From assembly GCA_963514005.1 (NCBI GenBank), contig OY740781.1, positions 179,056,001 to 179,120,000 of the forward strand: 64,000 nt of DNA, given 5' to 3'. This document shows positions 1 through 64,000 of the stretch, one piece after another; position 1 is the first letter of the stretch, and each line of letters opens with the position of its first letter. The notes below the pieces were generated by a model. The model did not search any database. It was given only the letters and a program-made list of their open reading frames with translations, and had not been told where the DNA came from. A program made the translations under genes and the position numbers. This stretch comes from Raja brachyura (taxonomy: Eukaryota).

Positions 1-3000
1 GGAACCATGTACCAGCACCCCTACATCCCTTACTCCACCACGGCCCCAGGGCCCACATACAACATGAAAGTCCCATCTCAACCCGACCTCCCAAAATCTC
101 AAAACACCGCTCACCCACCGGCACCAAACTCCATCAGCTATTCCTCAGCCCACTTACCCAGCTGACCAAGATCCCACTGCAATCCTTGACAACCATCTTC
201 ACTGTCCACAATACCACCTACTTTAGTGTCACCTGCAAACTGCACGCTAAAACTGTCAATAGTTTATCAAACATATTTTTCTTTTGCAATAAATTATCTG
301 CTGAAGGAACTCCCAGCATCTGTGGGATGGAGGGGAGTAGTGATCAATGATTCTAACCAGTAGCGTCTAGGACTAGGAGTCATAGCCTCAGAACAAAATG
401 ACGGTTCTTTAGGAAGTAGATAAGGAGGAATTTCTTTAGTCAGAGGGTGGTGATTCTGTGAAATTCATTGCCACAGAGGCTGTGGAGGCCAGGTCAATGG
501 ATATGTTTAAGGCAGACATAGATAGATTCTTCATTAATATGCATGACAGGGGTGATGGGGACAAGGCAGGAGAATGGGGTTCAGGCGGAGAGATAGGTCA
601 ATTCTCGTGAACCTCCTCTGGAACCTCTCCAACACCAGCACATCTTTCTTCAGATATGGGGCCCAAAACTGTTCACAATAATCCAAAGGCAGTCTGACCA
701 GTGCTTTATAAAGCCTCAGCATTGCATCCCTGTTTTTGTATTCTTATCCTTTTGAAATAAATGTAACATTGCATTTACCTTTCTTACTACTGATTCCCCA
801 ATTTCTCAATATAACTAATGTATAAATCCAAGGATACCATCTACCCTTGTGCACCATTCCAAACTTGCCCTGCCAGAGACTTGTGTGTTCCCTCCTTCAG
901 TCCTGCCTCCTACTGTAATGTCACTCCTTCAGTTACAGTATGTTGCCCCTCTTCATACTCAAATATTTCTCTTCACATTTTGGTCCATGAGATTTCACTC
1001 ACCATGTGTCTGCTCACTTCACCAGCCTGTCTCTGATTCTTGTCCCTCCCTCAGTTTACACTATTATATGTTTCCATGTAGACTGACAAACCAACCTTTC
1101 ACCCAACTCTGTGCCTTGTCATCGCGTTAAATATACGTACAAACTGATTGTCCGTGTCGCAAGAGACACAATGCTGTTAATAAAGATGCAGTGATGGTGC
1201 ACTGAAAAGGCCGCTTGTCCCATCGTGTCTCTGTCAGCTCTGTGAACGTCCATCTATACATCAATCATACAACCCTCAGCAACTCTTTTTGTGAACTTAT
1301 CCAAGATCTCAATCAAGCAAAGGCCAGCATTTATTTCCACCTCTAACTACCCTTGATCCACTGTGTGATGGAGATATTCTCAAGATAGTGGAAGGTCGGG
1401 GGTTCTAATATATAGACCCTGTGATAATGAATAAAGGTTGAGTAATATGGGATGCAATATAATTCAGCTGCAGCTTCTGAAGGCCCACAAAGACTTCACC
1501 AAGACCCTCCTCAGTTCAGTTTTGTTTATTGTCACATGTACTGAGGTATAGTGAAAAGCTTTTGTTGCGTGCTATCCAGTCAGCAGGAAGACCAAACATG
1601 ATTGCAATTGAGCCATTTACAGTGTATAGGTACAGGATAAGGGAATAATGCTTAGTGCAAGGTGAAGCCAGCAAAGTCCAATCAAGGATAGTCCAAGGGT
1701 CACCAATGAGGTAGATAGTAGTTCAGCACTGCTCTCTGGTTGTGGTAGGATGATTCAATTGCCTGATAACAGCTGGGAAGAAACAGTCCCTGAATCTGGA
1801 GGTGTGCGTTGTACACTTCTATACCTTTTGCCTGATCGAAGAGGGGAGAAGAGGGAGTGGCCAGGGTGCAACTCGTCCTTGATTATGCTGCTGGCCTTGC
1901 CAAGGCAGCGTGAGGTAGAAATGGAGTCAATAGAGGGAAGGATGGATTGTGTGATGGTCTGAGCTGGGCTCTGTCCACAATTGGTTGCAATTTTTTGCGG
2001 TCTTGGATGGAGCTGTTCCCAAACCAAGCTGTGATCCATCTGATAAAATGTTTTCTTGTCATCACAATTCCCTTTAAGTATTACTGAATGTTTTTAAATT
2101 GTGAGAATTCTGCTCAATATAATGTCCCTGCCCTCGTTCACCAATGATAGAGTACAAATTGTGGTGGTGACCCCATGAGTTAGCACTCAAACTGTTTTTG
2201 ATTTCACAACACAATTAGAGCAGGTTGTTGCACAACATTTCACAACCTGTATTCACGGGCCATCGCTTCTCATGAGTTTATCTCCATCTTTAATATGTTT
2301 ATTTGTGTTCCATTGTCAAATCTTGCATCAAAGCAGACTGTACATTGAACATTACTGTCCTCTCAGGAATTTGCAGTCTTTCAGTAATTATCAGCACTCG
2401 GCTCCTTAGTTCACTCAGCGCTACTATCTGAAGAACACAAAACATATTTGTGTGTTGGTCCTATATTATTCCACATAATTAAGTGGAGAAAGAGCATGAA
2501 ATTAACTGTAATCCCGGCCCCATTTACTTTGCATACATTAGGCTGGTTGGTTACTCCTGGATCCACACAGTTTGCTTCACTGGAGCAATATCTTAATCTG
2601 TTCATCTATCAATGTTTATATCTGCGTGCAATTAGTGCTCCGCTTAATAAGTTCTTAATTGGTGATCGCAGCCCAGACCATCACAGAATCCAACATCTTT
2701 TCCATTGACTCCGTCTAAATTTCATGCTGCCTTGGCAAAGCCACCAGCATAATTAAGCACGAGTCTCACTCCAGACATTCCCTCTTCTCCCATCAGGGAA
2801 AGGGTACAGAAGTGTGAAAATGCATACTTCTAGATTCAGGGACAGTTTCTTCCCAGCTGTTATCAGCCAATTGAACCTCCCAATCACCAACTGGAGAGCT
2901 GCCCTGACCTACCATCTACCTCATCTGAGAACTACAGACTATCTTTAGTCGGACTTTACTGGATTTTATCTTGCATTAAATGTTATTCCCTTTATCCTGT

Positions 3001-3132
3001 ATTTGTACACTGTGCACAGCTCAATTGTAATCATGTATTGTCTTTCCACAGACTGGATAGCGTGCAACAAAAAGCTTTTCACTGTACCTCAATACACATG
3101 ACAATAAACTAGACTAAACTAAATATTACTGT

Positions 3133-3448
3133 GCGGCATGGTGGTGCAGCAGTAGAACTGCTGCCTTACACCTATTACAGTGTTGGAGACCAGGGTTTGA
3201 TCTACGGGTGCTAAATGTATGGAGTTTGTATGTTCTCCCCGTGACCACATGGGCTTTCTCCGAGATCTTCGGTTTATTCCCACACTCCAAATATGTACAG
3301 GTTTGTAGATTAATTGGCTTGGTATAAATGTAAATTATCCCTAGTGTGTGTAGGAAAGCATTAAAGCGTGGGGACCACTGGTCGGTACGGACTCAATGAG
3401 CCGAAGGGCCTGTTTCCACGCTGTATCGCTAAACTAAACTAAACTAAA
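3133..3448 (+). mobile_element. tRNA-derived HE1/V-SINE-like SINE (other copies about 12697-13011, 25912-27520 interrupted, 29598-29765, 36235-36415, 55833-56293)
   Basis: tRNA-like head ggcatggtggtgcagcagtaga...ggtttgatc, V-domain-like core tgtatggagtttgtatgttctccccgtgacc, (ctaaa)n tail. Confidence 0.8.
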
Positions 3449-4146
3449 GTAAAGGGTATTTTAAGTGGCTTTTGGAGAGGCACATGGATACACAGGAAAT
3501 GGGGGGATGCAGATTATGTACAGGCACCATCCTAAATACCAAAGGATTCCCATGAATCGAGTGGTACATAAAGGCTGGCACTGCCAATGACACTCACACA
3601 ACATGCTTCAACAGGACAAATGTCTGACAGGAAGTACACAGGACTCCATTTTATGAAAGCATCTTCTCAATGTGCATCCACAGACTGTGTGTGATGTTTG
3701 AGCAAGCAATCAATATACGGATCAGTCTGCAACGCTGGCATGTGGATCCCACCAATGGATCTCAACAGTGGAACCAAAACAGCTCACACATCTCAGCCCA
3801 AATAGAAAATACATCAGATTTTCCCCATCAATGCTACTTAGAGGGATAACACAATCCATAGTAACGTACATGATTGTTTATTTTAAGAACTGTTTTAGTT
3901 GCACTAAGGACTTGAGTGTTTTGTATTTTGCACTAGAATTGTAGTTATAAACTTATTTATTACATATTATCAATGTGTATTGTGTTTAAGGTCTGTTATG
4001 CTGCTGCAAGTAAGTATTTCATTGTTCCGTCGTTGGTACTGTAGGATCACTGAATCCTCAATGACTTGCTGAGTCCAGTGGAAACGTTTAAAACTTTTTA
4101 TTCAGGCACAATGGACATACGGCATCAGAGCAAAGCATTAAAATAT

Positions 4147-7100
4147 ATTTTTTTTAATTAAAAAAAATATTTTTATTAGAAGTCATACATTGTAGTGCAA
4201 ACCAAGAAAAATATAATACATTTCATGTACAACTTCTTGTTTTAAAATTTTATAATAAAAAAGTAGTAGAAGCAAAAAGAGAGCGAAAGATAGCTAGGTA
4301 AAGTGGTGGAAGTGATTGTTCGTGAAAAAGTACAAGAAAAAGCGAGAGAAGAAGAGAGAGAGAGGGAGAAAAATTTAAAAATAAAATAAAAGGGAGATAC
4401 CTGCTTCGTATCTTTGCGCACCCCTCACCCAGTTCTGAAACAGTTGGTTTCCAGGGTTATGTTGCACCATATGTTTGTAATAAATCGATAAAGGGAGACC
4501 AAATCTTTAAGAATTGGTCTGATTTGCCTGCTAGGACGAATCTCATATCTTCTAGGTGTAACATTTCCGACATGTTTGAAATCTACATTTTAAGCGTTGG
4601 TGTTGGTGCATTTTTCCAGAATTTTAACTTTTTTTTTCCGTTATTGACCCATAATTAAGGAAACTCTTTTGGAACGAAGTCAGCTCAGAGCCGACCTCCA
4701 TTGTTCCAAAGATAATCAGGTTCAATTTTATTTTAAATACCTTTGTAAAAATTTCGAAAATTTCCTTCCAAACCTTCTGAAGTTTTATGCAAAAGACAAA
4801 GGAGTGTGCTATAGTTGCATCTTGAGATGAGCATTTATCGCAGATGGGAGACACATTTGGAAACATTTTATTCAGTTTAGTTTTTGAGTAATATAATCTA
4901 TGTAAAAATTTGAATTGAATTAAGGTATGTCTTACATTTATCGAACATTTATGTACATATAGCAAACATTTATCCCATCTGTCTTTTGAGATATTTATAG
5001 ATAATTCTTGTTCCCAATCTCTTCTAATTGCATCAGACGGTGGTATCTCTATGTTTAAAATGATATTATACAAATATGATATTAAATTAGTAGAATCCGC
5101 CTTTCTTTTTTTTTTTTTTTGTTTATTTTTGTTAGAAGTAAGTACAATAGTGTGGTACTTGAGTACCTAATACATACATACATATTTCCATTCTTGTACA
5201 ACTTTGTATTTTTGATTTAATAATAAAAGAACAGTGGGAGAAAAAAGAAATAAAGAGTGTCGGAATAGATAGACAAGCGAGTAGAAACAGATAGCAAATG
5301 AAATAAAGGACATAGAAGAGAAGCTGAAAAGATTGAAATAGAAGGAGAAAGTAAAGAAAAGAGAGATTAGGAGAGATCTACCTATTTCGTATGTTTGCCC
5401 ATCCGTCACCCGGTTCTAAACCATTTAATTTCTAAGGTTATGTTATGTTACACCATATGCTTGTAAAAAGTTGATAAAAAAGAGACCAAGTCTTTGAGAA
5501 TTGGTCTACTTTGCCTAGTAGGAGAAATCTCATTTCTTCAAGATGAAGCGTTTCAGACATATTTGAAATCCACATTTTGAATGTTAGCGTGGTTGCGTTT
5601 TTCCAAAATTTGAGTATAAGTTTTTCTGCTGTTATTAGACCGTAATTAAGAAAAGCTTCTTGGAATATAGTTAGTTTACTTCCCTCTTCCATTGATCCAA
5701 AGATAATCAGTTCTGTTTTGGGGTTCAATTTTGTGTTAAATAGTTTTGTAAAAATTCCAAAAATTTCATTCCAAAATTGATACAGTTTTATACAAGAGAC
5801 AAAGGAATGTGCTATAGTGGCATTTTGAGTTAGACATTTGTCGCAGATGGGGGAAACATTTGAGAATATTTTATTCAGTCTAGTTTTAGAATAGTATAAT
5901 CTATGTAAAATTTTAAATTGAATTAAGTTATGTCTTACATTAATTGAACATTTATTCACATATAATAAATTGTTTTCCCATCTATCATTAGGAATTTTTA
6001 TCAATAACTCTTGTTCCCAGAATCCGCCTTTCTGTTCATAGCTTCATCTAATATATCTGAAGTCAAAGTTTTATGTTCTTTTGTATGTTTTTTCAAGAAG
6101 TCACAGATTTGAAGATATTTAAAGTATTGATTACTTTTCAGGTTGTATTTGAGTTGTAGTTGTTGGAATGATAAAGGTTTTCCCATTTCATACATTTCTC
6201 CAAACGTTTTAATTCTTATTCTTTCCCTATATGTAAACGTTTTATCGATAATAGATGGTTTAAACGACTAATTATTAATAATAGGAGAGAGAAGTGACAG
6301 ATTTCTTAATTTGAAAGTTAATTTTATTTGTTCCCAAATTCATATTGTACTATGAATAATTGGATTTTTCTTGTATATGTATTATTCAGCTTTATCGGTG
6401 AGAGAAGGATCGCTCCTATATTAAAACGAGAGCAGTCCTCTCTCTCCATTACTATCCAATCTACCCGTTAGGCAGAATTGTCCAACAAGTAAATTACATT
6501 TTTGATATTCGTTGCCCAGTGATAGTACAAAATATTGGGTAGTGTCAGTCTGCCGAATTCCTTGGGTTTACACAGGTGTCTTCTTTGAATTTTTTGGGAC
6601 TTATAGTCCCATATGAAATTTGTGGTATCAGAGTCGAGTTTAAAAAAAATATGTAGGTAAATATATTGGTATTGATTGAAATAAATATAAGATTTAAGGC
6701 AAAAAAAATCATTTTAATGGCATTTATTCTGCCTATTAAAGACATCGGTAGTGTTTTCCAAAATTTAATCAAAGCATTTAATTTAGTAAGTAAGGGCATA
6801 TAGTTTGCATTGAATAAAGATTTATATTTTCTGGTAATTTGGATACCCAGATATTTAAATTTTTCTGTAGCAAATCTAAAGGGGAATTTTAAAAGGTGTG
6901 TCGGTTCTTGCGGTTTTATCGTCATAATTTTGCTTTTATTCCAATTTATTCTATAACCTGAAAAGGATCCAAATTCCTCTATTAAATTTAATATATTTGG
7001 TGTGCTGATTTGCGATTTTGTAATATATAATAATACGTCATCTGCATATAGTGATATTTTATTTTTTGAATGTTTTGTATTATAACCATGGATGTTCGGA

Positions 7101-8110
7101 TGCTTTCTTATACTTTCTGCTAAGGGTTCTATCACAAGAACAAATAGCAGGGGTAATAGTGCACATTCCTGTCTATTGCCCCTGGATAGTTGAAATTTCA
7201 GAGAGAGTATATTATTAGTCAACATTCTAGCAGTCGCCTTGTCATATAATAATTTTACCCATAAGATAAAATTCTTTCCCATTTGAAATTTTTGCAATAC
7301 TTTGAAGAGATATTCCCATTCCACCTGGTTGAATGCTTTTTTGCATCCAATGAAACAATTGATTAGTCTTCCTCTTCAGTATTATATGAATACATTATAT
7401 TAAACAGACGTCTCAAATTATTGAATGAGTATCTCTTAGGTATAAACCCCGTTTGATCTGCATTTATTAATTTACTAACATATTTGCTCAATCTTCTTGC
7501 TAGAATTTTCACTAGTATTTTCTGATCTGTGTTTAACAATGCAATGTCCTTATATGAACTGGGATCTTCTGGATCTTTATCTTATTTCGGTGTGAGTGTA
7601 ATAGTTGATTCCGCTAATGTTTCTGGTAGTATTTGTTCTTTAAAAGCGTATGTGTACAATTTTTGTAGACGTGGTGAGATTGTCTCGTAGAATCTTTTAT
7701 AAAATTCATTATTAAATCCATCTGGTCCTGGCATTTTACCATTCTTCAGTGCATTTATTGTCTCTTCCATTTCTTTAACTGAGATCTGAGCTCCTAATTC
7801 CTCTTGTTCTAGCAGATTAAGTTTAGGGAAGTTACAATTATCCAAGCAATTTGTAACTTTAGTGTTATCTGCTGATGTTTTTGATGTGTATAAATTTTGA
7901 TAAAATTGAGCAAATCTTTTATTAATGTCTTCAGGTAATGTTAACAATTCACCTTTATCTGATTTAATTTTTGAAATCGTGTGATGCTTTTCCCCTTTTT
8001 GACATGCCAAGAGTTTATGTGGTTAATCGCTGAATTAAAATTTTTACTGTTTTGTAATTTGAAATAGCCTTATAAATCTTGTAGGTTAGATTCTGTTCTA
8101 TTTAAATTTC
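4147..8110 (-). mobile_element. 5'-truncated L1/Tx1-clade LINE (ORF2 RT and C-terminal Cys-rich domain) with a nested insertion
   Basis: ORF pieces with PGPDGF, RGNRQ, SLYADD, KYLGI and CDKC...HSFVFC; T-rich tail at about 4148; 13-bp TSD AGCATTAAAATAT at 4134-4146 and 8111-8123; empty site visible at about 15753. Confidence 0.93.
5107..6018 (-). mobile_element. Nested 5'-truncated LINE of a related L1/Tx1 subfamily
   Basis: Poly-T tail 5106-5120; ORF 5438-6004 is paralogous to 4624-5073; 15-bp TSD AGAATCCGCCTTTCT at 5092-5106 and 6019-6033. Confidence 0.92.
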
Positions 8111-11100
8111 AGCATTAAAATATCTTAACTAAAAATTGAAATTGAACATATCATAACTAACGGAACAAAAAACTATGGAACTAGAACTGAAAGACTAAAG
8201 ACTGAACATGACTTTTATGGACACACTGAACATAGAGTGATGAGGATGTATCAAGCTCCTCGCACCATGAAAGGATCATTGTTCACAGTTCTGGAGGAAG
8301 GGGTGGACTCAGTGGAATAATTACAGAGGTTCCCTGTGGGGGGGGGGGGGGGGGTACAAGGAGCAGGACGCAGGAGAGTCAGGTCACATGATGTTGGAGT
8401 CTGCATCGTGGAGGCTGTGGGCCTGGTGCTGAGCCGGGAACTCAGGTGAGTGATGGCTCCGGCCCGCCGGTGGGCGGTGGAGAGGCGAGGGTCGGTGGAG
8501 TCGCTGGTGGAGGCCCACGGGGGGCTGGAGTAAAGGTGCGGGTCAGCGGCAGGAGCATCTGTGGCCCAGGTCAGCGGATAAACCAGGGAGACGGTGAGAG
8601 TCGTGGCAGCAACGGCGGTGGACACGGGGAGGCAGCGATGGTCGGCGGCAGCAGTTTCGGTGTCTGAGGCTGGGATAAGCCAGGTCAGAGAGGCGGTGGA
8701 TGTTGTAAAGCACAAATATAAAACACATTATACAAATTATAAAGCACAATTGCATACCCCGTGGACCAACCCAATGACATCCCTGTGACCAAGACTGAAC
8801 ACAGCACTCCAAATGTGGCCCCACCAACGTCCTGTAAAACTGCAACACAACATTCCAAACTCCACGCTAAATACCCTGACCGCCAAGGGCCAATGTAGAA
8901 CAAGCCCTCTCCATCATCCTACCCACCTATGACACAACCTCCAGGGAACCATGTACCAGCACCCCTACATCCCTTACTCCACCACGGCCCCAGGGCCCAC
9001 ATACACCATGAAGGTCCCATCTCAACCCGACCTCCCAAAATCCCAAAACACCCCTCACCCACCTGCACCAAACTCCATCAGCTATTCCTCAGGCCATTTG
9101 CCCAGTTGATCAAGATCCCACTGCAATCCTTGACAACCATCTTCACTGTCCACAATACCACCTACTTAAGTGGCATCTGCAAACTGCATGCTAAAACTGT
9201 CAAATATATTTTTCTTTTGCAATAAATTATCTGCTGAAGGAACTCCCAGCATCTGTGGGATGGAGGGGAGTAGTGATCGATGATTCTAACCAGTAGCATC
9301 TAGGACCAGGGGTCATAGCCTCAGAATAAAATGATGTTTCTTTAGGAAGTAGATAAGGAGGAATTTCTTTAGTCAGAGGGTGGTGAATCTGTGAAATTCA
9401 TTGCCACTGAAGGCTGTGGAGGCCAGGTCAATGGATATGTTTAAGGCAGACATAGATAGATTCTTGATTAGTGTGCATGTCAGGGTTTATGGGTAGAAGG
9501 CAGGAGAATGTGGTTGAGGGGGAGAGATAGGTCAATTCTCGTGAACCTCCTCTGCACCCTCTCCAACACCAGCACATCTTTCTTCAGATATGCGGCCCAA
9601 AACTGTTCACAATAATCCAAAGGCAGTCTGACCAGTGCTTTATAAAGCCTCAGCATTGCATCCCTGTTTTTGTATTCCAGTCCTCTTGAAATAAATGCAA
9701 CATTGCATTTGCCTTTCTTACTACTGATTCTGCAAGTTCTCAATATAACTAATGTATAAATCCAAGGATACCATCTACCCTTGTGCACCATTCCAAACTT
9801 GCCCTGCCAGAGACTTGTGTGTTCCCTCCTTCAGTCCTGCCTCCTACTGTAATGTCACTCCTTCAGTTACAGTATGTTGCCCCTCTTCATACTCAAATAT
9901 TTATCTTCACATTTGGGTCCATGGGATTTCACTCACCATGTGTCTGCTCACTTCACCAGCCTGTCTCTGATTCTTGTCCCTCCCACAGTTTACACCATTA
10001 TATGTTTCCATGTAGACTGACAAACCAACCTTTCACCCAACTCTGTGCCTAATCAATGCGTTAAATTCACATACAAACTGATTGTCCGTGTCGCCAGAGA
10101 CACAATGCTGTTAATAATGATGCAGTGATAGTGCACTGAAAAGGCCGCTTGTCCTATCGTGTCTCTGTCAGCTCTGTGAACGTCCATCTATACATCAATC
10201 ATACGACCCTCAGCAACTCTTTTTGGTAAATTATCCAAGATCTCAATCAAGCAAAGGCCAGCATTTATTTCCACCTCTAACTATCCTTGATCCACCATGT
10301 GATGAGATATTCCCAAGATAGTGTAGCAGGGACCACGGAGCGCTTTTGAAAGTGGGGGGGGGGGGGGGGGGGGGTGAATGATCATAGATCACTGGCCTTG
10401 GGGATACCTGGCGAGGGAGTGGAGCGACTGAATGGGGGGAGGGTGTTGGAGGGATTTCACACTGCATCACTCTATGACTACATTATACCTCCACCATGCA
10501 TAAATGCTTCAAAATCAAGTGGTCGAGTTTTATTGCCATATACTCAAGCATAGAAACATAGAAAATAGGTGCAGGAATAGGCCATTCAGCCCTTTGAGGG
10601 AGTGGCCAGGGTGCAACTCGTCCTTGATTATGCTGCTGGCTTTGCCGAGGCAGCGTGAGGTATAAATGGAGTCAATAGAGGGAAGGATGGATTGTGTGAT
10701 GGTCTGAGCTGGGTTCTGTCCACAATTGGCTGCAATTTCTTGCGGTCTTGGATGGAGCTTTTCCCAAACCAAGCTGTGATCCATCTGATAAAATGCTTTC
10801 TTGTTATCACAATTCCCTTTAAGTATTACTGAATGTTTTTAAAATGTGAGAATTCTGCTCAATATAATGTCCCTGTCCTCGTTCACCAATGATAGAGTAC
10901 AAATTGTGGTGGTGACCCCATGAGTTAGCACTCAAACTGTTTTTGATTTCACAACACAATTAGAACAGGTTGTTGCACCACATTTCACAACCTGTATTCA
11001 TGAGCCATCGCTTCTCATGACTTTACCTCCATCTTTTATATGTTTATTTGTGTTCCATTGTCAAATCTTGCATCAAAGCAGACTGTACATTGAATATTAC

Positions 11101-13159
11101 TGTCCTCTCAGGAATTTGCAGTCTTTCAGTAATTTTCAGCACTCGGCTCCTTAGTTCACTCAGCGCTACTATCTGGAAAAACCCAAAAATATTTGTGTGT
11201 TGATCCTCTATTATTCCACATAATTAAGTGGAGAAAGAGCATGAAATTAACTGTAATCCCGACCCCATTTACTTTGCATACAGTAGGCTGGTTGGTTACT
11301 CCTGGATCCACACAGTTTGCTTCACTGGGGCAAAATCTTAATCTGTTCATCTATCAATGTTTATATCTGCGTGCAATTAGTGCTCCACTTAATAAGTTCT
11401 TAATTGGTGATCGCAGCCCAGACCATCACAGAATCCAACATCTATTCCATTGACCCTATCTAAATTTCATGCTGCCTTGACAAAGCCACCGTCATAATTA
11501 AGGACGAGTCTCACTCCACACATTCCCTCTTCTCCCATCAGGGAAAGGGTACAGAAGTGTGAACATCCATACTTCTAGATTCAGGGACAGTTTCTTCCCA
11601 GCTGTTATCAGCCAATTGAACTTTCCAATCACCAACTGGAGAGCTGCCCTGACCTACCATCTACCTCATCGGAGAAACACACACTACCTTTAGCCGGACT
11701 TTACCGGACTTTATCTTGCATTAAATGTTATTCCCTTTATCCTGTATTTGTACACCGTACACAGCTCGATTGTAATCATGTATTGTTTTTCCACAGACTG
11801 GATAGCGTGCAACAAAAAAGCTTTTCACTGTACCTCAGTACACATGACAATAAACTAGACTAAACTAAATATTACTGAGCGGCATGGTGGCACAGCAGTA
11901 GTGCAACTCGTCCTTGATTATGCTGCTGGCCTTGCCAATGCAGCACGAGGTATAAATGGAGTCAATAGAAGGAAGGATGGATTGTGTGATGGACTAATCT
12001 GTGCTCTGTCCACAATTGACTGCAATTTCTTACGGTCTTGGATGGAGCTGTTCCCAAACCAAGCTGTGATCCATCTGATAAAATGTTTTCTTTGCATCAC
12101 AATTCCCTTTAAGTATTACTGAAGGTTTTTAAATTGTGAGAATTCTGCTCAATATAATGTCCCTGCCCTCGTTCACCAATGATAGAGTACAAATTGTGGT
12201 GGTGACCCCATGAGTTAGCACTCAAACTGTTTTTGATTTCACAACACAATTAGAGCAGGTTGTTGCACAACATTTCACAACCTGTATTCATGGGCCATCC
12301 CTTCTCATGAGTTTATCTCCATCTTTAATATGTTTATTTGTGTTCCATTGTCAAATCTTGCATCAAAGCAGACTGTACATTGAATATTACTGTCCTCTCA
12401 GGAATTTGCAGTCTTTCAGTAATTATCAGCCAATTGAACCTTCCTATCGCCAACTGGAGAGCTGCCCTGACCTACCATCTACCTCATCGGAGAACCACAG
12501 ACTATCTTTAGTCGGACTTTACCAGACTTTATCTTGCATTAAATGTTATTCCCTTCATCCTGTATTTGTACACTGTACACAGCTCGATTGTAAGCATGTA
12601 TTGTTTTTCCACAGACTGGATAGCGTGCAACAAAAAAGCTTTTCACTGTACCTCAGCACACATGACAATAAACTAAACTAAACTAAATATTACTGTGCGG
12701 CATGATGGCACAGGAGTAGAGTTGCTGCCTTCACCTAATGCAGTGCTGGAGACCTGGGTTTGATCTACGAGTGCTATCTGTATGGAGTTTGTATGTTCTC
12801 CCCGTGACCATGTGGGCTTTCTCCAAGATCTTCAGTTTATTCCCACACCCCAAAGATGTACAGGTTTGTAGGTTAATTGGCTTGGTATAAATGTAAATTA
12901 TCCTTAGTGTGTGTAGGATAGCATAACTGCGTGGGGACCGCTGGTCGGTGCAGTTTCAGTGAGCCGAAGGGCCTGTTTCCGCGCTGTATCCCTAAACTAA
13001 ACTAAACTAAAGAGTATTTTAAGTGGCTTTTGAATAGGCATATGGATACACAGGAAGTGGGGGATGAAGATTATGTACAGGCACCATCCTAAATTCCAAA
13101 GGATACCCTTGAATCGAGTGGTACATAAAGGTTGGCACTGCCAATGACACTCATGCTTC

Positions 13160-13621
13160 TAAATAATACATCAGTGTACATCACATATATATTGTTACAA
13201 TCATTGGACCCCAAATGTTATGGCTTTTAAAGAAAGAGAATAGAAACAAAGAGAGTGAAGTAGGTGAAAAGAGTTGTGGAAGTGAAAGAGCGTGCCAAAG
13301 GAGAGGAAAAAAAAACCCCTTGGTCAAAGAGTTAGAGAAAGGGGATTAACAGATAGACCCTAGAAAAGAAAAAGAAAAAAGAGAGAGAAAAAAAAGCCAG
13401 TTACTATATTATATATATCACGCAAAAGGAATTTACCAACTCGATAGTTTTTCATCCCCCTTTACTAAGGCCCAAGGTACTCCTGCACCCTATCTTTGTA
13501 GCAATTCTATCAATGCAGACCACGTCTGATAGAAGCAATCTGATTGTCCTTCCAGGCGGAGTCTCATATCTTCCAGATGTAATGTTTCAAACATAGTTGA
13601 AATCCACATATTTACTGTTGG
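13160..13621 (-). mobile_element. Short L1/Tx1-like 3' fragment
   Basis: Minus strand encodes MWISTMFETLHLEDM, homologous to MWISNMSETLHLEEM of the 5.5 kb element; absent from block copies 1 and 3. Confidence 0.7.
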
Positions 13622-13719
13622 TGCACTAAGGACTTGAGTGTTTTTTATTTTGCACTAAAATTGTAGTTATAAACTTATTCATTATATATTATCAATGTGT
13701 GTTGTGTTTAAGGTCTGTT

Positions 13720-15615
13720 GCGAAGGGCGGTGAAGGACGCAAAAAGGAGGTACAGGGACAAGATGGAGTCACAGATGGAGCAGCAGGACACCAGACGCCT
13801 GTGGCAGAGGCTACGGACTGTAACCAACTACCGGAACACCCCACCCTCATCCGCAAGTGACGGCACTTCCCTAGCTGATGACCTGAACTCCTTTTGCGCT
13901 CGGTTCGAGATGAGCAACATCACCCCAGGTCTGCCGACTATCGACAATACCGCCAGCGGGCTGGCTAACGAAGCTGATGGGAGGAATGAGCACACATTCT
14001 CGCTGTCCGAGCACGATGTGAAGAGGGCTCTGACACGGATGAACACGAGGAAACCTGAGGCCCCGATGGCATCTCGGGGCGAGTACTTAAGTCCTGTGCT
14101 ACGCAGCTAGCTCCGGTGCTCACTACAATATTCAACCTCTCCCTGGACAAGTCCGTAGTCCCTGCCTGCTTCAAAAGATCCACCATTGTACCTGTACCAA
14201 AGAATGCCTCCCCAGCCTGTCTGAATGACTACTGTCCGGTGGCCCTCACCTCGATAGTCATGAAATGCTTTGAGAGGCTGGTGAAGAAACACATCTGCGC
14301 CTTCCGCCCTCGCAACATGGACCTGCTACAATTTGCATACCGTCCTAACAGATCCACGGACGATGCGGTCTCCCAGGTTTTGCACACCGCTCTCTCCCAT
14401 CTTGACAGCCAGAAGGGGGACTACGTGAGGATGCTGTTCATAGACTGACACGGGTGTCAGTTCAGCCTTCAACACGATAGTCCCCACCAGACTGGCCAAG
14501 AAGCTACTGGAATTAGGGCTCAACACCCCCCTGTGTGCCTGGGCCCTGGACGTTCTCACCACCAGGCCCCAGGTAGTCAAGATGGGAGGGAATACATCGA
14601 AGTCCCACACCCTGAGCACAGGATCCCCCCAGGGTTGCGTCCTCGGCCCCCTATTGTACTCCCTGTACATACATGACTGTGTGGCTAGGTTCAGCTCCAA
14701 CTCGATAATCAAGTTTGCTGATGACACCGTGGTTGTGGGCCTGGTCTCAGACAACGATGAGAAGGCCTACCGGGAGGAGGTAGCTGATCTGGCACTCTGG
14801 TGTCAGGACAACTGCCTCCTCTTGAACATCAAAAAAACGAAGGAGCTGATCGTGGAGTTTAGGAGGGCACATTATCCGAGGACGTACACACCATTGAGGA
14901 TAAATGTGGCTGTGGATAGGGTGAGCTGTTTTAAATACCTGGGAGTCCACATCTCTGAGGATATGACATGGACATCACACGCTGCAGCACTCATGAGTAA
15001 GGCAAGGCAGCACCTTTACTACCTCAGGCAATTGAGCAAATTCAGAGTGTCTCCGAGGATCCTCCAGTGCTTCTACTCAGCGGCTGTGGAAAGCATCTTG
15101 CCCGGAAATATTACAATTTGGATTAGGAATTGCTCTGCCCAGGACAGGAAGGCTCTGCAGAGAGTAGTGCGTTCAGCCGAACACACTATGGGAACTTCAC
15201 TCGCCCCTCTGCAGGAACTATACATCAGGAGGTGCAACTCCAGAGCCAATAAGATAATGGGAGACCCCTTCCACCCCTGCAACGGACTGTTCCAGCTGCT
15301 ACGGCCAGGCAAACGCCTCCATTGCCATGATGTGAGAACGGAGAGGATAAGAAGGGGTTTCATCCCAGAGGCCATTCGGACTGTAAACTCTTATCTCACC
15401 AGGGACTAACTTTAGTAACTTTACTGTACCACAATACCGCCCACAATATTTAATATGAAAAAGAACATGTGATTCTGTTCCATTCTGTTTGTAGTTTGTT
15501 GGTTGTTTGTTTGTTTGTTTTTTGCACAAAGTCCGCAGGCACTGCCACTTTTCATTTCACTGCACATCCCGTATGTGTATGTGACAAACAAACTTGACTC
15601 AACTTGACTTGACTT
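13720..15615 (+). mobile_element. 5'-truncated Rex1/Babar-type LINE (RT, disrupted)
   Basis: [49 protein letters not shown]; (acttg)n tail 15591-15615; interrupts gtctgtt|atgctgctgc, which is contiguous at about 3997. Confidence 0.92.
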
Positions 15616-16151
15616 ATGCTGCTGCAAGTAAGTATTTCCTTGTTCCATCATTGGTACTGTAGGATCACTGAATTCTCAATAATTTACTGAGTCCAGTGGA
15701 AGCATTTTAAAACGTTTTATTCAGGCACAATGGACATACGGCATCAGAGCAAAGCATTAAAATATCTTAACTAAAAATTGAACATATCATAACAAACGGA
15801 ACAAACAACTATGGAACTAGAACTGAAAGACTAAAGACTAAATATGACTTTTATGGACACACTGGAACAGAGAGTGATGAGGACGTATCAAGCACCTCGC
15901 ACCATGAAAGGATCATTGTTCACAGTTCTGGCCAGACTCCTGTCAGTTGTAACCTTAATCTCACAAACTGTTCCTGGACACTGCATTGAGCCAATCTGCT
16001 CGCATATTACTAAATGCAGTAGACGAGGTTTGTGGAGGCACATATGGACCTCCCTCTCACCTGGAAGGGTTGCTGGGGTTCCTGGAGGGAAGTGAGAGGG
16101 GAGATGTAGGGACACGTGTTATGTGATCCTGTTATTTAAGGAACAATAGAT

Positions 16152-19100
16152 AATAGTAAGATTAAACACGAACTTACCAGTTTGAAGTTTGATCTTGATT
16201 TTATGAGGAGTTACGTTGGTGATTACGTGAAGAAGGCCCGCCTGGCCGCATGCGCAGCAAACTTCAAAGCAGCGGTATGAAATCACAATAAACAACACCG
16301 AAGTAAACAGTAAGATCAGTGACTCGAGAACTACCAGATGATATTTTATGAGAGAGGGTTGGGCGTGGTGGGCACGTAATCACCAACGTAACTCCTCATA
16401 AAATCAAGATCAAACTTAAAACTGGTAAGTTCTCGTTTAATCTTACTATTTTACTTCCGAGTCACGTGAGTGATTCCGTGAAGAATTCAAAGCTTTGTGA
16501 TTTCCTGCCGCAGATTACAATCTCGGCATCCCACTGCATTTGATTGAGTCGAAAGAGAAATAAATGCATTAGTAATAACATTGTATTCAATGTAATGATA
16601 GGGTTTATTTAACAATGTAAACAAACAACAGGACCCCTAAAATTTAGGTACTTAAAATGTCATTGCCAAACAGCCCTGGATTGACAATTGGCCGATGATA
16701 AAATTCTGAAACATCACCTCATTTGCCCATCCGACGGTCGCTAAAATTTGGTCGATGGACACATCCCTCCCTTTGGCCGCCAACATAGCTGCTGCCCTAG
16801 TATAATGAGATGTAAACACACTATCTAAATGATATACTGATGTTGATGCTGACCTGGTGGAATGAGACATACAATTGTCAATGTTAATACCTGTTGCAGC
16901 CACCTTGAAATAGTCTGAACCGACCTTCTCTTGTGTAATTGTTTATTAACTAATACACAGTGCTGAATCCATACTTCTAAGGATTCTGGTGGCCTTGATA
17001 ACATAAAAATGAGACCGTTGGGTATTCGAAATGATCTTAAAAATCATGCCAGCCCTGGTCTGCTCTGCTAGTGTAGAACAGAATGTAAAATGTAATGGCA
17101 TGAACAGCCAATTCTATCCTGTCCAGCCACAGTGTGTGCAATGTTTTGCCGTTGTTGTGCTGATATTAGAGTCATGACTAAGGATGTAGCTGGAACCCCT
17201 TGGTGAAGTAATTTTTACACATTTACAATAACCAACTGCATAATCTTGTGATGTGAGTACTTGTATCAAGATCTTTTTAACGACTTGATATCCGGGTTGG
17301 ACCCGACAATGTAGTTCCCTTATGTTACAGCTGTAATTTCTCTATAACTGAGCTATTGTCAATGTTACTCAAAATGAACTGGAAATGTCAGTAATTTGTA
17401 TTGTATCAAATGTATCATTAATATTTAACAAACATTTCTGATCCCCTCAATAGAGATGTATTGCTTTTTTGGATGCTATCCATGCATACTGCAGTGAACA
17501 CCCGCATGGCTAAATGTGACAACCTGAGGCATAAGTCAATCCATTGAAAATGTGTAAGTCAATAATCGTTTAACTGTGCAAAGACCAGTCTCCTGAACCA
17601 CAGTTTACAACAGCAAGCTCTTGCTTTTTGGCATAACTGTACCGTTGTGCCATAATGCCTGATGGAGCAGGCAACATGGACACTTGGCCAGTCCGATAGT
17701 ACGAATCCAAACGAGGTATTGCTGACTGTTTTAAGACGCAGCTAATGAGGAAGACATAAAGTCCATTCCTCCTATTGAAGCGAGAATGTATTTCTCCACA
17801 CTGTTGCAAACAGTGAAACATGCATAAACATGACGAACATTTGATGAAGTATTGAATCATGCTTTAATCATACTTTGAGATCCAACAGTTATTCTGTGTT
17901 ATGATCAATCTAAACTGGATGATATACCAGTGGCAAGGAGATTAATTACAGGATATTCTTCCTAATTACCATGAGACCAACATATGTCACCATTGTAGAG
18001 TAGCAACTTAAATTTGTGCATGCAGAATATGTATATTCACTCAAAACCTTACTCAACCGTGCGTTTAGTGTATATATTTAGTTGATAGAAACATAGAAAC
18101 ATTGATACTAACAACTGAAGAATTGGTAACTCATGCAATCTGCACTCCCTTTGAGTAGGTGATGGTATTTGGAGTAGTGTATCAAGTTCAATGAGTTATT
18201 GTCATGTTCAGCAATGCTGAATACTGTTACTTCATCATTGTGGCTGAAGTAGCCTCAGCTGACAATAGCACAAGGTTGTTAGCAATGATCTAATTGCTAC
18301 TTACACAATATCAGTTCCTTGATTTGCTCAGCTGCAACACAGCTGCTATATTGCCAATTACTCTTAATGAAAATAACTCAGTTTTGTAACAGATTGCTAT
18401 AACCCCAATCTCTTGCCACAAGGCGGAGACAAGGCTAATAATAATTAAAGGTAAATCCCAATGACCAACAAACAGTTTATCCCATACTGAAAAGCTTTAC
18501 TGTTATAGTAGTTATATTGTCTTTGATAACCTTTGTAATGGGATTTGTATAACATGTTTCTCTTACCTTATGAATCTGTTCAAGTCAGGAATAAGTTTTT
18601 ACATTTGGAAAGTTCATATGCCCGATACTCTCCATTCTTCATAATAACATGCCAATCCTGCCTTATTGCATGGGTGGTTTGCATGAGAACTTCTGCCCAA
18701 TTTCCAAACCCTGGCATAATCTAACTTACTTGGAATGCTCCGGCTGTGCCTCAACCAAATATTTTTACCCTTTGTGTGTTGTACAAACAAATGTAAATAT
18801 TACAACTTGCGAACGGTGCACTACCCAAATTTTGGAAGTGCTAGACCCATTTAGTTGAGCATGATTGGAAGGTGCATGGAATTTCTGAGCTATCATGCTG
18901 CCCCCAGCTCCAGTGAACCGGTACTGCCGATGAGCACCTGGGGTGCATTCTGAATGATGACTTTTCCCGTTGTTGGCCGAATTAATTCATCTGCCAGGCT
19001 TCTTCCCCTGTAGAATAGACCTACCTGAATAACCGATTCAGCGGCTGGCTCTCACATCCCCCTGTTGGCATTGTTCATTGCCGGCACATATGTGCTTGAG

Positions 19101-19850
19101 TCTGTTCTATTGACATCTTTAGAGCTGGAGTCATCTTGATCTTTTGCTCTTCCCTCCTCAGAGGGGGTGATTCGTAGGCAACTCTAACAGGCGCTGCCGC
19201 AGGATACAAATTCTGATATTAACCCATTGGCCTTAACCCAGTAGAATATTCTACTGGGATGGCAACTTTATTGTCAGGAAAGGTACCTCTGACACATGCC
19301 CTCCATCCCTTTGGGTATGCCCCACGGCCATACCCTGAGACTCAGTGTCAGAAGGATACTGACCCATCTTGGTCTCTGCCTCCAAGAGGGAGACCTTTGC
19401 AGCACTGTATACAACAGTTGCTGTATTTAGGATTGTCGTTTCAACGCACTATCCAGCCCCGGTGAGGAATTCATCCCCCGACTCCGTGGGCCTTTCTCTC
19501 TCTGGTGGAGAATCATCTCCCAACTCCGTGGGCGAGCAGATATGTGTGAATTTGAGCAACCCTGTCCCAGGCGTTGCTGGCGCCGCCTTTCATAAAGGTC
19601 GATGCTTTTTGACATGAACAGCCCTGCATCAGGCGCTGTTGGCACGGCTCTCCTGTAGGCCGGCACTTCACACATGAAGCAGCCCTGTCAGGCACTGCTG
19701 GCACGGCTCTCCCATAGGCCGGTAATGTCACAAATGAAACAGCCCTGTATCAGGTGCTGCTGGCACGGCTCTCCCGTAGACCGGCACTTTCATATATGAA
19801 GCAGCCCTATCAGGCGCTGCTGGCGCGGCCTGTCCCATAGGCCCACGCTA
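16152..19850 (-). mobile_element. Degenerate DIRS-type retrotransposon (3' terminus intact, 5' end lost)
   Basis: Terminal and internal-complementary sequence is homologous to the 48.9-49.2 kb element; 78-bp inverted repeat 16152-16229/16373-16450; YR remnant SHSTRSASTS...ILATVGW (16652-16903). The right boundary is approximate. Confidence 0.8.
19556..19843. repeat. About 61-bp tandem repeat, 5 copies, at the 5' end of the DIRS remnant
   Basis: Unit cagccctg..caggc.ctgctggcacggctctccc.taggccggcact...atgaa starts near 19556, 19618, 19679, 19739 and 19801. Confidence 0.85.
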
Positions 19851-20297
19851 TTGCTGTGTAAGCTCACTAAATCAACATTTAATGTACAGCTTTACGTGTG
19901 AAGGGTAAAAATAAATCATAGCAACCTGTGCTTAAACAATTATAACATTGTCACAACATATAACAATAACTTTTTACTTTGCCTTTAGCTTTTACTTAAA
20001 GAAAAAACACTATAAAACACATACTTTTTATTATAAGGAGAAACCCTTTATAGCCCCACTCACCTGTCCAAATAGGGCTGAATGAGTCCTATTCCAATTT
20101 CCTATGGTCTCCATCACACCATTAACTTTTTTTCAGCTTCTTTTTTAAAAAAAAACGTCTATTTTGATATGATCTACAAATTGCAACATATCTGCTTATT
20201 ATCAATTTGACTATCATGATGTCATCAGTGTTTTCAGTTGCACCAGTGACTGGCCTTTGCAAATTCATTATATTAAGCAACCCCTAGTTATTCGGAA

Positions 20298-20305
20298 TAT
20301 AAATA
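20298..20305 (+). promoter_or_regulatory. TATA box of the chemokine gene
   Basis: TATAAATA ending 75 nt upstream of the ATG, consistent with a short 5'UTR. Confidence 0.6.
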
Positions 20306-20379
20306 CAGAGGAAATAGAAGGAACAAAGAAAAACCGACTGAATCAGAAAGGCAAGGCTCGAGAAGACTGGAATCTGACA

Positions 20380-20443
20380 ATGAAGTACAGTGTTAGTGTT
20401 ACACTCCTGCTGCTGCTTGGAATTTGTGCAGCTTTGTCCATGG
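20380..20443 (+). CDS. CXC chemokine exon 1 (signal peptide, 64 nt)
   Basis: ATG at 20380, hydrophobic LLLLLGICAAL, phase-1 donor G|gtgagg at 20444. Confidence 0.92.
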
Positions 20444-22483
20444 GTGAGGAAAATACCCTAGATCTTGTCAATTATAGTCTTTAAGCTTTATAGTTGTAAT
20501 TAGATTTTTGATTAATTCAGCCAGTTGAATGAACTATTGAAGACAGTTCGCCGAATGTTTACTTGGATAATATTAGATATGGATTGTCTTATAATAAATG
20601 GTTGAAGCGGGTGGGTTGGTACTCATAGTAACTTAAAAAGTGAGCGGTGATCACACTGCAACATAGAATCCAGAGGGGTTTGGCAGATTCTGATTCAAAG
20701 ACACTGTATGTTTTCCAGGTTGTTCTATTTGATGTTCAGTCTTGCAGGTTACCATGTGTCCAGATGGAACTTGATGTGTCCTTCCATAGTCTTAGAATAG
20801 GCCTTGTTATAACAGTGCAGAAGGCCAAAGAAGAGGCCACATTGTGAACACTGAAAGTAATTAAACTAATTTTAAGGAATATATTTTTACAACATGCCAT
20901 TTGTTTTACAGCGGCTCATATAAATAACAATGAAGGAGCACGATGTAGGTGCAACACATTTGGAAAAAAATCCATGACGAAGGATAATATTCATAGAATT
21001 GAAATCTTCACACCGAACAGAAATTGCAAATACACGGAAATCATGTAAGAATTGTTCGTGCATTTAAATTTTCATGTTTATATTTCAATGGGAGGGATTT
21101 ATGATAATGTGGAGAAATTGTATGAATTACATTTTTATCTGCAGATCATCTGCCACAAGTGAAAGGAACAAACAAGAGAACTCTGACAAACATTTTTTAA
21201 TTAAATTATGTTGCAATTTATCCCCCAACCCCCCCACCCCCTCCAAAAAATCTAATAACTAGAAAGATTAAATATCTCCGTTTTTCTTTCAGAGCTTATC
21301 AGATATCACCACGCAAGGAAGTTTGTTTGAGTGGGAAGACTCCCTGGGTGAAGAAGCTTATTACTGACTTACTTAACGAAACTGAAAAGTAGGATACATT
21401 TTGAAGGGCTTCATTGCCACAATGGTATCCTGAGCTGATGAAACAGGTTTTATACCTACAAACGTTTTTTTATGGTGAAGTGATTTTAATTCTAAATAAA
21501 AAGGATTGTATTTCTGATATGATTTAAGCATCAAATAAATGGCATTCTAAAATGTATTTGTCTGGCCTAAACATAATTCCAAATCTTCTATCTCTTCCCT
21601 ATGAGGGAAAGCCTCCAATATTAAATCATAGAATGAGGTTCACAGCAGATAATTCAGCCCAAATGTCTTTGCTGGTTATGTAAAAGTGATATTCATGTAC
21701 TCTCACCTATTGCTCTTCAACTCTCAACCACCACCAAACCTCCGCCACTATTTCAGGTATTTTCAAAGCCTTGCAAATATCTCTGCTTTGAAAGTTCTTC
21801 CATCTAACTCTTTAATGAAAGTTACCATTAAATCTGCTTTCATTGCCTTTTCAGAGAGAAACTCCAGATTAACAGCTCTTTTCCTTGTGTTTCTTCTGCA
21901 AATGTATCCATATACGTGCCCTCTAGTCAATGATGCTTTTGCTACGAGCAACACTTTCATCTTAGTGTCTCCATTTTATATTTCATGATATACTGGATAT
22001 TGGATATACAGTATGCTTCAAATCTCACCTTCACTCCACGTATGTCCTGTTAAATAATCCAAGCTTCTCCATTTTCTCAATAAAATAGAGATTACAAAAA
22101 CATGGCTTCATTCTTGTAAATCAGATTTGTTGGACTTTGATTTTGGATGTAATTTGGTGCCATGAACTGGAAGGATTACATCAGCTAGAAACCTCTGAAA
22201 GGTTTATCATAGTTCCCTGCTATTTTTTAATTCTATGATGAGATGAACAAAGCGCAGAATCCCTGTTTCCTTTTTTTAATGGCCGTCATTGGCACATCAG
22301 GATGGAGGTGATTGAGCTTTCCTGATCTGATGACATTGTAAATCCAGGGGCACGGTACTATACCCGACTCCGCTTTTTCCAGACACATCTTTCCAGCCAC
22401 TGCTCGTTTCTTTTCAGGGTCTCTATTATTCTGTCATTCTCCTTTTCTCTGTCAGTAACACAAGGAACATTAAATTAGAGTAA
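20380..22483 (+). CDS. CXC chemokine gene (ELR-negative, CXCL8/CXCL13-like). join(20380-20443,20912-21044,21293-21388,22456-22483) = 106 aa, or a 3-exon form ending at TAG 21392 = 98 aa
   Basis: Spliced translation MKYSVSVTLLLLLGICAALSM-AAHINNNEGARCRCNTFGKKSMTKDNIHRIEIFTPNRNCKYTEII-AYQISPRKEVCLSGKTPWVKKLITDLLNETE(K* or NNTRNIKLE*). Signal peptide, C-X-C plus two further Cys, EII and CL..PWV motifs, GT-AG introns in phases 1,2,(2). Subtype cannot be assigned by eye. Confidence 0.93.
20912..21044 (+). CDS. CXC chemokine exon 2 (133 nt; CRC motif and third Cys)
   Basis: Acceptor ttgttttacag|, open frame ...EGARCRC...PNRNCKYTEI, phase-2 donor AT|gtaaga. Confidence 0.94.
21293..21392 (+). CDS. 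CXC chemokine exon 3 (fourth Cys and C-terminal helix)
   Basis: Acceptor tttttctttcag|, frame (I)AYQISPRKEVCLSGKTPWVKKLITDLLNETEK*. The TAG overlaps a possible donor AA|gtagga at 21389. Confidence 0.93.
22456..22483 (+). CDS. Putative CXC chemokine exon 4 (NNTRNIKLE*) followed by 3'UTR
   Basis: Strong polypyrimidine acceptor ttctccttttctctgtcag|, phase-2 compatible, short frame to TAA, AATAAA at 22630-22635. Confidence 0.6.
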
Positions 22484-25400
22484 CCAGAATAACGTGGATA
22501 AATGGTGTTTAGTTTAAGAGCATACTTCATATTATTTTAAGCTATAAGCAGCATTGCAAAGCAAGAAATGTGTCTGTCGAGAGCTTGCTATATTATATGT
22601 ATGAGAAATTATGTGCGCCAAGTTTTGTTAATAAACTGCTTTGAATCCAATAATTGAATCCTGTTCATCATTTTAAAGAGACACACGGAGAATGATACTG
22701 AACACCAAAGCTAAGTTAAGTCATTTAGATTTATAGAGGTAAAGAACACAGAAATGGGCTGAATGAGTCTGAAAATGGGTCTTGACCCGAAACATCACCT
22801 ATTCTTTTCTCCAGAATTGCTGCCTGACCCGAAGAGTTGCTCCAGCATTTTGTGTCTGTCTTCGACAGGAACGGGCAAATCAGCATACCATGTCCATGAT
22901 ATCCAGTACTCATCTATATCAATGCCATTTACTAGTACTTTGTCTGTAACCTTCTATGCATTGGCAATACAAGTGCTCATCCAGAAGCTTCTATAATGTT
23001 GTGAGAAACCTATCCACACCACCCACTGTGGTAAAAAGTGTTAAACATTTGTAACATCTTCTGCGTGACTACGTTTATCCTCAGCTTTGCTCTAACCACT
23101 TATCTCTTACTCCATCTTATCCCCTCCACAAGTCCAAGGCAGTGCAAGAAGTGGTCTTTATTCTGTTGCCGAGGTAGGATTAGAGTTGTTCAGGTCAGTT
23201 CAAGAATCTGACGATATAAGAGAGTAACTATTCCTGAATCTGGTGTTGCGGGACGTCAGGCTTCTGGACCACCTGCCTGACAGTAGCAGCAATAAGAGGG
23301 CATGGCCGAGATGGCCGGGATCCTTGATGTTAGGCAACACCGCATGCAGATGCGTTCAATGGAGGGGCGGGTTGTGCATGTCATGGACGGCAACTCGTCC
23401 TTGCGTTAGAATTGCCATACCAGGCCACGATGCGACCTGTCACAATACTTTCTGCAGTGTTTCTGTGGAATTGTGTTGGAGTATTTGGTGACATGCCAGA
23501 TCTCTTTAAACGTTGAAAAAAGTAGGGTTGTTGGCACTTCATGATTCCATCTACGTGCTGGGCCCAGGACACGTTATCTGAGATATTAACACCCAGGAAT
23601 TTGTGCAATGTCTTATAACTATCAGGATTCAATTCCATTTGAAATTCAATCTGATATGCTAGCACCAGCTATTCTGCTGCCTTTAACTCGATGATAATCC
23701 ATTGCCCAGCAAATATAACACACCTTGATCTGAAAGATCAAGACTAATCTTGTATATTCCCTGGATGAGATGTGCCAGTCTTCCAAGCCATTACAAGTCT
23801 TATTTTTAACAGATCCTTTTTACTATTAATAGGAACATATAGCACTGATGGAAAGTTGAGGACGAATGTGCCTCTGACAGCTTGGTGACAGAACTTATAA
23901 AGTAAAACAGTTATCTCGGTCTTTCCTTAAAATTAATTCATAACAGTGATCCGATCATGTATGATTTTGACTCATGGAAGCACAAGGAGGTCTTAAAGCC
24001 TCTTCATCCTTCTCCATTATTCAATAAGCATCCTGCACTCCAAGGAACAAAGTCCCAACCTCCTTACACCTCAGGCCCCTCAGTCCCAGCAACATCCTCA
24101 CTCATCTTCTCTGTACTCTCCCCCCAGCCCAATGACACCCCTGACCAAGACTGAACACAGCGCTCCAAATGTGGCCCCACCAACGTCCTGTACAACTGCA
24201 ACAGAACTTTCCAAACTCCACACTAAATACCCTGAACGCCAAGGGCCAATGTAGAACAAGCCCCCTCCATCATCCTACCCACCTATGACACAACCTCCAG
24301 GGAACCATGCACCAGCACCCCTACATCCCTTGCTCCACCACGGCCCCAGGGCCCACATACAACATGAAGGTCCCATCTCAACCCGACCTCCCAAAATCCC
24401 AAAACACCCCTCACCCACCGGCACCAAACGCCATCAGCTAGTCCTCAGCCCACTGGCCCAGCTGATCAAGATCCCACTGCAATCCTTTACAACCATCTTC
24501 ACTGTCCACAATACCACCTACTTTAGTGTCATCTGCAAACTGCACGCTAAAACTGTCAATAGTTTATCAAACATATTTTTATTTCGCAATAAATTATCTG
24601 CTGAAGGAACTCCCAGCATCTGTGGGATGAGGGGAGTAGTGATCGATGATTCTAACCAGTAGCGTCTAGGACCAGGGGTCATAGCCTCAGAATAAAATGA
24701 CGTTTCTTTAGGAAGTAGATAAGGAGGAATTTCTTTCGTCAGAGGGTGGTGAATCTGTGAAATTAATTGCCACAGAAGGCTGTGAAGGCCAGGTCAACGG
24801 ATTTTTTTAAGGCCGACATAGATAGATTCTTGATTAATATGCATGACAGGGGTTATGGGGAAAAGACAGGAGAATGGGGTTGAGGGGGAGAGATAGGTCA
24901 ATTATCGTAAACCTCCTCTGGACCCTCCCCAACACCAGCACATCTTTCTTCAGATATGCGGCCCAAAACTGCTCACAATAATCCAAAGGCAATAATCCAA
25001 ACTTGCCCTGCCTGCGACTTGTGTGTTCCCTCCTTCAGTCCTGCCTCCTACTGTAATGTCACTCCTTCAGTTACAGTATGTTGCCCCTCTTCACACTCAA
25101 ATATTTCTCTTCACACTTCTGCCCATGAGATTTCACTCACCATGAGTCTAACCATCCCAAACCAAGCTGTGATCTATCCTAATAAAATGTTTTCTTGTAA
25201 TCACAATTCCCTTTAAGTATTACTGAATGTTTTTTAAATGTGAGAATTCTGCTCAATATTATGTCCCTGCCCCCGTTCACCAATGATAGAGTACAAATTG
25301 TGGTGGTGACCCCATGAGTTAGCACTCAAACTGTTTTTGATTTCACAACACAATTAGAACAGGTTGTTGCACAACATTTCACAACCTGTATCCACGGGCC

Positions 25401-26009
25401 ATCCCTTCTCATGAGTTTACCTCCATCTTGAATATGGAATCTTAATAAGTTCTTAATTAGTGGTTGCAGCCCAGACCATCACAGAATTCAACATCTTTTC
25501 CATTGACTCCGTCTAAATTTCATCCTGCAATTAAGGACGAGTCTCACTCCAGATATTCCCTCTTCTCCCATCAGGGAAAGTGTACAGAAGTGTGAAAATG
25601 CATACTTCTAGATTCAGGGACAGTTTCTTCCCAGCTGTTATCAGGCAATTGAACCTTCCAATCACCAACTGGAGAGCTGCCCTGACCTATCATCAACCTC
25701 ATCGGAGAAACACAGACTATCTTTAGCCGGACTTTACCGGATTTTATCTTGCATTAAATGTTATTCCCTTTATCCTGTATTTGTACACTGTACACAGCTC
25801 GATTGTAATCATGTATTGTTTTTCCACAGACTGGATAGCGTGCAACAAAAAGCTTTTCACTGTACCTCAATACACATGACAATAAACTAAACTGAACTAA
25901 ATATTACTGTGCGGCATGGTGGTGCAGCAGTAGAGCTGCTGCCTCACACCAATTACAGTGTTGGAGACCAGGGTTTGATCTACGGGTGCTATCTGTATGG
26001 AGTTTGTAT

Positions 26010-27301
26010 TGAATTGAATTGAATTGAATTGAATTCCTTTATTGTCATTCAGACCTTTCGGTCTGAACGAAATTACGTGCCTGCAGTCATACATATATAA
26101 AAATAACAATACCGTACAATAAACACAAAATTAACATCCACCACAGTGAGTTCACCAAACCTCCTCACTGTGGTGGAAGGCAAAAGTCTTAGGGTCACTG
26201 TCTTTCTCCCCTCCTTATTCTCCCTCTGCGCTGAGGAGATCCAGGCCTCCGCCACCGCTGACGCCGGAACACCGCCACAGGCCCGCCGCTGGAACACCGC
26301 CACAGGGCCCGCTGCTGGAACACCGCCACAGGGCCCGCCGCTGGAACACCGCCACAGGGCCCGCCGCTGGAACACCGCCCCAGGGCCCGCCGCTGGAACA
26401 CCGCCACAGGGCCCGCCGCCGGAACGTCGCTGGAGCACCGCAGCTCCCGAGACCCAGGTCGCCGCTGAAGCACCACAGCTCCCGAATCCCAGGCCGCCGC
26501 TGGAGCACCGCAGCTCAGAGGGAACCAGGCCGCCGCTGGAGCACCGCAGCTCTCGAATCCCAGGCCGCCGCTGGAGCACCGCAGCTCTCGAATCCCAGGC
26601 CGCCGCTGGAGCACCGCAGCTCTCGAATCCCAGGCCGCCGCTGGAGCACCGCAGCTCAGAGGGAACCAGGCCGCCGCTGGAGCACCGCAGCTCCCGACAT
26701 CCAGGTCGCCGCTGGAGCACCGCAGCTCAGAGGGAACCAGGCCGCCGCTGGAGCACCACAGCTCCCGAATCCCAGGCCGCCGCTGGAGCACCGCAGCTCA
26801 GAGGGAACCAGGCCGCCGCTGGAGCACCGCAGCTCAGAGGGAACCAGGCCGCCGCTGGAGCACCGCAGCTCAGAGGGAACCAGGCCGCCGCCGGAGCACC
26901 GCAGCTCCCGAATCCCATGTCGCCGCTGGAGCACCGCAGCTCAGAGGGAACCAGGCCGCCGCTGGAGCACCGCAGCTCCAGAAGCCCAGGTCGCCGCCGG
27001 AAGCAGGTCGCCGCTGAAGCTCTGAAGGCCGCGCCGCCGCCGCTGGAAGCTGGAAGGCCGTCACCAGGGCCTCAGCACAGACGGAGACGGTGTCGGGGGA
27101 CACGACAGGTAAAGTCGCATCCCCCCGAAGGGAGAGACTAAAACCCCGTTTCTCCCACCCTCCCCCCCCCCACACACACACATACACAACCCAACAAACC
27201 AAAAATAAACACCAAAAACAGGGACGAGGACAAAAATAAAATAAAAGACAGACGGACTGCAGGCGAGCCGCAGCTGACAAGCAGCGCTGCCACTTCCGGA
27301 C
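26010..27301 (-). mobile_element. Non-autonomous bipartite retroposon with internal VNTR, inserted into a V-SINE
   Basis: (ttgaa)n tail at 26009-26035; 3' module shared with 29400-29600 and 39350-39540; GTAT repeated at 26006-26009 and 27302-27305; the interrupted SINE resumes at 27302. Confidence 0.8.
26260..27010. repeat. GC-rich compound minisatellite (about 26-bp units, then 35/36-bp units)
   Basis: ggcccgccgctggaacaccgccacag arrays, then ccaggccgccgctggagcaccgcagctc(agagggaa|tcgaatc) arrays. Confidence 0.95.
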
Positions 27302-28451
27302 GTATGTTCTCCCCGTGACCACATGGGCTTTCTCCAAGATCTTCAGTTTATTCCCACACTCCAAAGATGTACAGGTTTGTAGGTTAATTGGCTTGGTATA
27401 AATGTAAATTATCCCTAGTGTGTGGGATAGCATTAATGCGCGGGGATCACTGGTTGGTGCGGACTCGGTGGGCCGAAGGGCCTGTTTCCATGCTGTATCT
27501 CTAAACTAAACTAAACTAAAGTAAAGGGTATTTTACGTGGCTTTTGGATAGGCACATGGATACACAGGAAATGGGGGGATGCAGATTATGTACAGGCACC
27601 ATCCTAAATTCCAAAGGATACCCATGAATCGAGTGGTACATAAAGGCTAGCACTGCCAATGACACTCACGCAACATGCTTCAACAGGACAAATGTCTGAC
27701 AGGAAGTACACAGGACTCCATTTTATGAAAGCATCTTCTCAATGTGCATCCACAGACTGTGTGTGATGTTTGAGCAAGCAATCAATATACGGAACGGTCT
27801 GCAACGCTGACATGTCGATCCTACCAATGGATCTCAACAGTGGAACCAAAACAGCTCACACATCTCAGCCCAAATAGAAAATACATCAGATTTTCCCCAT
27901 CAATGCTACTTAGAGGGATAGCACAATCCATAGTGACGTACATGATTGTTTATTTAAATAACTGTTTTAGTTGCACTAAGGACTTGAGTGTTTTGTAGTT
28001 ATAAACTTATTTATTACATATTATCAATGTGTATTGTGTTTAAGGTCTGTTATGCTGCTACAGGTTGGTGCACAACATTTCACAACCTCTATTCATGGAT
28101 CATCCCTTCTCATGAGTTTATCTCCATCTTTAATATGTTTATTTGTGTTCCATTGTCAATTCTTGCATCAAAGCAGACTGTACATTGAATATTACTGTCC
28201 TCTCAGGAATTTGCAGTCTTTCAGTAATTATCAGCACTCGGCTCCTTAGTTCACTCAGCGCTACTATCTGGAAAACCCCCAAACTATTTGTGAGTTGGTC
28301 CTATATTATTCCACATAATTAAGTGGAGAAAGAGCATGAAATTAGCTGTAATCCCGGCCCCATTTACTTTGCATACAGTAGGCTGGTTGGTTACTCCTGG
28401 ATCCACACAGTTTGCTTCACTGGAGCAATATCTTAATCTGTTCTTCTATCA

Positions 28452-28785
28452 ATAGACAATAGACAATAGGTGCAGGAGTAGGCCATTTGGCCCTTCGAGC
28501 CAGCACCGCCATTCAATGTGATCATGGCTGATCAACCTAAATCAGTACCCCGTTCCTGCCTTCTCCCCACATCCCCTGACTCTGCTATTTTTAAGAGCCC
28601 TATCTAGCGCTCTCTTGAAAGCATCCAGAGAACCTGCCTCCACCGCCTTCTGAGGCAGAGAATTCCACATACTCACCACTCTTGGTGAGAAAAAGTGTTT
28701 CCTCGTCTCCGTTCTAAATGGCTTACTCCTTATTCGTAAACTGTGGCCCCTGGTTCTGGACTCCCCCAACATCGGTTTCCTGCCT
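28452..28785 (-). mobile_element. CR1 LINE 3' end
   Basis: SRTRGHSLRIR...WNSLP; aatagac tail; same subfamily as the 43.5 kb element. Confidence 0.85.
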
Positions 28786-28876
28786 CAATGTTTATATCTG
28801 CGTGCAATTAGTGCTCCACTTAATAAGTTCTTAATTAGTGGTCGCAGCCCAGACCTTCACACAATCCAACATCTGT

Positions 28877-29600
28877 CATTCCTTTCTTTTTGTCCTGTTA
28901 GGTGTATGTTTTAGGTTTTAGTTTTATTTTATTTTTAGCTGTGTAAATGTGGGGGGGGCGGGGGAAACTTTTTAATCTCTTCCCTGCACGGGGACTCAAC
29001 CTTTTCCCTGTATAGTCTCCGTTGTCGTTGGGGCTTAGCATCATGGAGCCGGCGGCCTCCAACCAGAATCGACCTGGGGCTCCAGTCGCAGAGCCTGCGG
29101 ACTCACCATCGCGGAGCTGGCCAACTCCTTCGGAGGTTCGGAGGCTCCGGCTGCAGGCCCTGTGGGCGATAACATCGGGAGCTCGCGGGTCCCTGGTGGG
29201 AGATCGCTTTTCAGAGCTCCCGCAACGGCAACTTCTCCCGCCCGAATCGAGGGATTTAAATCGACCCGGAGCGGGGCCTTACATCACCCGGCGCAGCTTA
29301 AACGGCAGCGAGACTTAACATCAAAAGCCGCGATCAGCTCGATGCCCGAGTTTGACCGCTTGATTACGGGAGAAGAAGAATAAAGAACAGGGAACAGGGA
29401 AGAGATAAGACTTTTGCCTTTCATCACATGAGGAGATGTTTGGAGATGCACTGTGATGGATGTTTGTGTGGAATTGTGTTAATTGTGTGTTTTGGTTTTT
29501 TGCTGTTATGACTGCAGGAACGTAATTTCGTTTGAATTGTGTATGTTTAAATGACAATAAATGGCATTCTATTCTATTCTATTCTATTCCATTCTATTCT
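28877..29600 (+). mobile_element. Non-autonomous GC-rich retroposon, same family as the 26.0 and 39.4 kb elements
   Basis: T-rich/G-run head, GC-rich body, gacttttgcctt...cactgtgatggatgtt...aatgacaataaa and an (attct)n tail. Confidence 0.75.
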
Positions 29601-30773
29601 TCCCACACTCCAAAGATGTACAGGTTTGCAGGTAAATTGGCTTGGTGTAAATGTAATTTGTCCCTAGTGTGTGTAGGATAGCATTAATGTGCGGGGATCG
29701 CTGGTCGGTGCAGACTCGGTGGGCAGAAGGACCTGTTTCCGCCCTGTATCACTAAACCAAACTAAAGTTAAGAATAATTTAAGTGTTGTTTGGATAGGCA
29801 CATGGATATACAGGAAGTGGGGGATATAGATCATGTACATGCAGAGGAGATTGGTTTAATTTGGCATCCGGTTTGGCGTAGACATTGTGGGCCTGTTCCA
29901 GCGTTGTACTTTTCTATGTTCCCTCATTGTATTTCACAGCAATAGTTTATCTTTGCCAATTTTGTCCGTCACACACTCTGAATTTTTCTCTATAACTTCC
30001 TCCATCTCGCCTCCTTTTAATTTTTCCTTAACATTCATCTGTTCAGCTAACTTTTCTAAGACCCTTCCTAAGGTTTATCTTATCATTGCTGTAATCGGAC
30101 TGTGCTCTTACGAAATACTTTGGCACACTTTTCTCTATTACAGACTCAAGCTATTATCGGAATATTTCTGCCATTTTCCTTAAATTTGGAAACTAATTGT
30201 TTTGCTTTTGAGGCAAGAAAAATGATAAAAATCTGCCTAAAAGTCCTGTAGCAAGATTCTCACATGGAATGTCTTCATTATATTAGTCAGCAATTAATTC
30301 TATCAGGATATGCAAAATGACAGGTGTATAGGTTTAAAGAACGGTTATTTCCTGTTTGTAACCACTGGAAATCTTATTCTAGATTACATTTAGACATACA
30401 GTTATTATGGTCAAACCTTCACACCTGCCATAAGTCAGAATGAACTTATTTCACACATTTCACTGTACCAATTGGTACATGGGACAAATAAATGTATCTT
30501 GAATAAAAGGACATAGGGTGACATAAATATAGTGAAGAGCAGCATAAAACTACAAAGCAGAAAACAGATGTGCGGGTAGTTCACTTCCCTGCGAGAAATA
30601 GCATAAATTCTGAGTTATCGAGGCACAAAATAACTCATCAACAAATGACTGAAAACGTCAAGTCTATTCAAAACTAACCTTTTGAATAAAGGCATTGTCT
30701 ACTGTAACTTAAAACTATCCCTAACCTTTTCCAAATCCCTCACCTAATGTGCAAGGTTTGTTGATCTGAGTTA

Positions 30774-31119
30774 AAGCCCTGTCCTGCAGTACAAGTTCAT
30801 TCCAAGAGCTCTCCCGAGTTTGCCCTGATTCGAACTCGGAGATTTACGGTAATGGCCACTCGTCGGTACTCGGGGCTCTCGTGGACATTTTTCATCATGT
30901 TGAAAAATCTTCACGAGTCTTCCCGTGCTTACCTGCCGTTAGTGAGTCTTCCCGAGTACCTGCCGTTAGCGTTACGAGCCGCTCAGAGACATCCCCGAGC
31001 TCCACGTCCCTGAGCTCTGACATACCCGCTACGTTCATTCTCCGTGCTTACCACGAGTTTGATTTTTTTTTAAACTTGGGAGAGCTCTTGGAATGAACTC
31101 GTACCGTGGGACAGGGCTA
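30774..31119. mobile_element. PIF/Harbinger-like MITE
   Basis: About 45-bp imperfect TIRs (agccctgtcc...gttcattccaagagctctccc / gggagagctcttggaatgaac...ggacagggct) flanked by TTA at 30771-30773 and 31120-31122. Confidence 0.8.
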
Positions 31120-33114
31120 TTAGATATTAAAGTTCATCTCAAAACTTTAGAGATATAATTTTATAGCATATTCACAATTCTAACGGACAAGATAATCTGA
31201 ATTAACATTCAGCTGCTACACACCATGTTACATGCAAACCCTTACTGATGCTACTGAGTTTCATAGAACCTACACACCATCTGACTAATCCTTCTTTGCA
31301 GTGGTCTTATCTGCACAAGGAAAGTCACACGACCGGCCCTTGCATGGCCATTAATGTTAACATTAAAGTCATCATCTCACTCTCACATTCTGCACACCCC
31401 AATGTACAGCAGGTTTCCAAGTCTAGAGTTAGTTGGAAGGTACTTTGTGGTCTCGCAGAATCAGTTGTTTTAACTGACTTCCCACACCAGACCACGCACT
31501 CTGCAACTTGCAGCACAGCATGTGGTAGATATCCCACTTTATAATTAAAAACACAAAATACAGGATTAACTCAGTTGGTCAGGCAGCATCTCCGGAGAAC
31601 ATGGATAGGTGACATTTCGGATCAGAACCCTTCTTTAACCTATCAATTATAGAGTCAGCATTTGCCAACATCTGGGAGGTGGTTATAGTTATAGAGTCAT
31701 AGAGTCATACAGCGTGGAAAGATGCTCTTCGGCCCCACTCGCCCACACCGACCAATATGCTATAAGGTAGAAAGAGGAGGAAGAGGAGGCGCAGGAACAG
31801 TAGGAGATGAGAAGAAGGAAGGGAAGGAGGGGATGGAAGAAGATGATATCGGGAGCCCCATTTTTTTGTTGGAATGGCATGAACATACTGATAACATCCC
31901 AAGGTGGCTTTAAATGGTGGATGTGAAAGGACGTTTCATGTTTTATGAGAATCTTTAATTATGGGACATTGTTTAAAAATAAGGAGTCATTGATTTAAGA
32001 CATGGTTGAGGCAGCTTGAGGCACTTTTTCTCTATCACGGACAAAGTGTTTTTCCAATGTCTTCCTGAAAGGGAAGTAGAAACAGCAACCTTGAATATTT
32101 TTAATTCAGAGGTAGAAACAATTTTGATGAGCAAGGGGTGAAGATTAGCTGGGTAGGCAGGAATTCAGATTGAGGTTGCAATATTTTTGAATGGCAGAAC
32201 AGGCTGAAAGTGCCAGGTAGCCCACTCTTGCTCCTACTTGGTTTGTATATTGACATGTTCCTGTCTTGTTTTAAATGAGAAAATGCTTGAATGGAATTGA
32301 ATTGCAAACATGAAGACAATGAGGCCACAAAATACAGACATCATTCAGTCCTGGACTTATGTGACAAGTGAAATATGCCCCCACAAGTTTGAAACAGTGG
32401 AGACACAAGAAACTGCAGATAATGGAATCTGGAGCAAAACACAAAGTGCTGGAGAAGCTCAGACTAAAGAAGGGTCCCGACCCAAACATCATCTTTCCAT
32501 TCCCTCCACAAATGCTGTCTGACCTTCTGAGTTCCTTCAGCACTTTGTGTTTTGCCCAAATTTGAGACTGTGCTTTGTTTGTAGACTAAAAGATGCAGGT
32601 ACACGTATTGGGTTAGATGTAATCTTAGGGCTAAAGGAATCAAGATATATGGGGAAAAAGCAGGAACGGAGTACTGATTTTAGATGATTAGTCATGATCA
32701 TATTGAATGGTGGTGCTGGCTAGAAGGGCCAAATGGCCTACTCCTGCACCTATATTTCTGTTTCTATGTTACTATTGCTCCTTGCTGTTGTTGTCTATGG
32801 CAGATCATCGTACTATAAGCTGCTTAAGCTGCTTGTGGGTGTGACCATCTACTTTAATTCATACATTTTACTTTTTCAATTTAGTCATCATTTTGTAATA
32901 TTAAAAATGTTGACAATTTATTTTAAACTTTTTAGAGGTACATACATGTGCATACTGTCACATCAAGTCCTTGTTGGAGACAATACTCGTTTCTTACAAG
33001 ATGTAATGCCACTAACTTTCCTTGACATTCAACGGTATTAACTTTCATGGTCATGAAAGCAATATTGTAGGAGTCACCGTTGGTCTGAAACTGAAACAAG
33101 ATATCTATATAATT

Positions 33115-34208
33115 ATTGTAGACATCTACTATAAACCCACTGACTCCCATGGCTATCTGGACTACACTTCCCACCCTGTTTCCTGAAAGGACTCCATCTG
33201 CACCCAGGATGAGGCGTTCCAAACCAGGGCATCGGATATGTACTCATTCTTTATGGAACGGGGGTTCCCCTCTTCTGCTATAGATGAGGCTCTCACCAGG
33301 GTCTCTTCTATACCCCGTAATTCTGTTCTCACTCCCCATCCCCCCACTCATAACAAGGGCAGAGGCCCCCTTGTCTTCACCTTCCACCCTACTAGCTGTC
33401 ACACGAACAAATAATCCTCCGACATTAACGCCACCTCCAACGGGATCCCACCACTGGTCCCATCTTCCCATCTCCTCCCCTTTCGGCTTTCCGCAGAGAC
33501 CGCTCCCTCCCTAACTCCCTGGTCAATTTGTCCCTTCCCACCCAAACCACCCCCTCTCCTGGCACTTTCTCTTGTAACCGCAGGAAATGCTACACTTGTT
33601 GCTTTACCTCCCCCCTTGACTCCATTCAAGGACCTAAGCAGTCTTTCCAGGTGCGGCAGAGGTTCACCTGCACCTCCTCCAATCTCATCTATTGCATCCG
33701 CTTCTCTAGGTGTCAGCTGCTCTACATCGGTGAGACCAAGCGTAGGCTTGGCAATTGCTTCGCCCAACACCTCCGCTCGGTTCGCAATAACCAACCTGAT
33801 TTCCCGGTGGCTCAGCACTTCAACTCCCCCTCCCATTCCGAATCCGACCTTTCTGTCCAAGGCCTCCTCCCTGGCCAGAGTGAGGCGCACTGTAAATTGG
33901 AGGAGCAGCACCTCATATTTCGCTTGGGTAGTTTACACCACAGCGGTATGAACATTGACTTCTCCAATTTTAGGTAGTCCCTACTTTCTCCTTCTTTCCC
34001 CTCCCCTCCCCAGCTCTCCCACAGCCCACTGTCTCCACTTCTTCCTTTCTTCTTCCCATCCCTCCACCCCAACATCGGTCTGAAGAAGGGTCTCGACCCG
34101 AAATGTCGCCTATTTCCTTCGCTGCATTGATGCTGCCTCGCCCACTGAGTTTCTCCAGCATTTTTGTCTACCTTCAATTTTCCAGCATCTGCAGTTCCTT
34201 CTAAAACA
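33115..34208 (+). mobile_element. Penelope-like element 3' portion with GIY-YIG endonuclease
   Basis: ORF 33528-33977 FTCTSSNLIYCIR.SRC.LLYIGETKRRL..FAQH; upstream DIYYKPTDSH remnant; downstream terminal unit with ctgaagaagggtctcgacccgaaa. Confidence 0.92.
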
Positions 34209-35927
34209 TATATAATTATTGGAATTACTATGGTCAGTCAAAGACTGTGTATTCTGTGACACTGATTGAAACTAACTTGCCCTGCCTTCCACCATCTACG
34301 TTATATAAGTCAGGGATTCATGCGTTACTTTCCGTTTGTCGGCACGAGTGCAGCTTCAACAACACAAGAACATTGGCATCACTGACTAAAGCCAGATTAA
34401 ATGCACCCCATTCATCCACCTAAAGGTTGCCCCCTGCTATAACACTCACAAAGGGGCGTCTGCTTCTTATTGAGTCCACACACAAGATTAGATGGTGTTC
34501 AGCCAGAGCTGAACACACTTCTCGGCATCTGCACACAATGGTGTCTGTCTTGTGCTTCTTGTACTTCTTGTGCATGGTGGTGGAAAGACTGGTGAAAACA
34601 GGGCCGTGACGTGAACGCTCTTTCCTTGACCCCACAAAGGGGTTAAATTATATAATACCTGCAAAATGCACATCAACAACTTGCCCTGACAGTTTCTATC
34701 TCCTGGCCTCCACACACTATTCTACTCCAGAAAGTGTAGGTTTATCTGCCCCCAGGATATATCAACCCCTTCCCTCCCAACCCAGAAGCAGACAATTCAA
34801 GGTAGACAAAAGTGCTGGAGAAACTCAGCGGGTGCAGCAGCATCTATGGAGCGAAAGAAATAGGCAACGTTTTGGGCCGAAACCCTTCTTCCGAAACATT
34901 GCCTATTTCCTTCGCTCCATAGACGCTGCCACACCCGCTGAGTTTCTCCAGCACTTTTGTCTACCTTTGATTTTCCAGCATCTGCAGTTGCTGCTTAAAC
35001 AGCAGAGAATTCAATCTTTCCTTGTGAACATTCCCCGCTGGCTGGAGAATTTCTCCTTGCATCGTGGCGTGACTCTTTAAAGGAAGTCAGAGGTGTAAGG
35101 ATATATGGCAGAAGCACGAGGTTTGGGTAATAACGCCTTGTCTGCATGAAGAAGCACAGCAGCATTTCATAAGGGAAATCATCCCATAGTTTTCATGCAT
35201 GCACCAATAAACGCACTCCTGTCAGAAATGTTTGAAGCCGTTTCACAGAGATCGCTAATATTGATTTAATACTGAAAAATATTGTTGCAAATTCATTTCT
35301 AAGCTATTATTTTTACCATTACTTTTCTTTTATTTAAAACCCAGTAAATGTCTTCAATAGATTTATTTTTAGTTTCCTCATATCCCTATTGTGAGGATTC
35401 AAGCAATATTTTTAACTACTCTGCGGTTTTCTGATTTGCATTTAAAAGGTCCCTTGGAGTGCTCCATATTTCTTCAGCCACTCGCTCAATATAACTGTTT
35501 AACCCTTTAGTTAGTCCTTATTAATACGTGTTTTTTTTGTTTTTTTTCAGCCCATATTACTGTCGCTATGCTTTACATCTCTCTTCATCTGTGGGTCTCT
35601 ACTGTTTCTTGCATTGTTTAGAGCCAAAACTGGATTTATTTTTACTAAGAAAAATCATTGCAAGCTATCCAGTTGTGGTTGGATGAATGCCTGAAGTTGC
35701 GTTTTTGATTTTTAAAACTCCCCAATCAAAGGCAGTAGATCCAGCATCTGGTTTCTGTCTGAAGCTACGTCTTAAAATGGAACCGAAAATAATATGAAGC
35801 TAATTAAAGACACAAATTCAAAAAACAGGCGAAATACTTTGGTCTTCCATTTTGTTTGAGCACTCTGATGAGACTAAGTGGAGAGCCACAAGACAAAAGG
35901 AAGATCCTAGAAGGTGAAGCTCCAGTT

Positions 35928-35991
35928 ATGAAGAACAAACAAATACTGAAGCCTTTTGCAGCAATTCTGCTTTTCACAATTGTTGCAGCAG
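35928..35991 (+). CDS. JCHAIN: JCHAIN exon 1 (signal peptide, 64 nt)
   Basis: MKN start as in the mammalian J chain, hydrophobic FAAILLFTIVAA, phase-1 donor G|gtgtgg (weak) that fits exon 2. Confidence 0.82.
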
Positions 35992-38900
35992 GTGTGGCGT
36001 TTAATGATTACATTTTTCATTGTGCAATGTGATAATGTGATGAGTAAATATTTCCTGTTTTCTTAGCAATAGAAACCTCAAAAGTACAAAAACAAAATAA
36101 TAATGAAGACATTTTCTTCCTAAATAATGAGAAACAACAACAATGAGTTGATTGTTTGTGGAGACATTGGTACAAGCATGTGCAGAAATCATCGATTAGA
36201 CTTGTTGTAAATTGATTTGTGGACAGTACTTCAGAGCGGCACCGTGGTGCAGCTGGTAGAGCTGCTGCCTCACAATACCAGAGACCCGGGTTCGATCCTG
36301 ACCTTGGGTGCTGTCTGTGTGGTGTTTGCACGTTCTTTCTGTGATCGCTCGGATTTCCTTTCGGTGTTCTGGTTTTCCCCCACATACCAAAGACGTGCGG
36401 GTTTGTAGGTTAATTCTTTGTCTCCATTTAGTTATTTAAGCAAAGTGTCATAACAGGTCCTAAAGCATTCCATATTGATATCCATACCCAAGCTGATAGG
36501 CCACTGCTATATTGGGCCTCCTTGAGGATTAATTAAGTCTTTTTGAAATAAATAAAACAAAAATAAACAAAAAAATGTAATGAAAATATTTAAAATTCAA
36601 GTAAAATGCAATTGTTGAATATAAATGTATAAATAAATGGTCAGATTCACAAAAAAAGCTTACAAATTTTAAAATCACGTATATAGCAAATTAAAAAATG
36701 AAGTTCTGTTTCTTAAAACTCTACTGTATTTAAGACTCCAAAATACGTTGTTTCATGATTTAATTCAAATTGTAAAATAGTTGATATAATTTTTCAGAGC
36801 GCTGCTATCACCACATTATTTTAGATGGGATAAACCAGATAACCACAAATCCGTCAGCTTAGATAATATAGAGCGGCACAGTGGCAGAGTCTCTTTGTTT
36901 GTGATGAATATTTATGGCATGTTGGTGTCACTGGGAAGCCCAGCACTCATGTCCATTTGGATATCATGTCCATTTCTGTGTCCATTTGGATATCATGTAA
37001 AATCTCCACATTCCTACTTGCTACATTGCTAGGTACCAATGTTGGTTGTGATGAGGATGCAGAGGCTTCAGGAAAACAGACCAGAACTGATTGTGGCAAC
37101 ATGTACATTTGTACGCTTTGGTAGAAAAAATTTAAAGCCAGTCTTTTTAAGTAATTAAAGATTGAACGATGTGATAGAGGAATCTGAGTGTCCATTGACA
37201 TGAATTATTAAAATATAGCATACAGGCGCAACAAGAAATGAGTTATGTTGGCTTTTATTGCAAGAGGATTAGAGTACAAAAATACAAATGGCTTAAAACA
37301 ATTATCTAGGCTTACTGAGGCTGTACATACCTGCCTAATTTGGGAAGGGTAGATTCACCAGAAAATGCAACAAAGGTTCACCAGCTGATTCCAATGAGAG
37401 AGGTTGTGTTGTACGAGGTTTGATTAAACAGATTGGGACCAGGCTCTCTTACATCAATCTCTTAGATTAACGAGAAAAAGAGGTGATCTCACTGAAATAT
37501 ATGAAATCTCTATGAGACTTGACAGGATAGATTTAGGGATTCTTTCCCTTGACTGGGGAGGCTAAAATCATTCAGGTATCAGATGACAAAAAAATCACCG
37601 CAAAGGTAATAAATGTTAGGAATTCTCTATCCAAGGAATTTGTGGAAGAGAGTCACAGAGAGCAAAAGATTTCTAGATATTACGGGAATGAGCTTGGTAC
37701 AAAAAAACAATGTTGAGGGGAAAGAACTGCAATGATCTTAACAAACAACAGAGGCACAAGGGTACGTAAGGCCGACTCCTGTTTATTTTTCCTATGTCCT
37801 TAACATTTTAATAAACATTTGCTTTTTCAGAGGATCTTTAAATGGTTTTACTCATGGGTCATATAGAGCAATTTACCATTTGTAACGAAGACTTGAATAA
37901 AGTTATTATTTTCTGAATAAATCAAGGTATATTATTTTGCACAGTGACACCTGCTATGTGGTAGATTGTTCTGATATCAGTAATAAATGTCACAAAAACT
38001 AATTTCTCATTAAACTACGCTGATGAGGTCTGGGCATTCAGGGATGGTGTTTACAATCATCTAGAATTTTGCTCATCAGATTTTCCTTTCCCATCGTCTA
38101 TTCTTGCCAGCCAGTGCCAACCCCAGCGCACCAATATCCTTTTATTAAAGACCATCGATCCTTTGTATTTTGCTCTTATTAACAATAGTTTTAGAACATG
38201 CAGTTGATGAGCATAACTGTCTTAACTGTATATAGACACCAAAGTGCTGGAGTAACTTAGTGGGTCAGGCAGCATCTCTGGAGAAAAAGGACGTGTGACT
38301 GTTCGGGTTGGGACCCTTCTTCAGACTGTTGTTTCAGTCTGAAGAAGGGTCCCGACCCGAAGCATCACCTATCCTATTTCTCCAGAAATGCTGCCTGACC
38401 CACTAAGTTACTCCAGCACTTTGTGTCTATCTTTGATATAAACCAATGCCTGCAGTTCTTTGTTTCTATATCTTGTCTTTACATTAATAGTTTTTTCTGT
38501 ACTTGCAAGCCAATGAACAGATACATTCAATTTGCACCTGGACATTGTAACTTCCACACTTATAATAAGTGCTACTGATTCAGAAAGTTAATAACCACAT
38601 CTATTTTCTTACAGCTGATGCTGAAAGCCACCTTCTAGTTAAATCACAATGTAAATGCATGACTGTCACATCCAAAACAGCTGTTTCTGTATTGCCTAAT
38701 AGTGGACGCGTGGAGCAGCTCATGAGAGATATACACATTGTGTAAGTAAATGCATTTTCATATGTGAATGTATCCACATGGTTGAAAACATGCAAAGTCT
38801 AATTATTGGAGACTGTGGGCAATTATGTGCTGTGGTTCATCGATTCGTTATCACAAAAAGGAGGTAATCAATACATCAGTCAGACTCAGACCATAACACA

Positions 38901-41900
38901 ACCCCTAACAACCATTCTGATTCCTTGCTTGAGTTATTTCCTGCTTGCTCTATATTCCCCGAAGGCCCTCTGCCTTATACAAATTTAGTACTTTTGCCCC
39001 GTTGTCCCGATATTTCCCTCTTCATTACTATCTTAAAACATATGGAGTTGTGATCACAGTTCCTAAAATGTTCTTCCACAGAAACACCATTGACCTGGCC
39101 AGGCTCATTTCACAATACAAGGTCCAGTATGGTCCCTCCACTAGTTGAACAATCCACAAATTGGTTCACGAAATTCTTTTGGATACACCTTACAAATTCT
39201 GCCCTGTCCTAATCTTTTGCACTAAGGAAATCCCAGTCAATATTGGGGAAGTTAAAGTCATTCATTATAACAACCCCATTCCTGTTGACACTTCCCATAG
39301 TCTGTCTACATATCTTTTCCTCTATCTCCTGTTGGCTATTGCGAGGGTTATAGTATAATTATACAATTATACAATACATTTATTTTCATTTGAACCTCAA
39401 GTATGAAGTTCAAATGAAATTTGGTTTCTGCAGTCATACAACAAGAAAAGAACCAAGACACACAACCAACACAATTTACACAAACATTCATCACAGTAAA
39501 TCTCCTCCTCACTGTGATGGAAGGCAAAGTCTTGTCTCTCCTCTGTGTTCCATTCTGCTCTCGATGTTAAAGTCCCGGCGGGCGATGGCAAGTCCCACGG
39601 CCATTAAGGCCGCACCGGGCGATGTAAGGCCCCGCTCCAGGTCTTAATGTTAATGTTGGAGCCACCGGTGGGCGATGGCAAGTCCCGCGGCCGTTAAAGC
39701 CGCGCCGGGCGATGTAATGCACCGCTCCGGGTCATTTTCAACCCCGCAACTCGGGCGGCAGAAGCTACCATTGCGGGAGCTCCGAGAATGGTTTCCCACC
39801 AGGGACCTGCGAGCTCCCGATGCCACCGTCCACCGGACCTGCGGCTGGAGCCTCCGTGCTCCGGAGTCGGGTCACAGCCGCGCGACACCACAGCTCTCCA
39901 TGCTCCGAAGCAGGCCAGCCCCACGATGGTAAGTCCGCAGGCTCCGCGACTGAAACCCCCAGGTCGTTCCGGTTGGAGGCCGCTCCACGGTGCTAGGCCC
40001 CAACGACAACTCGGTGAGGTTTGTTACTTAATGGGTACAATCATACAGCAGGATGCCCTTTTTTTCTATTGTTACAATAATTACTACTTGGCCATAGGCA
40101 ATAATCTTCCAATTATTATTTTAATTCATGCCTTTCTTCCTTTAATTACTGATATTGCCTACCCACATCAACAATCATGTGGTTGGACAGTCCGTGCTGT
40201 CAGCTGAAAGCTGTCCATGTGCAGAATGACTTAATGGTATTTCGCTGCCAATTTCTGGTAATGTTAAAATGGGTCTTAATTGTTCTTTTATTGCAGAGTT
40301 CCCACGAGGAGCAGAGAGAACATTTCAGATCCAACCTCCCCTCTTCGGAACAAGTTTGTCTACAAAATTTCAGATTTGTATGATTTATATTTTTATCTCT
40401 TTATTTGCAATATATAATTAGAGCAGGTGTTTATGAAAGAACTCCAGATGCTGGAAAAATCGAAAGTAGACAAAAATGCTGGAGAAACTCAGCGGGTGAG
40501 GCAGCATCTATGGAAAGAAGGAATAGGCGACGTTTCAGGTCGAGACCCTTCTAATTTGAGCAGGTTTCAGAACACAGCCCACACCTGGAATCTGGTATTC
40601 AAATTTTAATATGTGGTGTAATTCAGAACAACAAAAATAAAGAGGGAGAAGATTTGATTTTTTGCCTTCCATCAGAGTGAGTAATGTGGGGAATCCGCTG
40701 TGGTGGATGTTTATGTTAACTTCTATGTATTTGTGTGCCACGTTTTTTTTTCGTGTGGCCGTATGGTAATTCGCATACCACTTTGGTACACGTGACAATA
40801 AAAGGCCATTGAAACTTTTGTGCTACAATCAGGCCTCCTTGAGCCATTTCTGAATATTCAGTAACAACTGAATAACTCGGGTTGAATGGTGGTGTCATTA
40901 GTAGAGCTGTTGTCTTCTGCTCCTGTGAGCTTTGATCCAGACCTCGGGTGCTGTTTCATGGAGTTTGTACTATTTCTCTGTGACTATGTGGGATCCTGAA
41001 TATTTTGGTTTCCTCCACGTTTAGAAATCATGAAGGTTGGCAGGTTACCAGGCCATTCTCTATTACCGCTAATGTGTAGACGAGTGGTAGAATCTGAGGA
41101 AGCGTTAATAGTGACTGTGGGGAGAATAAAATGAATTAGTGTTAAATAATTAGGATGTGTGTAAAAATGGATGCTTGATGGTTGCTGCTGACCTGGTGAG
41201 CCAAAAAATCTATCTCCCTGCTGTTTTTCAATATGACTCCATAATTGTATGAATGCTTCAGTTGGACATTTTGGCAAAAAGGAGACCTAAAGGTATATTC
41301 AGAATTGCTTTGGTTTTTAATATTGCCAGAGGAACCATCTTCTCAGATAAGTGAATGGGTAAAATAGTCAAAACAACTGAGGAGATCAGCAGAAAAAGTC
41401 ACAAAATGCAGGAGTAACTCAGTGGGTCAGGCAGCATCTCTGGAGAACATGGATAAGTAATGTTTTGGGTCAGGAGCCTTCTGGCAGAACTTCTTGTCCC
41501 TACAAGGAAATTAGCAGAATGTTTTCATACCGAGGATGATTAAGATTTTTGATACATCATTATACATAATGTGAAAGAGCAATTTCAAATAACAATAGAA
41601 ACTATATTTAAAGAGGATTAATTTGCAGAGTTTGGGAGAAAAAGCTGGAAGTGGAAATGAACTTCACATTTATTTTGAGACACCACAAACATGGCCGTCT
41701 GAATGATTTCCAATGTTCCAAAGTTGTGCTCAATGGCATATTGACAATAGTGAAAGGACAACAAAATAAGTGGTGATATGTGGTTTAGATTAAAACCAGA
41801 ATTTTCCTAACAATTCATGTTCTCATGGCTCAGATATAACTGATGGAAGCTTGGTGGAAGTTTCCTTTAAATGCATAAGGGGATCTTTTATTTATTTGAT

Positions 41901-43216
41901 AAATAATTCCAAGACAATTCTTTGTCATGTTTTCATTCATTTTGCATTGGTTTGACCTATCGACTTCAGGTTAAATGATAGGGAACACCTATATTTACAC
42001 AGTTAAATCTTTTTATGGCTTTCTTCCAACGTAAGTATGACATGGGATATTGAGGCACTGGTAAGGAAAATGGACGCATATTTCAGGTATAGGCATCTGG
42101 GATCAAGTGAATCTCTTGAGGAGTATAAGAGATGTAGGACTATACAGAAGAAGGAAATCAGGAGGGCAAGAAGAGGAACTCCTGAATAGTAAGTTTGTGG
42201 ATTAAATCATTATTGGTGATGTAGTGGATAATGAAGACAGTTATCTAAGATTATAACAGGAGCTGGATGAATTGGAGGAGCGAGCCAAGTAATTGCAGAT
42301 GGAATTTAACTTTGACAAATGCCTAATGCAAGTTAAACCTGCGCATGATATACACAGTAAATGGTAGGACCCTGGAGAGTATTGTAGAATGCAGGGGCTT
42401 AGAGTTAAAGGTACATAGTTCCCTGAAAGTCGCAACACAGATAGAAAGGGGGGTGGGATGAAGAAGGTGTTTGGCACACTTCCCTTTATTGGTTAGGGGC
42501 TATTTCCATTCACTATGGAACTTTAGACGTCATGTTACAGTTCTAAAAGTCGTGGTGAGACCACACTTGGTGTTCTATGTGCAGTCCTGCTCACCAAGCT
42601 ACAGGAAAGATGTCATTAATCTGATAAGGGGAGAGAATAAATGTATGGGGATGTCACATGGATTGGAAGGTTTGAGTTACAAAGAGAGGCGAAATGGGCT
42701 GGGACTTTTACCCCTGGATTGTAGGAGGTAGTGTGGTGACCTTATAGAGGTATATGTGATCAGGAGGAGTGTGAAGTAAGTGGATGATCACAGCATTTTC
42801 CCAGGGGGGGGGCGGGGGGGGGGGGGGGGGTGAAGATTTAAAGGGATGGGAGGGATAATTTTTCTCCACGACGAGGGTGATGGGCTTAGAGATCAAGCTA
42901 CCAGAATGAGTTGCAGAGGTGGATATAGTTACAATGTTAAAAAACATTTGGACAGATAAGTGGATAGAAAAGGTTCAGAGGGATAGGGGAAACTGGGCTA
43001 GCTCAGTTTGACATGTTGGTTAGCATGAGGGAGTTGGGCTGAAGGGCATATTTCTGTGCGGCACAGCTCCACGACTGTGTTCATGAGAAATATATCTTTG
43101 ATCATTTATTTTGTTGCAGCTGCAAGAATTGCAACCAAAAGCCAACTTTACCTGGAGAACCCCAATGCAAACCCCCACCTCCCCCTGCAGACACCTGCTA
43201 CGGCCGTAACATCTAG
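35928..43216 (+). CDS. JCHAIN: Immunoglobulin J chain, join(35928-35991,38615-38741,40297-40377,43120-43216), 122 aa
   Basis: Spliced translation MKNKQILKPFAAILLFTIVAA-ADAESHLLVKSQCKCMTVTSKTAVSVLPNSGRVEQLMRDIHIV-VPTRSRENISDPTSPLRNKFVYKISDF-CKNCNQKPTLPGEPQCKPPPPPADTCYGRNI*. Carries the J-chain signature RENISDPTSPLR with the NIS sequon, plus CKC, CxxC and TCY. Four exons, intron phases 1,2,2. Confidence 0.97.
36235..36415 (+). mobile_element. HE1/V-SINE-like SINE in JCHAIN intron 1
   Basis: A box tggtgcagctgg, B box ggttcgatcc, V-domain-like core. Confidence 0.8.
37170..37800 (+). mobile_element. Old degenerate CR1 fragment in JCHAIN intron 1
   Basis: CR1-like nucleotide motifs such as ggcttttattgcaagaggattagagtacaaa and gaggtgatctcactgaaa. 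Confidence 0.6.
38233..38468. repeat. Head-to-head Penelope-derived terminal-repeat palindrome (others about 32400-32560, 34799-34967, 58330-58520)
   Basis: 38233-38328 is the near reverse complement of 38335-38429; the unit is homologous to the Penelope terminal sequence at 34076-34205. Confidence 0.85.
38615..38741 (+). CDS. JCHAIN: JCHAIN exon 2 (127 nt)
   Basis: Acceptor ctattttcttacag|; LLVKSQCKCMTVTS resembles mammalian VLVDNKCKCARITS; donor GT|gtaagt. Confidence 0.96.
39355..40012 (-). mobile_element. Non-autonomous GC-rich retroposon in JCHAIN intron 2
   Basis: The reverse complement of 39915-40010 matches 29021-29122; same 3' module with an atacaa-type tail. Confidence 0.75.
40297..40377 (+). 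CDS. JCHAIN: JCHAIN exon 3 (81 nt)
   Basis: Acceptor ttcttttattgcag|, VPTRSRENISDPTSPLRNKFVYKISD, donor TT|gtatga. Confidence 0.98.
42040..43075 (+). mobile_element. Old degenerate CR1 fragment in JCHAIN intron 3
   Basis: Degenerate CR1 RT/C-terminal residues (VRPHL..YVQ..SP.YRKD, LSYKER). Confidence 0.7.
43120..43216 (+). CDS. JCHAIN: JCHAIN exon 4, coding part
   Basis: Acceptor ttattttgttgcag|, (F)CKNC...PQC...DTCYGRNI, then TAG at 43214-43216. Confidence 0.9.
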
Positions 43217-43521
43217 AGAATGCCTATACCGTCAAAACACCATGGGAACCAAATGGATGGTGCGTGGAATCCCAAACGCCACTGGAATCCACAGCCTACA
43301 GCGCCCTCTACTGAAATATCACATGATCAGCCTCCATGTCAGATGTTGTTCAACCACATTGTGTTTTCTTAATGCATTTTTAGCTTTATATAGTTGTACT
43401 TGCTTTTTGTCTTCATTGAACATATAAAATGCTTCATTGCTTCAAAACTTGTTTTGTGAAAATCCCGTTCTTTGACGTAGCATAATTTCTAATTTGTCAT
43501 TTTACTTTTTTTTAATGACAA

Positions 43522-46500
43522 TAGACAATGGGTGCTGGAGTAGGCCATTTGACCCTTCGAGCCAGTACCAGCATTCAATGTGATCATGGCTGATTATCCC
43601 CAATCAGTACCCCGTTCCTGCCTTCTCCCCATATCCCCTGACTCTGCTATTTTTAAGAGCCCTATCTAGCTCTCTCTTGAAAACATCCAGAGAACCTGCC
43701 TCCACTGCCCTCTGAGGCAGAGAATTCCACAGACTCACCACTCTCTGTGAGAAAAAGTGTTTCCTCGTCTCCGTTCTAAATGGCTTAGTTCTTATTCTTA
43801 AACTGTGGCCCCTGGTTCTGGACTCCCCCAACATCGGGAACATGTTTCCTGCCTCTAGTGTGTCCAAGCCCTTCACAGTCTTCTGTTTCAATGAGATCCC
43901 CTCTCATACTTCTAAACTCCAGAGTGCACAAGCCCAGCTGCTCCATTCTCTCAGCATATGACAGTCCCGCCATCCCGGGAATTAACTTTGTAAACCTATG
44001 CTGCACTCCTTCAATAGCAAGAATGTCCTTCCTCAAATTAGGGGACCAAAACTGCACACAATACTGCAGGTGTAGTCTCATTAGGGCTCTGTACAACTGC
44101 AGAAGGACCTCTTTGCTCCTATATTCAATTCCTCTTGTTATAAAGGCCCACCTGCGATTCACTTTATTCACTGCCTGCTGTACCTGCCTGCTTACTTTCA
44201 TAGACTGATGTACAAGGTCCCCCAGATCCCATTGTACTTCCCCTTTTCCCAACTTGACGCCATTTAGATAATAATAATCTGCCTTCCTGTTTTTGGTACA
44301 AAGTGGATAACCTCACATTTATCCGCATTAAACTTCATCTACCATGCATCTGCCCGCTCCCCCAACCTGTCCAAGTCACCCTGCATTCTCATAGCATCCT
44401 CCTCACAGTTCACACTGCCACCCAGCTTTGTGTCAGTTGCAAATTTGCTAATGTTACTTTGAATCCCTTCATCCAAATCATTGATTTATATTGTAAATAG
44501 CTGTGGTCCCAGCACCGAGCCTTGCGGTACCCCACAAGTCACTGCCTGTCATTTTGAAAGGGACCCGTTAATCCCTACTCTTTGTTTTCTGTCTGCCAAC
44601 CACTTCTCTATCCATGTCAGCACTCTACCCCCAATACCATGTGCCCTAATTTTGCCCAATAATCTCCTATGTGGGACCTTATCAAATGCTTTCTGAAAGT
44701 CCAGGTACACTACATCCACTGGCTCTCCCTTGTCCATTTTCCTAGTTACATCTTCAAAAAATTCCAGAAGATTAGTCAAGCATGATTTCCCCTTCGTAAA
44801 TCCATGCTGACTCGGACCGATCCTGTTACTGCTATCCAAATGTGCGGCTATTTCATCTTTTATAATTGACTCCAGCATCTTCCCCACCACCGATGTCAGG
44901 CTAACTGGTCTATAATTCCCCGTTTTCTCTCACCTGCCTTTCTTAAAAAGTGGGATAACATAAGGTACATTGGGATAACATTACCCTCCAATCCACAGGA
45001 ACTGATCCAGAGTCTATAGAACATTGGAAAATTATCACCAATGCATCCACGATTTCTAGAGCCACTTCCTTAAGTACCCTGGGATGCAGACCATTAGGCC
45101 CTGGGGATTTATCAGTCTATCCAACACCATTTCCTGCCTAATGTGGATTTCCTTCAGTTCCTCTGTCACCCAGATACTCTGGCCACTACTATATCAGGCA
45201 TATTGTTTGTGTTCTCCTTAGTGAAGACAGATCCAAAGTGCCTGTTCAACTCATCTGTCATTTCCTTGTTCCCCATAATAAATTCACCTTCAAGGGTCCA
45301 ACTTTGGTCTTAACTAATTTTTTCCTCTTTGCATACCTAAAGAAGCTTTTACTGTCCTGCTTTATATTCTTGACTAGCTTACCTTCGTACCTCATCTTTT
45401 CTCCCCGTATTGTCTTTTTGGTTATCTTCTGTTGTTCTTTAAACATTATCCAATCCTCTTGCTTCCTGCTCATCTTTGCTACGTTGTACTTCTTCGCTTT
45501 AATTTTTATACTGTCCCTGACGTCCCTTGTCAGCCATGGTCGTCTCTTTCTCCCCTTGGAATCTTTCTTCCTCCTAGGAATGAACTGATCCTGCACCTTC
45601 TGTATTATTCCTAGAAACACCTGCCATTTTTGTTCCACTGTCATCCCTGCTAGGGTATCTTTCCAGTCAACTTTGGCCAGCTCCCCCCTCGTGGCCCCAT
45701 AGTCCCCTTTATTCAACTGCAACACTGACACCTCCTATCTACTCTTCTCCCTCTCCAATTGTAGATTAAACCTGACCATGTTATGGTCACTGCCTCCTAA
45801 TGGCTCATTAACCTTGAGGTCCTTTATCAAATCCGGTTCATTACATAACACTAAATCCAGAATTGCCTTCTCCCTGGTAGGCTCCAATACAAGCTGCTCT
45901 AAGAATCCATCATGAAGGCACTCTACAAAGTCCCTTTCTTAGGGTCCAGTACCAACCTGATTTTCCCAGTCTACCTGCATGTTGAAATCTCCCATAACAA
46001 CCACAGCATTACCTTTGCTACATGCCAATTTTAACTCCTGATTCAACTTGCACCCTATGTCCAGGCTACTGTTTGGGGGCCTGTACATAAGTCCCATTAG
46101 GGTCTTTTTACCCTTACAATTCCTTAGTTCTATCCACACTGACTCCACATCTCCTGTTTCAATGTCACCCCTTGCAAGGGACTGAATGTCATTCCTCACC
46201 AACAGGGCAGCGCCACCCCCTCTGCCCACCTGTTTGCCTTTTCGATCGGAGTTATACCTTGAATATTCAGTTCCCAGCCCTGGCCCCCTTGCAGCCATGT
46301 CTCAGTAATTCCCACAACATCATACTTGCCAGTTTCTGAGCCTCAAGCTCATCCACTTTATTCCTTATACTTCGCGCATTCATATACAGTACGAGGACCT
46401 CTGTATTCACTTCCCCCCTCGCAATTGGCTCTGACCTTACTCTGTTGTCCATTCTCAAGCTTTCCTTCCCATTAACTCGAGAATCTTTTGTAATTTTTCC

Positions 46501-46679
46501 TGTAGCCACCTCCCCTTCAACTCCATCTTTATACTCCCAATTTGTCAATCTCTCCCCCCCACTATTTAGTTTAAACCCACACGTGTAGCCCTAGCAAACC
46601 TCTCTGCCAGAATGTCGGTCCCTCTCCAGTTAAGGTGTAACGCGTCCCTTTTATACAGGTCACGCCTACCCTAGAAGAC
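43522..46679 (-). mobile_element. CR1 LINE with most of ORF2 (APE endonuclease and RT), frameshifted
   Basis: YMNARSIRNK, GGGAALLVR, YRPP, VMGDFN (APE); QHGF.KGKSCLTNL, VYLDFQKAFDKVPH (RT); CR1 C-terminus TRGHSLRI; candidate TSD ATGACAA at 43515-43521 and 46680-46686. Confidence 0.93.
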
Positions 46680-47338
46680 ATGACAAACAAAATGAAGGCC
46701 ACATGTCAATGTGGCAGATCACCACTCAGTAGGTTTTGTGGAAACGGAAGTTGCAGAAATATCTTAACATATGGGCCTGAATTCAGCATAAAGCAAAAAC
46801 ACCCACTATTCCAGGGAATCGTAGGTAAGTAGTGCCTTCAAGCGGACAGATAATCATTAGCCACAAACATAATGTAAAAGGTGCAATTTTTGATAAGTAC
46901 TTCAAACAACATGCAGAGCACAAATGCATCAGAGAAGAGTCAGTGAACTTTATAAATATTTTTAAAATATTGTTTCCATTATTCCAACGTATTCATACTT
47001 TCAAATACTTTGGAATAATCACAATCCACAAATATAAAAGTAATTCTTAATGGGCAAAAGATTATTTTAGCAATAGTAAAGTTTACTATCCCATTAAAAA
47101 TGTCATTATAACTTTTGATTATAAAAATAAATATGCTCGAGTTATTTTGCAGGGAGAATAATGTATAAATACCTTGATTATAGATCAATTGGAATGACCT
47201 ACAATCCATCCCTGAGATAGAGAAGAATGCAGCATCTTTTACCCAAAGGAAGGGAAATAAAAACCAGAGGACATAAGTTTAAAATGAGAGGGGAAAGATT
47301 TAATAGCAGCCCGAGGCTGCTATTTAATGGGGCATCTT

Positions 47339-48420
47339 ACATAGAAACATAGAAAATAGGTGCAGGAGTAGGCCATTCGGCCCTTCGAGCCTGCACCGCC
47401 ATTCAATATGATCATGGTTGATCATCCAACTCGATATCCCGTACCTGCCTTCTCTCCATACCCCCTGATCCCTTTAGCCACAAGGGCCACATCTAACTCC
47501 CTCTTAAATATAGCCAATGAACTGGCCTCAACTACCTTCAGTGGCAGAGAATTCCAAAGATTCTCCACTCTCTGTATGAAAAATGTTTTTCTCATCTCGG
47601 TCCTAAAAGATTTCCCCCTTATCCTTAAACTGTGACCCCTTGTTCTGGACTTCCCAAACATCAGGAACAATCTTCCCGCATCTAGCCTGTCCAACCCCTT
47701 AAGAATTTTGTAAGTTTCTATAAGATCCTCAATCCTCTAAATTCTAGCGAGTACAAGCCGAGTCTATCCAGTCTTTCTTCATATGAAAGTCCTGACATCC
47801 TAGGAATCAGTCTGGTGAACCTTCTCTGTACTCCCTCTATGGCAAGAATGTCTTTCCTCAGATTTGGAGACCAAAACGGTACGCAATACTCCTGGTGTGG
47901 TCTCACCAAGACCCTGTACAACTGCAGTAAAACCTCCCTGCTCCTATACTCAAATCCTTTTGCTATGAATGCTAACATACCATTCACTTTCTTCACTGCC
48001 TGCTGCACCTGCATGCCTACTTTCAATGACTGGTTGAAACCATGACACCCAGGTCTCGTCGCATCACCCCTTTTCCTAATCGGCCACCATTTAGATAATA
48101 GTCTACTTTCCAGTTTTTGCCACCAAAGTGGATAACCTCACATTTATCCCCATTCTACTGCATCTGCCATGCATCTGCCCACTCACCCAGCCTATCCAAG
48201 TCACCTTGCAGCCTCCTAGCATCCTCCTCACAGCTAACACAGCTAACACTGCTCCCCAGCTTTGTGTCATCCGCAAACTTGGAGATGTTGCATTCAATTC
48301 CCTCGTCCACATCATTAATATATATTGTAAATAGCTGGGGTCCCAGCACAGAGCCTTGCGGTACCCCACTAGTCACTGCCTGCCATTCTGAAAAGGACCC
48401 GTTTACTCCTACCCTTTGCT
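47339..48420 (-). mobile_element. CR1 LINE 3' fragment
   Basis: [32 protein letters not shown]; atagaaacatagaaa tail. Confidence 0.92.
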
Positions 48421-48897
48421 CTTGGTCGACAAGGACAACGTGGGCCAAAGGGCCTGTGTTCATGTTGCATGATTGACCATATGACTAAGAGATGAACAGT
48501 GGAGGATATGGAAGAGGATATAATTCGGCATACGATCACCCGCGTTATATTCAACGTGTGTGGAGATGCTGCGAATATTCTCAAATTCATGGTGTATAAT
48601 GTATACTCATACAAAATGTCAAAAGTATAGTCATCGATGCTACAGTAAAGTACAGGTTGAAGGTGGAGTAGTGGAAAGAGCCAGACCAGTTGTGGAGGGG
48701 GAGAGCCAGGCCAGGAAATAAGGAAGGTGAAAGAACCAGACTAGGATTAGAGGAAGAGGAAAGTTACAGGTCAGGCATAGTGGAGGGGAGAAGTTCGGAG
48801 ATACTCATGGGGTCTGTCTCCCAGGTGACATTTTCAATTGAAGTTTTCCTTGTCCCTGGTTCCCTATGAATTACTTAAAATCTCAAACTAAAAATGT

Positions 48898-51800
48898 GGG
48901 ATTTCGAGAAGACCCCGCCAGCACGCATGCGCGACATTCTTCAAAGCAGCAGTGTGAAATCACAGATAACAACAATGACTGAAGGTAGTAAGATTTAAGA
49001 GACTCTATATACCAGTTGACCTTATGATAGAGGGTTGGGAGCGGAGGGCACGAAATCCCTCATCGTAACTCCTCATAAAATAAGGATCAAACTTCAAACT
49101 GGCAAGTTCTCATTTAATCTTACTATTTTACTTCGGAGTCACGTGAGTGACTTTGTGAAGATTTCAAAGCTCTGTGATTTCATGCCCTGGACCACGTCCA
49201 TGCTCACACACTGCCGTAATTACTGATGTAGGAAGTATGTTAACGTATTTCAGACTTGAACAAGCTGAAAAATAATAATGTATTTATTCATACAAACAAT
49301 AAACCCCACACTCAGGGATAAACGCTTTTAGGGAACAGCACTTAAAACTGATTCCGCAAACGTTGCGGGAGTGGCCATAGGTTTATTATAAAACCGCTGA
49401 AAAGTAGCTTCACTGGCCCAGACCACTGTTGCGAGGACATGATCCATGGGTACCTCCATGGTCCTCGCCACTGATGTGGATGCAGCCCTGGTAGAATGAG
49501 ATTTTAAAATGTTAGTGTCTATACCTGCTGCACCCAATACCACCCTGAGCCACCTGGAGATAGTCTGCATCGTCATCCTGTGATGTGGGTTATTATGGCT
49601 GATCAACAGACCGGTCTCCATATTCCTGATGGTATGTTTGACATTAATATAATGTCGGATATGGGTGGCTATACAGTCTTTCATCAACGGGGTATGCTGG
49701 GAATTCCAATTTTAGTCCTGCAGCCCCAGGTCTGTGCTGCTTAAGCAACTCATCGATAAAAAAAGTCACTTTATTAGGGGTCGAGACCATTCTATCCAGT
49801 TTTAGTTTCTGAAAAGTGTGAACCCGTTGTGCAGTGGTCACTGCCATTAACATCACCATTTTGAAGGTGAGTTTGTCCAGAGGTAATCCCGTCATAGGCG
49901 ACCAACTCCTGAGTAGGGTCAACACCACCCCTATATCCCAGGTGATCTTATATCGTGGTAGAGGAGGGTTGGAATTAAATGCACCCCTCATTAGTTTGAT
50001 CCCACTCCAATATTGAGATAGGATGACAACGCACTCCTGGAACTGTTTATGGCACTGCAACTGAGGCCCTCATCATAATGAAGGCCCGCGAGGATTTCCA
50101 GCACATTGGAGATCGTTGCAGAGTTGTAGGTGGTCTTGGTCCGGCTACAGAAGGCCTCCCATTTCTTGATGTGGGTGAGGTACTGCTTCCTTGTGGACTC
50201 TCTGCACGGTGCTGTTATGATGTCCATGGTTCTGGATGACATCCCGAATTCCAGTAGTGGTCTCCTCAGAACCTGCAAGCCAACAGGTTCAGATGACCAT
50301 GGCACGGATGATATTCCCCAGTTATGGGATTGGTCACCAAATTCGAGCATTTGGTAACCTGTGCCCATGGTTCCTTTATCATGTTGAGGTACCATGGTTG
50401 TGTGGGCCAGTTGGGTATTATCAGTATACCTGTTGCAGAATCTAGTTGTATTTTCTGCAATACCCAACTGATGAGGCAGAATGGGGGAAATGCGTAGAAA
50501 AACCATTTCCCCCAATGTAGTGAGAATGCGTCCATCGTCACTGCCCCAGGAACTGGTTCCCAAGAGGCATATGTTGGTATCTGATGGTTCAACCTGGACC
50601 CAAAGAGGTCGATATCTGGTGTTCCATATTTGGCTATAATTTTAGCAAATATTTGGGGGTTCAACATCCACTCGATGTTGTCATTAAATACCCGTGACCT
50701 GGTGTCCGCCACTGTATTGAGCTTACCCAGAAGATACATAGCTGATATCCAAATATTTATTTCAATACACCAGAGCCAGATTAAATTTGGCAATTCATCA
50801 CAAGATATTGACTTGATACAACCCATATGGTTCAAATATGCCACCACAGTGGTATTATCTATTTGAAGACGGACATGCGTATGATGCAGATTGGTGCAGT
50901 AAGCCCGCAGCCCATGAAATGCTCCCAGCATTTCCAAATAGTTTATACCTTGTGATTGAAGAAGAGTAGACTCATGCAAATCCCATCTGCCACCACAACT
51001 GGAAGTAGTGCCGGTAGCTCCCCAGCCCTGGGCGCTTGCGTCGGTTTGTAACACGACCGATGGGTTTGATATAATGATGTGTTTAAAACAATCACAAACA
51101 TTGCTGATCCACCATTGTAGCTCAATTTGCGCCTTGTTTGGCAGCTGCATAGGCCTGTCAAAATGTCCAGCATTTGCTTTTAATGCTCAGATTTTTGCTC
51201 TTTGCAAGTTTTGATAGTGTAATGGGCCAAATTGTGCAGCTGGAAATGTAGCTACAAGCTTTCCAATTACCTTAGCAGCATGTCTAATAGTCGGTTTCCT
51301 GGTGCAAGCAAGGCTGTTACATGCCTCTATTATGTCCGTTGCTTTGCTCCCTGGGATAGTGACAATCATATGATTGGTGTTCATTGTGAATCCCAGATAG
51401 TCCATAACCACAGAAGGGTCGAATTTAGATTTGTCTGGATGGATGACAAATCCTAGTTTCTCGAATAATGTTTTGATAGCTGTTACTCCTAATTTGGCTA
51501 ATTCCAAAGTTCTTCCCACAATTAAGATGTCATCTAGATATGCCATGACTATGTGGTTTTGTCTTTTTAGAGATGCCAAGACTGGTTTTAGAATTTTAGT
51601 AAATAACCTAGGGGCTGTTGTAAGCCCATTAGGTAGAGCTTTGTATTGCCATAGCTGCCCCATCCAGACAAATTTTAAGTATTTCCGGTGATGTTTCCGT
51701 ATAGGTACTGAATAGTATGCATCTTTTAGATCGATGCAGGCCATGAAGCACCCTCTGGAAATCAGTTGTAGCCGTTTCAAATGTCTCCATTTTGAAATGG

Positions 51801-54032
51801 GTATATTGTACAAAGGTATTCAAATGGGTTAAATCAATTATGATATGACATCAACCATTTTTTTTGGTTTTGGTAAATATGTTAGATTCAAACTCAAGAG
51901 GTTCATGTGTCGTTTTTTCTATTACCCCCTTGGCGTATAGCCTTAATAATTACGCATGTCCTTCCACTTTCTCTTTGTGAGAAAGTGCAAATTTCCGGTC
52001 AGGTACATGTTGAGTTGGGGGAAGATGTCCATTTATGAATTCCATCTCATAACCCTCAATACTTTGTAATATAAAGGAATCCAAAGTTATAGAACCCCAT
52101 GCATCCCAGAATGCACGCAATCTCCCTCCTATTTGTGAGGTTATACAAGCAGCACTCCCAAGAGAACCAGACCCCTTTACCTCCATGGTTACTGGCGGGG
52201 CTTGACGTTCTGGGCTTTTGTTGCTCGTTGTGTTGCTGGGGCGGGGGTTTGGCGCATCATCCACGCTGGTCGCTGTTGGCACTGCCCTAAAAAAGGCTTT
52301 TGCTGGTAGGGTGCGGCCGGTGGATAGGTTCTCGTTGCCCTATTGGGTTGTCCCAGAGCCCTAGTAGATACATAAGGATGGTGTATGCGATATGCCGGTG
52401 GCCTGTTTGAGGATGGTGGTTTCATTAACCCGACCGCTTTTGCCTCCTCGTCCAGGTCTTTACCTGCTTCGGCAGGTCTTCACCGAACAGCTGTCTCGGT
52501 GGCGGCGTAGCAGAAGCTTTGCACAAACCCGCAAACTTCGGGTTGAGAGTTGGCCGGATGGAGCTTTTGCGGAAACAGTTGATTTCATACTGTGTTGCAC
52601 AGCAACGCTAGTGCATCCTGCTGCTCCTCGGTCATGTCCTTCCGTCAATGGATCTGGCGAAGGCAGTAATCCCTGAGGTCAACAATTTCAGGATTTTCTG
52701 AATTTTCAACTCCTGAGACCTGATCCCGGGACTGATGTTACCCCAGATAGGCATGTTGACGGTCGGGACATTAAGTGACACACAATTCCCCGGGGCTTTG
52801 TATTTTTTTTATTGCCGCCGTAAGCACCTGTTCCTGCAGCTGGTGTGTGGTCAAGTAATTTATGCTCGCTGCTAGTTTGGGCTGAAGAGGTTGCCCTGAC
52901 TGCCCTGGTTGGGCAAATTTTGATACTACCTCCAGTAGCTCCTCTTCGGGTACGTCGGGCAACACCAGTTCTTGCGCCAACCCCTCTTCAAAGTCAGCTA
53001 ATTGCTGACTCCTAGCACTCCCCATTGATGAGGGAGAGATACTTGGTGGTGCTGCTGAGTGTCTCCTAGATCCTAGGGACACGTGCTCTTGTTGGAGGAG
53101 ATCCCGTTCGAGCAGCCGCTCCACCATACGCTCCATTCGAGCCATGCTACCGCCGCCGCTATCTGCGGACGGCAAGTCGACTTCCCCAAGTTCTGGTAAA
53201 ATACTGGGGCTTCTACCATCAGACCGCACCTCGTTGAGGTGATGTCTCGGGTACCTAGGTAGGTAGTCTCTGCCTGCCGCTCCTGCGGGGCTCATCGACA
53301 TCCGCGTGGGCTTGCCGCCAGTCTCGGTTATACGGGACTGCGACGCAAGGTCGCTGCCAGCCGTTACTGCGGGGCACACGACCGGTATGTACGACCACCG
53401 GCCTGCGATCTGGCGGACTGTGCCGGTGGTAAGTCGACGCCACCTGCTGCAGCGAGGCTAGTCGACCTCGGTGCGGTTTTCCCCCTGGTCCGCCCTCTGG
53501 TGACCTGTAACAGAGGGGAACGTGCCTTTGAAGGGGGCACAGTTTAACGCACCTTCTTCCCGCTGGCCCGGTGAAAGCGGTAGGGAGTCAGCATCTTGCC
53601 TACCCTGCTCCTGCGCGGACCTCCTACCAACATGCCGCTCACTGGCCTGCTGTGGTGGAGAGTCGGGTCGTGCCGACTGAACTGGGCTCCCCGACTTCCG
53701 CGTTCTTTTCCCGGCCCGCGGTGCGGGTACTGCCGGTGTAATGAGCGGCTCCGGGGATTGCGGCCGCTGACTCCTGTCCGAAGTCCCGCGGTCCTTGGAG
53801 GCATGCTTTGATGCCTTTCCTTTAGTTTTCTCCATCGTTCCTGTAAGCACGAAAATCCTACAGAAACTAACCAGCTCAAGGTTAGTGTAACTTACCTGAG
53901 GGCCTTTTTGAAGCGCCGGTGGAGGAGCGCACTCCCCCTCCAGCTGTCGACTGCAACTGCGAGCGACGACATGTCGCGCATGCGTGCTGGTGGGGTCTTC
54001 ACGAAGTCACTCACGTGACTCCGAAGTAAAAT
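48898..54032 (-). mobile_element. Near full-length DIRS1-type tyrosine-recombinase retrotransposon (frameshifted)
   Basis: Minus-strand ORF pieces in DIRS order: gag-like (53850-52189), RT with YLDD (51187-51813), RNase H TDAS/LE/DN/AD plus a DLF...YAFPPF methyltransferase-like tail (50266-51150), YR with HSTR and F.RFY (49328-50563). Inverted terminal repeats 48908-48937 and 53971-54000; internal region about 49124-49161 is complementary to 53996-54032. Confidence 0.95.
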
Positions 54033-55586
54033 TCAGATAAATGCGCAGCGTTGGATTGAGAACTGTAACCAGGGCAAGACCTTCACAACGAGCGGTAGTG
54101 CTCTGGGGAGTGTTATAGAGCAGAGGAATCTAGGAGCGCAAGTACATAGTTCACTGAAAACGACATTACAGGTAGATGGGGTGGTGAAGAAAGCTATTGG
54201 CAGATGGCCTTTATAAGGGGAAGAACTTAAATGGCATTGATGTGCAGAGACCTTGGATCCAAGTTTATAGCTCATTAAAAGTGGAAGCACAAGTAGATAG
54301 GGTGGGAAGGCGTATGGTATTCTTGCCTTCATTGCTAGGGGAGTTAGATCCATGAAAGGAAAGGCGCCAATCCATATTTTTCACAGATTTATTTGAGAAA
54401 CTATATATTACACGTGAAAAGCAATTGGCAGACATTTATTCTTTTAAAGCAATAGTTTGACTCAGCTATGTAAACATTAAAATGATAACATGTAATAGCT
54501 AAGGGATTACGTGTCCATATTACATATTAATCCCTTGCATGTATTAATTAAAACAATGCAGTAGCGCATAAACTATTAAATAAAGCTTAGAAATGTTCCC
54601 AGAAAAAACTAATTCCAAAAGAGTTCCTTGTATATTGCCAATTATGAAGATCGACATCACTATTAATGATTTTACAGATACTAAATAACCATCCAACCAC
54701 CCAGCGACCTTCATACTAACCCTATAGAAATATTATCCGGTGGTCTTCCAGATGCAAACAAATACAACAGAAATGATTCCTTAGAATGCCAACAAGAACA
54801 AAATTAAAAAATGAGTTGGTCCATTGCTCAGGCAGAAAAAAGTTTTAGGACTGAATATTTATTAATCTCAGTAATTTGATAAGTGCAATAAAATCCCCAT
54901 TTTCTCAGGGACAGTGCAATGACAAACTTCCTTAATTATCTATGCATTGAATTTGGTCACTGATCGCAATGCCAGAATTGGATCCTAATCCTATTTTCTC
55001 TTGTACTAAGTTGATTTGCATGGCCATTGCTCAGACAGATAAGAGTTGCTGCCTGCCTAAAGTCACTGTAGGCCAGACCAGAGAAGGAAGGTCAATTTCC
55101 TTCCAGAAAAGGATATTAATAATCCAGATAGATTTTAATACCTCTTTAGGCATATTTTTATTCAAGATTTTTTTTCAACTTTAAGTATTCAAATTTACAT
55201 TTGGACTTGAATTCATGGCTCTGGATTACTAACCGTATAAAATAAAGTAGTTCCCCAGCTCAAATTGGAAGTTAGTTACCTTATGCCATCCAAAGCAAGT
55301 TTATAGTTATCCATTCCATTTCACAGAAATACTATTACAACAAATAAAACAGTTTTAATTATTTACTGTGTTAATTATTGGATTTGGTAGTAAACTTATT
55401 TGCAATATTCAAACTGCAAAATTCCAATAAGGCATTATTAGGAACTCATTTAAGATTAGATAAATCTTAACATGTTTTGCAGGCTATAATTCATTAAAGC
55501 ATTTGCATTGCAATTGTACTTTGAGAAGCAATTAACAGGTTAAAACTTCAATACTGTCTATGGAATTCATTATTTCCAAAGGAGCA

Positions 55587-55649
55587 TTAATTATCTTCAC
55601 TGCCGCACAAGCTTAGAAGGACATTTCTGTAATCGCCTGACGTGTCACT
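55587..55649 (-). CDS. ANXA5: Annexin terminal coding exon
   Basis: Acceptor ttttcttttgcag|, [20 protein letters not shown] then TAA. Confidence 0.95.
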   Translation of the reverse strand, partial: SDTSGDYRNVLLSLCGSEDN

Positions 55650-58600
55650 CTGCAAAAGAAAAGGAATTTGTTAATGGTTGTCCGTAAAAATTGAGCTGTT
55701 GTGTACAAAAACCATTTCAACCAATCCAGGTTGAGAATAAATTCTTGTGTGGCAACATCAACAGCAGCTTGATTTAGATGCAGCTACAGTATACATAGCT
55801 GCATATCACCTTACAATATAGAGAACATAGAGCAGCACAGTCGCGATGGTCAAGTTGCTGCCTTACAGCACCAGAGACACAGGTTCGATCCTGCCTACAG
55901 GTGCTGTCTACATGGTGTTTGCATGTTTAGATTCAGCGCGGAAACAGGTTCTTCAGCCCACCGGGTCCGCGCCGACCAGCGATCCCTGCACATTAACATT
56001 ATCCTACATCCACTAGGGACAATTTTTACATTTACCACGACAATTAACCTACATACCTGCACGCCCTTGAAGTGTTCTACCCCTGTAACCACGTGGGTTT
56101 ACCTTCATGTGCTCTGCTTTCCACTCACACTCCAAAAACATACAGGTTTGTAGGTTAATTTGGCTTTGGGTAAAAATCGTCCCTCGTGTGTGTAGGATAG
56201 CGCTAGTTAACGGGGATCACTGGTCGGCACAGACTCGGTGGGTCGGAGGGCCCGTTTCCACGTTGTATCTCTAAGCCAAAAAACTAAGCTAAACCTTGAT
56301 TACTGCAGTTTCAGAGAACTCATTGTATGAGTCCATGTATAATTGGTAAGGTAGTTGATAAACATCATGGGACATCTTAGAGCGGTCCATAAACTGATTA
56401 GGCAGCCATGCAAGGCCTCAGTGTTAACTTGGGTGAGTCATACACATTCAGGAAGCAATGACTGGCCTACAACTACCATGATTCTTTTTGCAAGTGGAGA
56501 TTCTGTTCTCGATCCTCATCAACTTCAGTTTACTAGAGATCATTGGCAAATACTATCTTTCTGCTTGGGGCAAATCTCTTTTATCCTAATGATAGAATTT
56601 GGCTCTTTTATCCAAGACGGACTAGGCTGCAATGAGGAGTGCAACCTTATTAGAAATCATTCTTGATTAGTGATGTTTGAGAGAATGTTTTATTTCTACT
56701 TTACTACTGACCAAGAGCAGAATGATGAAGCAGCGATTATGCAGATAATGCTCATATTTAGAAGACAGGGCAGATTAAGTGATTTTCCACATAGTTGGGA
56801 AAATGCTAGTGTTAAACTACACTCGGATATTTAGGTCTGAAGAAGGGTCTCGACCCGAAACGTCGCCTCTCTCCTTCGATGCTGCTGCACCCGCTGAGTT
56901 TCTCCAGCCTTTTGTGTGCCCTCGAATATTTAGGTTTAGGTTCATTATTCTCACATGTACTAAGGTACAGTGAAAAACTTTGTTTTGCTATCTTTACTTA
57001 TCTTAATGCATTCATCAATTAATTGCACAGGCAAACTGCTTTGATTTCCAAGTAATTCAACATTTAAGAATGTTACGTTTTTCTTGTCCTCTCATTCCCT
57101 GTAAATAATATAGCTAATAATTAATTATATCTTTCTTCTGGGGTGGACCATAATTTAAATACATTTAAATTGTCACTTTTGTAATTGGACCTCTACCGGA
57201 GAAATGTTTTTATTGGGACAACGATTACTCATTAGTGATCATTAGTACTCATTAGTCAAAGGTGTAACAACTGCAAATGAGCCCGCAGCCCACAACAACT
57301 AAACCAGCCCTTTTGCTCATCTACACTCATCTTATTTACCTGTATTAAGACTGTATCCAACACCTTGTCGTTTATTGTGAAAATCTCTTAAAAGTACTAA
57401 CGGTATCGGATTCCTCCATCTCCTCCGGCAGCACATTCCATATATCAACCACTCTTTACATATATTTTAAAAACTTATCCTTTAATTCTCCTACCTCTCA
57501 TTAATTTTTAAATATATTTCCACATCCACTTTATGTAAAGACACATCACTGACTGATCCATTGCTCGGTGGCGCATTCTGTTTTATGGTCATACCTTGAT
57601 CATGCTTTGGAGAGTTTTTCCATAGTTGTCATAGAATGCCTTACGAATATCCATCAGGTCAACTTCACTCCTTGAAATAATAACCCTGATGAGTGTATCA
57701 TCATTGGTGCCACTTCCCTAATTACAAAAGGAAATATGTCAAAATAGTTACTTAGCTACTTTCAACAATGTTAGGTTTGACAATGCATAGGCAAATTATG
57801 GAATGTACAATATTTTTTTCTAAATATCAGTATGAACAATTAACACCTAATATGGTGTTCATCATTTGAAGAACTCCAAGCTGCAAGTTTAGCTGTAGGG
57901 CGTGATTTCTGGAACGAACATCCACAACAGGTCAGCAGCTAGACTGGCGTCAGCCTTGGACCGCTGCATAAAAGTCTGGCAGAATGATAGTAGCTTCAGG
58001 TACAATTTAGTGAGAGTTTAATTCTGGTGATGTGAATCCGGCAGTGGCATGTTCCTACTTAGCCTGTTTGGCAAGTTCACCATTTCCATATGTGCATTTA
58101 CCTGCAGCACCTGGATAAGATGTCAGGACATTCACCAATGCCTGCTGTGACCTTTATGTCAAAGACCAACTCAACCTACCAACCAGGTTCCCAAGAACAC
58201 TGTGTCTAAACTAAACATTAGCTTCAAATAAAACTCTAGTTTTACACTATTTTGGTACATGGGAAGGATAATAAAGACACCTGTGATGCAATTGTATTAA
58301 GAATTAGATACTTACAAACATTGCAAGAGAGACACAAGAGACTGCAGATGCTGGAACCTTGAGCAAAAGTGCCCGAGGAACTCAGCAGGTCAGGCAGCAT
58401 CTGTGGAGGAAAATGGACAGTGGTTTGGATCAGAAACCTCGAAACATCATCTGTCCATTTCCTTACACAGTTTCTGCCTGACCTGCTGAGTTTCTCCAGC
58501 AGAATTTTCTTTTGCCAAAAACTGTACAGAATGGTTTTTTGATCATGTTATTTTAATATTCTCTCCCAAACAACTGTTCTTGGTAACAAGCATTTCCATT

Positions 58601-60202
58601 TCGTACAAGGAAACATGTAAAAATCTGGTCATTTTTATATTTAAAAAAAACTTTAATAATAAATTAATTACATTTATTTGAAATGATTATATCAATGAAC
58701 AAACCTTCATGGCATTGTAGAGTGTTTCAGCAAAATACTCAGGAACACTTCTTATACACTTGACTGAAATGTTAAAAAAAACATAAATTGTGTATATAGA
58801 TTATTAATGCTACTTTTTGTTTTACAAAGGTTAACAAATTTAAAGGTCCACTTATAGAATTAGGTTTCCATTAATCAATTTGCACAATTATTGGCAAAGG
58901 CCTAACAACCCAATTGGCCATTACATACATGGTGAAACAACATTTAAAACATTGTTGGCTAAAGAGGAAAAGGAATAAAAATGCACAGTGCCCCCCATAA
59001 TGTTTGGGACAAAGACCCATCATTTATTTATTTGCCTCTGTACTACATAATTTGAGATTTGTAATAGGAAAAAAAAAAATCACATGTGGTTAAAGTGCAC
59101 ATTGTCAGATTTTATTAAAGGCCATTTTTATACATTTTGGTTTCACCATGTAGAAATTACAGCTGTGTTTATACAAGAACAAAGTATGGAGGAGAGAAGG
59201 AACTGCCCAAGATCCAAAGCATACCACCTCATCTGTGAAACACAGTGGTGGGGGTGTTATGTCCTGGGTATGTATGACTCCAGAAGGTACTGGCTCACTT
59301 ATCTTCACTGATGATACAACTGCTGATGGTAGTAATATCATGAATTCTGAAGTGTATAGACACATCCTATCTGCTCAAGTTCAAACAAATGTCTCAAAAC
59401 TCATTGGCCGGCGGTTCATTCTACAGCAAGACAATGATCCCAAACATACTGCTATAGCAATAAAGGAGTTTTTCAAAGCTAAAAGATGTCAATTGTTGAG
59501 TGGCTGTCAATCACTCAATCTGAACCCAATTGAGCATGCCTTTTAAATGCTGAAGAGAAAACTGAAGGGAACTAGCCCCCAAAACAGGCATAAGCTAAAT
59601 ATGGCTGCAATACAGGCCTGGCAGAGCATCACCAGAAAAGACACCCAGCAACATGGCGATGTCCATGAATCACTGGCTTCAAGCAGTCATTGCATGCAAA
59701 GGATATGCAACAAATTACTAAACATGACTACTTTCATTTACATGACATTGCTGTGTCCCAAACATTATGGTGCCCTGAAATGGGGGGGACTATGTATAAA
59801 CACTGCTGTAATTTCTGCACAGCATAACCAAAATGTATAAAAATGGCCTTTATTAAAATCTGACAATGTGCACTTAAACCACATGTGATTTTTTTTCTAT
59901 TACAAATCTCAAATTATGAAGTACAGAGGCAAATAGATAAATGGGTCTTTGTCCAAAACATAATGGAGGGCACTGTATATTGAGTTAAGAATATTGGAAG
60001 GTGGCTCAAATTGAACAAAAAAAAAATCAGTGGAGTTAATTAAGTAGCCTGGTTTATGTTACAAATTTTACACAACTATGAGAGAATATTATCTCTTCCA
60101 TCTTACCAACTGCTAGCAAAGCACTCCTCAGATTTCCAGATGTCTCAGAAGAAATGCTTTCTTCTATTTCGTAGCCTGAGATTTTCATATACTCTGTAAA
60201 AA
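55587..60202 (-). CDS. ANXA5: Annexin A5-like gene, last four coding exons (5' exons not found in this window)
   Basis: Exons of 96, 59, 123 and 63 nt give [113 protein letters not shown]. Exon sizes and motifs are typical of annexins. YM.ISG..IEE.I..ETSGNL and AETLY.AMK best match A5; paralogue identity needs phylogeny. Confidence 0.9.
56833..56868 (+). ncRNA. Minimal hammerhead-ribozyme-like motif (Penelope-derived)
   Basis: AGGT-CTGAAGA-A-GGGTC-TC-GACCC-GAAAC-GTC-GCCT: both catalytic core boxes, stem II, a GUC triplet and a short stem I. Activity is untested. Confidence 0.55.
57595..57717 (-). CDS. ANXA5: Annexin exon (123 nt, repeat 4 with GxGT loop)
   Basis: [41 protein letters not shown], donor |gtatga. 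Confidence 0.95.
58705..58763 (-). CDS. ANXA5: Annexin exon (59 nt)
   Basis: Acceptor atttcag|, [20 protein letters not shown], donor |gtttgt. Confidence 0.93.
58986..59975 (+). mobile_element. Internally deleted Tc1-like DNA transposon in an annexin intron
   Basis: About 160-bp TIRs CAGTGCCC...GGGCACTG; TA at the right end (CA at the left); transposase remnant [22 protein letters not shown]. Confidence 0.93.
60107..60202 (-). CDS. ANXA5: Annexin exon (96 nt, end of repeat 3)
   Basis: Minus-strand acceptor accttcag|, donor G|gtaaga; [32 protein letters not shown]. Confidence 0.93.
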
Positions 60203-60342
60203 CTGAAGGTGATAATATAATTAATATAATATAATATAATTAATTAGTCATCTTTTCCAATAAGCACACACATTTAATATCTAATCCTTGTTGATTTGAT
60301 TATAAAATACCCTTATAAAGCAAAGTGCTTTATTTCGTGTAA

Positions 60343-61266
60343 GTGCTGAGCCCCCTCCTCTACTCCCTCTTCACCTATGACTGAACACCTGTACATAGTA
60401 CTAACACCATCATCAAGTATGCAGATGATACAACGGTGATTGGCCTCATCAGCAACAACGATGAGACGGCCTACAGGGAGGAGGTCCAGCACTTAGCAGC
60501 ATGGTGCGCTGACAACAACCTGGCCCTTAACTCCAAGAAGACCAAGGAGCTCATTGTAGACTTCAGGAAGTCCAGGGGCGGCACGCACACCCCCATCCAC
60601 ATTAACGGTACAGAGGTGGAACGTGTTTCTAGCTTCAGGTTCTTGGGAGTCAACCTCTCTGACGACCTCTCTTGGACCCACAATACCTCAACTCTGATCA
60701 AGAAGGCTCACCAGCGTCTCTTCTTCCTGAGGAGACTGAAGAAGGTCCATCTGTCTCCTCAGATCCTGGTGAACTTCTACCGCTGCACCATCGAGAGCAT
60801 CCTTACCAACTGCATCACAGTTTGGTATGGCAACTGCTCTGTCTCCGACCGGAAGGCATTGCAGAGGGTGGTGAAAATTGCCCAACGCATCACCGGTTCC
60901 TCGCTCCCCTCCATTGAGTCTGTCCAAAGCAAGCGTTGTCTGCGGAGGGCGCTCAGCATCGCCAAGGACCTCTCTCACCCCAACCATGGACTGTTTACCC
61001 TCCTACCATCCGGGAGGCGCTACAGGTCTCTCCGTTGCCGAACCAGCAGGTCCAGGAACAGCTTCTTTCCGGCGGCTGTCACGCTACTCAACAACGTACC
61101 TCGGTGACTGCCAATCACCCCCCCCCCCCCCCCCCCCCCCCGGCACTTATTGTTATTTATTCAAATAATTTGCTGTGTCGCTCTTCCAGGGAGATGCTAA
61201 ATGCATTTTGTTGTCTCTGTACTGTACACTGACAATGACAATTAAAATTGAATCTGAATCTGAATC
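60343..61266 (+). mobile_element. Rex1/Babar-type LINE 3' fragment in an annexin intron
   Basis: KYADDTTVIGLI...KTKELIVDFR...RFLGVNLS, open to the stop at 61107; (gaatct)n tail. Confidence 0.9.
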
Positions 61267-61315
61267 TGCTGAAGAATTTAGAGTCATAGTGATACAGTGT
61301 GGAAAAGGCCCTTCA

Positions 61316-62060
61316 GCTATAAGATCACGCCTCATCCTTCTGCGCTCCAAGGAATAGAATCCCTGCCTACTCAACCTCTCCCTACAGCTTGATAACATCT
61401 TTCCTATAACATGGTGCCCAGAACTGAACACAATACTCTAAATGCGGCCTCAGCAACATCTTATACAACTGCAACATGATCTCCCAACTTCTACACTCAA
61501 TCCTCTACTGATGAAGGTCAATGTGCCAAAAGCCTTTTTGACCACCTATCTACCTGCGACTCTAACTTTAAGGAACCATGCACCTGCACTCCTAGATCCC
61601 TCTGCTCTACAACACTGCCCAGAGCCCCACCATTCACTGTGTATGTCCTGCCCATGTTAGATTGCCCAAAATGCAACATCTCACATTTCTCTTGTTCTAT
61701 CAACCACTCCTCAGCCCACCTGGCCAATCGTTCAACATCCTGCTGCAATTCTTCACAACCATCTTCACTATCTGCAACTATCACTTTTGTATCATCAGCA
61801 AACTTGCAAATCTTGCCATGTACGTTCTCAACCAAATCATTGATGTAGATGACAAACAGTAACAGGCCCAGCACCAAACCCGAGGCACACTATTAGTCCC
61901 AGGCCTCCAGTCCAAGAAGCAACCTTCCACCGTCACCCTCTGTTTCCTTCCATTAAGCCAATTTCCTATCCATTCAACTATCTCTCCTTGGATCCCATGC
62001 GATCTAACCTTCCAGAGCAGCCTACCATGCGGGAATCTTGTTGATTGCTTTGCTAAATTC
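61316..62060 (-). mobile_element. CR1 LINE fragment
   Basis: LLFVIYINDL...KFADDTKV in ORF 61518-61877. Confidence 0.85.
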
Positions 62061-64000
62061 AAAATGTGTATTGCTGTATCTCTCACTTATATTGTGACTC
62101 TACAATCCAAATATTATTCCTCATTTCAGCTATCCAGCTACCTCCAAGAGATAGAAATGTACATTTTCCAAAATAAGAAACTCTATCAATTTTGTCAAAA
62201 TCCTAAATGATTCAATGTCACTTCCTGACCAAATCTTTAACCATGAGAACCACACTTCTAATTTATCCTCGTTTATAAGAATCCTCCCAAGAAACTGCTA
62301 GCCTAAGTGAAATTCAGTTTGCGTGCCTCAAACCATTTTCTACCAGGCACAAGTCGAATCATGGACCACAAAAGCTTAGATAAAAATACTACAGCAGAGC
62401 ATAACAAGTGGAGAGGGGACACAAGAGACTGTAGATTTCGTGTATGGAGCTAACAAACATTGATGGAAGAACTCAGTGGGTCAAGCAGCATCTGTAGAGA
62501 AAAGGTGTTGGTTAATGTTTCAGGGTGAGACCTTGCATCAGAACATAAGAGACTAGAAGTTAAGATGGGTTTATCTTACTTTACATTTTACACTAGAAAT
62601 TAGCCCCTCCGTGACTCCAAACATTAAGAAGGGCAAGTAATTGGGAACACAGACACATGCAAATTCCTATCCTCTCCTTACTTGGTAACATAGTAACCAT
62701 GTCCCTTGAGCAAAAGAAAGAGTTCTGTTTAGTTTAGAGATACAGCGTAGAAACAGACCTTTTGGCCCACCGAGTCCATTGATCACCCGCACACTAATTA
62801 CATGTTATCCCACTTTTGCATCTTACACACTTGGGGCAATTTATGGAAGCCAATTAACCTACAAACCTGTATGTCGTACTTGAAATTGGCACATTCAATG
62901 CTCATACCATAGGTATACAAGCGGAATACAAGGTGCTGTTCTTAGAGTTTGTAGATGTCAGAGGATAATTTGCCCTCTGCGATGGTGAGAGACGAGAAAT
63001 GGGAGAGGGTCATGAGAGATAGTCCAAGGAAGCAATAGGCGGTCCCAATGTAGTCATCAATGTAGTGAAGAAATATTTGGCGAATGGTGTCGGGGTGTGT
63101 TTGTGTTCAATGTAACCAACAAAACGAAAGGCATGCGAGTGCTCTTGGCTACACCTTTGACTTGAAGAGGTAAGAGGAATCAAAAGTTAATCATTTTTCA
63201 CTGGATCTGGCCTCCTCTACATTGGCGAGATGAAGTGTAGACTAGCTACCGCTTTGCCAAACACATACTCTGTCCACCAAGACATGCTGGAGCTCTTAGT
63301 TGCTAATCATTTTAACTCTCCTTTCTTCCATTGTAAAGACAGAACTGCAAGTACTTGATAACAAAGCAAATTGATTTAAGCACTTGCAAATCCTCAGATA
63401 AGCATGTTATTCATACCTGCATGCAGTAACACAACATTCAGACATGGACTGAGGAGTGGCAAGTCAAATGTGTATGTGATAAATGTCTACAATGACCAAC
63501 TTCAACAAAAAACATGGATTTTTAAACCATTATTTCTAAGTTACTATACTACATGTTCTGTGCAAGGGAAGGAGTCAAGGCAATTGGGTTGACATGTAAC
63601 TTATAAAGAGAAAATTGGTTAATAGACTGAAAATAAAAAGCAATTATAACCAGGTCATTTTCTAGTTGACAGTGTGGAACCAGCGAACTGCTACAAGGAC
63701 ATACCAACAGAATTAATAACTCACTAAAAGGAACTCAGCCCTTCAAGCTTGTTTTGCATTCAATGAAATCACAAGTGACACGATTAGTTCAGCATTCCAG
63801 CTACTTCCGGTAAACTTTCAACTGCATACTTATCAAGAAACTATGCTTCTTTCTGCCTTAAATATATTCAAACTCACCACTTCCACATCCTATTGAGGAA
63901 TCACAATGAAGGAGGAAAATAAATAAAATCACCTCAACCACTGTAAATGAGCCACCCTTTTTCTTTTTAAGAGGGGCCCCCTAGTTTTAGATTCTGTACG

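What the first reader, a model, noticed from the sequence alone, without database searches (positions are those of the whole stretch)
20380..43216. JCHAIN directly follows a CXC chemokine gene with matching exon architecture
Seen: both genes are on +, with no other gene found between them. Both have a 64-nt signal-peptide exon 1 (21 codons + G), a 127-133 nt exon 2 with C-X-C about 11-14 codons in and ending I-[IV] at phase 2, and intron phases 1,2,2 if chemokine exon 4 is used. Established: J chain has been proposed to be a co-opted CXC chemokine (Kawasaki, Ohta, Castro and Flajnik, PNAS 2024, cited from memory). Inference: this locus may preserve the ancestral tandem arrangement, making the neighbouring chemokine a candidate close relative of the gene that became J chain. 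The general idea is therefore not new; the value lies in this specific gene pair.
Basis: partly seen in the sequence, partly recalled or inferred. Interest (0 to 1): 0.85.

Follow-up and report, generated by a model that had tools for sequence, protein, structure and literature searches.

The report
Skate chemokine gene beside JCHAIN
A CXC chemokine gene really does sit 14.5 kb upstream of the immunoglobulin J chain gene on the same strand, with the same exon layout, in what is evidently a skate genome, but this arrangement in cartilaginous fishes was already published in 2024 and this pair adds little.

Summary
On the + strand there is a CXC chemokine gene with exons 20380-20443, 20912-21044 and 21293-21388. 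JCHAIN follows with exons 35928-35991, 38615-38741, 40297-40377 and 43120-43216.

- **Shared layout.** Both have a 64-nt signal-peptide exon and intron phases 1 and 2. Exon 2 is 133 nt in the chemokine and 127 nt in JCHAIN. It carries C-X-C at mature positions 12-14 and 13-15, and ends I-I and I-V.
- **Between the genes.** I found only retroelement debris and repeats.
- **JCHAIN model.** It is confirmed exon by exon against 122-aa skate J chains.
- **Chemokine model.** It rests on sequence and Pfam alone. No RNA run was available, and a fourth exon, hence the third phase-2 intron, is unproven. A three-exon, 98-aa reading is equally possible.

The interpretation adds little. Kawasaki et al. 2024 (PMC10801876) already report jchain downstream of the CXCL8-like cluster in cartilaginous fishes, with 1-2-2 introns. 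Exon-by-exon and profile comparisons show no detectable similarity between this chemokine and J chain, so "closest relative" has no support.

Skates carry several JCHAIN genes, and other first-stage notes of this scan place a second JCHAIN and chemokine locus about 706 kb away in this genome, so this pair is not uniquely ancestral.

Verdict: real, already known, low interest.

The parts
20298..20305 (+). TATA-like box (TATAAATA) about 75 nt upstream of the chemokine ATG
   Evidence: Read from the sequence. Function is not tested.
20380..20443 (+). Chemokine exon 1 coding part: 64 nt, signal peptide MKYSVSVTLLLLLGICAALSM plus G, phase-1 donor
   Evidence: donor tgg|GTGAGG.
20912..21044 (+). Chemokine exon 2: 133 nt, AAHINNNEGARCRCNTFGKKSMTKDNIHRIEIFTPNRNCKYTEI(I), with the CXC motif and the third Cys; phase-2 donor
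   Evidence: Pfam IL8 PF00048 profile positions 2-34 of 60, E = 0.0026. Weak PDB match to CXCL11. Atlas nearest cluster carries IL8.
21293..21388 (+). Chemokine exon 3: 96 nt, (I)AYQISPRKEVCLSGKTPWVKKLITDLLNETE.., with the fourth Cys and the WV motif. It is followed either by a phase-2 donor (GT at 21389-21390) or, if unspliced, by AAG then TAG (stop at 21390-21392)
   Evidence: Pfam IL8 positions 41-60 of 60, E = 0.0045. Best PDB matches are a C-C chemokine (CCL18, E = 0.07), then CXCL8 and GRO chimeras, CXCL5 and CXCL6.
21495..21539 (+). Two AATAAA signals (21495 and 21534), 100-145 nt after the read-through stop. They fit a three-exon transcript.
   Evidence: No transcript data.
24124..28453 (.). 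Intergenic repeat block, third copy of a roughly 4-kb unit. It includes a GC-rich tandem array at about 26010-27301.
   Evidence: Self-BLAST shows 92-96% identity to 1-4011 and 8766-13156. Repeated ORFs.
35928..35991 (+). JCHAIN exon 1 coding part: 64 nt, MKNKQILKPFAAILLFTIVAA plus G, phase-1 donor
   Evidence: Scan for ATG plus 64 nt plus GT. tblastn of skate J chains matches residues 1-21 here.
38615..38741 (+). JCHAIN exon 2: 127 nt, ADAESHLLVKSQCKCMTVTSKTAVSVLPNSGRVEQLMRDIHI(V); phase-2 donor
   Evidence: Pfam Ig_J_chain positions 2-37. 39 of 43 residues identical to A. radiata J chain.
40297..40377 (+). JCHAIN exon 3: 81 nt, VPTRSRENISDPTSPLRNKFVYKISD(F); phase-2 donor
   Evidence: Pfam PF15097 38.3 bits, E = 1.5e-9. 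PDB J chains, E = 5e-8. 26 of 26 identical to A. radiata.
43120..43216 (+). JCHAIN exon 4 coding part: CKNCNQKPTLPGEPQCKPPPPPADTCYGRNI plus TAG. This is the short skate-type C-terminus, giving a 122-aa precursor.
   Evidence: 30 of 31 identical to A. radiata. All skate J chains end at the same place.
43217..43345 (+). Untranslated relic of the longer ancestral J chain C-terminus, scattered over three reading frames
   Evidence: Local alignments to ray and shark J chain tails against shuffles.

Best explanation
This is the cartilaginous-fish form of the CXCL and JCHAIN linkage, in a skate (family Rajidae). A CXCL8-group-like, non-ELR CXC chemokine gene is followed 14.5 kb downstream, on the same strand, by a functional-looking JCHAIN gene.

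The chemokine should be secreted after removal of the signal peptide encoded by exon 1. It should fold on two disulfides, Cys12 to Cys39 and Cys14 to Cys56, and signal through a CXCR-type receptor. This is inferred from family membership.

JCHAIN encodes the 122-aa skate J chain. It keeps the CKC and CKNC cysteines used in other vertebrates to bond IgM heavy chains. It lacks the C-terminal hairpin of tetrapod J chain.

The shared architecture is the footprint of JCHAIN's origin by tandem duplication of a CXCL gene in the jawed-vertebrate ancestor, as already published. That architecture is a 64-nt leader exon, the signal/mature boundary at intron 1, CXC early in exon 2, and phases 1 and 2. The spacer is filled with retroelements. 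This locus is one of several JCHAIN copies in skates, not a uniquely preserved founder pair.
For: - Gene models.
- Pfam: IL8 on chemokine exons 2 and 3, at adjacent parts of the profile; Ig_J_chain on JCHAIN exons 2 and 3.
- PDB: J chain matches at E = 5e-8.
- Exon-by-exon tblastn identity of 79-100% to RefSeq J chains of A. radiata, L. erinacea and R. longicauda and to R. eglanteria AAN62851, all 122 aa.
- No paralogue and no ncRNA in the spacer, which is repeat-rich.
- Net charge is positive in every coding piece of both genes, matching the paper's point that cartilaginous-fish J chains are basic.
- Published arrangement and phase data: PMC10801876.
- Several JCHAIN genes per skate genome and a diverged second chemokine exon 3 in the source organism's DNA.
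Against: - There is no transcript evidence for the chemokine. All runs found were DNA contigs.
- No annotated orthologue was found in two word-based protein searches, so expression and the 3' end are unknown.
- Each chemokine exon alone scores below Pfam's whole-protein cut-off (18.4 and 17.6 bits against 21.3).
- The ELR motif is absent (E-G-A-R), so assignment to the CXCL8-like group rests on the WV motif, a Glu and weak PDB matches.
It rests on the paper.
Confidence: 0.88

Rival explanations
1. Stronger reading by the first reader: this neighbouring chemokine is the closest surviving relative, in effect the parent lineage, of JCHAIN. The pair would be the preserved ancestral tandem.
For: Same strand, adjacent position, identical 64-nt leader exon, and CXC offset by one residue. 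Both second exons end at phase 2 after Ile.
Against: - These features are shared by most CXCL genes (PMC10801876), so they do not single out this gene.
- There is no sequence or profile similarity.
- The listed between-species differences in exon 2 are five amino-acid-changing substitutions against one synonymous, which suggests fast turnover.
- Skates have multiple JCHAIN copies, and at least one more chemokine copy exists.
Confidence: 0.08
2. The chemokine is a three-exon gene or a decaying copy. Transcription would run through the putative third donor, stop at TAG 21390-21392 and end at the AATAAA signals at 21495 or 21534. Only phases 1 and 2 would then be shared with JCHAIN.
For: - The read-through product is 98 aa, a normal chemokine precursor length.
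- The stop overlaps the weak donor AAAA|GTAGGA.
- Two polyadenylation signals lie 100-145 nt downstream.
- Candidate fourth exons give implausible or arbitrary tails.
- No annotated orthologue was found.
Against: [quoted passage not shown] The donor lies at the expected phase-2 position. The ORF, all four cysteines and the used splice sites are intact.
Confidence: 0.35
3. The adjacency is a lineage-specific rearrangement or a misassembly.
For: The region is repeat-rich, with three blocks 92-96% identical in the window. That kind of sequence can mislead assemblers.
Against: - The published arrangement in nine cartilaginous fishes has jchain downstream of cxcl genes.
- There are no N runs in the window.
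- DNA contigs of four runs tile 20.2-23.3 kb without structural breaks outside the SINE at 22766-22865.
- A second locus with the same pairing is noted in this genome (unchecked).
Confidence: 0.04

Closest known systems
Chondrichthyan cxcl cluster A and jchain arrangement (Kawasaki, Ohta, Castro, Flajnik, PNAS 2024; PMC10801876)
   Same: jchain lies downstream of, and in the same orientation as, CXCL8-like cxcl genes. Genes have four exons, phases 1-2-2, the signal/mature boundary at intron 1 and CXC in exon 2. J chain is basic.
   Different: Nothing of substance. This is one more instance, in a skate whose J chain matches none of the database entries exactly. Which species are in the paper's Dataset S1 could not be read.
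Skate J chains (Amblyraja radiata XP_032873082, XP_032873212 and XP_032873228; Leucoraja erinacea XP_055502907; Rhinoraja longicauda XP_078268268 and XP_078262610; Raja eglanteria AAN62851)
   Same: 122 aa, the same four coding pieces and the same stop after ..CYGR(N/S/D)I. Identity is 79-100% per exon.
   Different: None is identical to this window's gene. Differences are a few residues in the leader and in exon 2.
Human CXCL8 (interleukin-8) and the ELR+ CXCL1-7 group
   Same: Four-Cys CXC pattern with 24 residues between Cys2 and Cys3 and 16 between Cys3 and Cys4, one more than I recall for CXCL8. Also T-E-I-I after the third Cys, a WV motif at the start of the C-terminal helix, a 64-nt leader exon and a 133-nt exon 2 (136 nt in CXCL8, from my own knowledge). 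Exon 3 matches CXCL8, CXCL5 and CXCL6 among its top PDB hits, behind CCL18.
   Different: No ELR (E-G-A-R-C-R-C). All matches are weak (E of 0.07 or worse). Exon 2 matches CXCL11 slightly better. The fourth exon is unverified.
Tetrapod J chain (for example human, PDB 6KXS chain J)
   Same: Exon 3 peptide RENISDPTSPLR..FVY..SD is almost invariant. CXC lies at residues 13-15, and there is a CKxC pair.
   Different: The skate protein stops just after the Cys that aligns with human Cys101. It therefore lacks the last disulfide hairpin. It is basic rather than acidic.

Membership tests
CXC chemokine (Pfam IL8, PF00048) | Profile match to the chemokine domain | tested here: met
Exons 2 and 3 hit consecutive parts of PF00048 (positions 2-34 and 41-60 of 60), with E = 0.0026 and 0.0045. 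Each half is under the 21.3-bit whole-protein cut-off, but the rough sum is 36 bits.
CXC chemokine (Pfam IL8, PF00048) | C-X-C near the mature N-terminus plus two further Cys at canonical spacing | tested here: met
   C12-R-C14, C39 and C56 of the mature chain.
CXC chemokine (Pfam IL8, PF00048) | Cleavable signal peptide on its own exon, phase-1 intron at the signal/mature boundary | tested here: met
   A 21-codon hydrophobic leader plus G, then GT. The cleavage site itself was not predicted with a dedicated tool.
CXC chemokine (Pfam IL8, PF00048) | Four exons with intron phases 1-2-2 | tested here: inconclusive
   Phases 1 and 2 are shown. The third intron is only a possible donor overlapping a stop codon. 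There is no transcript evidence.
CXC chemokine (Pfam IL8, PF00048) | Expression, secretion and receptor-mediated chemotaxis | not testable with these tools
   No RNA run was served. No annotated orthologue was found.
CXCL8-like gene of cluster A (criteria quoted in PMC10801876: ELR motif, a Glu residue, WV motif) | ELR immediately before CXC | tested here: not met
   The sequence is N-E-G-A-R-C-R-C. Glu and Arg are present but separated by two residues.
CXCL8-like gene of cluster A (criteria quoted in PMC10801876: ELR motif, a Glu residue, WV motif) | Conserved Glu at a specific position | tested here: inconclusive
   T-E-I-I follows the third Cys, as in human CXCL8 (my recollection of that sequence). 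The paper's exact position could not be read because its datasets are not held.
CXCL8-like gene of cluster A (criteria quoted in PMC10801876: ELR motif, a Glu residue, WV motif) | WV motif | tested here: met
   ..GKTPWVKKLI.. in exon 3.
Immunoglobulin J chain (Pfam PF15097) | Profile match | tested here: met
   Exon 3 alone scores 38.3 bits against a cut-off of 27 (E = 1.5e-9). Exon 2 hits positions 2-37. PDB J chains match at E = 5e-8.
Immunoglobulin J chain (Pfam PF15097) | Orthology to known skate J chains over the full length | tested here: met
   All four coding pieces align to 122-aa skate J chains with the same boundaries and the same stop.
Immunoglobulin J chain (Pfam PF15097) | Cysteines that bond the Ig heavy-chain tails (Cys15 and Cys69 of the human numbering) | tested here: met
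   C-K-C in exon 2 and C-K-N-C at the start of exon 4 align with those positions. The function itself was not tested.
Immunoglobulin J chain (Pfam PF15097) | Four exons, phases 1-2-2 | tested here: met
   64, 127 and 81 nt then the last exon, with GT..AG at all three introns.
Conserved CXCL-then-JCHAIN tandem of cartilaginous fishes | JCHAIN downstream of a cxcl gene, same orientation, no gene between | tested here: met
Conserved CXCL-then-JCHAIN tandem of cartilaginous fishes | Same order in other sharks, rays and chimaeras | not testable with these tools
This rests on PMC10801876.

The most novel reading that the evidence does not exclude
In skates the chemokine and JCHAIN are copied together as one unit. 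There would be at least two such loci about 706 kb apart on this chromosome, and two or three JCHAIN genes in other skates. The chemokine partner would be an unannotated, fast-evolving CXCL8-group gene. The paired copies would then give independent replicates to ask whether the two genes share regulation or are kept together by selection.
Probability: 0.3. Interest if true: 0.35.

Novelty: already known. Interest (0 to 1): 0.18.

Why it matters
The link between J chain and CXC chemokines answers a 50-year-old question about where J chain came from, but that answer was published in 2024 with the cartilaginous-fish gene order included. This window confirms it independently in one more skate.

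It adds three small points:
- The chemokine next to JCHAIN appears to be unannotated. It shows mostly amino-acid-changing differences between related skates.
- That chemokine has no residual sequence similarity to J chain.
- The locus is one of several JCHAIN copies in skates, so it should not be treated as the founder pair.

Tried and rejected
- **Transcript support.** The look-up of sequencing runs returned no run on record as RNA. Read laying on 20200-23300 gave only DNA contigs running through the introns and no splice joints. The splice junctions therefore stay unconfirmed for the chemokine.
- **Chemokine orthologues.** Two word-based searches, on exon 2 and exon 3, found no candidate.
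- **ESM Atlas.** Chemokine exon 2 points weakly to an IL8-bearing cluster (score 0.79). JCHAIN exon 2 points to nothing.
- **Hidden similarity between the two genes.** None was found by BLOSUM global alignment against shuffles, nucleotide alignment, hhalign or cross-family Pfam. The only nucleotide match is a 23-nt AT-rich stretch, 21118-21140 against 40376-40398, which I take as chance.
- **Fossil copies in the spacer.** None of either gene was found.
- **Out-of-frame J chain tail against Pfam.** No hit. It became visible only against ray and shark J chains.
- **The paper's datasets.** They are not held.
- **Left out by the operators' rule.** I did not search, fold or build a tree with a joined (spliced) protein model of either gene. 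All searches were made exon by exon, by reference.
Full report
**What is there.** The window has no N runs and is repeat-rich vertebrate DNA. On the + strand I read two small secreted-protein genes.

The chemokine gene:
- It starts at ATG 20380, 75 nt after a TATAAATA box (20298-20305).
- Exon 1 (20380-20443) is 64 nt, that is 21 codons of a hydrophobic leader plus one G. It ends at tgg|GTGAGG.
- Exon 2 (20912-21044, 133 nt) follows a pyrimidine-rich acceptor. It encodes AAHINNNEGARCRCNTFGKKSMTKDNIHRIEIFTPNRNCKYTEI and ends two bases into an Ile codon.
- Exon 3 (21293-21388, 96 nt) encodes AYQISPRKEVCLSGKTPWVKKLITDLLNETE.

JCHAIN:
- Exon 1 is 35928-35991 (64 nt, MKNKQILKPFAAILLFTIVAA plus G).
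- Exon 2 is 38615-38741 (127 nt, with C-K-C, ending H-I then two bases of a Val codon).
- Exon 3 is 40297-40377 (81 nt).
- Exon 4 runs from 43120 to the stop at 43214-43216.

**Identity of the genes.**
- Pfam places chemokine exons 2 and 3 on adjacent parts of the IL8 (chemokine) profile, positions 2-34 and 41-60 of 60, with E = 0.003 and 0.005.
- Pfam places JCHAIN exons 2 and 3 on Ig_J_chain, positions 2-37 and 41-66. Exon 3 scores 38 bits, E = 1.5e-9.
- JCHAIN exon 3 matches solved J chains at E = 5e-8.
- A whole-library HMMER search with JCHAIN exon 3 returned a basking-shark J chain. Using that as a query gave 14 cartilaginous-fish J chains.
- The skate J chains (Amblyraja radiata, Leucoraja erinacea, Rhinoraja longicauda, Raja eglanteria) are all 122 aa. 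They align to the four coding pieces with exactly the boundaries I had read, at 79-100% identity per exon, and end at the same stop.
- None is identical to this window's gene, so the window comes from another skate or another gene copy.
- The JCHAIN model is thus well supported by annotated and deposited sequences.

**How far the chemokine can be classified.**
- It has the four canonical cysteines, T-E-I-I after the third Cys and a WV motif. Instead of ELR it has E-G-A-R.
- PDB matches are weak. Exon 2 is nearest CXCL11. Exon 3 is nearest the C-C chemokine CCL18, then CXCL8, CXCL5 and CXCL6.
- I call it a CXCL8-group-like, non-ELR CXC chemokine. I do not file it as a strict CXCL8-like gene by the paper's three criteria, because one of them (ELR) is not met.

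**What is not shown.**
- No RNA run was available.
- The four runs laid on 20200-23300 were all DNA contigs and showed no splice joints.
- The third chemokine intron is only a possibility. The candidate donor (GT at 21389-21390) overlaps an in-frame stop (TAG 21390-21392).
- Reading through gives a normal 98-aa precursor, with AATAAA signals 100-145 nt downstream.
- Candidate fourth exons give arbitrary tails.
- The '1-2-2' match is therefore proven only as '1-2' for this gene.
- Two protein searches found no annotated orthologue, so the gene may be unannotated in skates.

**Between and around the genes.**
- tblastn and sensitive blastn find no further copy or fossil of either gene in the window.
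- There are no Rfam families or tRNAs.
- 42% of the spacer is repeated within the window alone.
- It includes the third copy of a roughly 4-kb block, at 92-96% identity, with a GC-rich tandem array.
- None of the spacer ORFs I tested matched a Pfam family. I read the rest as repeat-derived (SINE and Penelope-like, by eye). Reverse-transcriptase matches came only from the window's flanks.
- I accept 'no other gene between' as far as these tools can see.

**Does this pair say anything new about J chain's origin?** I tested the one claim that goes beyond the literature, that this neighbour is a candidate close relative of the gene that became J chain.
- Global alignments of the matching exons score no better than shuffles (p = 0.39, 0.15 and 0.08). 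Nucleotide alignments do no better.
- hhalign of a 14-species J chain profile against chemokine exons 2 and 3 gives probabilities of 0.2% and 0.1%.
- Neither gene's exons touch the other's Pfam family at E up to 10.
- The shared features are those that the paper reports for most CXCL genes, so they do not single out this gene.
- Of the listed exon 2 differences in related skates' DNA, five change the amino acid and one is synonymous. This points to fast turnover or mixing with paralogues.

**Prior knowledge.** Kawasaki et al. 2024 (PMC10801876) report the following.
- Four exons, phases 1-2-2, the signal/mature boundary at intron 1 and CXC in exon 2.
- In whale shark, six other sharks and rays, and elephant shark, one or more jchain genes lie downstream of cxcl genes and cluster with CXCL8-like genes.
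- They also compared caecilians, coelacanth, bichir and lamprey.

**Not a unique relic.**
- A. radiata has three distinct 122-aa J chain proteins on one chromosome-size (193-Mb) sequence, and R. longicauda has two.
- The source organism's DNA contigs include a second version of the chemokine exon 3 region, with 20 differences and an in-frame 3-nt deletion.
- Other first-stage notes of this scan, which I could not check, place a second JCHAIN and CXC chemokine locus about 706 kb upstream in the same genome. The scan has therefore noted the same kind of pairing on other DNA of this genome.

**Verdict.** Interest is low.

Everything was done exon by exon, by reference.

Noticed in passing
window 43193-43345: The skate J chain stops at TAG 43214-43216, but relics of the longer ray and shark C-terminus follow it in three different frames. 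These are RECLYRQNTMG, GNQMDGAWNPK..RHWNPQPTAPSTEISHD (the coding frame) and SASMSD. All skate J chains in the database end at the same place, so the truncation is an old lineage trait with later decay, not an assembly error.
   Followed up: partly
window 1-4011, 8766-13156, 24124-28453: Three collinear copies of a roughly 4-kb block, 92-96% identical. The third is interrupted by a GC-rich tandem array at about 26010-27301. Whether this is a segmental triplication or a composite transposable element was not resolved.
   Followed up: partly
window 21239-21417 (reads): DNA contigs of the probable source organism hold both an identical copy and a second copy of the chemokine exon 3 region. The second copy has 20 differences and an in-frame 3-nt deletion. 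This indicates a paralogous chemokine elsewhere in the genome.
   Followed up: no
window 20992-21019: In related skates' DNA, five of the six listed differences in chemokine exon 2 change the amino acid (H>Y, R>K, P>A, N>T, R>G), all within IHRIEIFTPNRN. The flanking intron is far less diverged. This suggests positive selection or paralogue mixing.
   Followed up: partly
alignment A1 (P0001, P0007-P0010, P0012): J chains of galeomorph sharks (whale, basking, cat, epaulette and hound sharks) read K-C-K-L-L. They lack the second Cys of the C-X-C motif that rays, skates, sawshark and sevengill shark keep.
   Followed up: no
window 4600-8000, 13700-15400, 49300-54000, 59100-59550, 60385-61100: The flanks of the locus are filled with retroelements. 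Reverse-transcriptase ORFs are confirmed by Pfam at 6548-7375, 14444-15406, 51190-51819 and 60385-61104. There is also a probable transposase remnant near 59.2 kb.
   Followed up: partly
window 20243-20275: About 30-50 nt upstream of the chemokine TATA box lies TTGCAAAT. As I recall, this resembles the C/EBP (NF-IL6) site of the human CXCL8 promoter. No NF-kB-like site was seen beside it. This is from memory and untested.
   Followed up: no

What the first reader, a model, noticed from the sequence alone, without database searches (positions are those of the whole stretch)
43193..43314. J chain is truncated by a frameshift; a J-chain-like C-terminal tail persists out of frame
Seen: the frame ends DTCYGRNI* (TAG 43214-43216). 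From 43213 another frame reads LENAYTVKTPWEPNGWCVESQTPLESTAYSALY* (TGA 43312-43314), which lines up by eye with mammalian RNKCYTAVVPLVYGGETKMVETALTPDACYPD (YT...P...G......T.L). The spacer between TCY and AYT is 20 nt, not a multiple of three. Established: the mammalian C-terminal segment (disulfide between Cys 7 and 8) contributes to pIgR/secretory-component binding, and those cysteines are reported missing in nurse shark. Inference: either a real lineage-specific loss of the tail that leaves a minimal J chain, or a 1-2 nt assembly error or polymorphism.
Basis: partly seen in the sequence, partly recalled or inferred. Interest (0 to 1): 0.8.

Follow-up and report, generated by a model that had tools for sequence, protein, structure and literature searches.

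The report
Skate J chain lost its tail

Summary
The window holds an intact four-exon J-chain gene on the + strand (369 nt, 122 codons plus TAG at 43214-43216). The short ending ...DTCYGRNI* is not an assembly error. An independent contig from organism A covers 42878-43476 with no indel. Seven deposited skate J chains from five species and two families are all 122 aa and end at the same residue.

Rays and sharks carry 40-58 more residues after the same TCY. A decayed copy of that tail lies in the skate 3' UTR:
- Cys7 segment TSRECLYRQNTMG, 43209-43247, +1 frame.
- GNQMDGAWNPKRHWNPQPTAPSTEISHD, 43244-43327, CDS frame.
- SASMSD, 43327-43344, +2 frame.

All but the six-residue SASMSD were tested against shuffles and score far above them. 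The ancestral frame has no stop. A net +1-nt shift at about 43202-43214 brings TAG into frame, so a frameshift most likely caused the truncation.

Its likeness to mammalian tails is at chance level (p 0.17-0.5), with no Pfam or PDB match.

The result is a natural J chain without hairpin 3, which is dispensable for IgM pentamers in human mutants. The protein itself is already in databases. No RNA reads or relatives' DNA could be obtained.

The parts
35928..35991 (+). J-chain exon 1: start codon and signal peptide (MKNKQILKPFAAILLFTIVAA, plus the first base of the next codon); donor G|gtgtgg
   Evidence: tblastn of seven skate J chains places residues 1-24 at 35928-35999, 79-83% identity.
38615..38741 (+). 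J-chain exon 2: ...DAESHLLVKSQCKCMTVTSK...RDIHI, with the CxC motif (Cys1, Cys2); donor GT|gtaagt
   Evidence: Pfam PF15097 positions 2-40, E 0.002. Skate J chains match at 86-91% identity.
40297..40377 (+). J-chain exon 3: VPTRSRENISDPTSPLRNKFVYKISD(F), with the conserved N-glycosylation block NIS
   Evidence: Pfam PF15097 positions 41-67, 40 bits, E 4e-10. Human J chain in PDB (6kxs_J) matches at E 1.4e-8.
43120..43216 (+). J-chain exon 4, coding part: CKNCNQKPTLPGEPQCKPPPPPADTCYGRNI plus TAG (43214-43216). It carries Cys3-Cys6 and ends just before the position of Cys7.
   Evidence: Skate J-chain residues 92-122 match at 84-97% identity and end at the same residue. An organism A contig covers it without an indel.
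43202..43214 (+). Inferred site of the truncating lesion: a net +1-nt shift between TCY and the relic Cys7 segment, which brings TAG (spanning the old codons TCT|AGA) into frame
   Evidence: Frameshift-aware protein-to-DNA alignment places a +1 shift at 43203-43214 for Pristis, Narcine, Heptranchias, Pristiophorus and Cetorhinus. The +1 frame is open from 43056 to 43427.
43209..43247 (+). Tail relic A, +1 frame: TSRECLYRQNTMG, equivalent to ancestral DN[KR][KE]CLY[HR]KINLG (old Cys7 codon TGC 43221-43223)
   Evidence: Best ungapped scores are 32-37 against a null of 1.8 +/- 5.3; 0-2 of 5000 dinucleotide shuffles reach them, and the best hit is always at 43209 in the +1 frame.
43244..43327 (+). 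Tail relic B, same frame as the CDS: GNQMDGAWNP-KRHWNPQPTAPSTEISHD, equivalent to G[NK]QMDAVxNPEC......HWIPxPTxxPIETTxD. About 6 codons, including the old Cys8, are deleted.
   Evidence: A single tblastn HSP of ray J chains runs through the TAG to 43327. Using post-stop DNA alone, Smith-Waterman scores are 73/69/56 against a null of 21 +/- 4.4 (max 47-51); 0 of 3000 shuffled frames reach them.
43327..43344 (+). Tail relic C, +2 frame: SASMSD, equivalent to the ancestral C-terminus S[AS]SMSDAP*
   Evidence: Exact 6/6 match to the Heptranchias tail and 5/5 to Pristiophorus. All long-tail alignments call a -1 shift at 43328. The piece is short and counts only because it is collinear with A and B.
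43213..43314 (+).
   Evidence: No Pfam or PDB J-chain match at E <= 10. Against mammalian tails, p is 0.17-0.5. Against ray tails, the frame scores SW 27-35, p 0.014-0.1 over 43219-43362, which includes SASMSD beyond the TGA, and tblastn gives E 0.19-2.4.

Best explanation
This is the functional J-chain (JCHAIN) gene of a skate. In the stem lineage of skates (Rajiformes), a net one-nucleotide insertion just after the Cys6 codon (about 43202-43214) shifted the reading frame, and a TAG followed within three codons. That removed everything from Cys7 onward: the Cys7-Cys8 hairpin (hairpin 3 of the human protein) and the roughly 30-residue C-terminal extension that rays and sharks carry. The abandoned coding sequence became 3' UTR and has since decayed through two further 1-nt shifts and a deletion of about 6 codons, but it is still recognisable. 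The 122-aa product (about 100 aa mature) keeps the parts needed to clasp IgM tailpieces: the CxC and CxxC cysteine motifs, the Cys1-Cys6 and Cys4-Cys5 bridges, and the N-glycan site. It therefore most likely still joins pentameric IgM while lacking the surface that in mammals binds pIgR/secretory component. Shown here: the gene model, the stop, its conservation across skates, and the relic with its frames. Inferred: the order of events (frameshift first), and function in IgM assembly.
For: Gene model: four exons with GT-AG sites, 369 nt = 122 codons plus stop. Exons 2 and 3 match Pfam Ig_J_chain, and exon 3 matches human J chain in PDB. All four exons match skate J chains at 79-97% identity.

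Real sequence: an organism A contig of 599 nt covers 42878-43476 with 1 substitution and 0 gaps. Organisms B and C show only 43208 A>G in the exon, giving N->D, the GRDI ending of Leucoraja.

Skate-wide: seven deposited skate J chains are all 122 aa and end GRNI, GRSI, GRDI or GPNI. They are Amblyraja radiata (three), Rhinoraja longicauda (two, Arhynchobatidae), Leucoraja erinacea, and Raja eglanteria AAN62851. The Raja eglanteria nucleotide entry AF520475 is cited in PMC3125105.

Long tails elsewhere: four rays (162-176 aa) and eight sharks (155-188 aa) carry 40-58 more residues after TCY.

Relic: post-stop DNA in the CDS frame scores 56-73 against ray tails, null 21 +/- 4.4, 0 of 3000. The +1-frame Cys7 segment is reached by 0-2 of 5000 shuffles. 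The frameshift-aware alignment gives a collinear path with shifts at about 43203-43214, 43236-43249 and 43328.

No stop in the ancestral (+1) frame from 43056 to 43427.

Functional plausibility: a human J chain lacking hairpin 3 (residues 108-139 deleted) still forms IgM pentamers in vitro (PMC11729874). No pIgR homologue was found in the shark genomes screened (PMC4016189).
Against: No RNA evidence was obtained for this species: the one run guessed to be RNA (X15) had no depth on any exon. Expression therefore rests on RefSeq models of relatives and the Raja eglanteria entry, whose mRNA origin I could not check. The lesion is therefore placed only by protein-to-DNA alignment, and its exact base is unknown. 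Hypanus and Mobula, whose sequences differ around Cys7, align without the first frameshift. The organism B contig has one 1-nt gap somewhere in 42874-43476 that the tool did not place; three adjacent mismatches at 43397-43399 suggest it lies there, but that is inference. Function in IgM assembly is not tested.
Confidence: 0.8

Rival explanations
1. Assembly error or private polymorphism: a 1-2 nt miscall creates a false stop, and the true protein continues to 43314 in the reader's frame.
For: Only the a priori possibility, and the fact that the position of one 1-nt gap in the organism B contig was not shown.
Against: The organism A contig covers 42878-43476 with 0 gaps. Seven deposited skate proteins from five species have the same length and C-terminus.
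Confidence: 0.01
2. Plain nonsense mutation: the stop arose in frame, and both frameshifts around the Cys7 segment came later, during decay of the UTR.
For: Most of the relic (43244-43327) is in the same frame as the CDS. tblastn and the Hypanus and Mobula alignments run through the TAG without a shift.
Against: The 27 nt just behind the stop (43217-43243) show nothing of the ancestral tail in frame, whereas the +1 frame there reads RECLYRQNTMG (0-2 of 5000 shuffles). The ancestral frame has no stop from 43056 to 43427, and the TAG straddles two codons of that frame. A stop that predates the shift would need an extra, now invisible, event.
Confidence: 0.12
3. Decaying pseudogene: the skate J chain as a whole is on its way out, as in teleosts, and the short ORF is a remnant.
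For: The gene has lost about a third of the ancestral mature protein. No RNA support was obtained here.
Against: All splice sites, the start codon and six cysteines are intact. Length and C-terminus are identical across two skate families, and Amblyraja keeps three such J-chain-like sequences and Rhinoraja two. The coding exons are 79-97% identical to other skates. An entry named immunoglobulin J chain exists for Raja eglanteria.
Confidence: 0.04
4. No relic at all: the likeness of the 3' UTR to ray tails is chance.
For: Each piece is short, and three frames were searched.
Against: 0 of 3000 and 0-2 of 5000 shuffles reach the observed scores (z about 7-12). The pieces are collinear and in the expected place and order.
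Confidence: 0.02

Closest known systems
Skate J chains already deposited: Raja eglanteria AAN62851.1 / AF520475; RefSeq 'immunoglobulin J chain-like' of Amblyraja radiata (XP_032873082, XP_032873228, XP_032873212), Leucoraja erinacea (XP_055502907) and Rhinoraja longicauda (XP_078268268, XP_078262610)
   Same: All are 122 aa with the same exon-by-exon sequence (79-97% identity), the same six cysteines and the same C-terminus ...ADTCYG[RP][NSD]I.
   Different: There are a few substitutions, and none is identical to the window, so this is another skate species. The records give only the protein. None of the papers I could search mentions the truncation or the fossil tail.
Long J chains of rays and sharks (Pristis pectinata, Mobula birostris, Hypanus sabinus, Narcine bancroftii; Heptranchias, Pristiophorus, Cetorhinus and others)
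   Same: The signal peptide, exons 2-3 and exon 4 up to ...DTCY are 55-77% identical.
   Different: They continue for 40-58 residues. The rays and the two squalomorph sharks have Cys7 and Cys8 (..KCLY.. / ..NPEC..). All except Narcine end in a conserved PT..P[IV]ETT.D..S.SDAP. In the skate this survives only as a frame-broken fossil in the UTR.
Nurse shark J chain (Hohman et al. 2003, J Immunol 170:6016; cited in PMC4279169 and PMC3743840)
   Same: It is a cartilaginous-fish J chain with a poorly conserved C-terminal part that lacks the C-terminal cysteine pair needed for secretory-component binding. It is present in pentameric IgM.
   Different: The carpet-shark relatives seen here (Rhincodon, Hemiscyllium) keep a full-length but diverged tail and lack Cys2. 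The skate keeps Cys1-6 and has no tail at all. I did not have the nurse shark sequence itself.
Engineered human J chain without hairpin 3 (residues 108-139 deleted; Giannone et al. 2024, PMC11729874)
   Same: The cut is at essentially the same place, just before Cys7. The CxC and CxxC motifs and hairpin 2 are retained.
   Different: That is a laboratory mutant of the human protein. It forms pentamers with a hexamer shoulder in vitro. The skate form is natural and fixed, and its hairpin 2 is shorter (11 instead of 19 residues between Cys4 and Cys5).
Mammalian J chain (PF15097; PDB 6kxs_J, 6ue7_D)
   Same: It belongs to the same family. Exon 3 is 22/27 identical, including NISDPTSPLR, and Cys1-6 are in equivalent places.
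   Different: The mammalian protein has 137 mature residues and is acidic, with the Cys109-Cys134 hairpin that binds pIgR (PMC7956327). The skate protein stops before it.

Membership tests
Immunoglobulin J chain (Pfam PF15097) | Sequence match to the family profile | tested here: met
   Exon 3 alone scores 40 bits (cut-off 27), E 4e-10, profile positions 41-67. Exon 2 gives E 0.002, positions 2-40. The exon 4 coding part and the off-frame peptide give no match. Exons were scanned singly; the joined model was not searched.
Immunoglobulin J chain (Pfam PF15097) | N-terminal CxC motif (Cys1, Cys2; Cys2 links to the heavy-chain tailpiece) | tested here: met
   SQCKCMT in exon 2, aligned with mammalian NKCKCVR.
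Immunoglobulin J chain (Pfam PF15097) | Conserved N-glycosylation block (R)ENISDPTSP | tested here: met
   SRENISDPTSPLR at 40310-40348.
Immunoglobulin J chain (Pfam PF15097) | CxxC motif (Cys3, Cys4) plus Cys5 and Cys6 (bridges Cys4-Cys5 and Cys1-Cys6) | tested here: met
   FCKNC...PQC...DTCY in exon 4, in aligned columns with all other J chains. The disulfide pairing itself is inferred from the human protein (PMC7956327).
Immunoglobulin J chain (Pfam PF15097) | C-terminal hairpin closed by Cys7-Cys8 (the pIgR/secretory-component binding region of mammals) | tested here: not met
   The CDS stops at 43214-43216, before Cys7. The old Cys7 codon survives out of frame at 43221-43223, and the Cys8 region is deleted. 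This feature also varies in other accepted J chains (galeomorph sharks; lungfish, coelacanth and nurse shark), so its absence does not exclude membership.
Immunoglobulin J chain (Pfam PF15097) | Four-exon gene, with the last exon carrying Cys3 to the C-terminus and the 3' UTR | tested here: met
   Exons at 35928-35991, 38615-38741, 40297-40377 and 43120-43216, all GT-AG, 369 nt. The mammalian four-exon layout is from my own knowledge.
Immunoglobulin J chain (Pfam PF15097) | Covalent incorporation into polymeric IgM; expression in plasma cells | not testable with these tools
   No RNA run covered the exons. This needs protein chemistry on skate 19S IgM.
Skate-type (Rajiformes) short J chain | 122-aa precursor ending ...ADTCYG[RP][NSD]I | tested here: met
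   The window CDS is 122 codons and ends ADTCYGRNI, identical over that stretch to Amblyraja.

The most novel reading that the evidence does not exclude
Skates are a natural knock-out of the whole J-chain C-terminus, fixed by a one-base frameshift before the two skate families in the sample (Rajidae, Arhynchobatidae) split. All sampled sharks and rays except Narcine keep a strongly conserved ending (PT..P[IV]ETT.D..S.SDAP) that has no counterpart in mammals. That ending may therefore bind an unknown elasmobranch partner, for example a receptor or an IgM contact standing in for the missing pIgR. Skates would then have lost or replaced that partner, possibly in connection with their multiple J-chain gene copies. 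Comparing skates with rays would make this partner findable.
Probability: 0.15. Interest if true: 0.55.

Novelty: already known. Interest (0 to 1): 0.3.

Why it matters
The tail-less J chain is the ordinary, database-annotated state of all sampled skates, so the window holds no error and no new gene. What this analysis adds is small but specific.

- The lost tail can still be read in the 3' UTR, which points to a single frameshift that arose before the two sampled skate families diverged.
- The comparison shows that rays and squalomorph sharks keep the Cys7-Cys8 pair. The textbook statement, drawn from the nurse shark, that cartilaginous fish lack it does not hold for the whole group.
- Skates offer a natural counterpart to the engineered hairpin-3 deletion of human J chain.

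Together these make the role of the J-chain C-terminus in animals without pIgR testable by comparing skates with rays.

Tried and rejected
- Pfam and PDB searches of the off-frame peptide and of the exon 4 coding part found no J-chain match. The only PDB hit of the off-frame peptide was a Bacteroides protein, taken as chance.
- The one read-laying run was partly wasted on X15, guessed to be RNA. It had no depth on any exon and matched only interspersed repeats, so there is no evidence on transcription, splicing or the poly(A) site. The same call did not show where the single 1-nt gap of the organism B contig lies.
No nucleotide alignment, dating or dN/dS was possible.
- The representative search with the exon 3 ORF gave only six hits at E about 1e-4, one shark and five mammalian models. 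It served only as an entry point.
- PMC4198949 (Castro and Flajnik 2014) is not held, and Hohman et al. 2003 is not in the library. I could not check whether the skate truncation was discussed there.
No structure prediction was run, because J chain folds only within the Ig polymer.
- Considered and rejected: assembly error, chance likeness, and a pseudogene (see the rival explanations). Translational recoding into the open +1 frame was also set aside; it was not tested and nothing supports it.
Full report
**1. What is in the sequence**

The frame that carries ...CKNCNQKPTLPGEPQCKPPPPPADTCYGRNI stops at TAG 43214-43216. The frame beginning at 43213 reads LENAYTVKTPWEPNGWCVESQTPLESTAYSALY and stops at TGA 43312-43314.

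The stretch is the last exon of a J-chain gene on the + strand:
- Exon 1: 35928-35991.
- Exon 2: 38615-38741.
- Exon 3: 40297-40377.
- Exon 4: 43120-43216.

All splice sites are GT-AG. The four exons total 369 nt, which is 122 codons plus the stop. Exon 3 alone passes the Pfam Ig_J_chain cut-off (40 bits, E 4e-10) and matches human J chain in solved structures (E 1.4e-8). Exon 2 matches the profile more weakly. The joined model was not searched.

**2. Is the stop real?**

Yes. Contigs from public runs were laid on 38500-43650.
- A 599-nt contig of organism A covers 42878-43476 with one substitution and no gap.
- Organisms B and C differ within the exon only at 43208 (A>G, Asn to Asp).
- The organism B contig has one 1-nt gap somewhere in its 603 positions, which the tool did not place. 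Three adjacent mismatches at 43397-43399 suggest it lies there, in the UTR, but that is inference.

The exon 3 ORF led to a basking shark J chain. Searching with that protein gave 14 chondrichthyan J chains, and a cluster look-up added more skates. The seven deposited skate J chains are all 122 aa and end ...ADTCYGRNI, GRSI, GRDI or GPNI:
- Amblyraja radiata (three).
- Rhinoraja longicauda (two).
- Leucoraja erinacea.
- Raja eglanteria (AAN62851; nucleotide entry AF520475, cited in PMC3125105).

These species span two families, Rajidae and Arhynchobatidae. The window's exons are 79-97% identical to them but identical to none, so this is another skate. Assembly error and private polymorphism are excluded.

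**3. What was lost**

Rays (Pristis, Mobula, Hypanus, 175-176 aa; Narcine, 162 aa) and sharks (155-188 aa) continue after the same TCY for 40-58 residues. In the rays and in the squalomorph sharks Heptranchias and Pristiophorus the tail reads roughly:

..DN[KR][KE]C-LY[HR]KINLG[ND]G[KR]Q[MV]DA[VL]LNPEC-L.H...HWIP.PT..P[IV]ETT.D..SMSDAP

It therefore has both Cys7 and Cys8, aligned with mammalian RNKC...TPDSC, plus an extension with no mammalian counterpart.

**4. The fossil tail**

tblastn of ray J chains on 43001-43600 gives a single HSP that runs through the TAG in the same frame, as far as 43327:

...TCYGRNI*RMPIPSKHHGN--QMDGAWNP------KRHWNPQPTAPSTEISHD

Three tests support a relic:
- Post-stop DNA alone (43217-43362), read in the CDS frame, scores 73, 69 and 56 against the Pristis, Hypanus and Mobula tails. 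The null is 21 +/- 4.4 with a maximum of 47-51, and 0 of 3000 shuffled frames reach the observed scores.
- The 27 nt just behind the stop carry nothing of the tail in that frame. The +1 frame there reads TSRECLYRQNTMG (43209-43247), matching the ancestral Cys7 segment DNRKCLYRKINLG with scores of 32-37. The null is 1.8 +/- 5.3, and 0-2 of 5000 shuffles reach them. The best hit is always at this place and frame.
- The ancestral ending SASMSD appears exactly at 43327-43344 in the +2 frame.

A frameshift-aware protein-to-DNA alignment joins the three pieces collinearly. It places shifts at about 43203-43214 (+1), 43236-43249 (-1) and 43328 (-1), and a gap of about 6 codons that removes the Cys8 region.

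**5. How the truncation happened**

The ancestral (+1) frame has no stop anywhere from 43056 to 43427. The TAG straddles two codons of that frame (TCT|AGA). The most 5' lesion is the net +1-nt shift between TCY and the Cys7 segment. The simplest history is therefore a one-base insertion that brought TAG into frame three codons later, followed by neutral decay of what had become 3' UTR.

The main alternative is a nonsense mutation first and both shifts later. It is not excluded, because Hypanus and Mobula align without the first shift, but it needs an extra unseen step. I give it about 0.12.

All seven skate proteins share the end point, so the event predates the split of the two sampled skate families.

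**6.

The idea is right in principle: a frameshift, with a tail persisting out of frame. The evidence offered for it is not. The peptide from 43213 is the +2 frame, an overlapping misreading of the same DNA.

Its likeness to mammalian tails is at chance level. The best ungapped register gives 5-6 identities of 32 (p 0.17-0.5), Smith-Waterman gives p 0.22-0.45, and there is no Pfam or PDB match.

**7. How it most likely works**

The skate protein keeps the following:
- The CxC motif (QCKC).
- The glycosylation block ENISDP.
- The CxxC motif (FCKNC).
- Cys5 and Cys6.

In human J chain these motifs are required for insertion into nascent IgM pentamers. Deleting hairpin 3 with its two cysteines (residues 108-139) leaves pentamer formation largely intact in vitro, with some hexamers (PMC11729874). 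That hairpin and the last 25 residues serve pIgR/secretory-component binding and contact Fc-mu (PMC7956327). No pIgR homologue was found in the shark genomes screened (PMC4016189).

I therefore infer that the skate J chain still joins 19S IgM and has shed a part that has no receptor to bind. This is inference: no expression or protein data for this species were obtained.

One point is unexplained. All sampled sharks and rays except Narcine conserve the ending ..ETT.D..S.SDAP strongly, which suggests it has a function that skates do without.

**8. Novelty**

Poor conservation of the C-terminal part of cartilaginous-fish J chain has been published since 2003. Skate 122-aa J chains are in GenBank and RefSeq. 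The feature is therefore already known as sequence.

In the searchable papers I found no mention of the skate truncation, the frameshift or the fossil tail. The key 2003 and 2014 papers were not available to me. The fossil tail, and the presence of Cys7-Cys8 in rays and squalomorph sharks, are modest additions.

**9. Limits**

- The single read-laying run gave no RNA coverage.
- Organism names of the runs are coded.

Noticed in passing
alignment A1 (proteins P0011, P0013-P0017); no window coordinates: The four rays and the squalomorph sharks Heptranchias and Pristiophorus keep both Cys7 (..KCLY..) and Cys8 (..NPEC..). The galeomorph sharks (Cetorhinus, Mustelus, Scyliorhinus, Rhincodon, Hemiscyllium) lack Cys2 (CKLL instead of CKC) and Cys8. 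The nurse-shark-based view that cartilaginous fish lack the C-terminal pair does not hold for the whole group.
   Followed up: partly
alignment A1, last 20 columns: All sampled sharks and rays except Narcine share a strongly conserved C-terminal extension, KPT..P[IV]ETT.D..S[MIF]SDAP. It has no counterpart in mammalian J chain, and its function is unknown.
   Followed up: no
P0017 (Narcine bancroftii J chain, 162 aa): The electric ray protein keeps Cys7 and Cys8 but ends early at ..HWIPKTRRSI, without the ETT..SMSDAP ending. This is either a second, independent and smaller C-terminal loss or a gene-model artefact.
   Followed up: no
cluster of P0018; window holds one copy (35928-43216): Amblyraja radiata has three different J-chain-like protein sequences (four accessions) and Rhinoraja longicauda two, all 122 aa and, within each species, from a contig of the same length. 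Only one copy lies in this window. Organism C shows higher depth and a contig break at 43201-43208, which might reflect paralogues or heterozygosity.
   Followed up: partly
window 43208: A>G in organisms B and C changes the third-last residue from Asn to Asp (GRDI), the state of the Leucoraja erinacea protein. The last three residues vary among skates (RNI, RSI, RDI, PNI) while the stop position is fixed.
   Followed up: partly
window 43056-43427: The +1 frame stays open for 123 codons across exon 4 and the UTR, well beyond the relic part that it carries (43209-43247). I take this for chance; there is no evidence of recoding.
   Followed up: no
window 39360-40047, 40392-40735, 41252-41595, 43488-43650: Contig depths of thousands to millions in all four runs mark high-copy interspersed repeats in introns 2 and 3 and just behind the 3' UTR. 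Many inverted joints link 40466-40552 with 41400-41447, suggesting two copies of one element in opposite orientation.
   Followed up: no
window 43604-44252 (- strand): Two ORFs (95 and 155 aa) have reverse-transcriptase-like wording (..RVVSLWNSLPQRAVEAGSLDVFKRELD..). This is probably a LINE fragment directly downstream of the J-chain gene.
   Followed up: no
window 42804-42830: There is a G run of 27 bases in intron 3. Contigs of all the runs break there.
   Followed up: no
window 43217-44330: No AATAAA or ATTAAA occurs between the stop and 44327. The poly(A) site of the gene is undetermined, and the UTR may use a variant signal near 43420 or run through the repeat.
   Followed up: no
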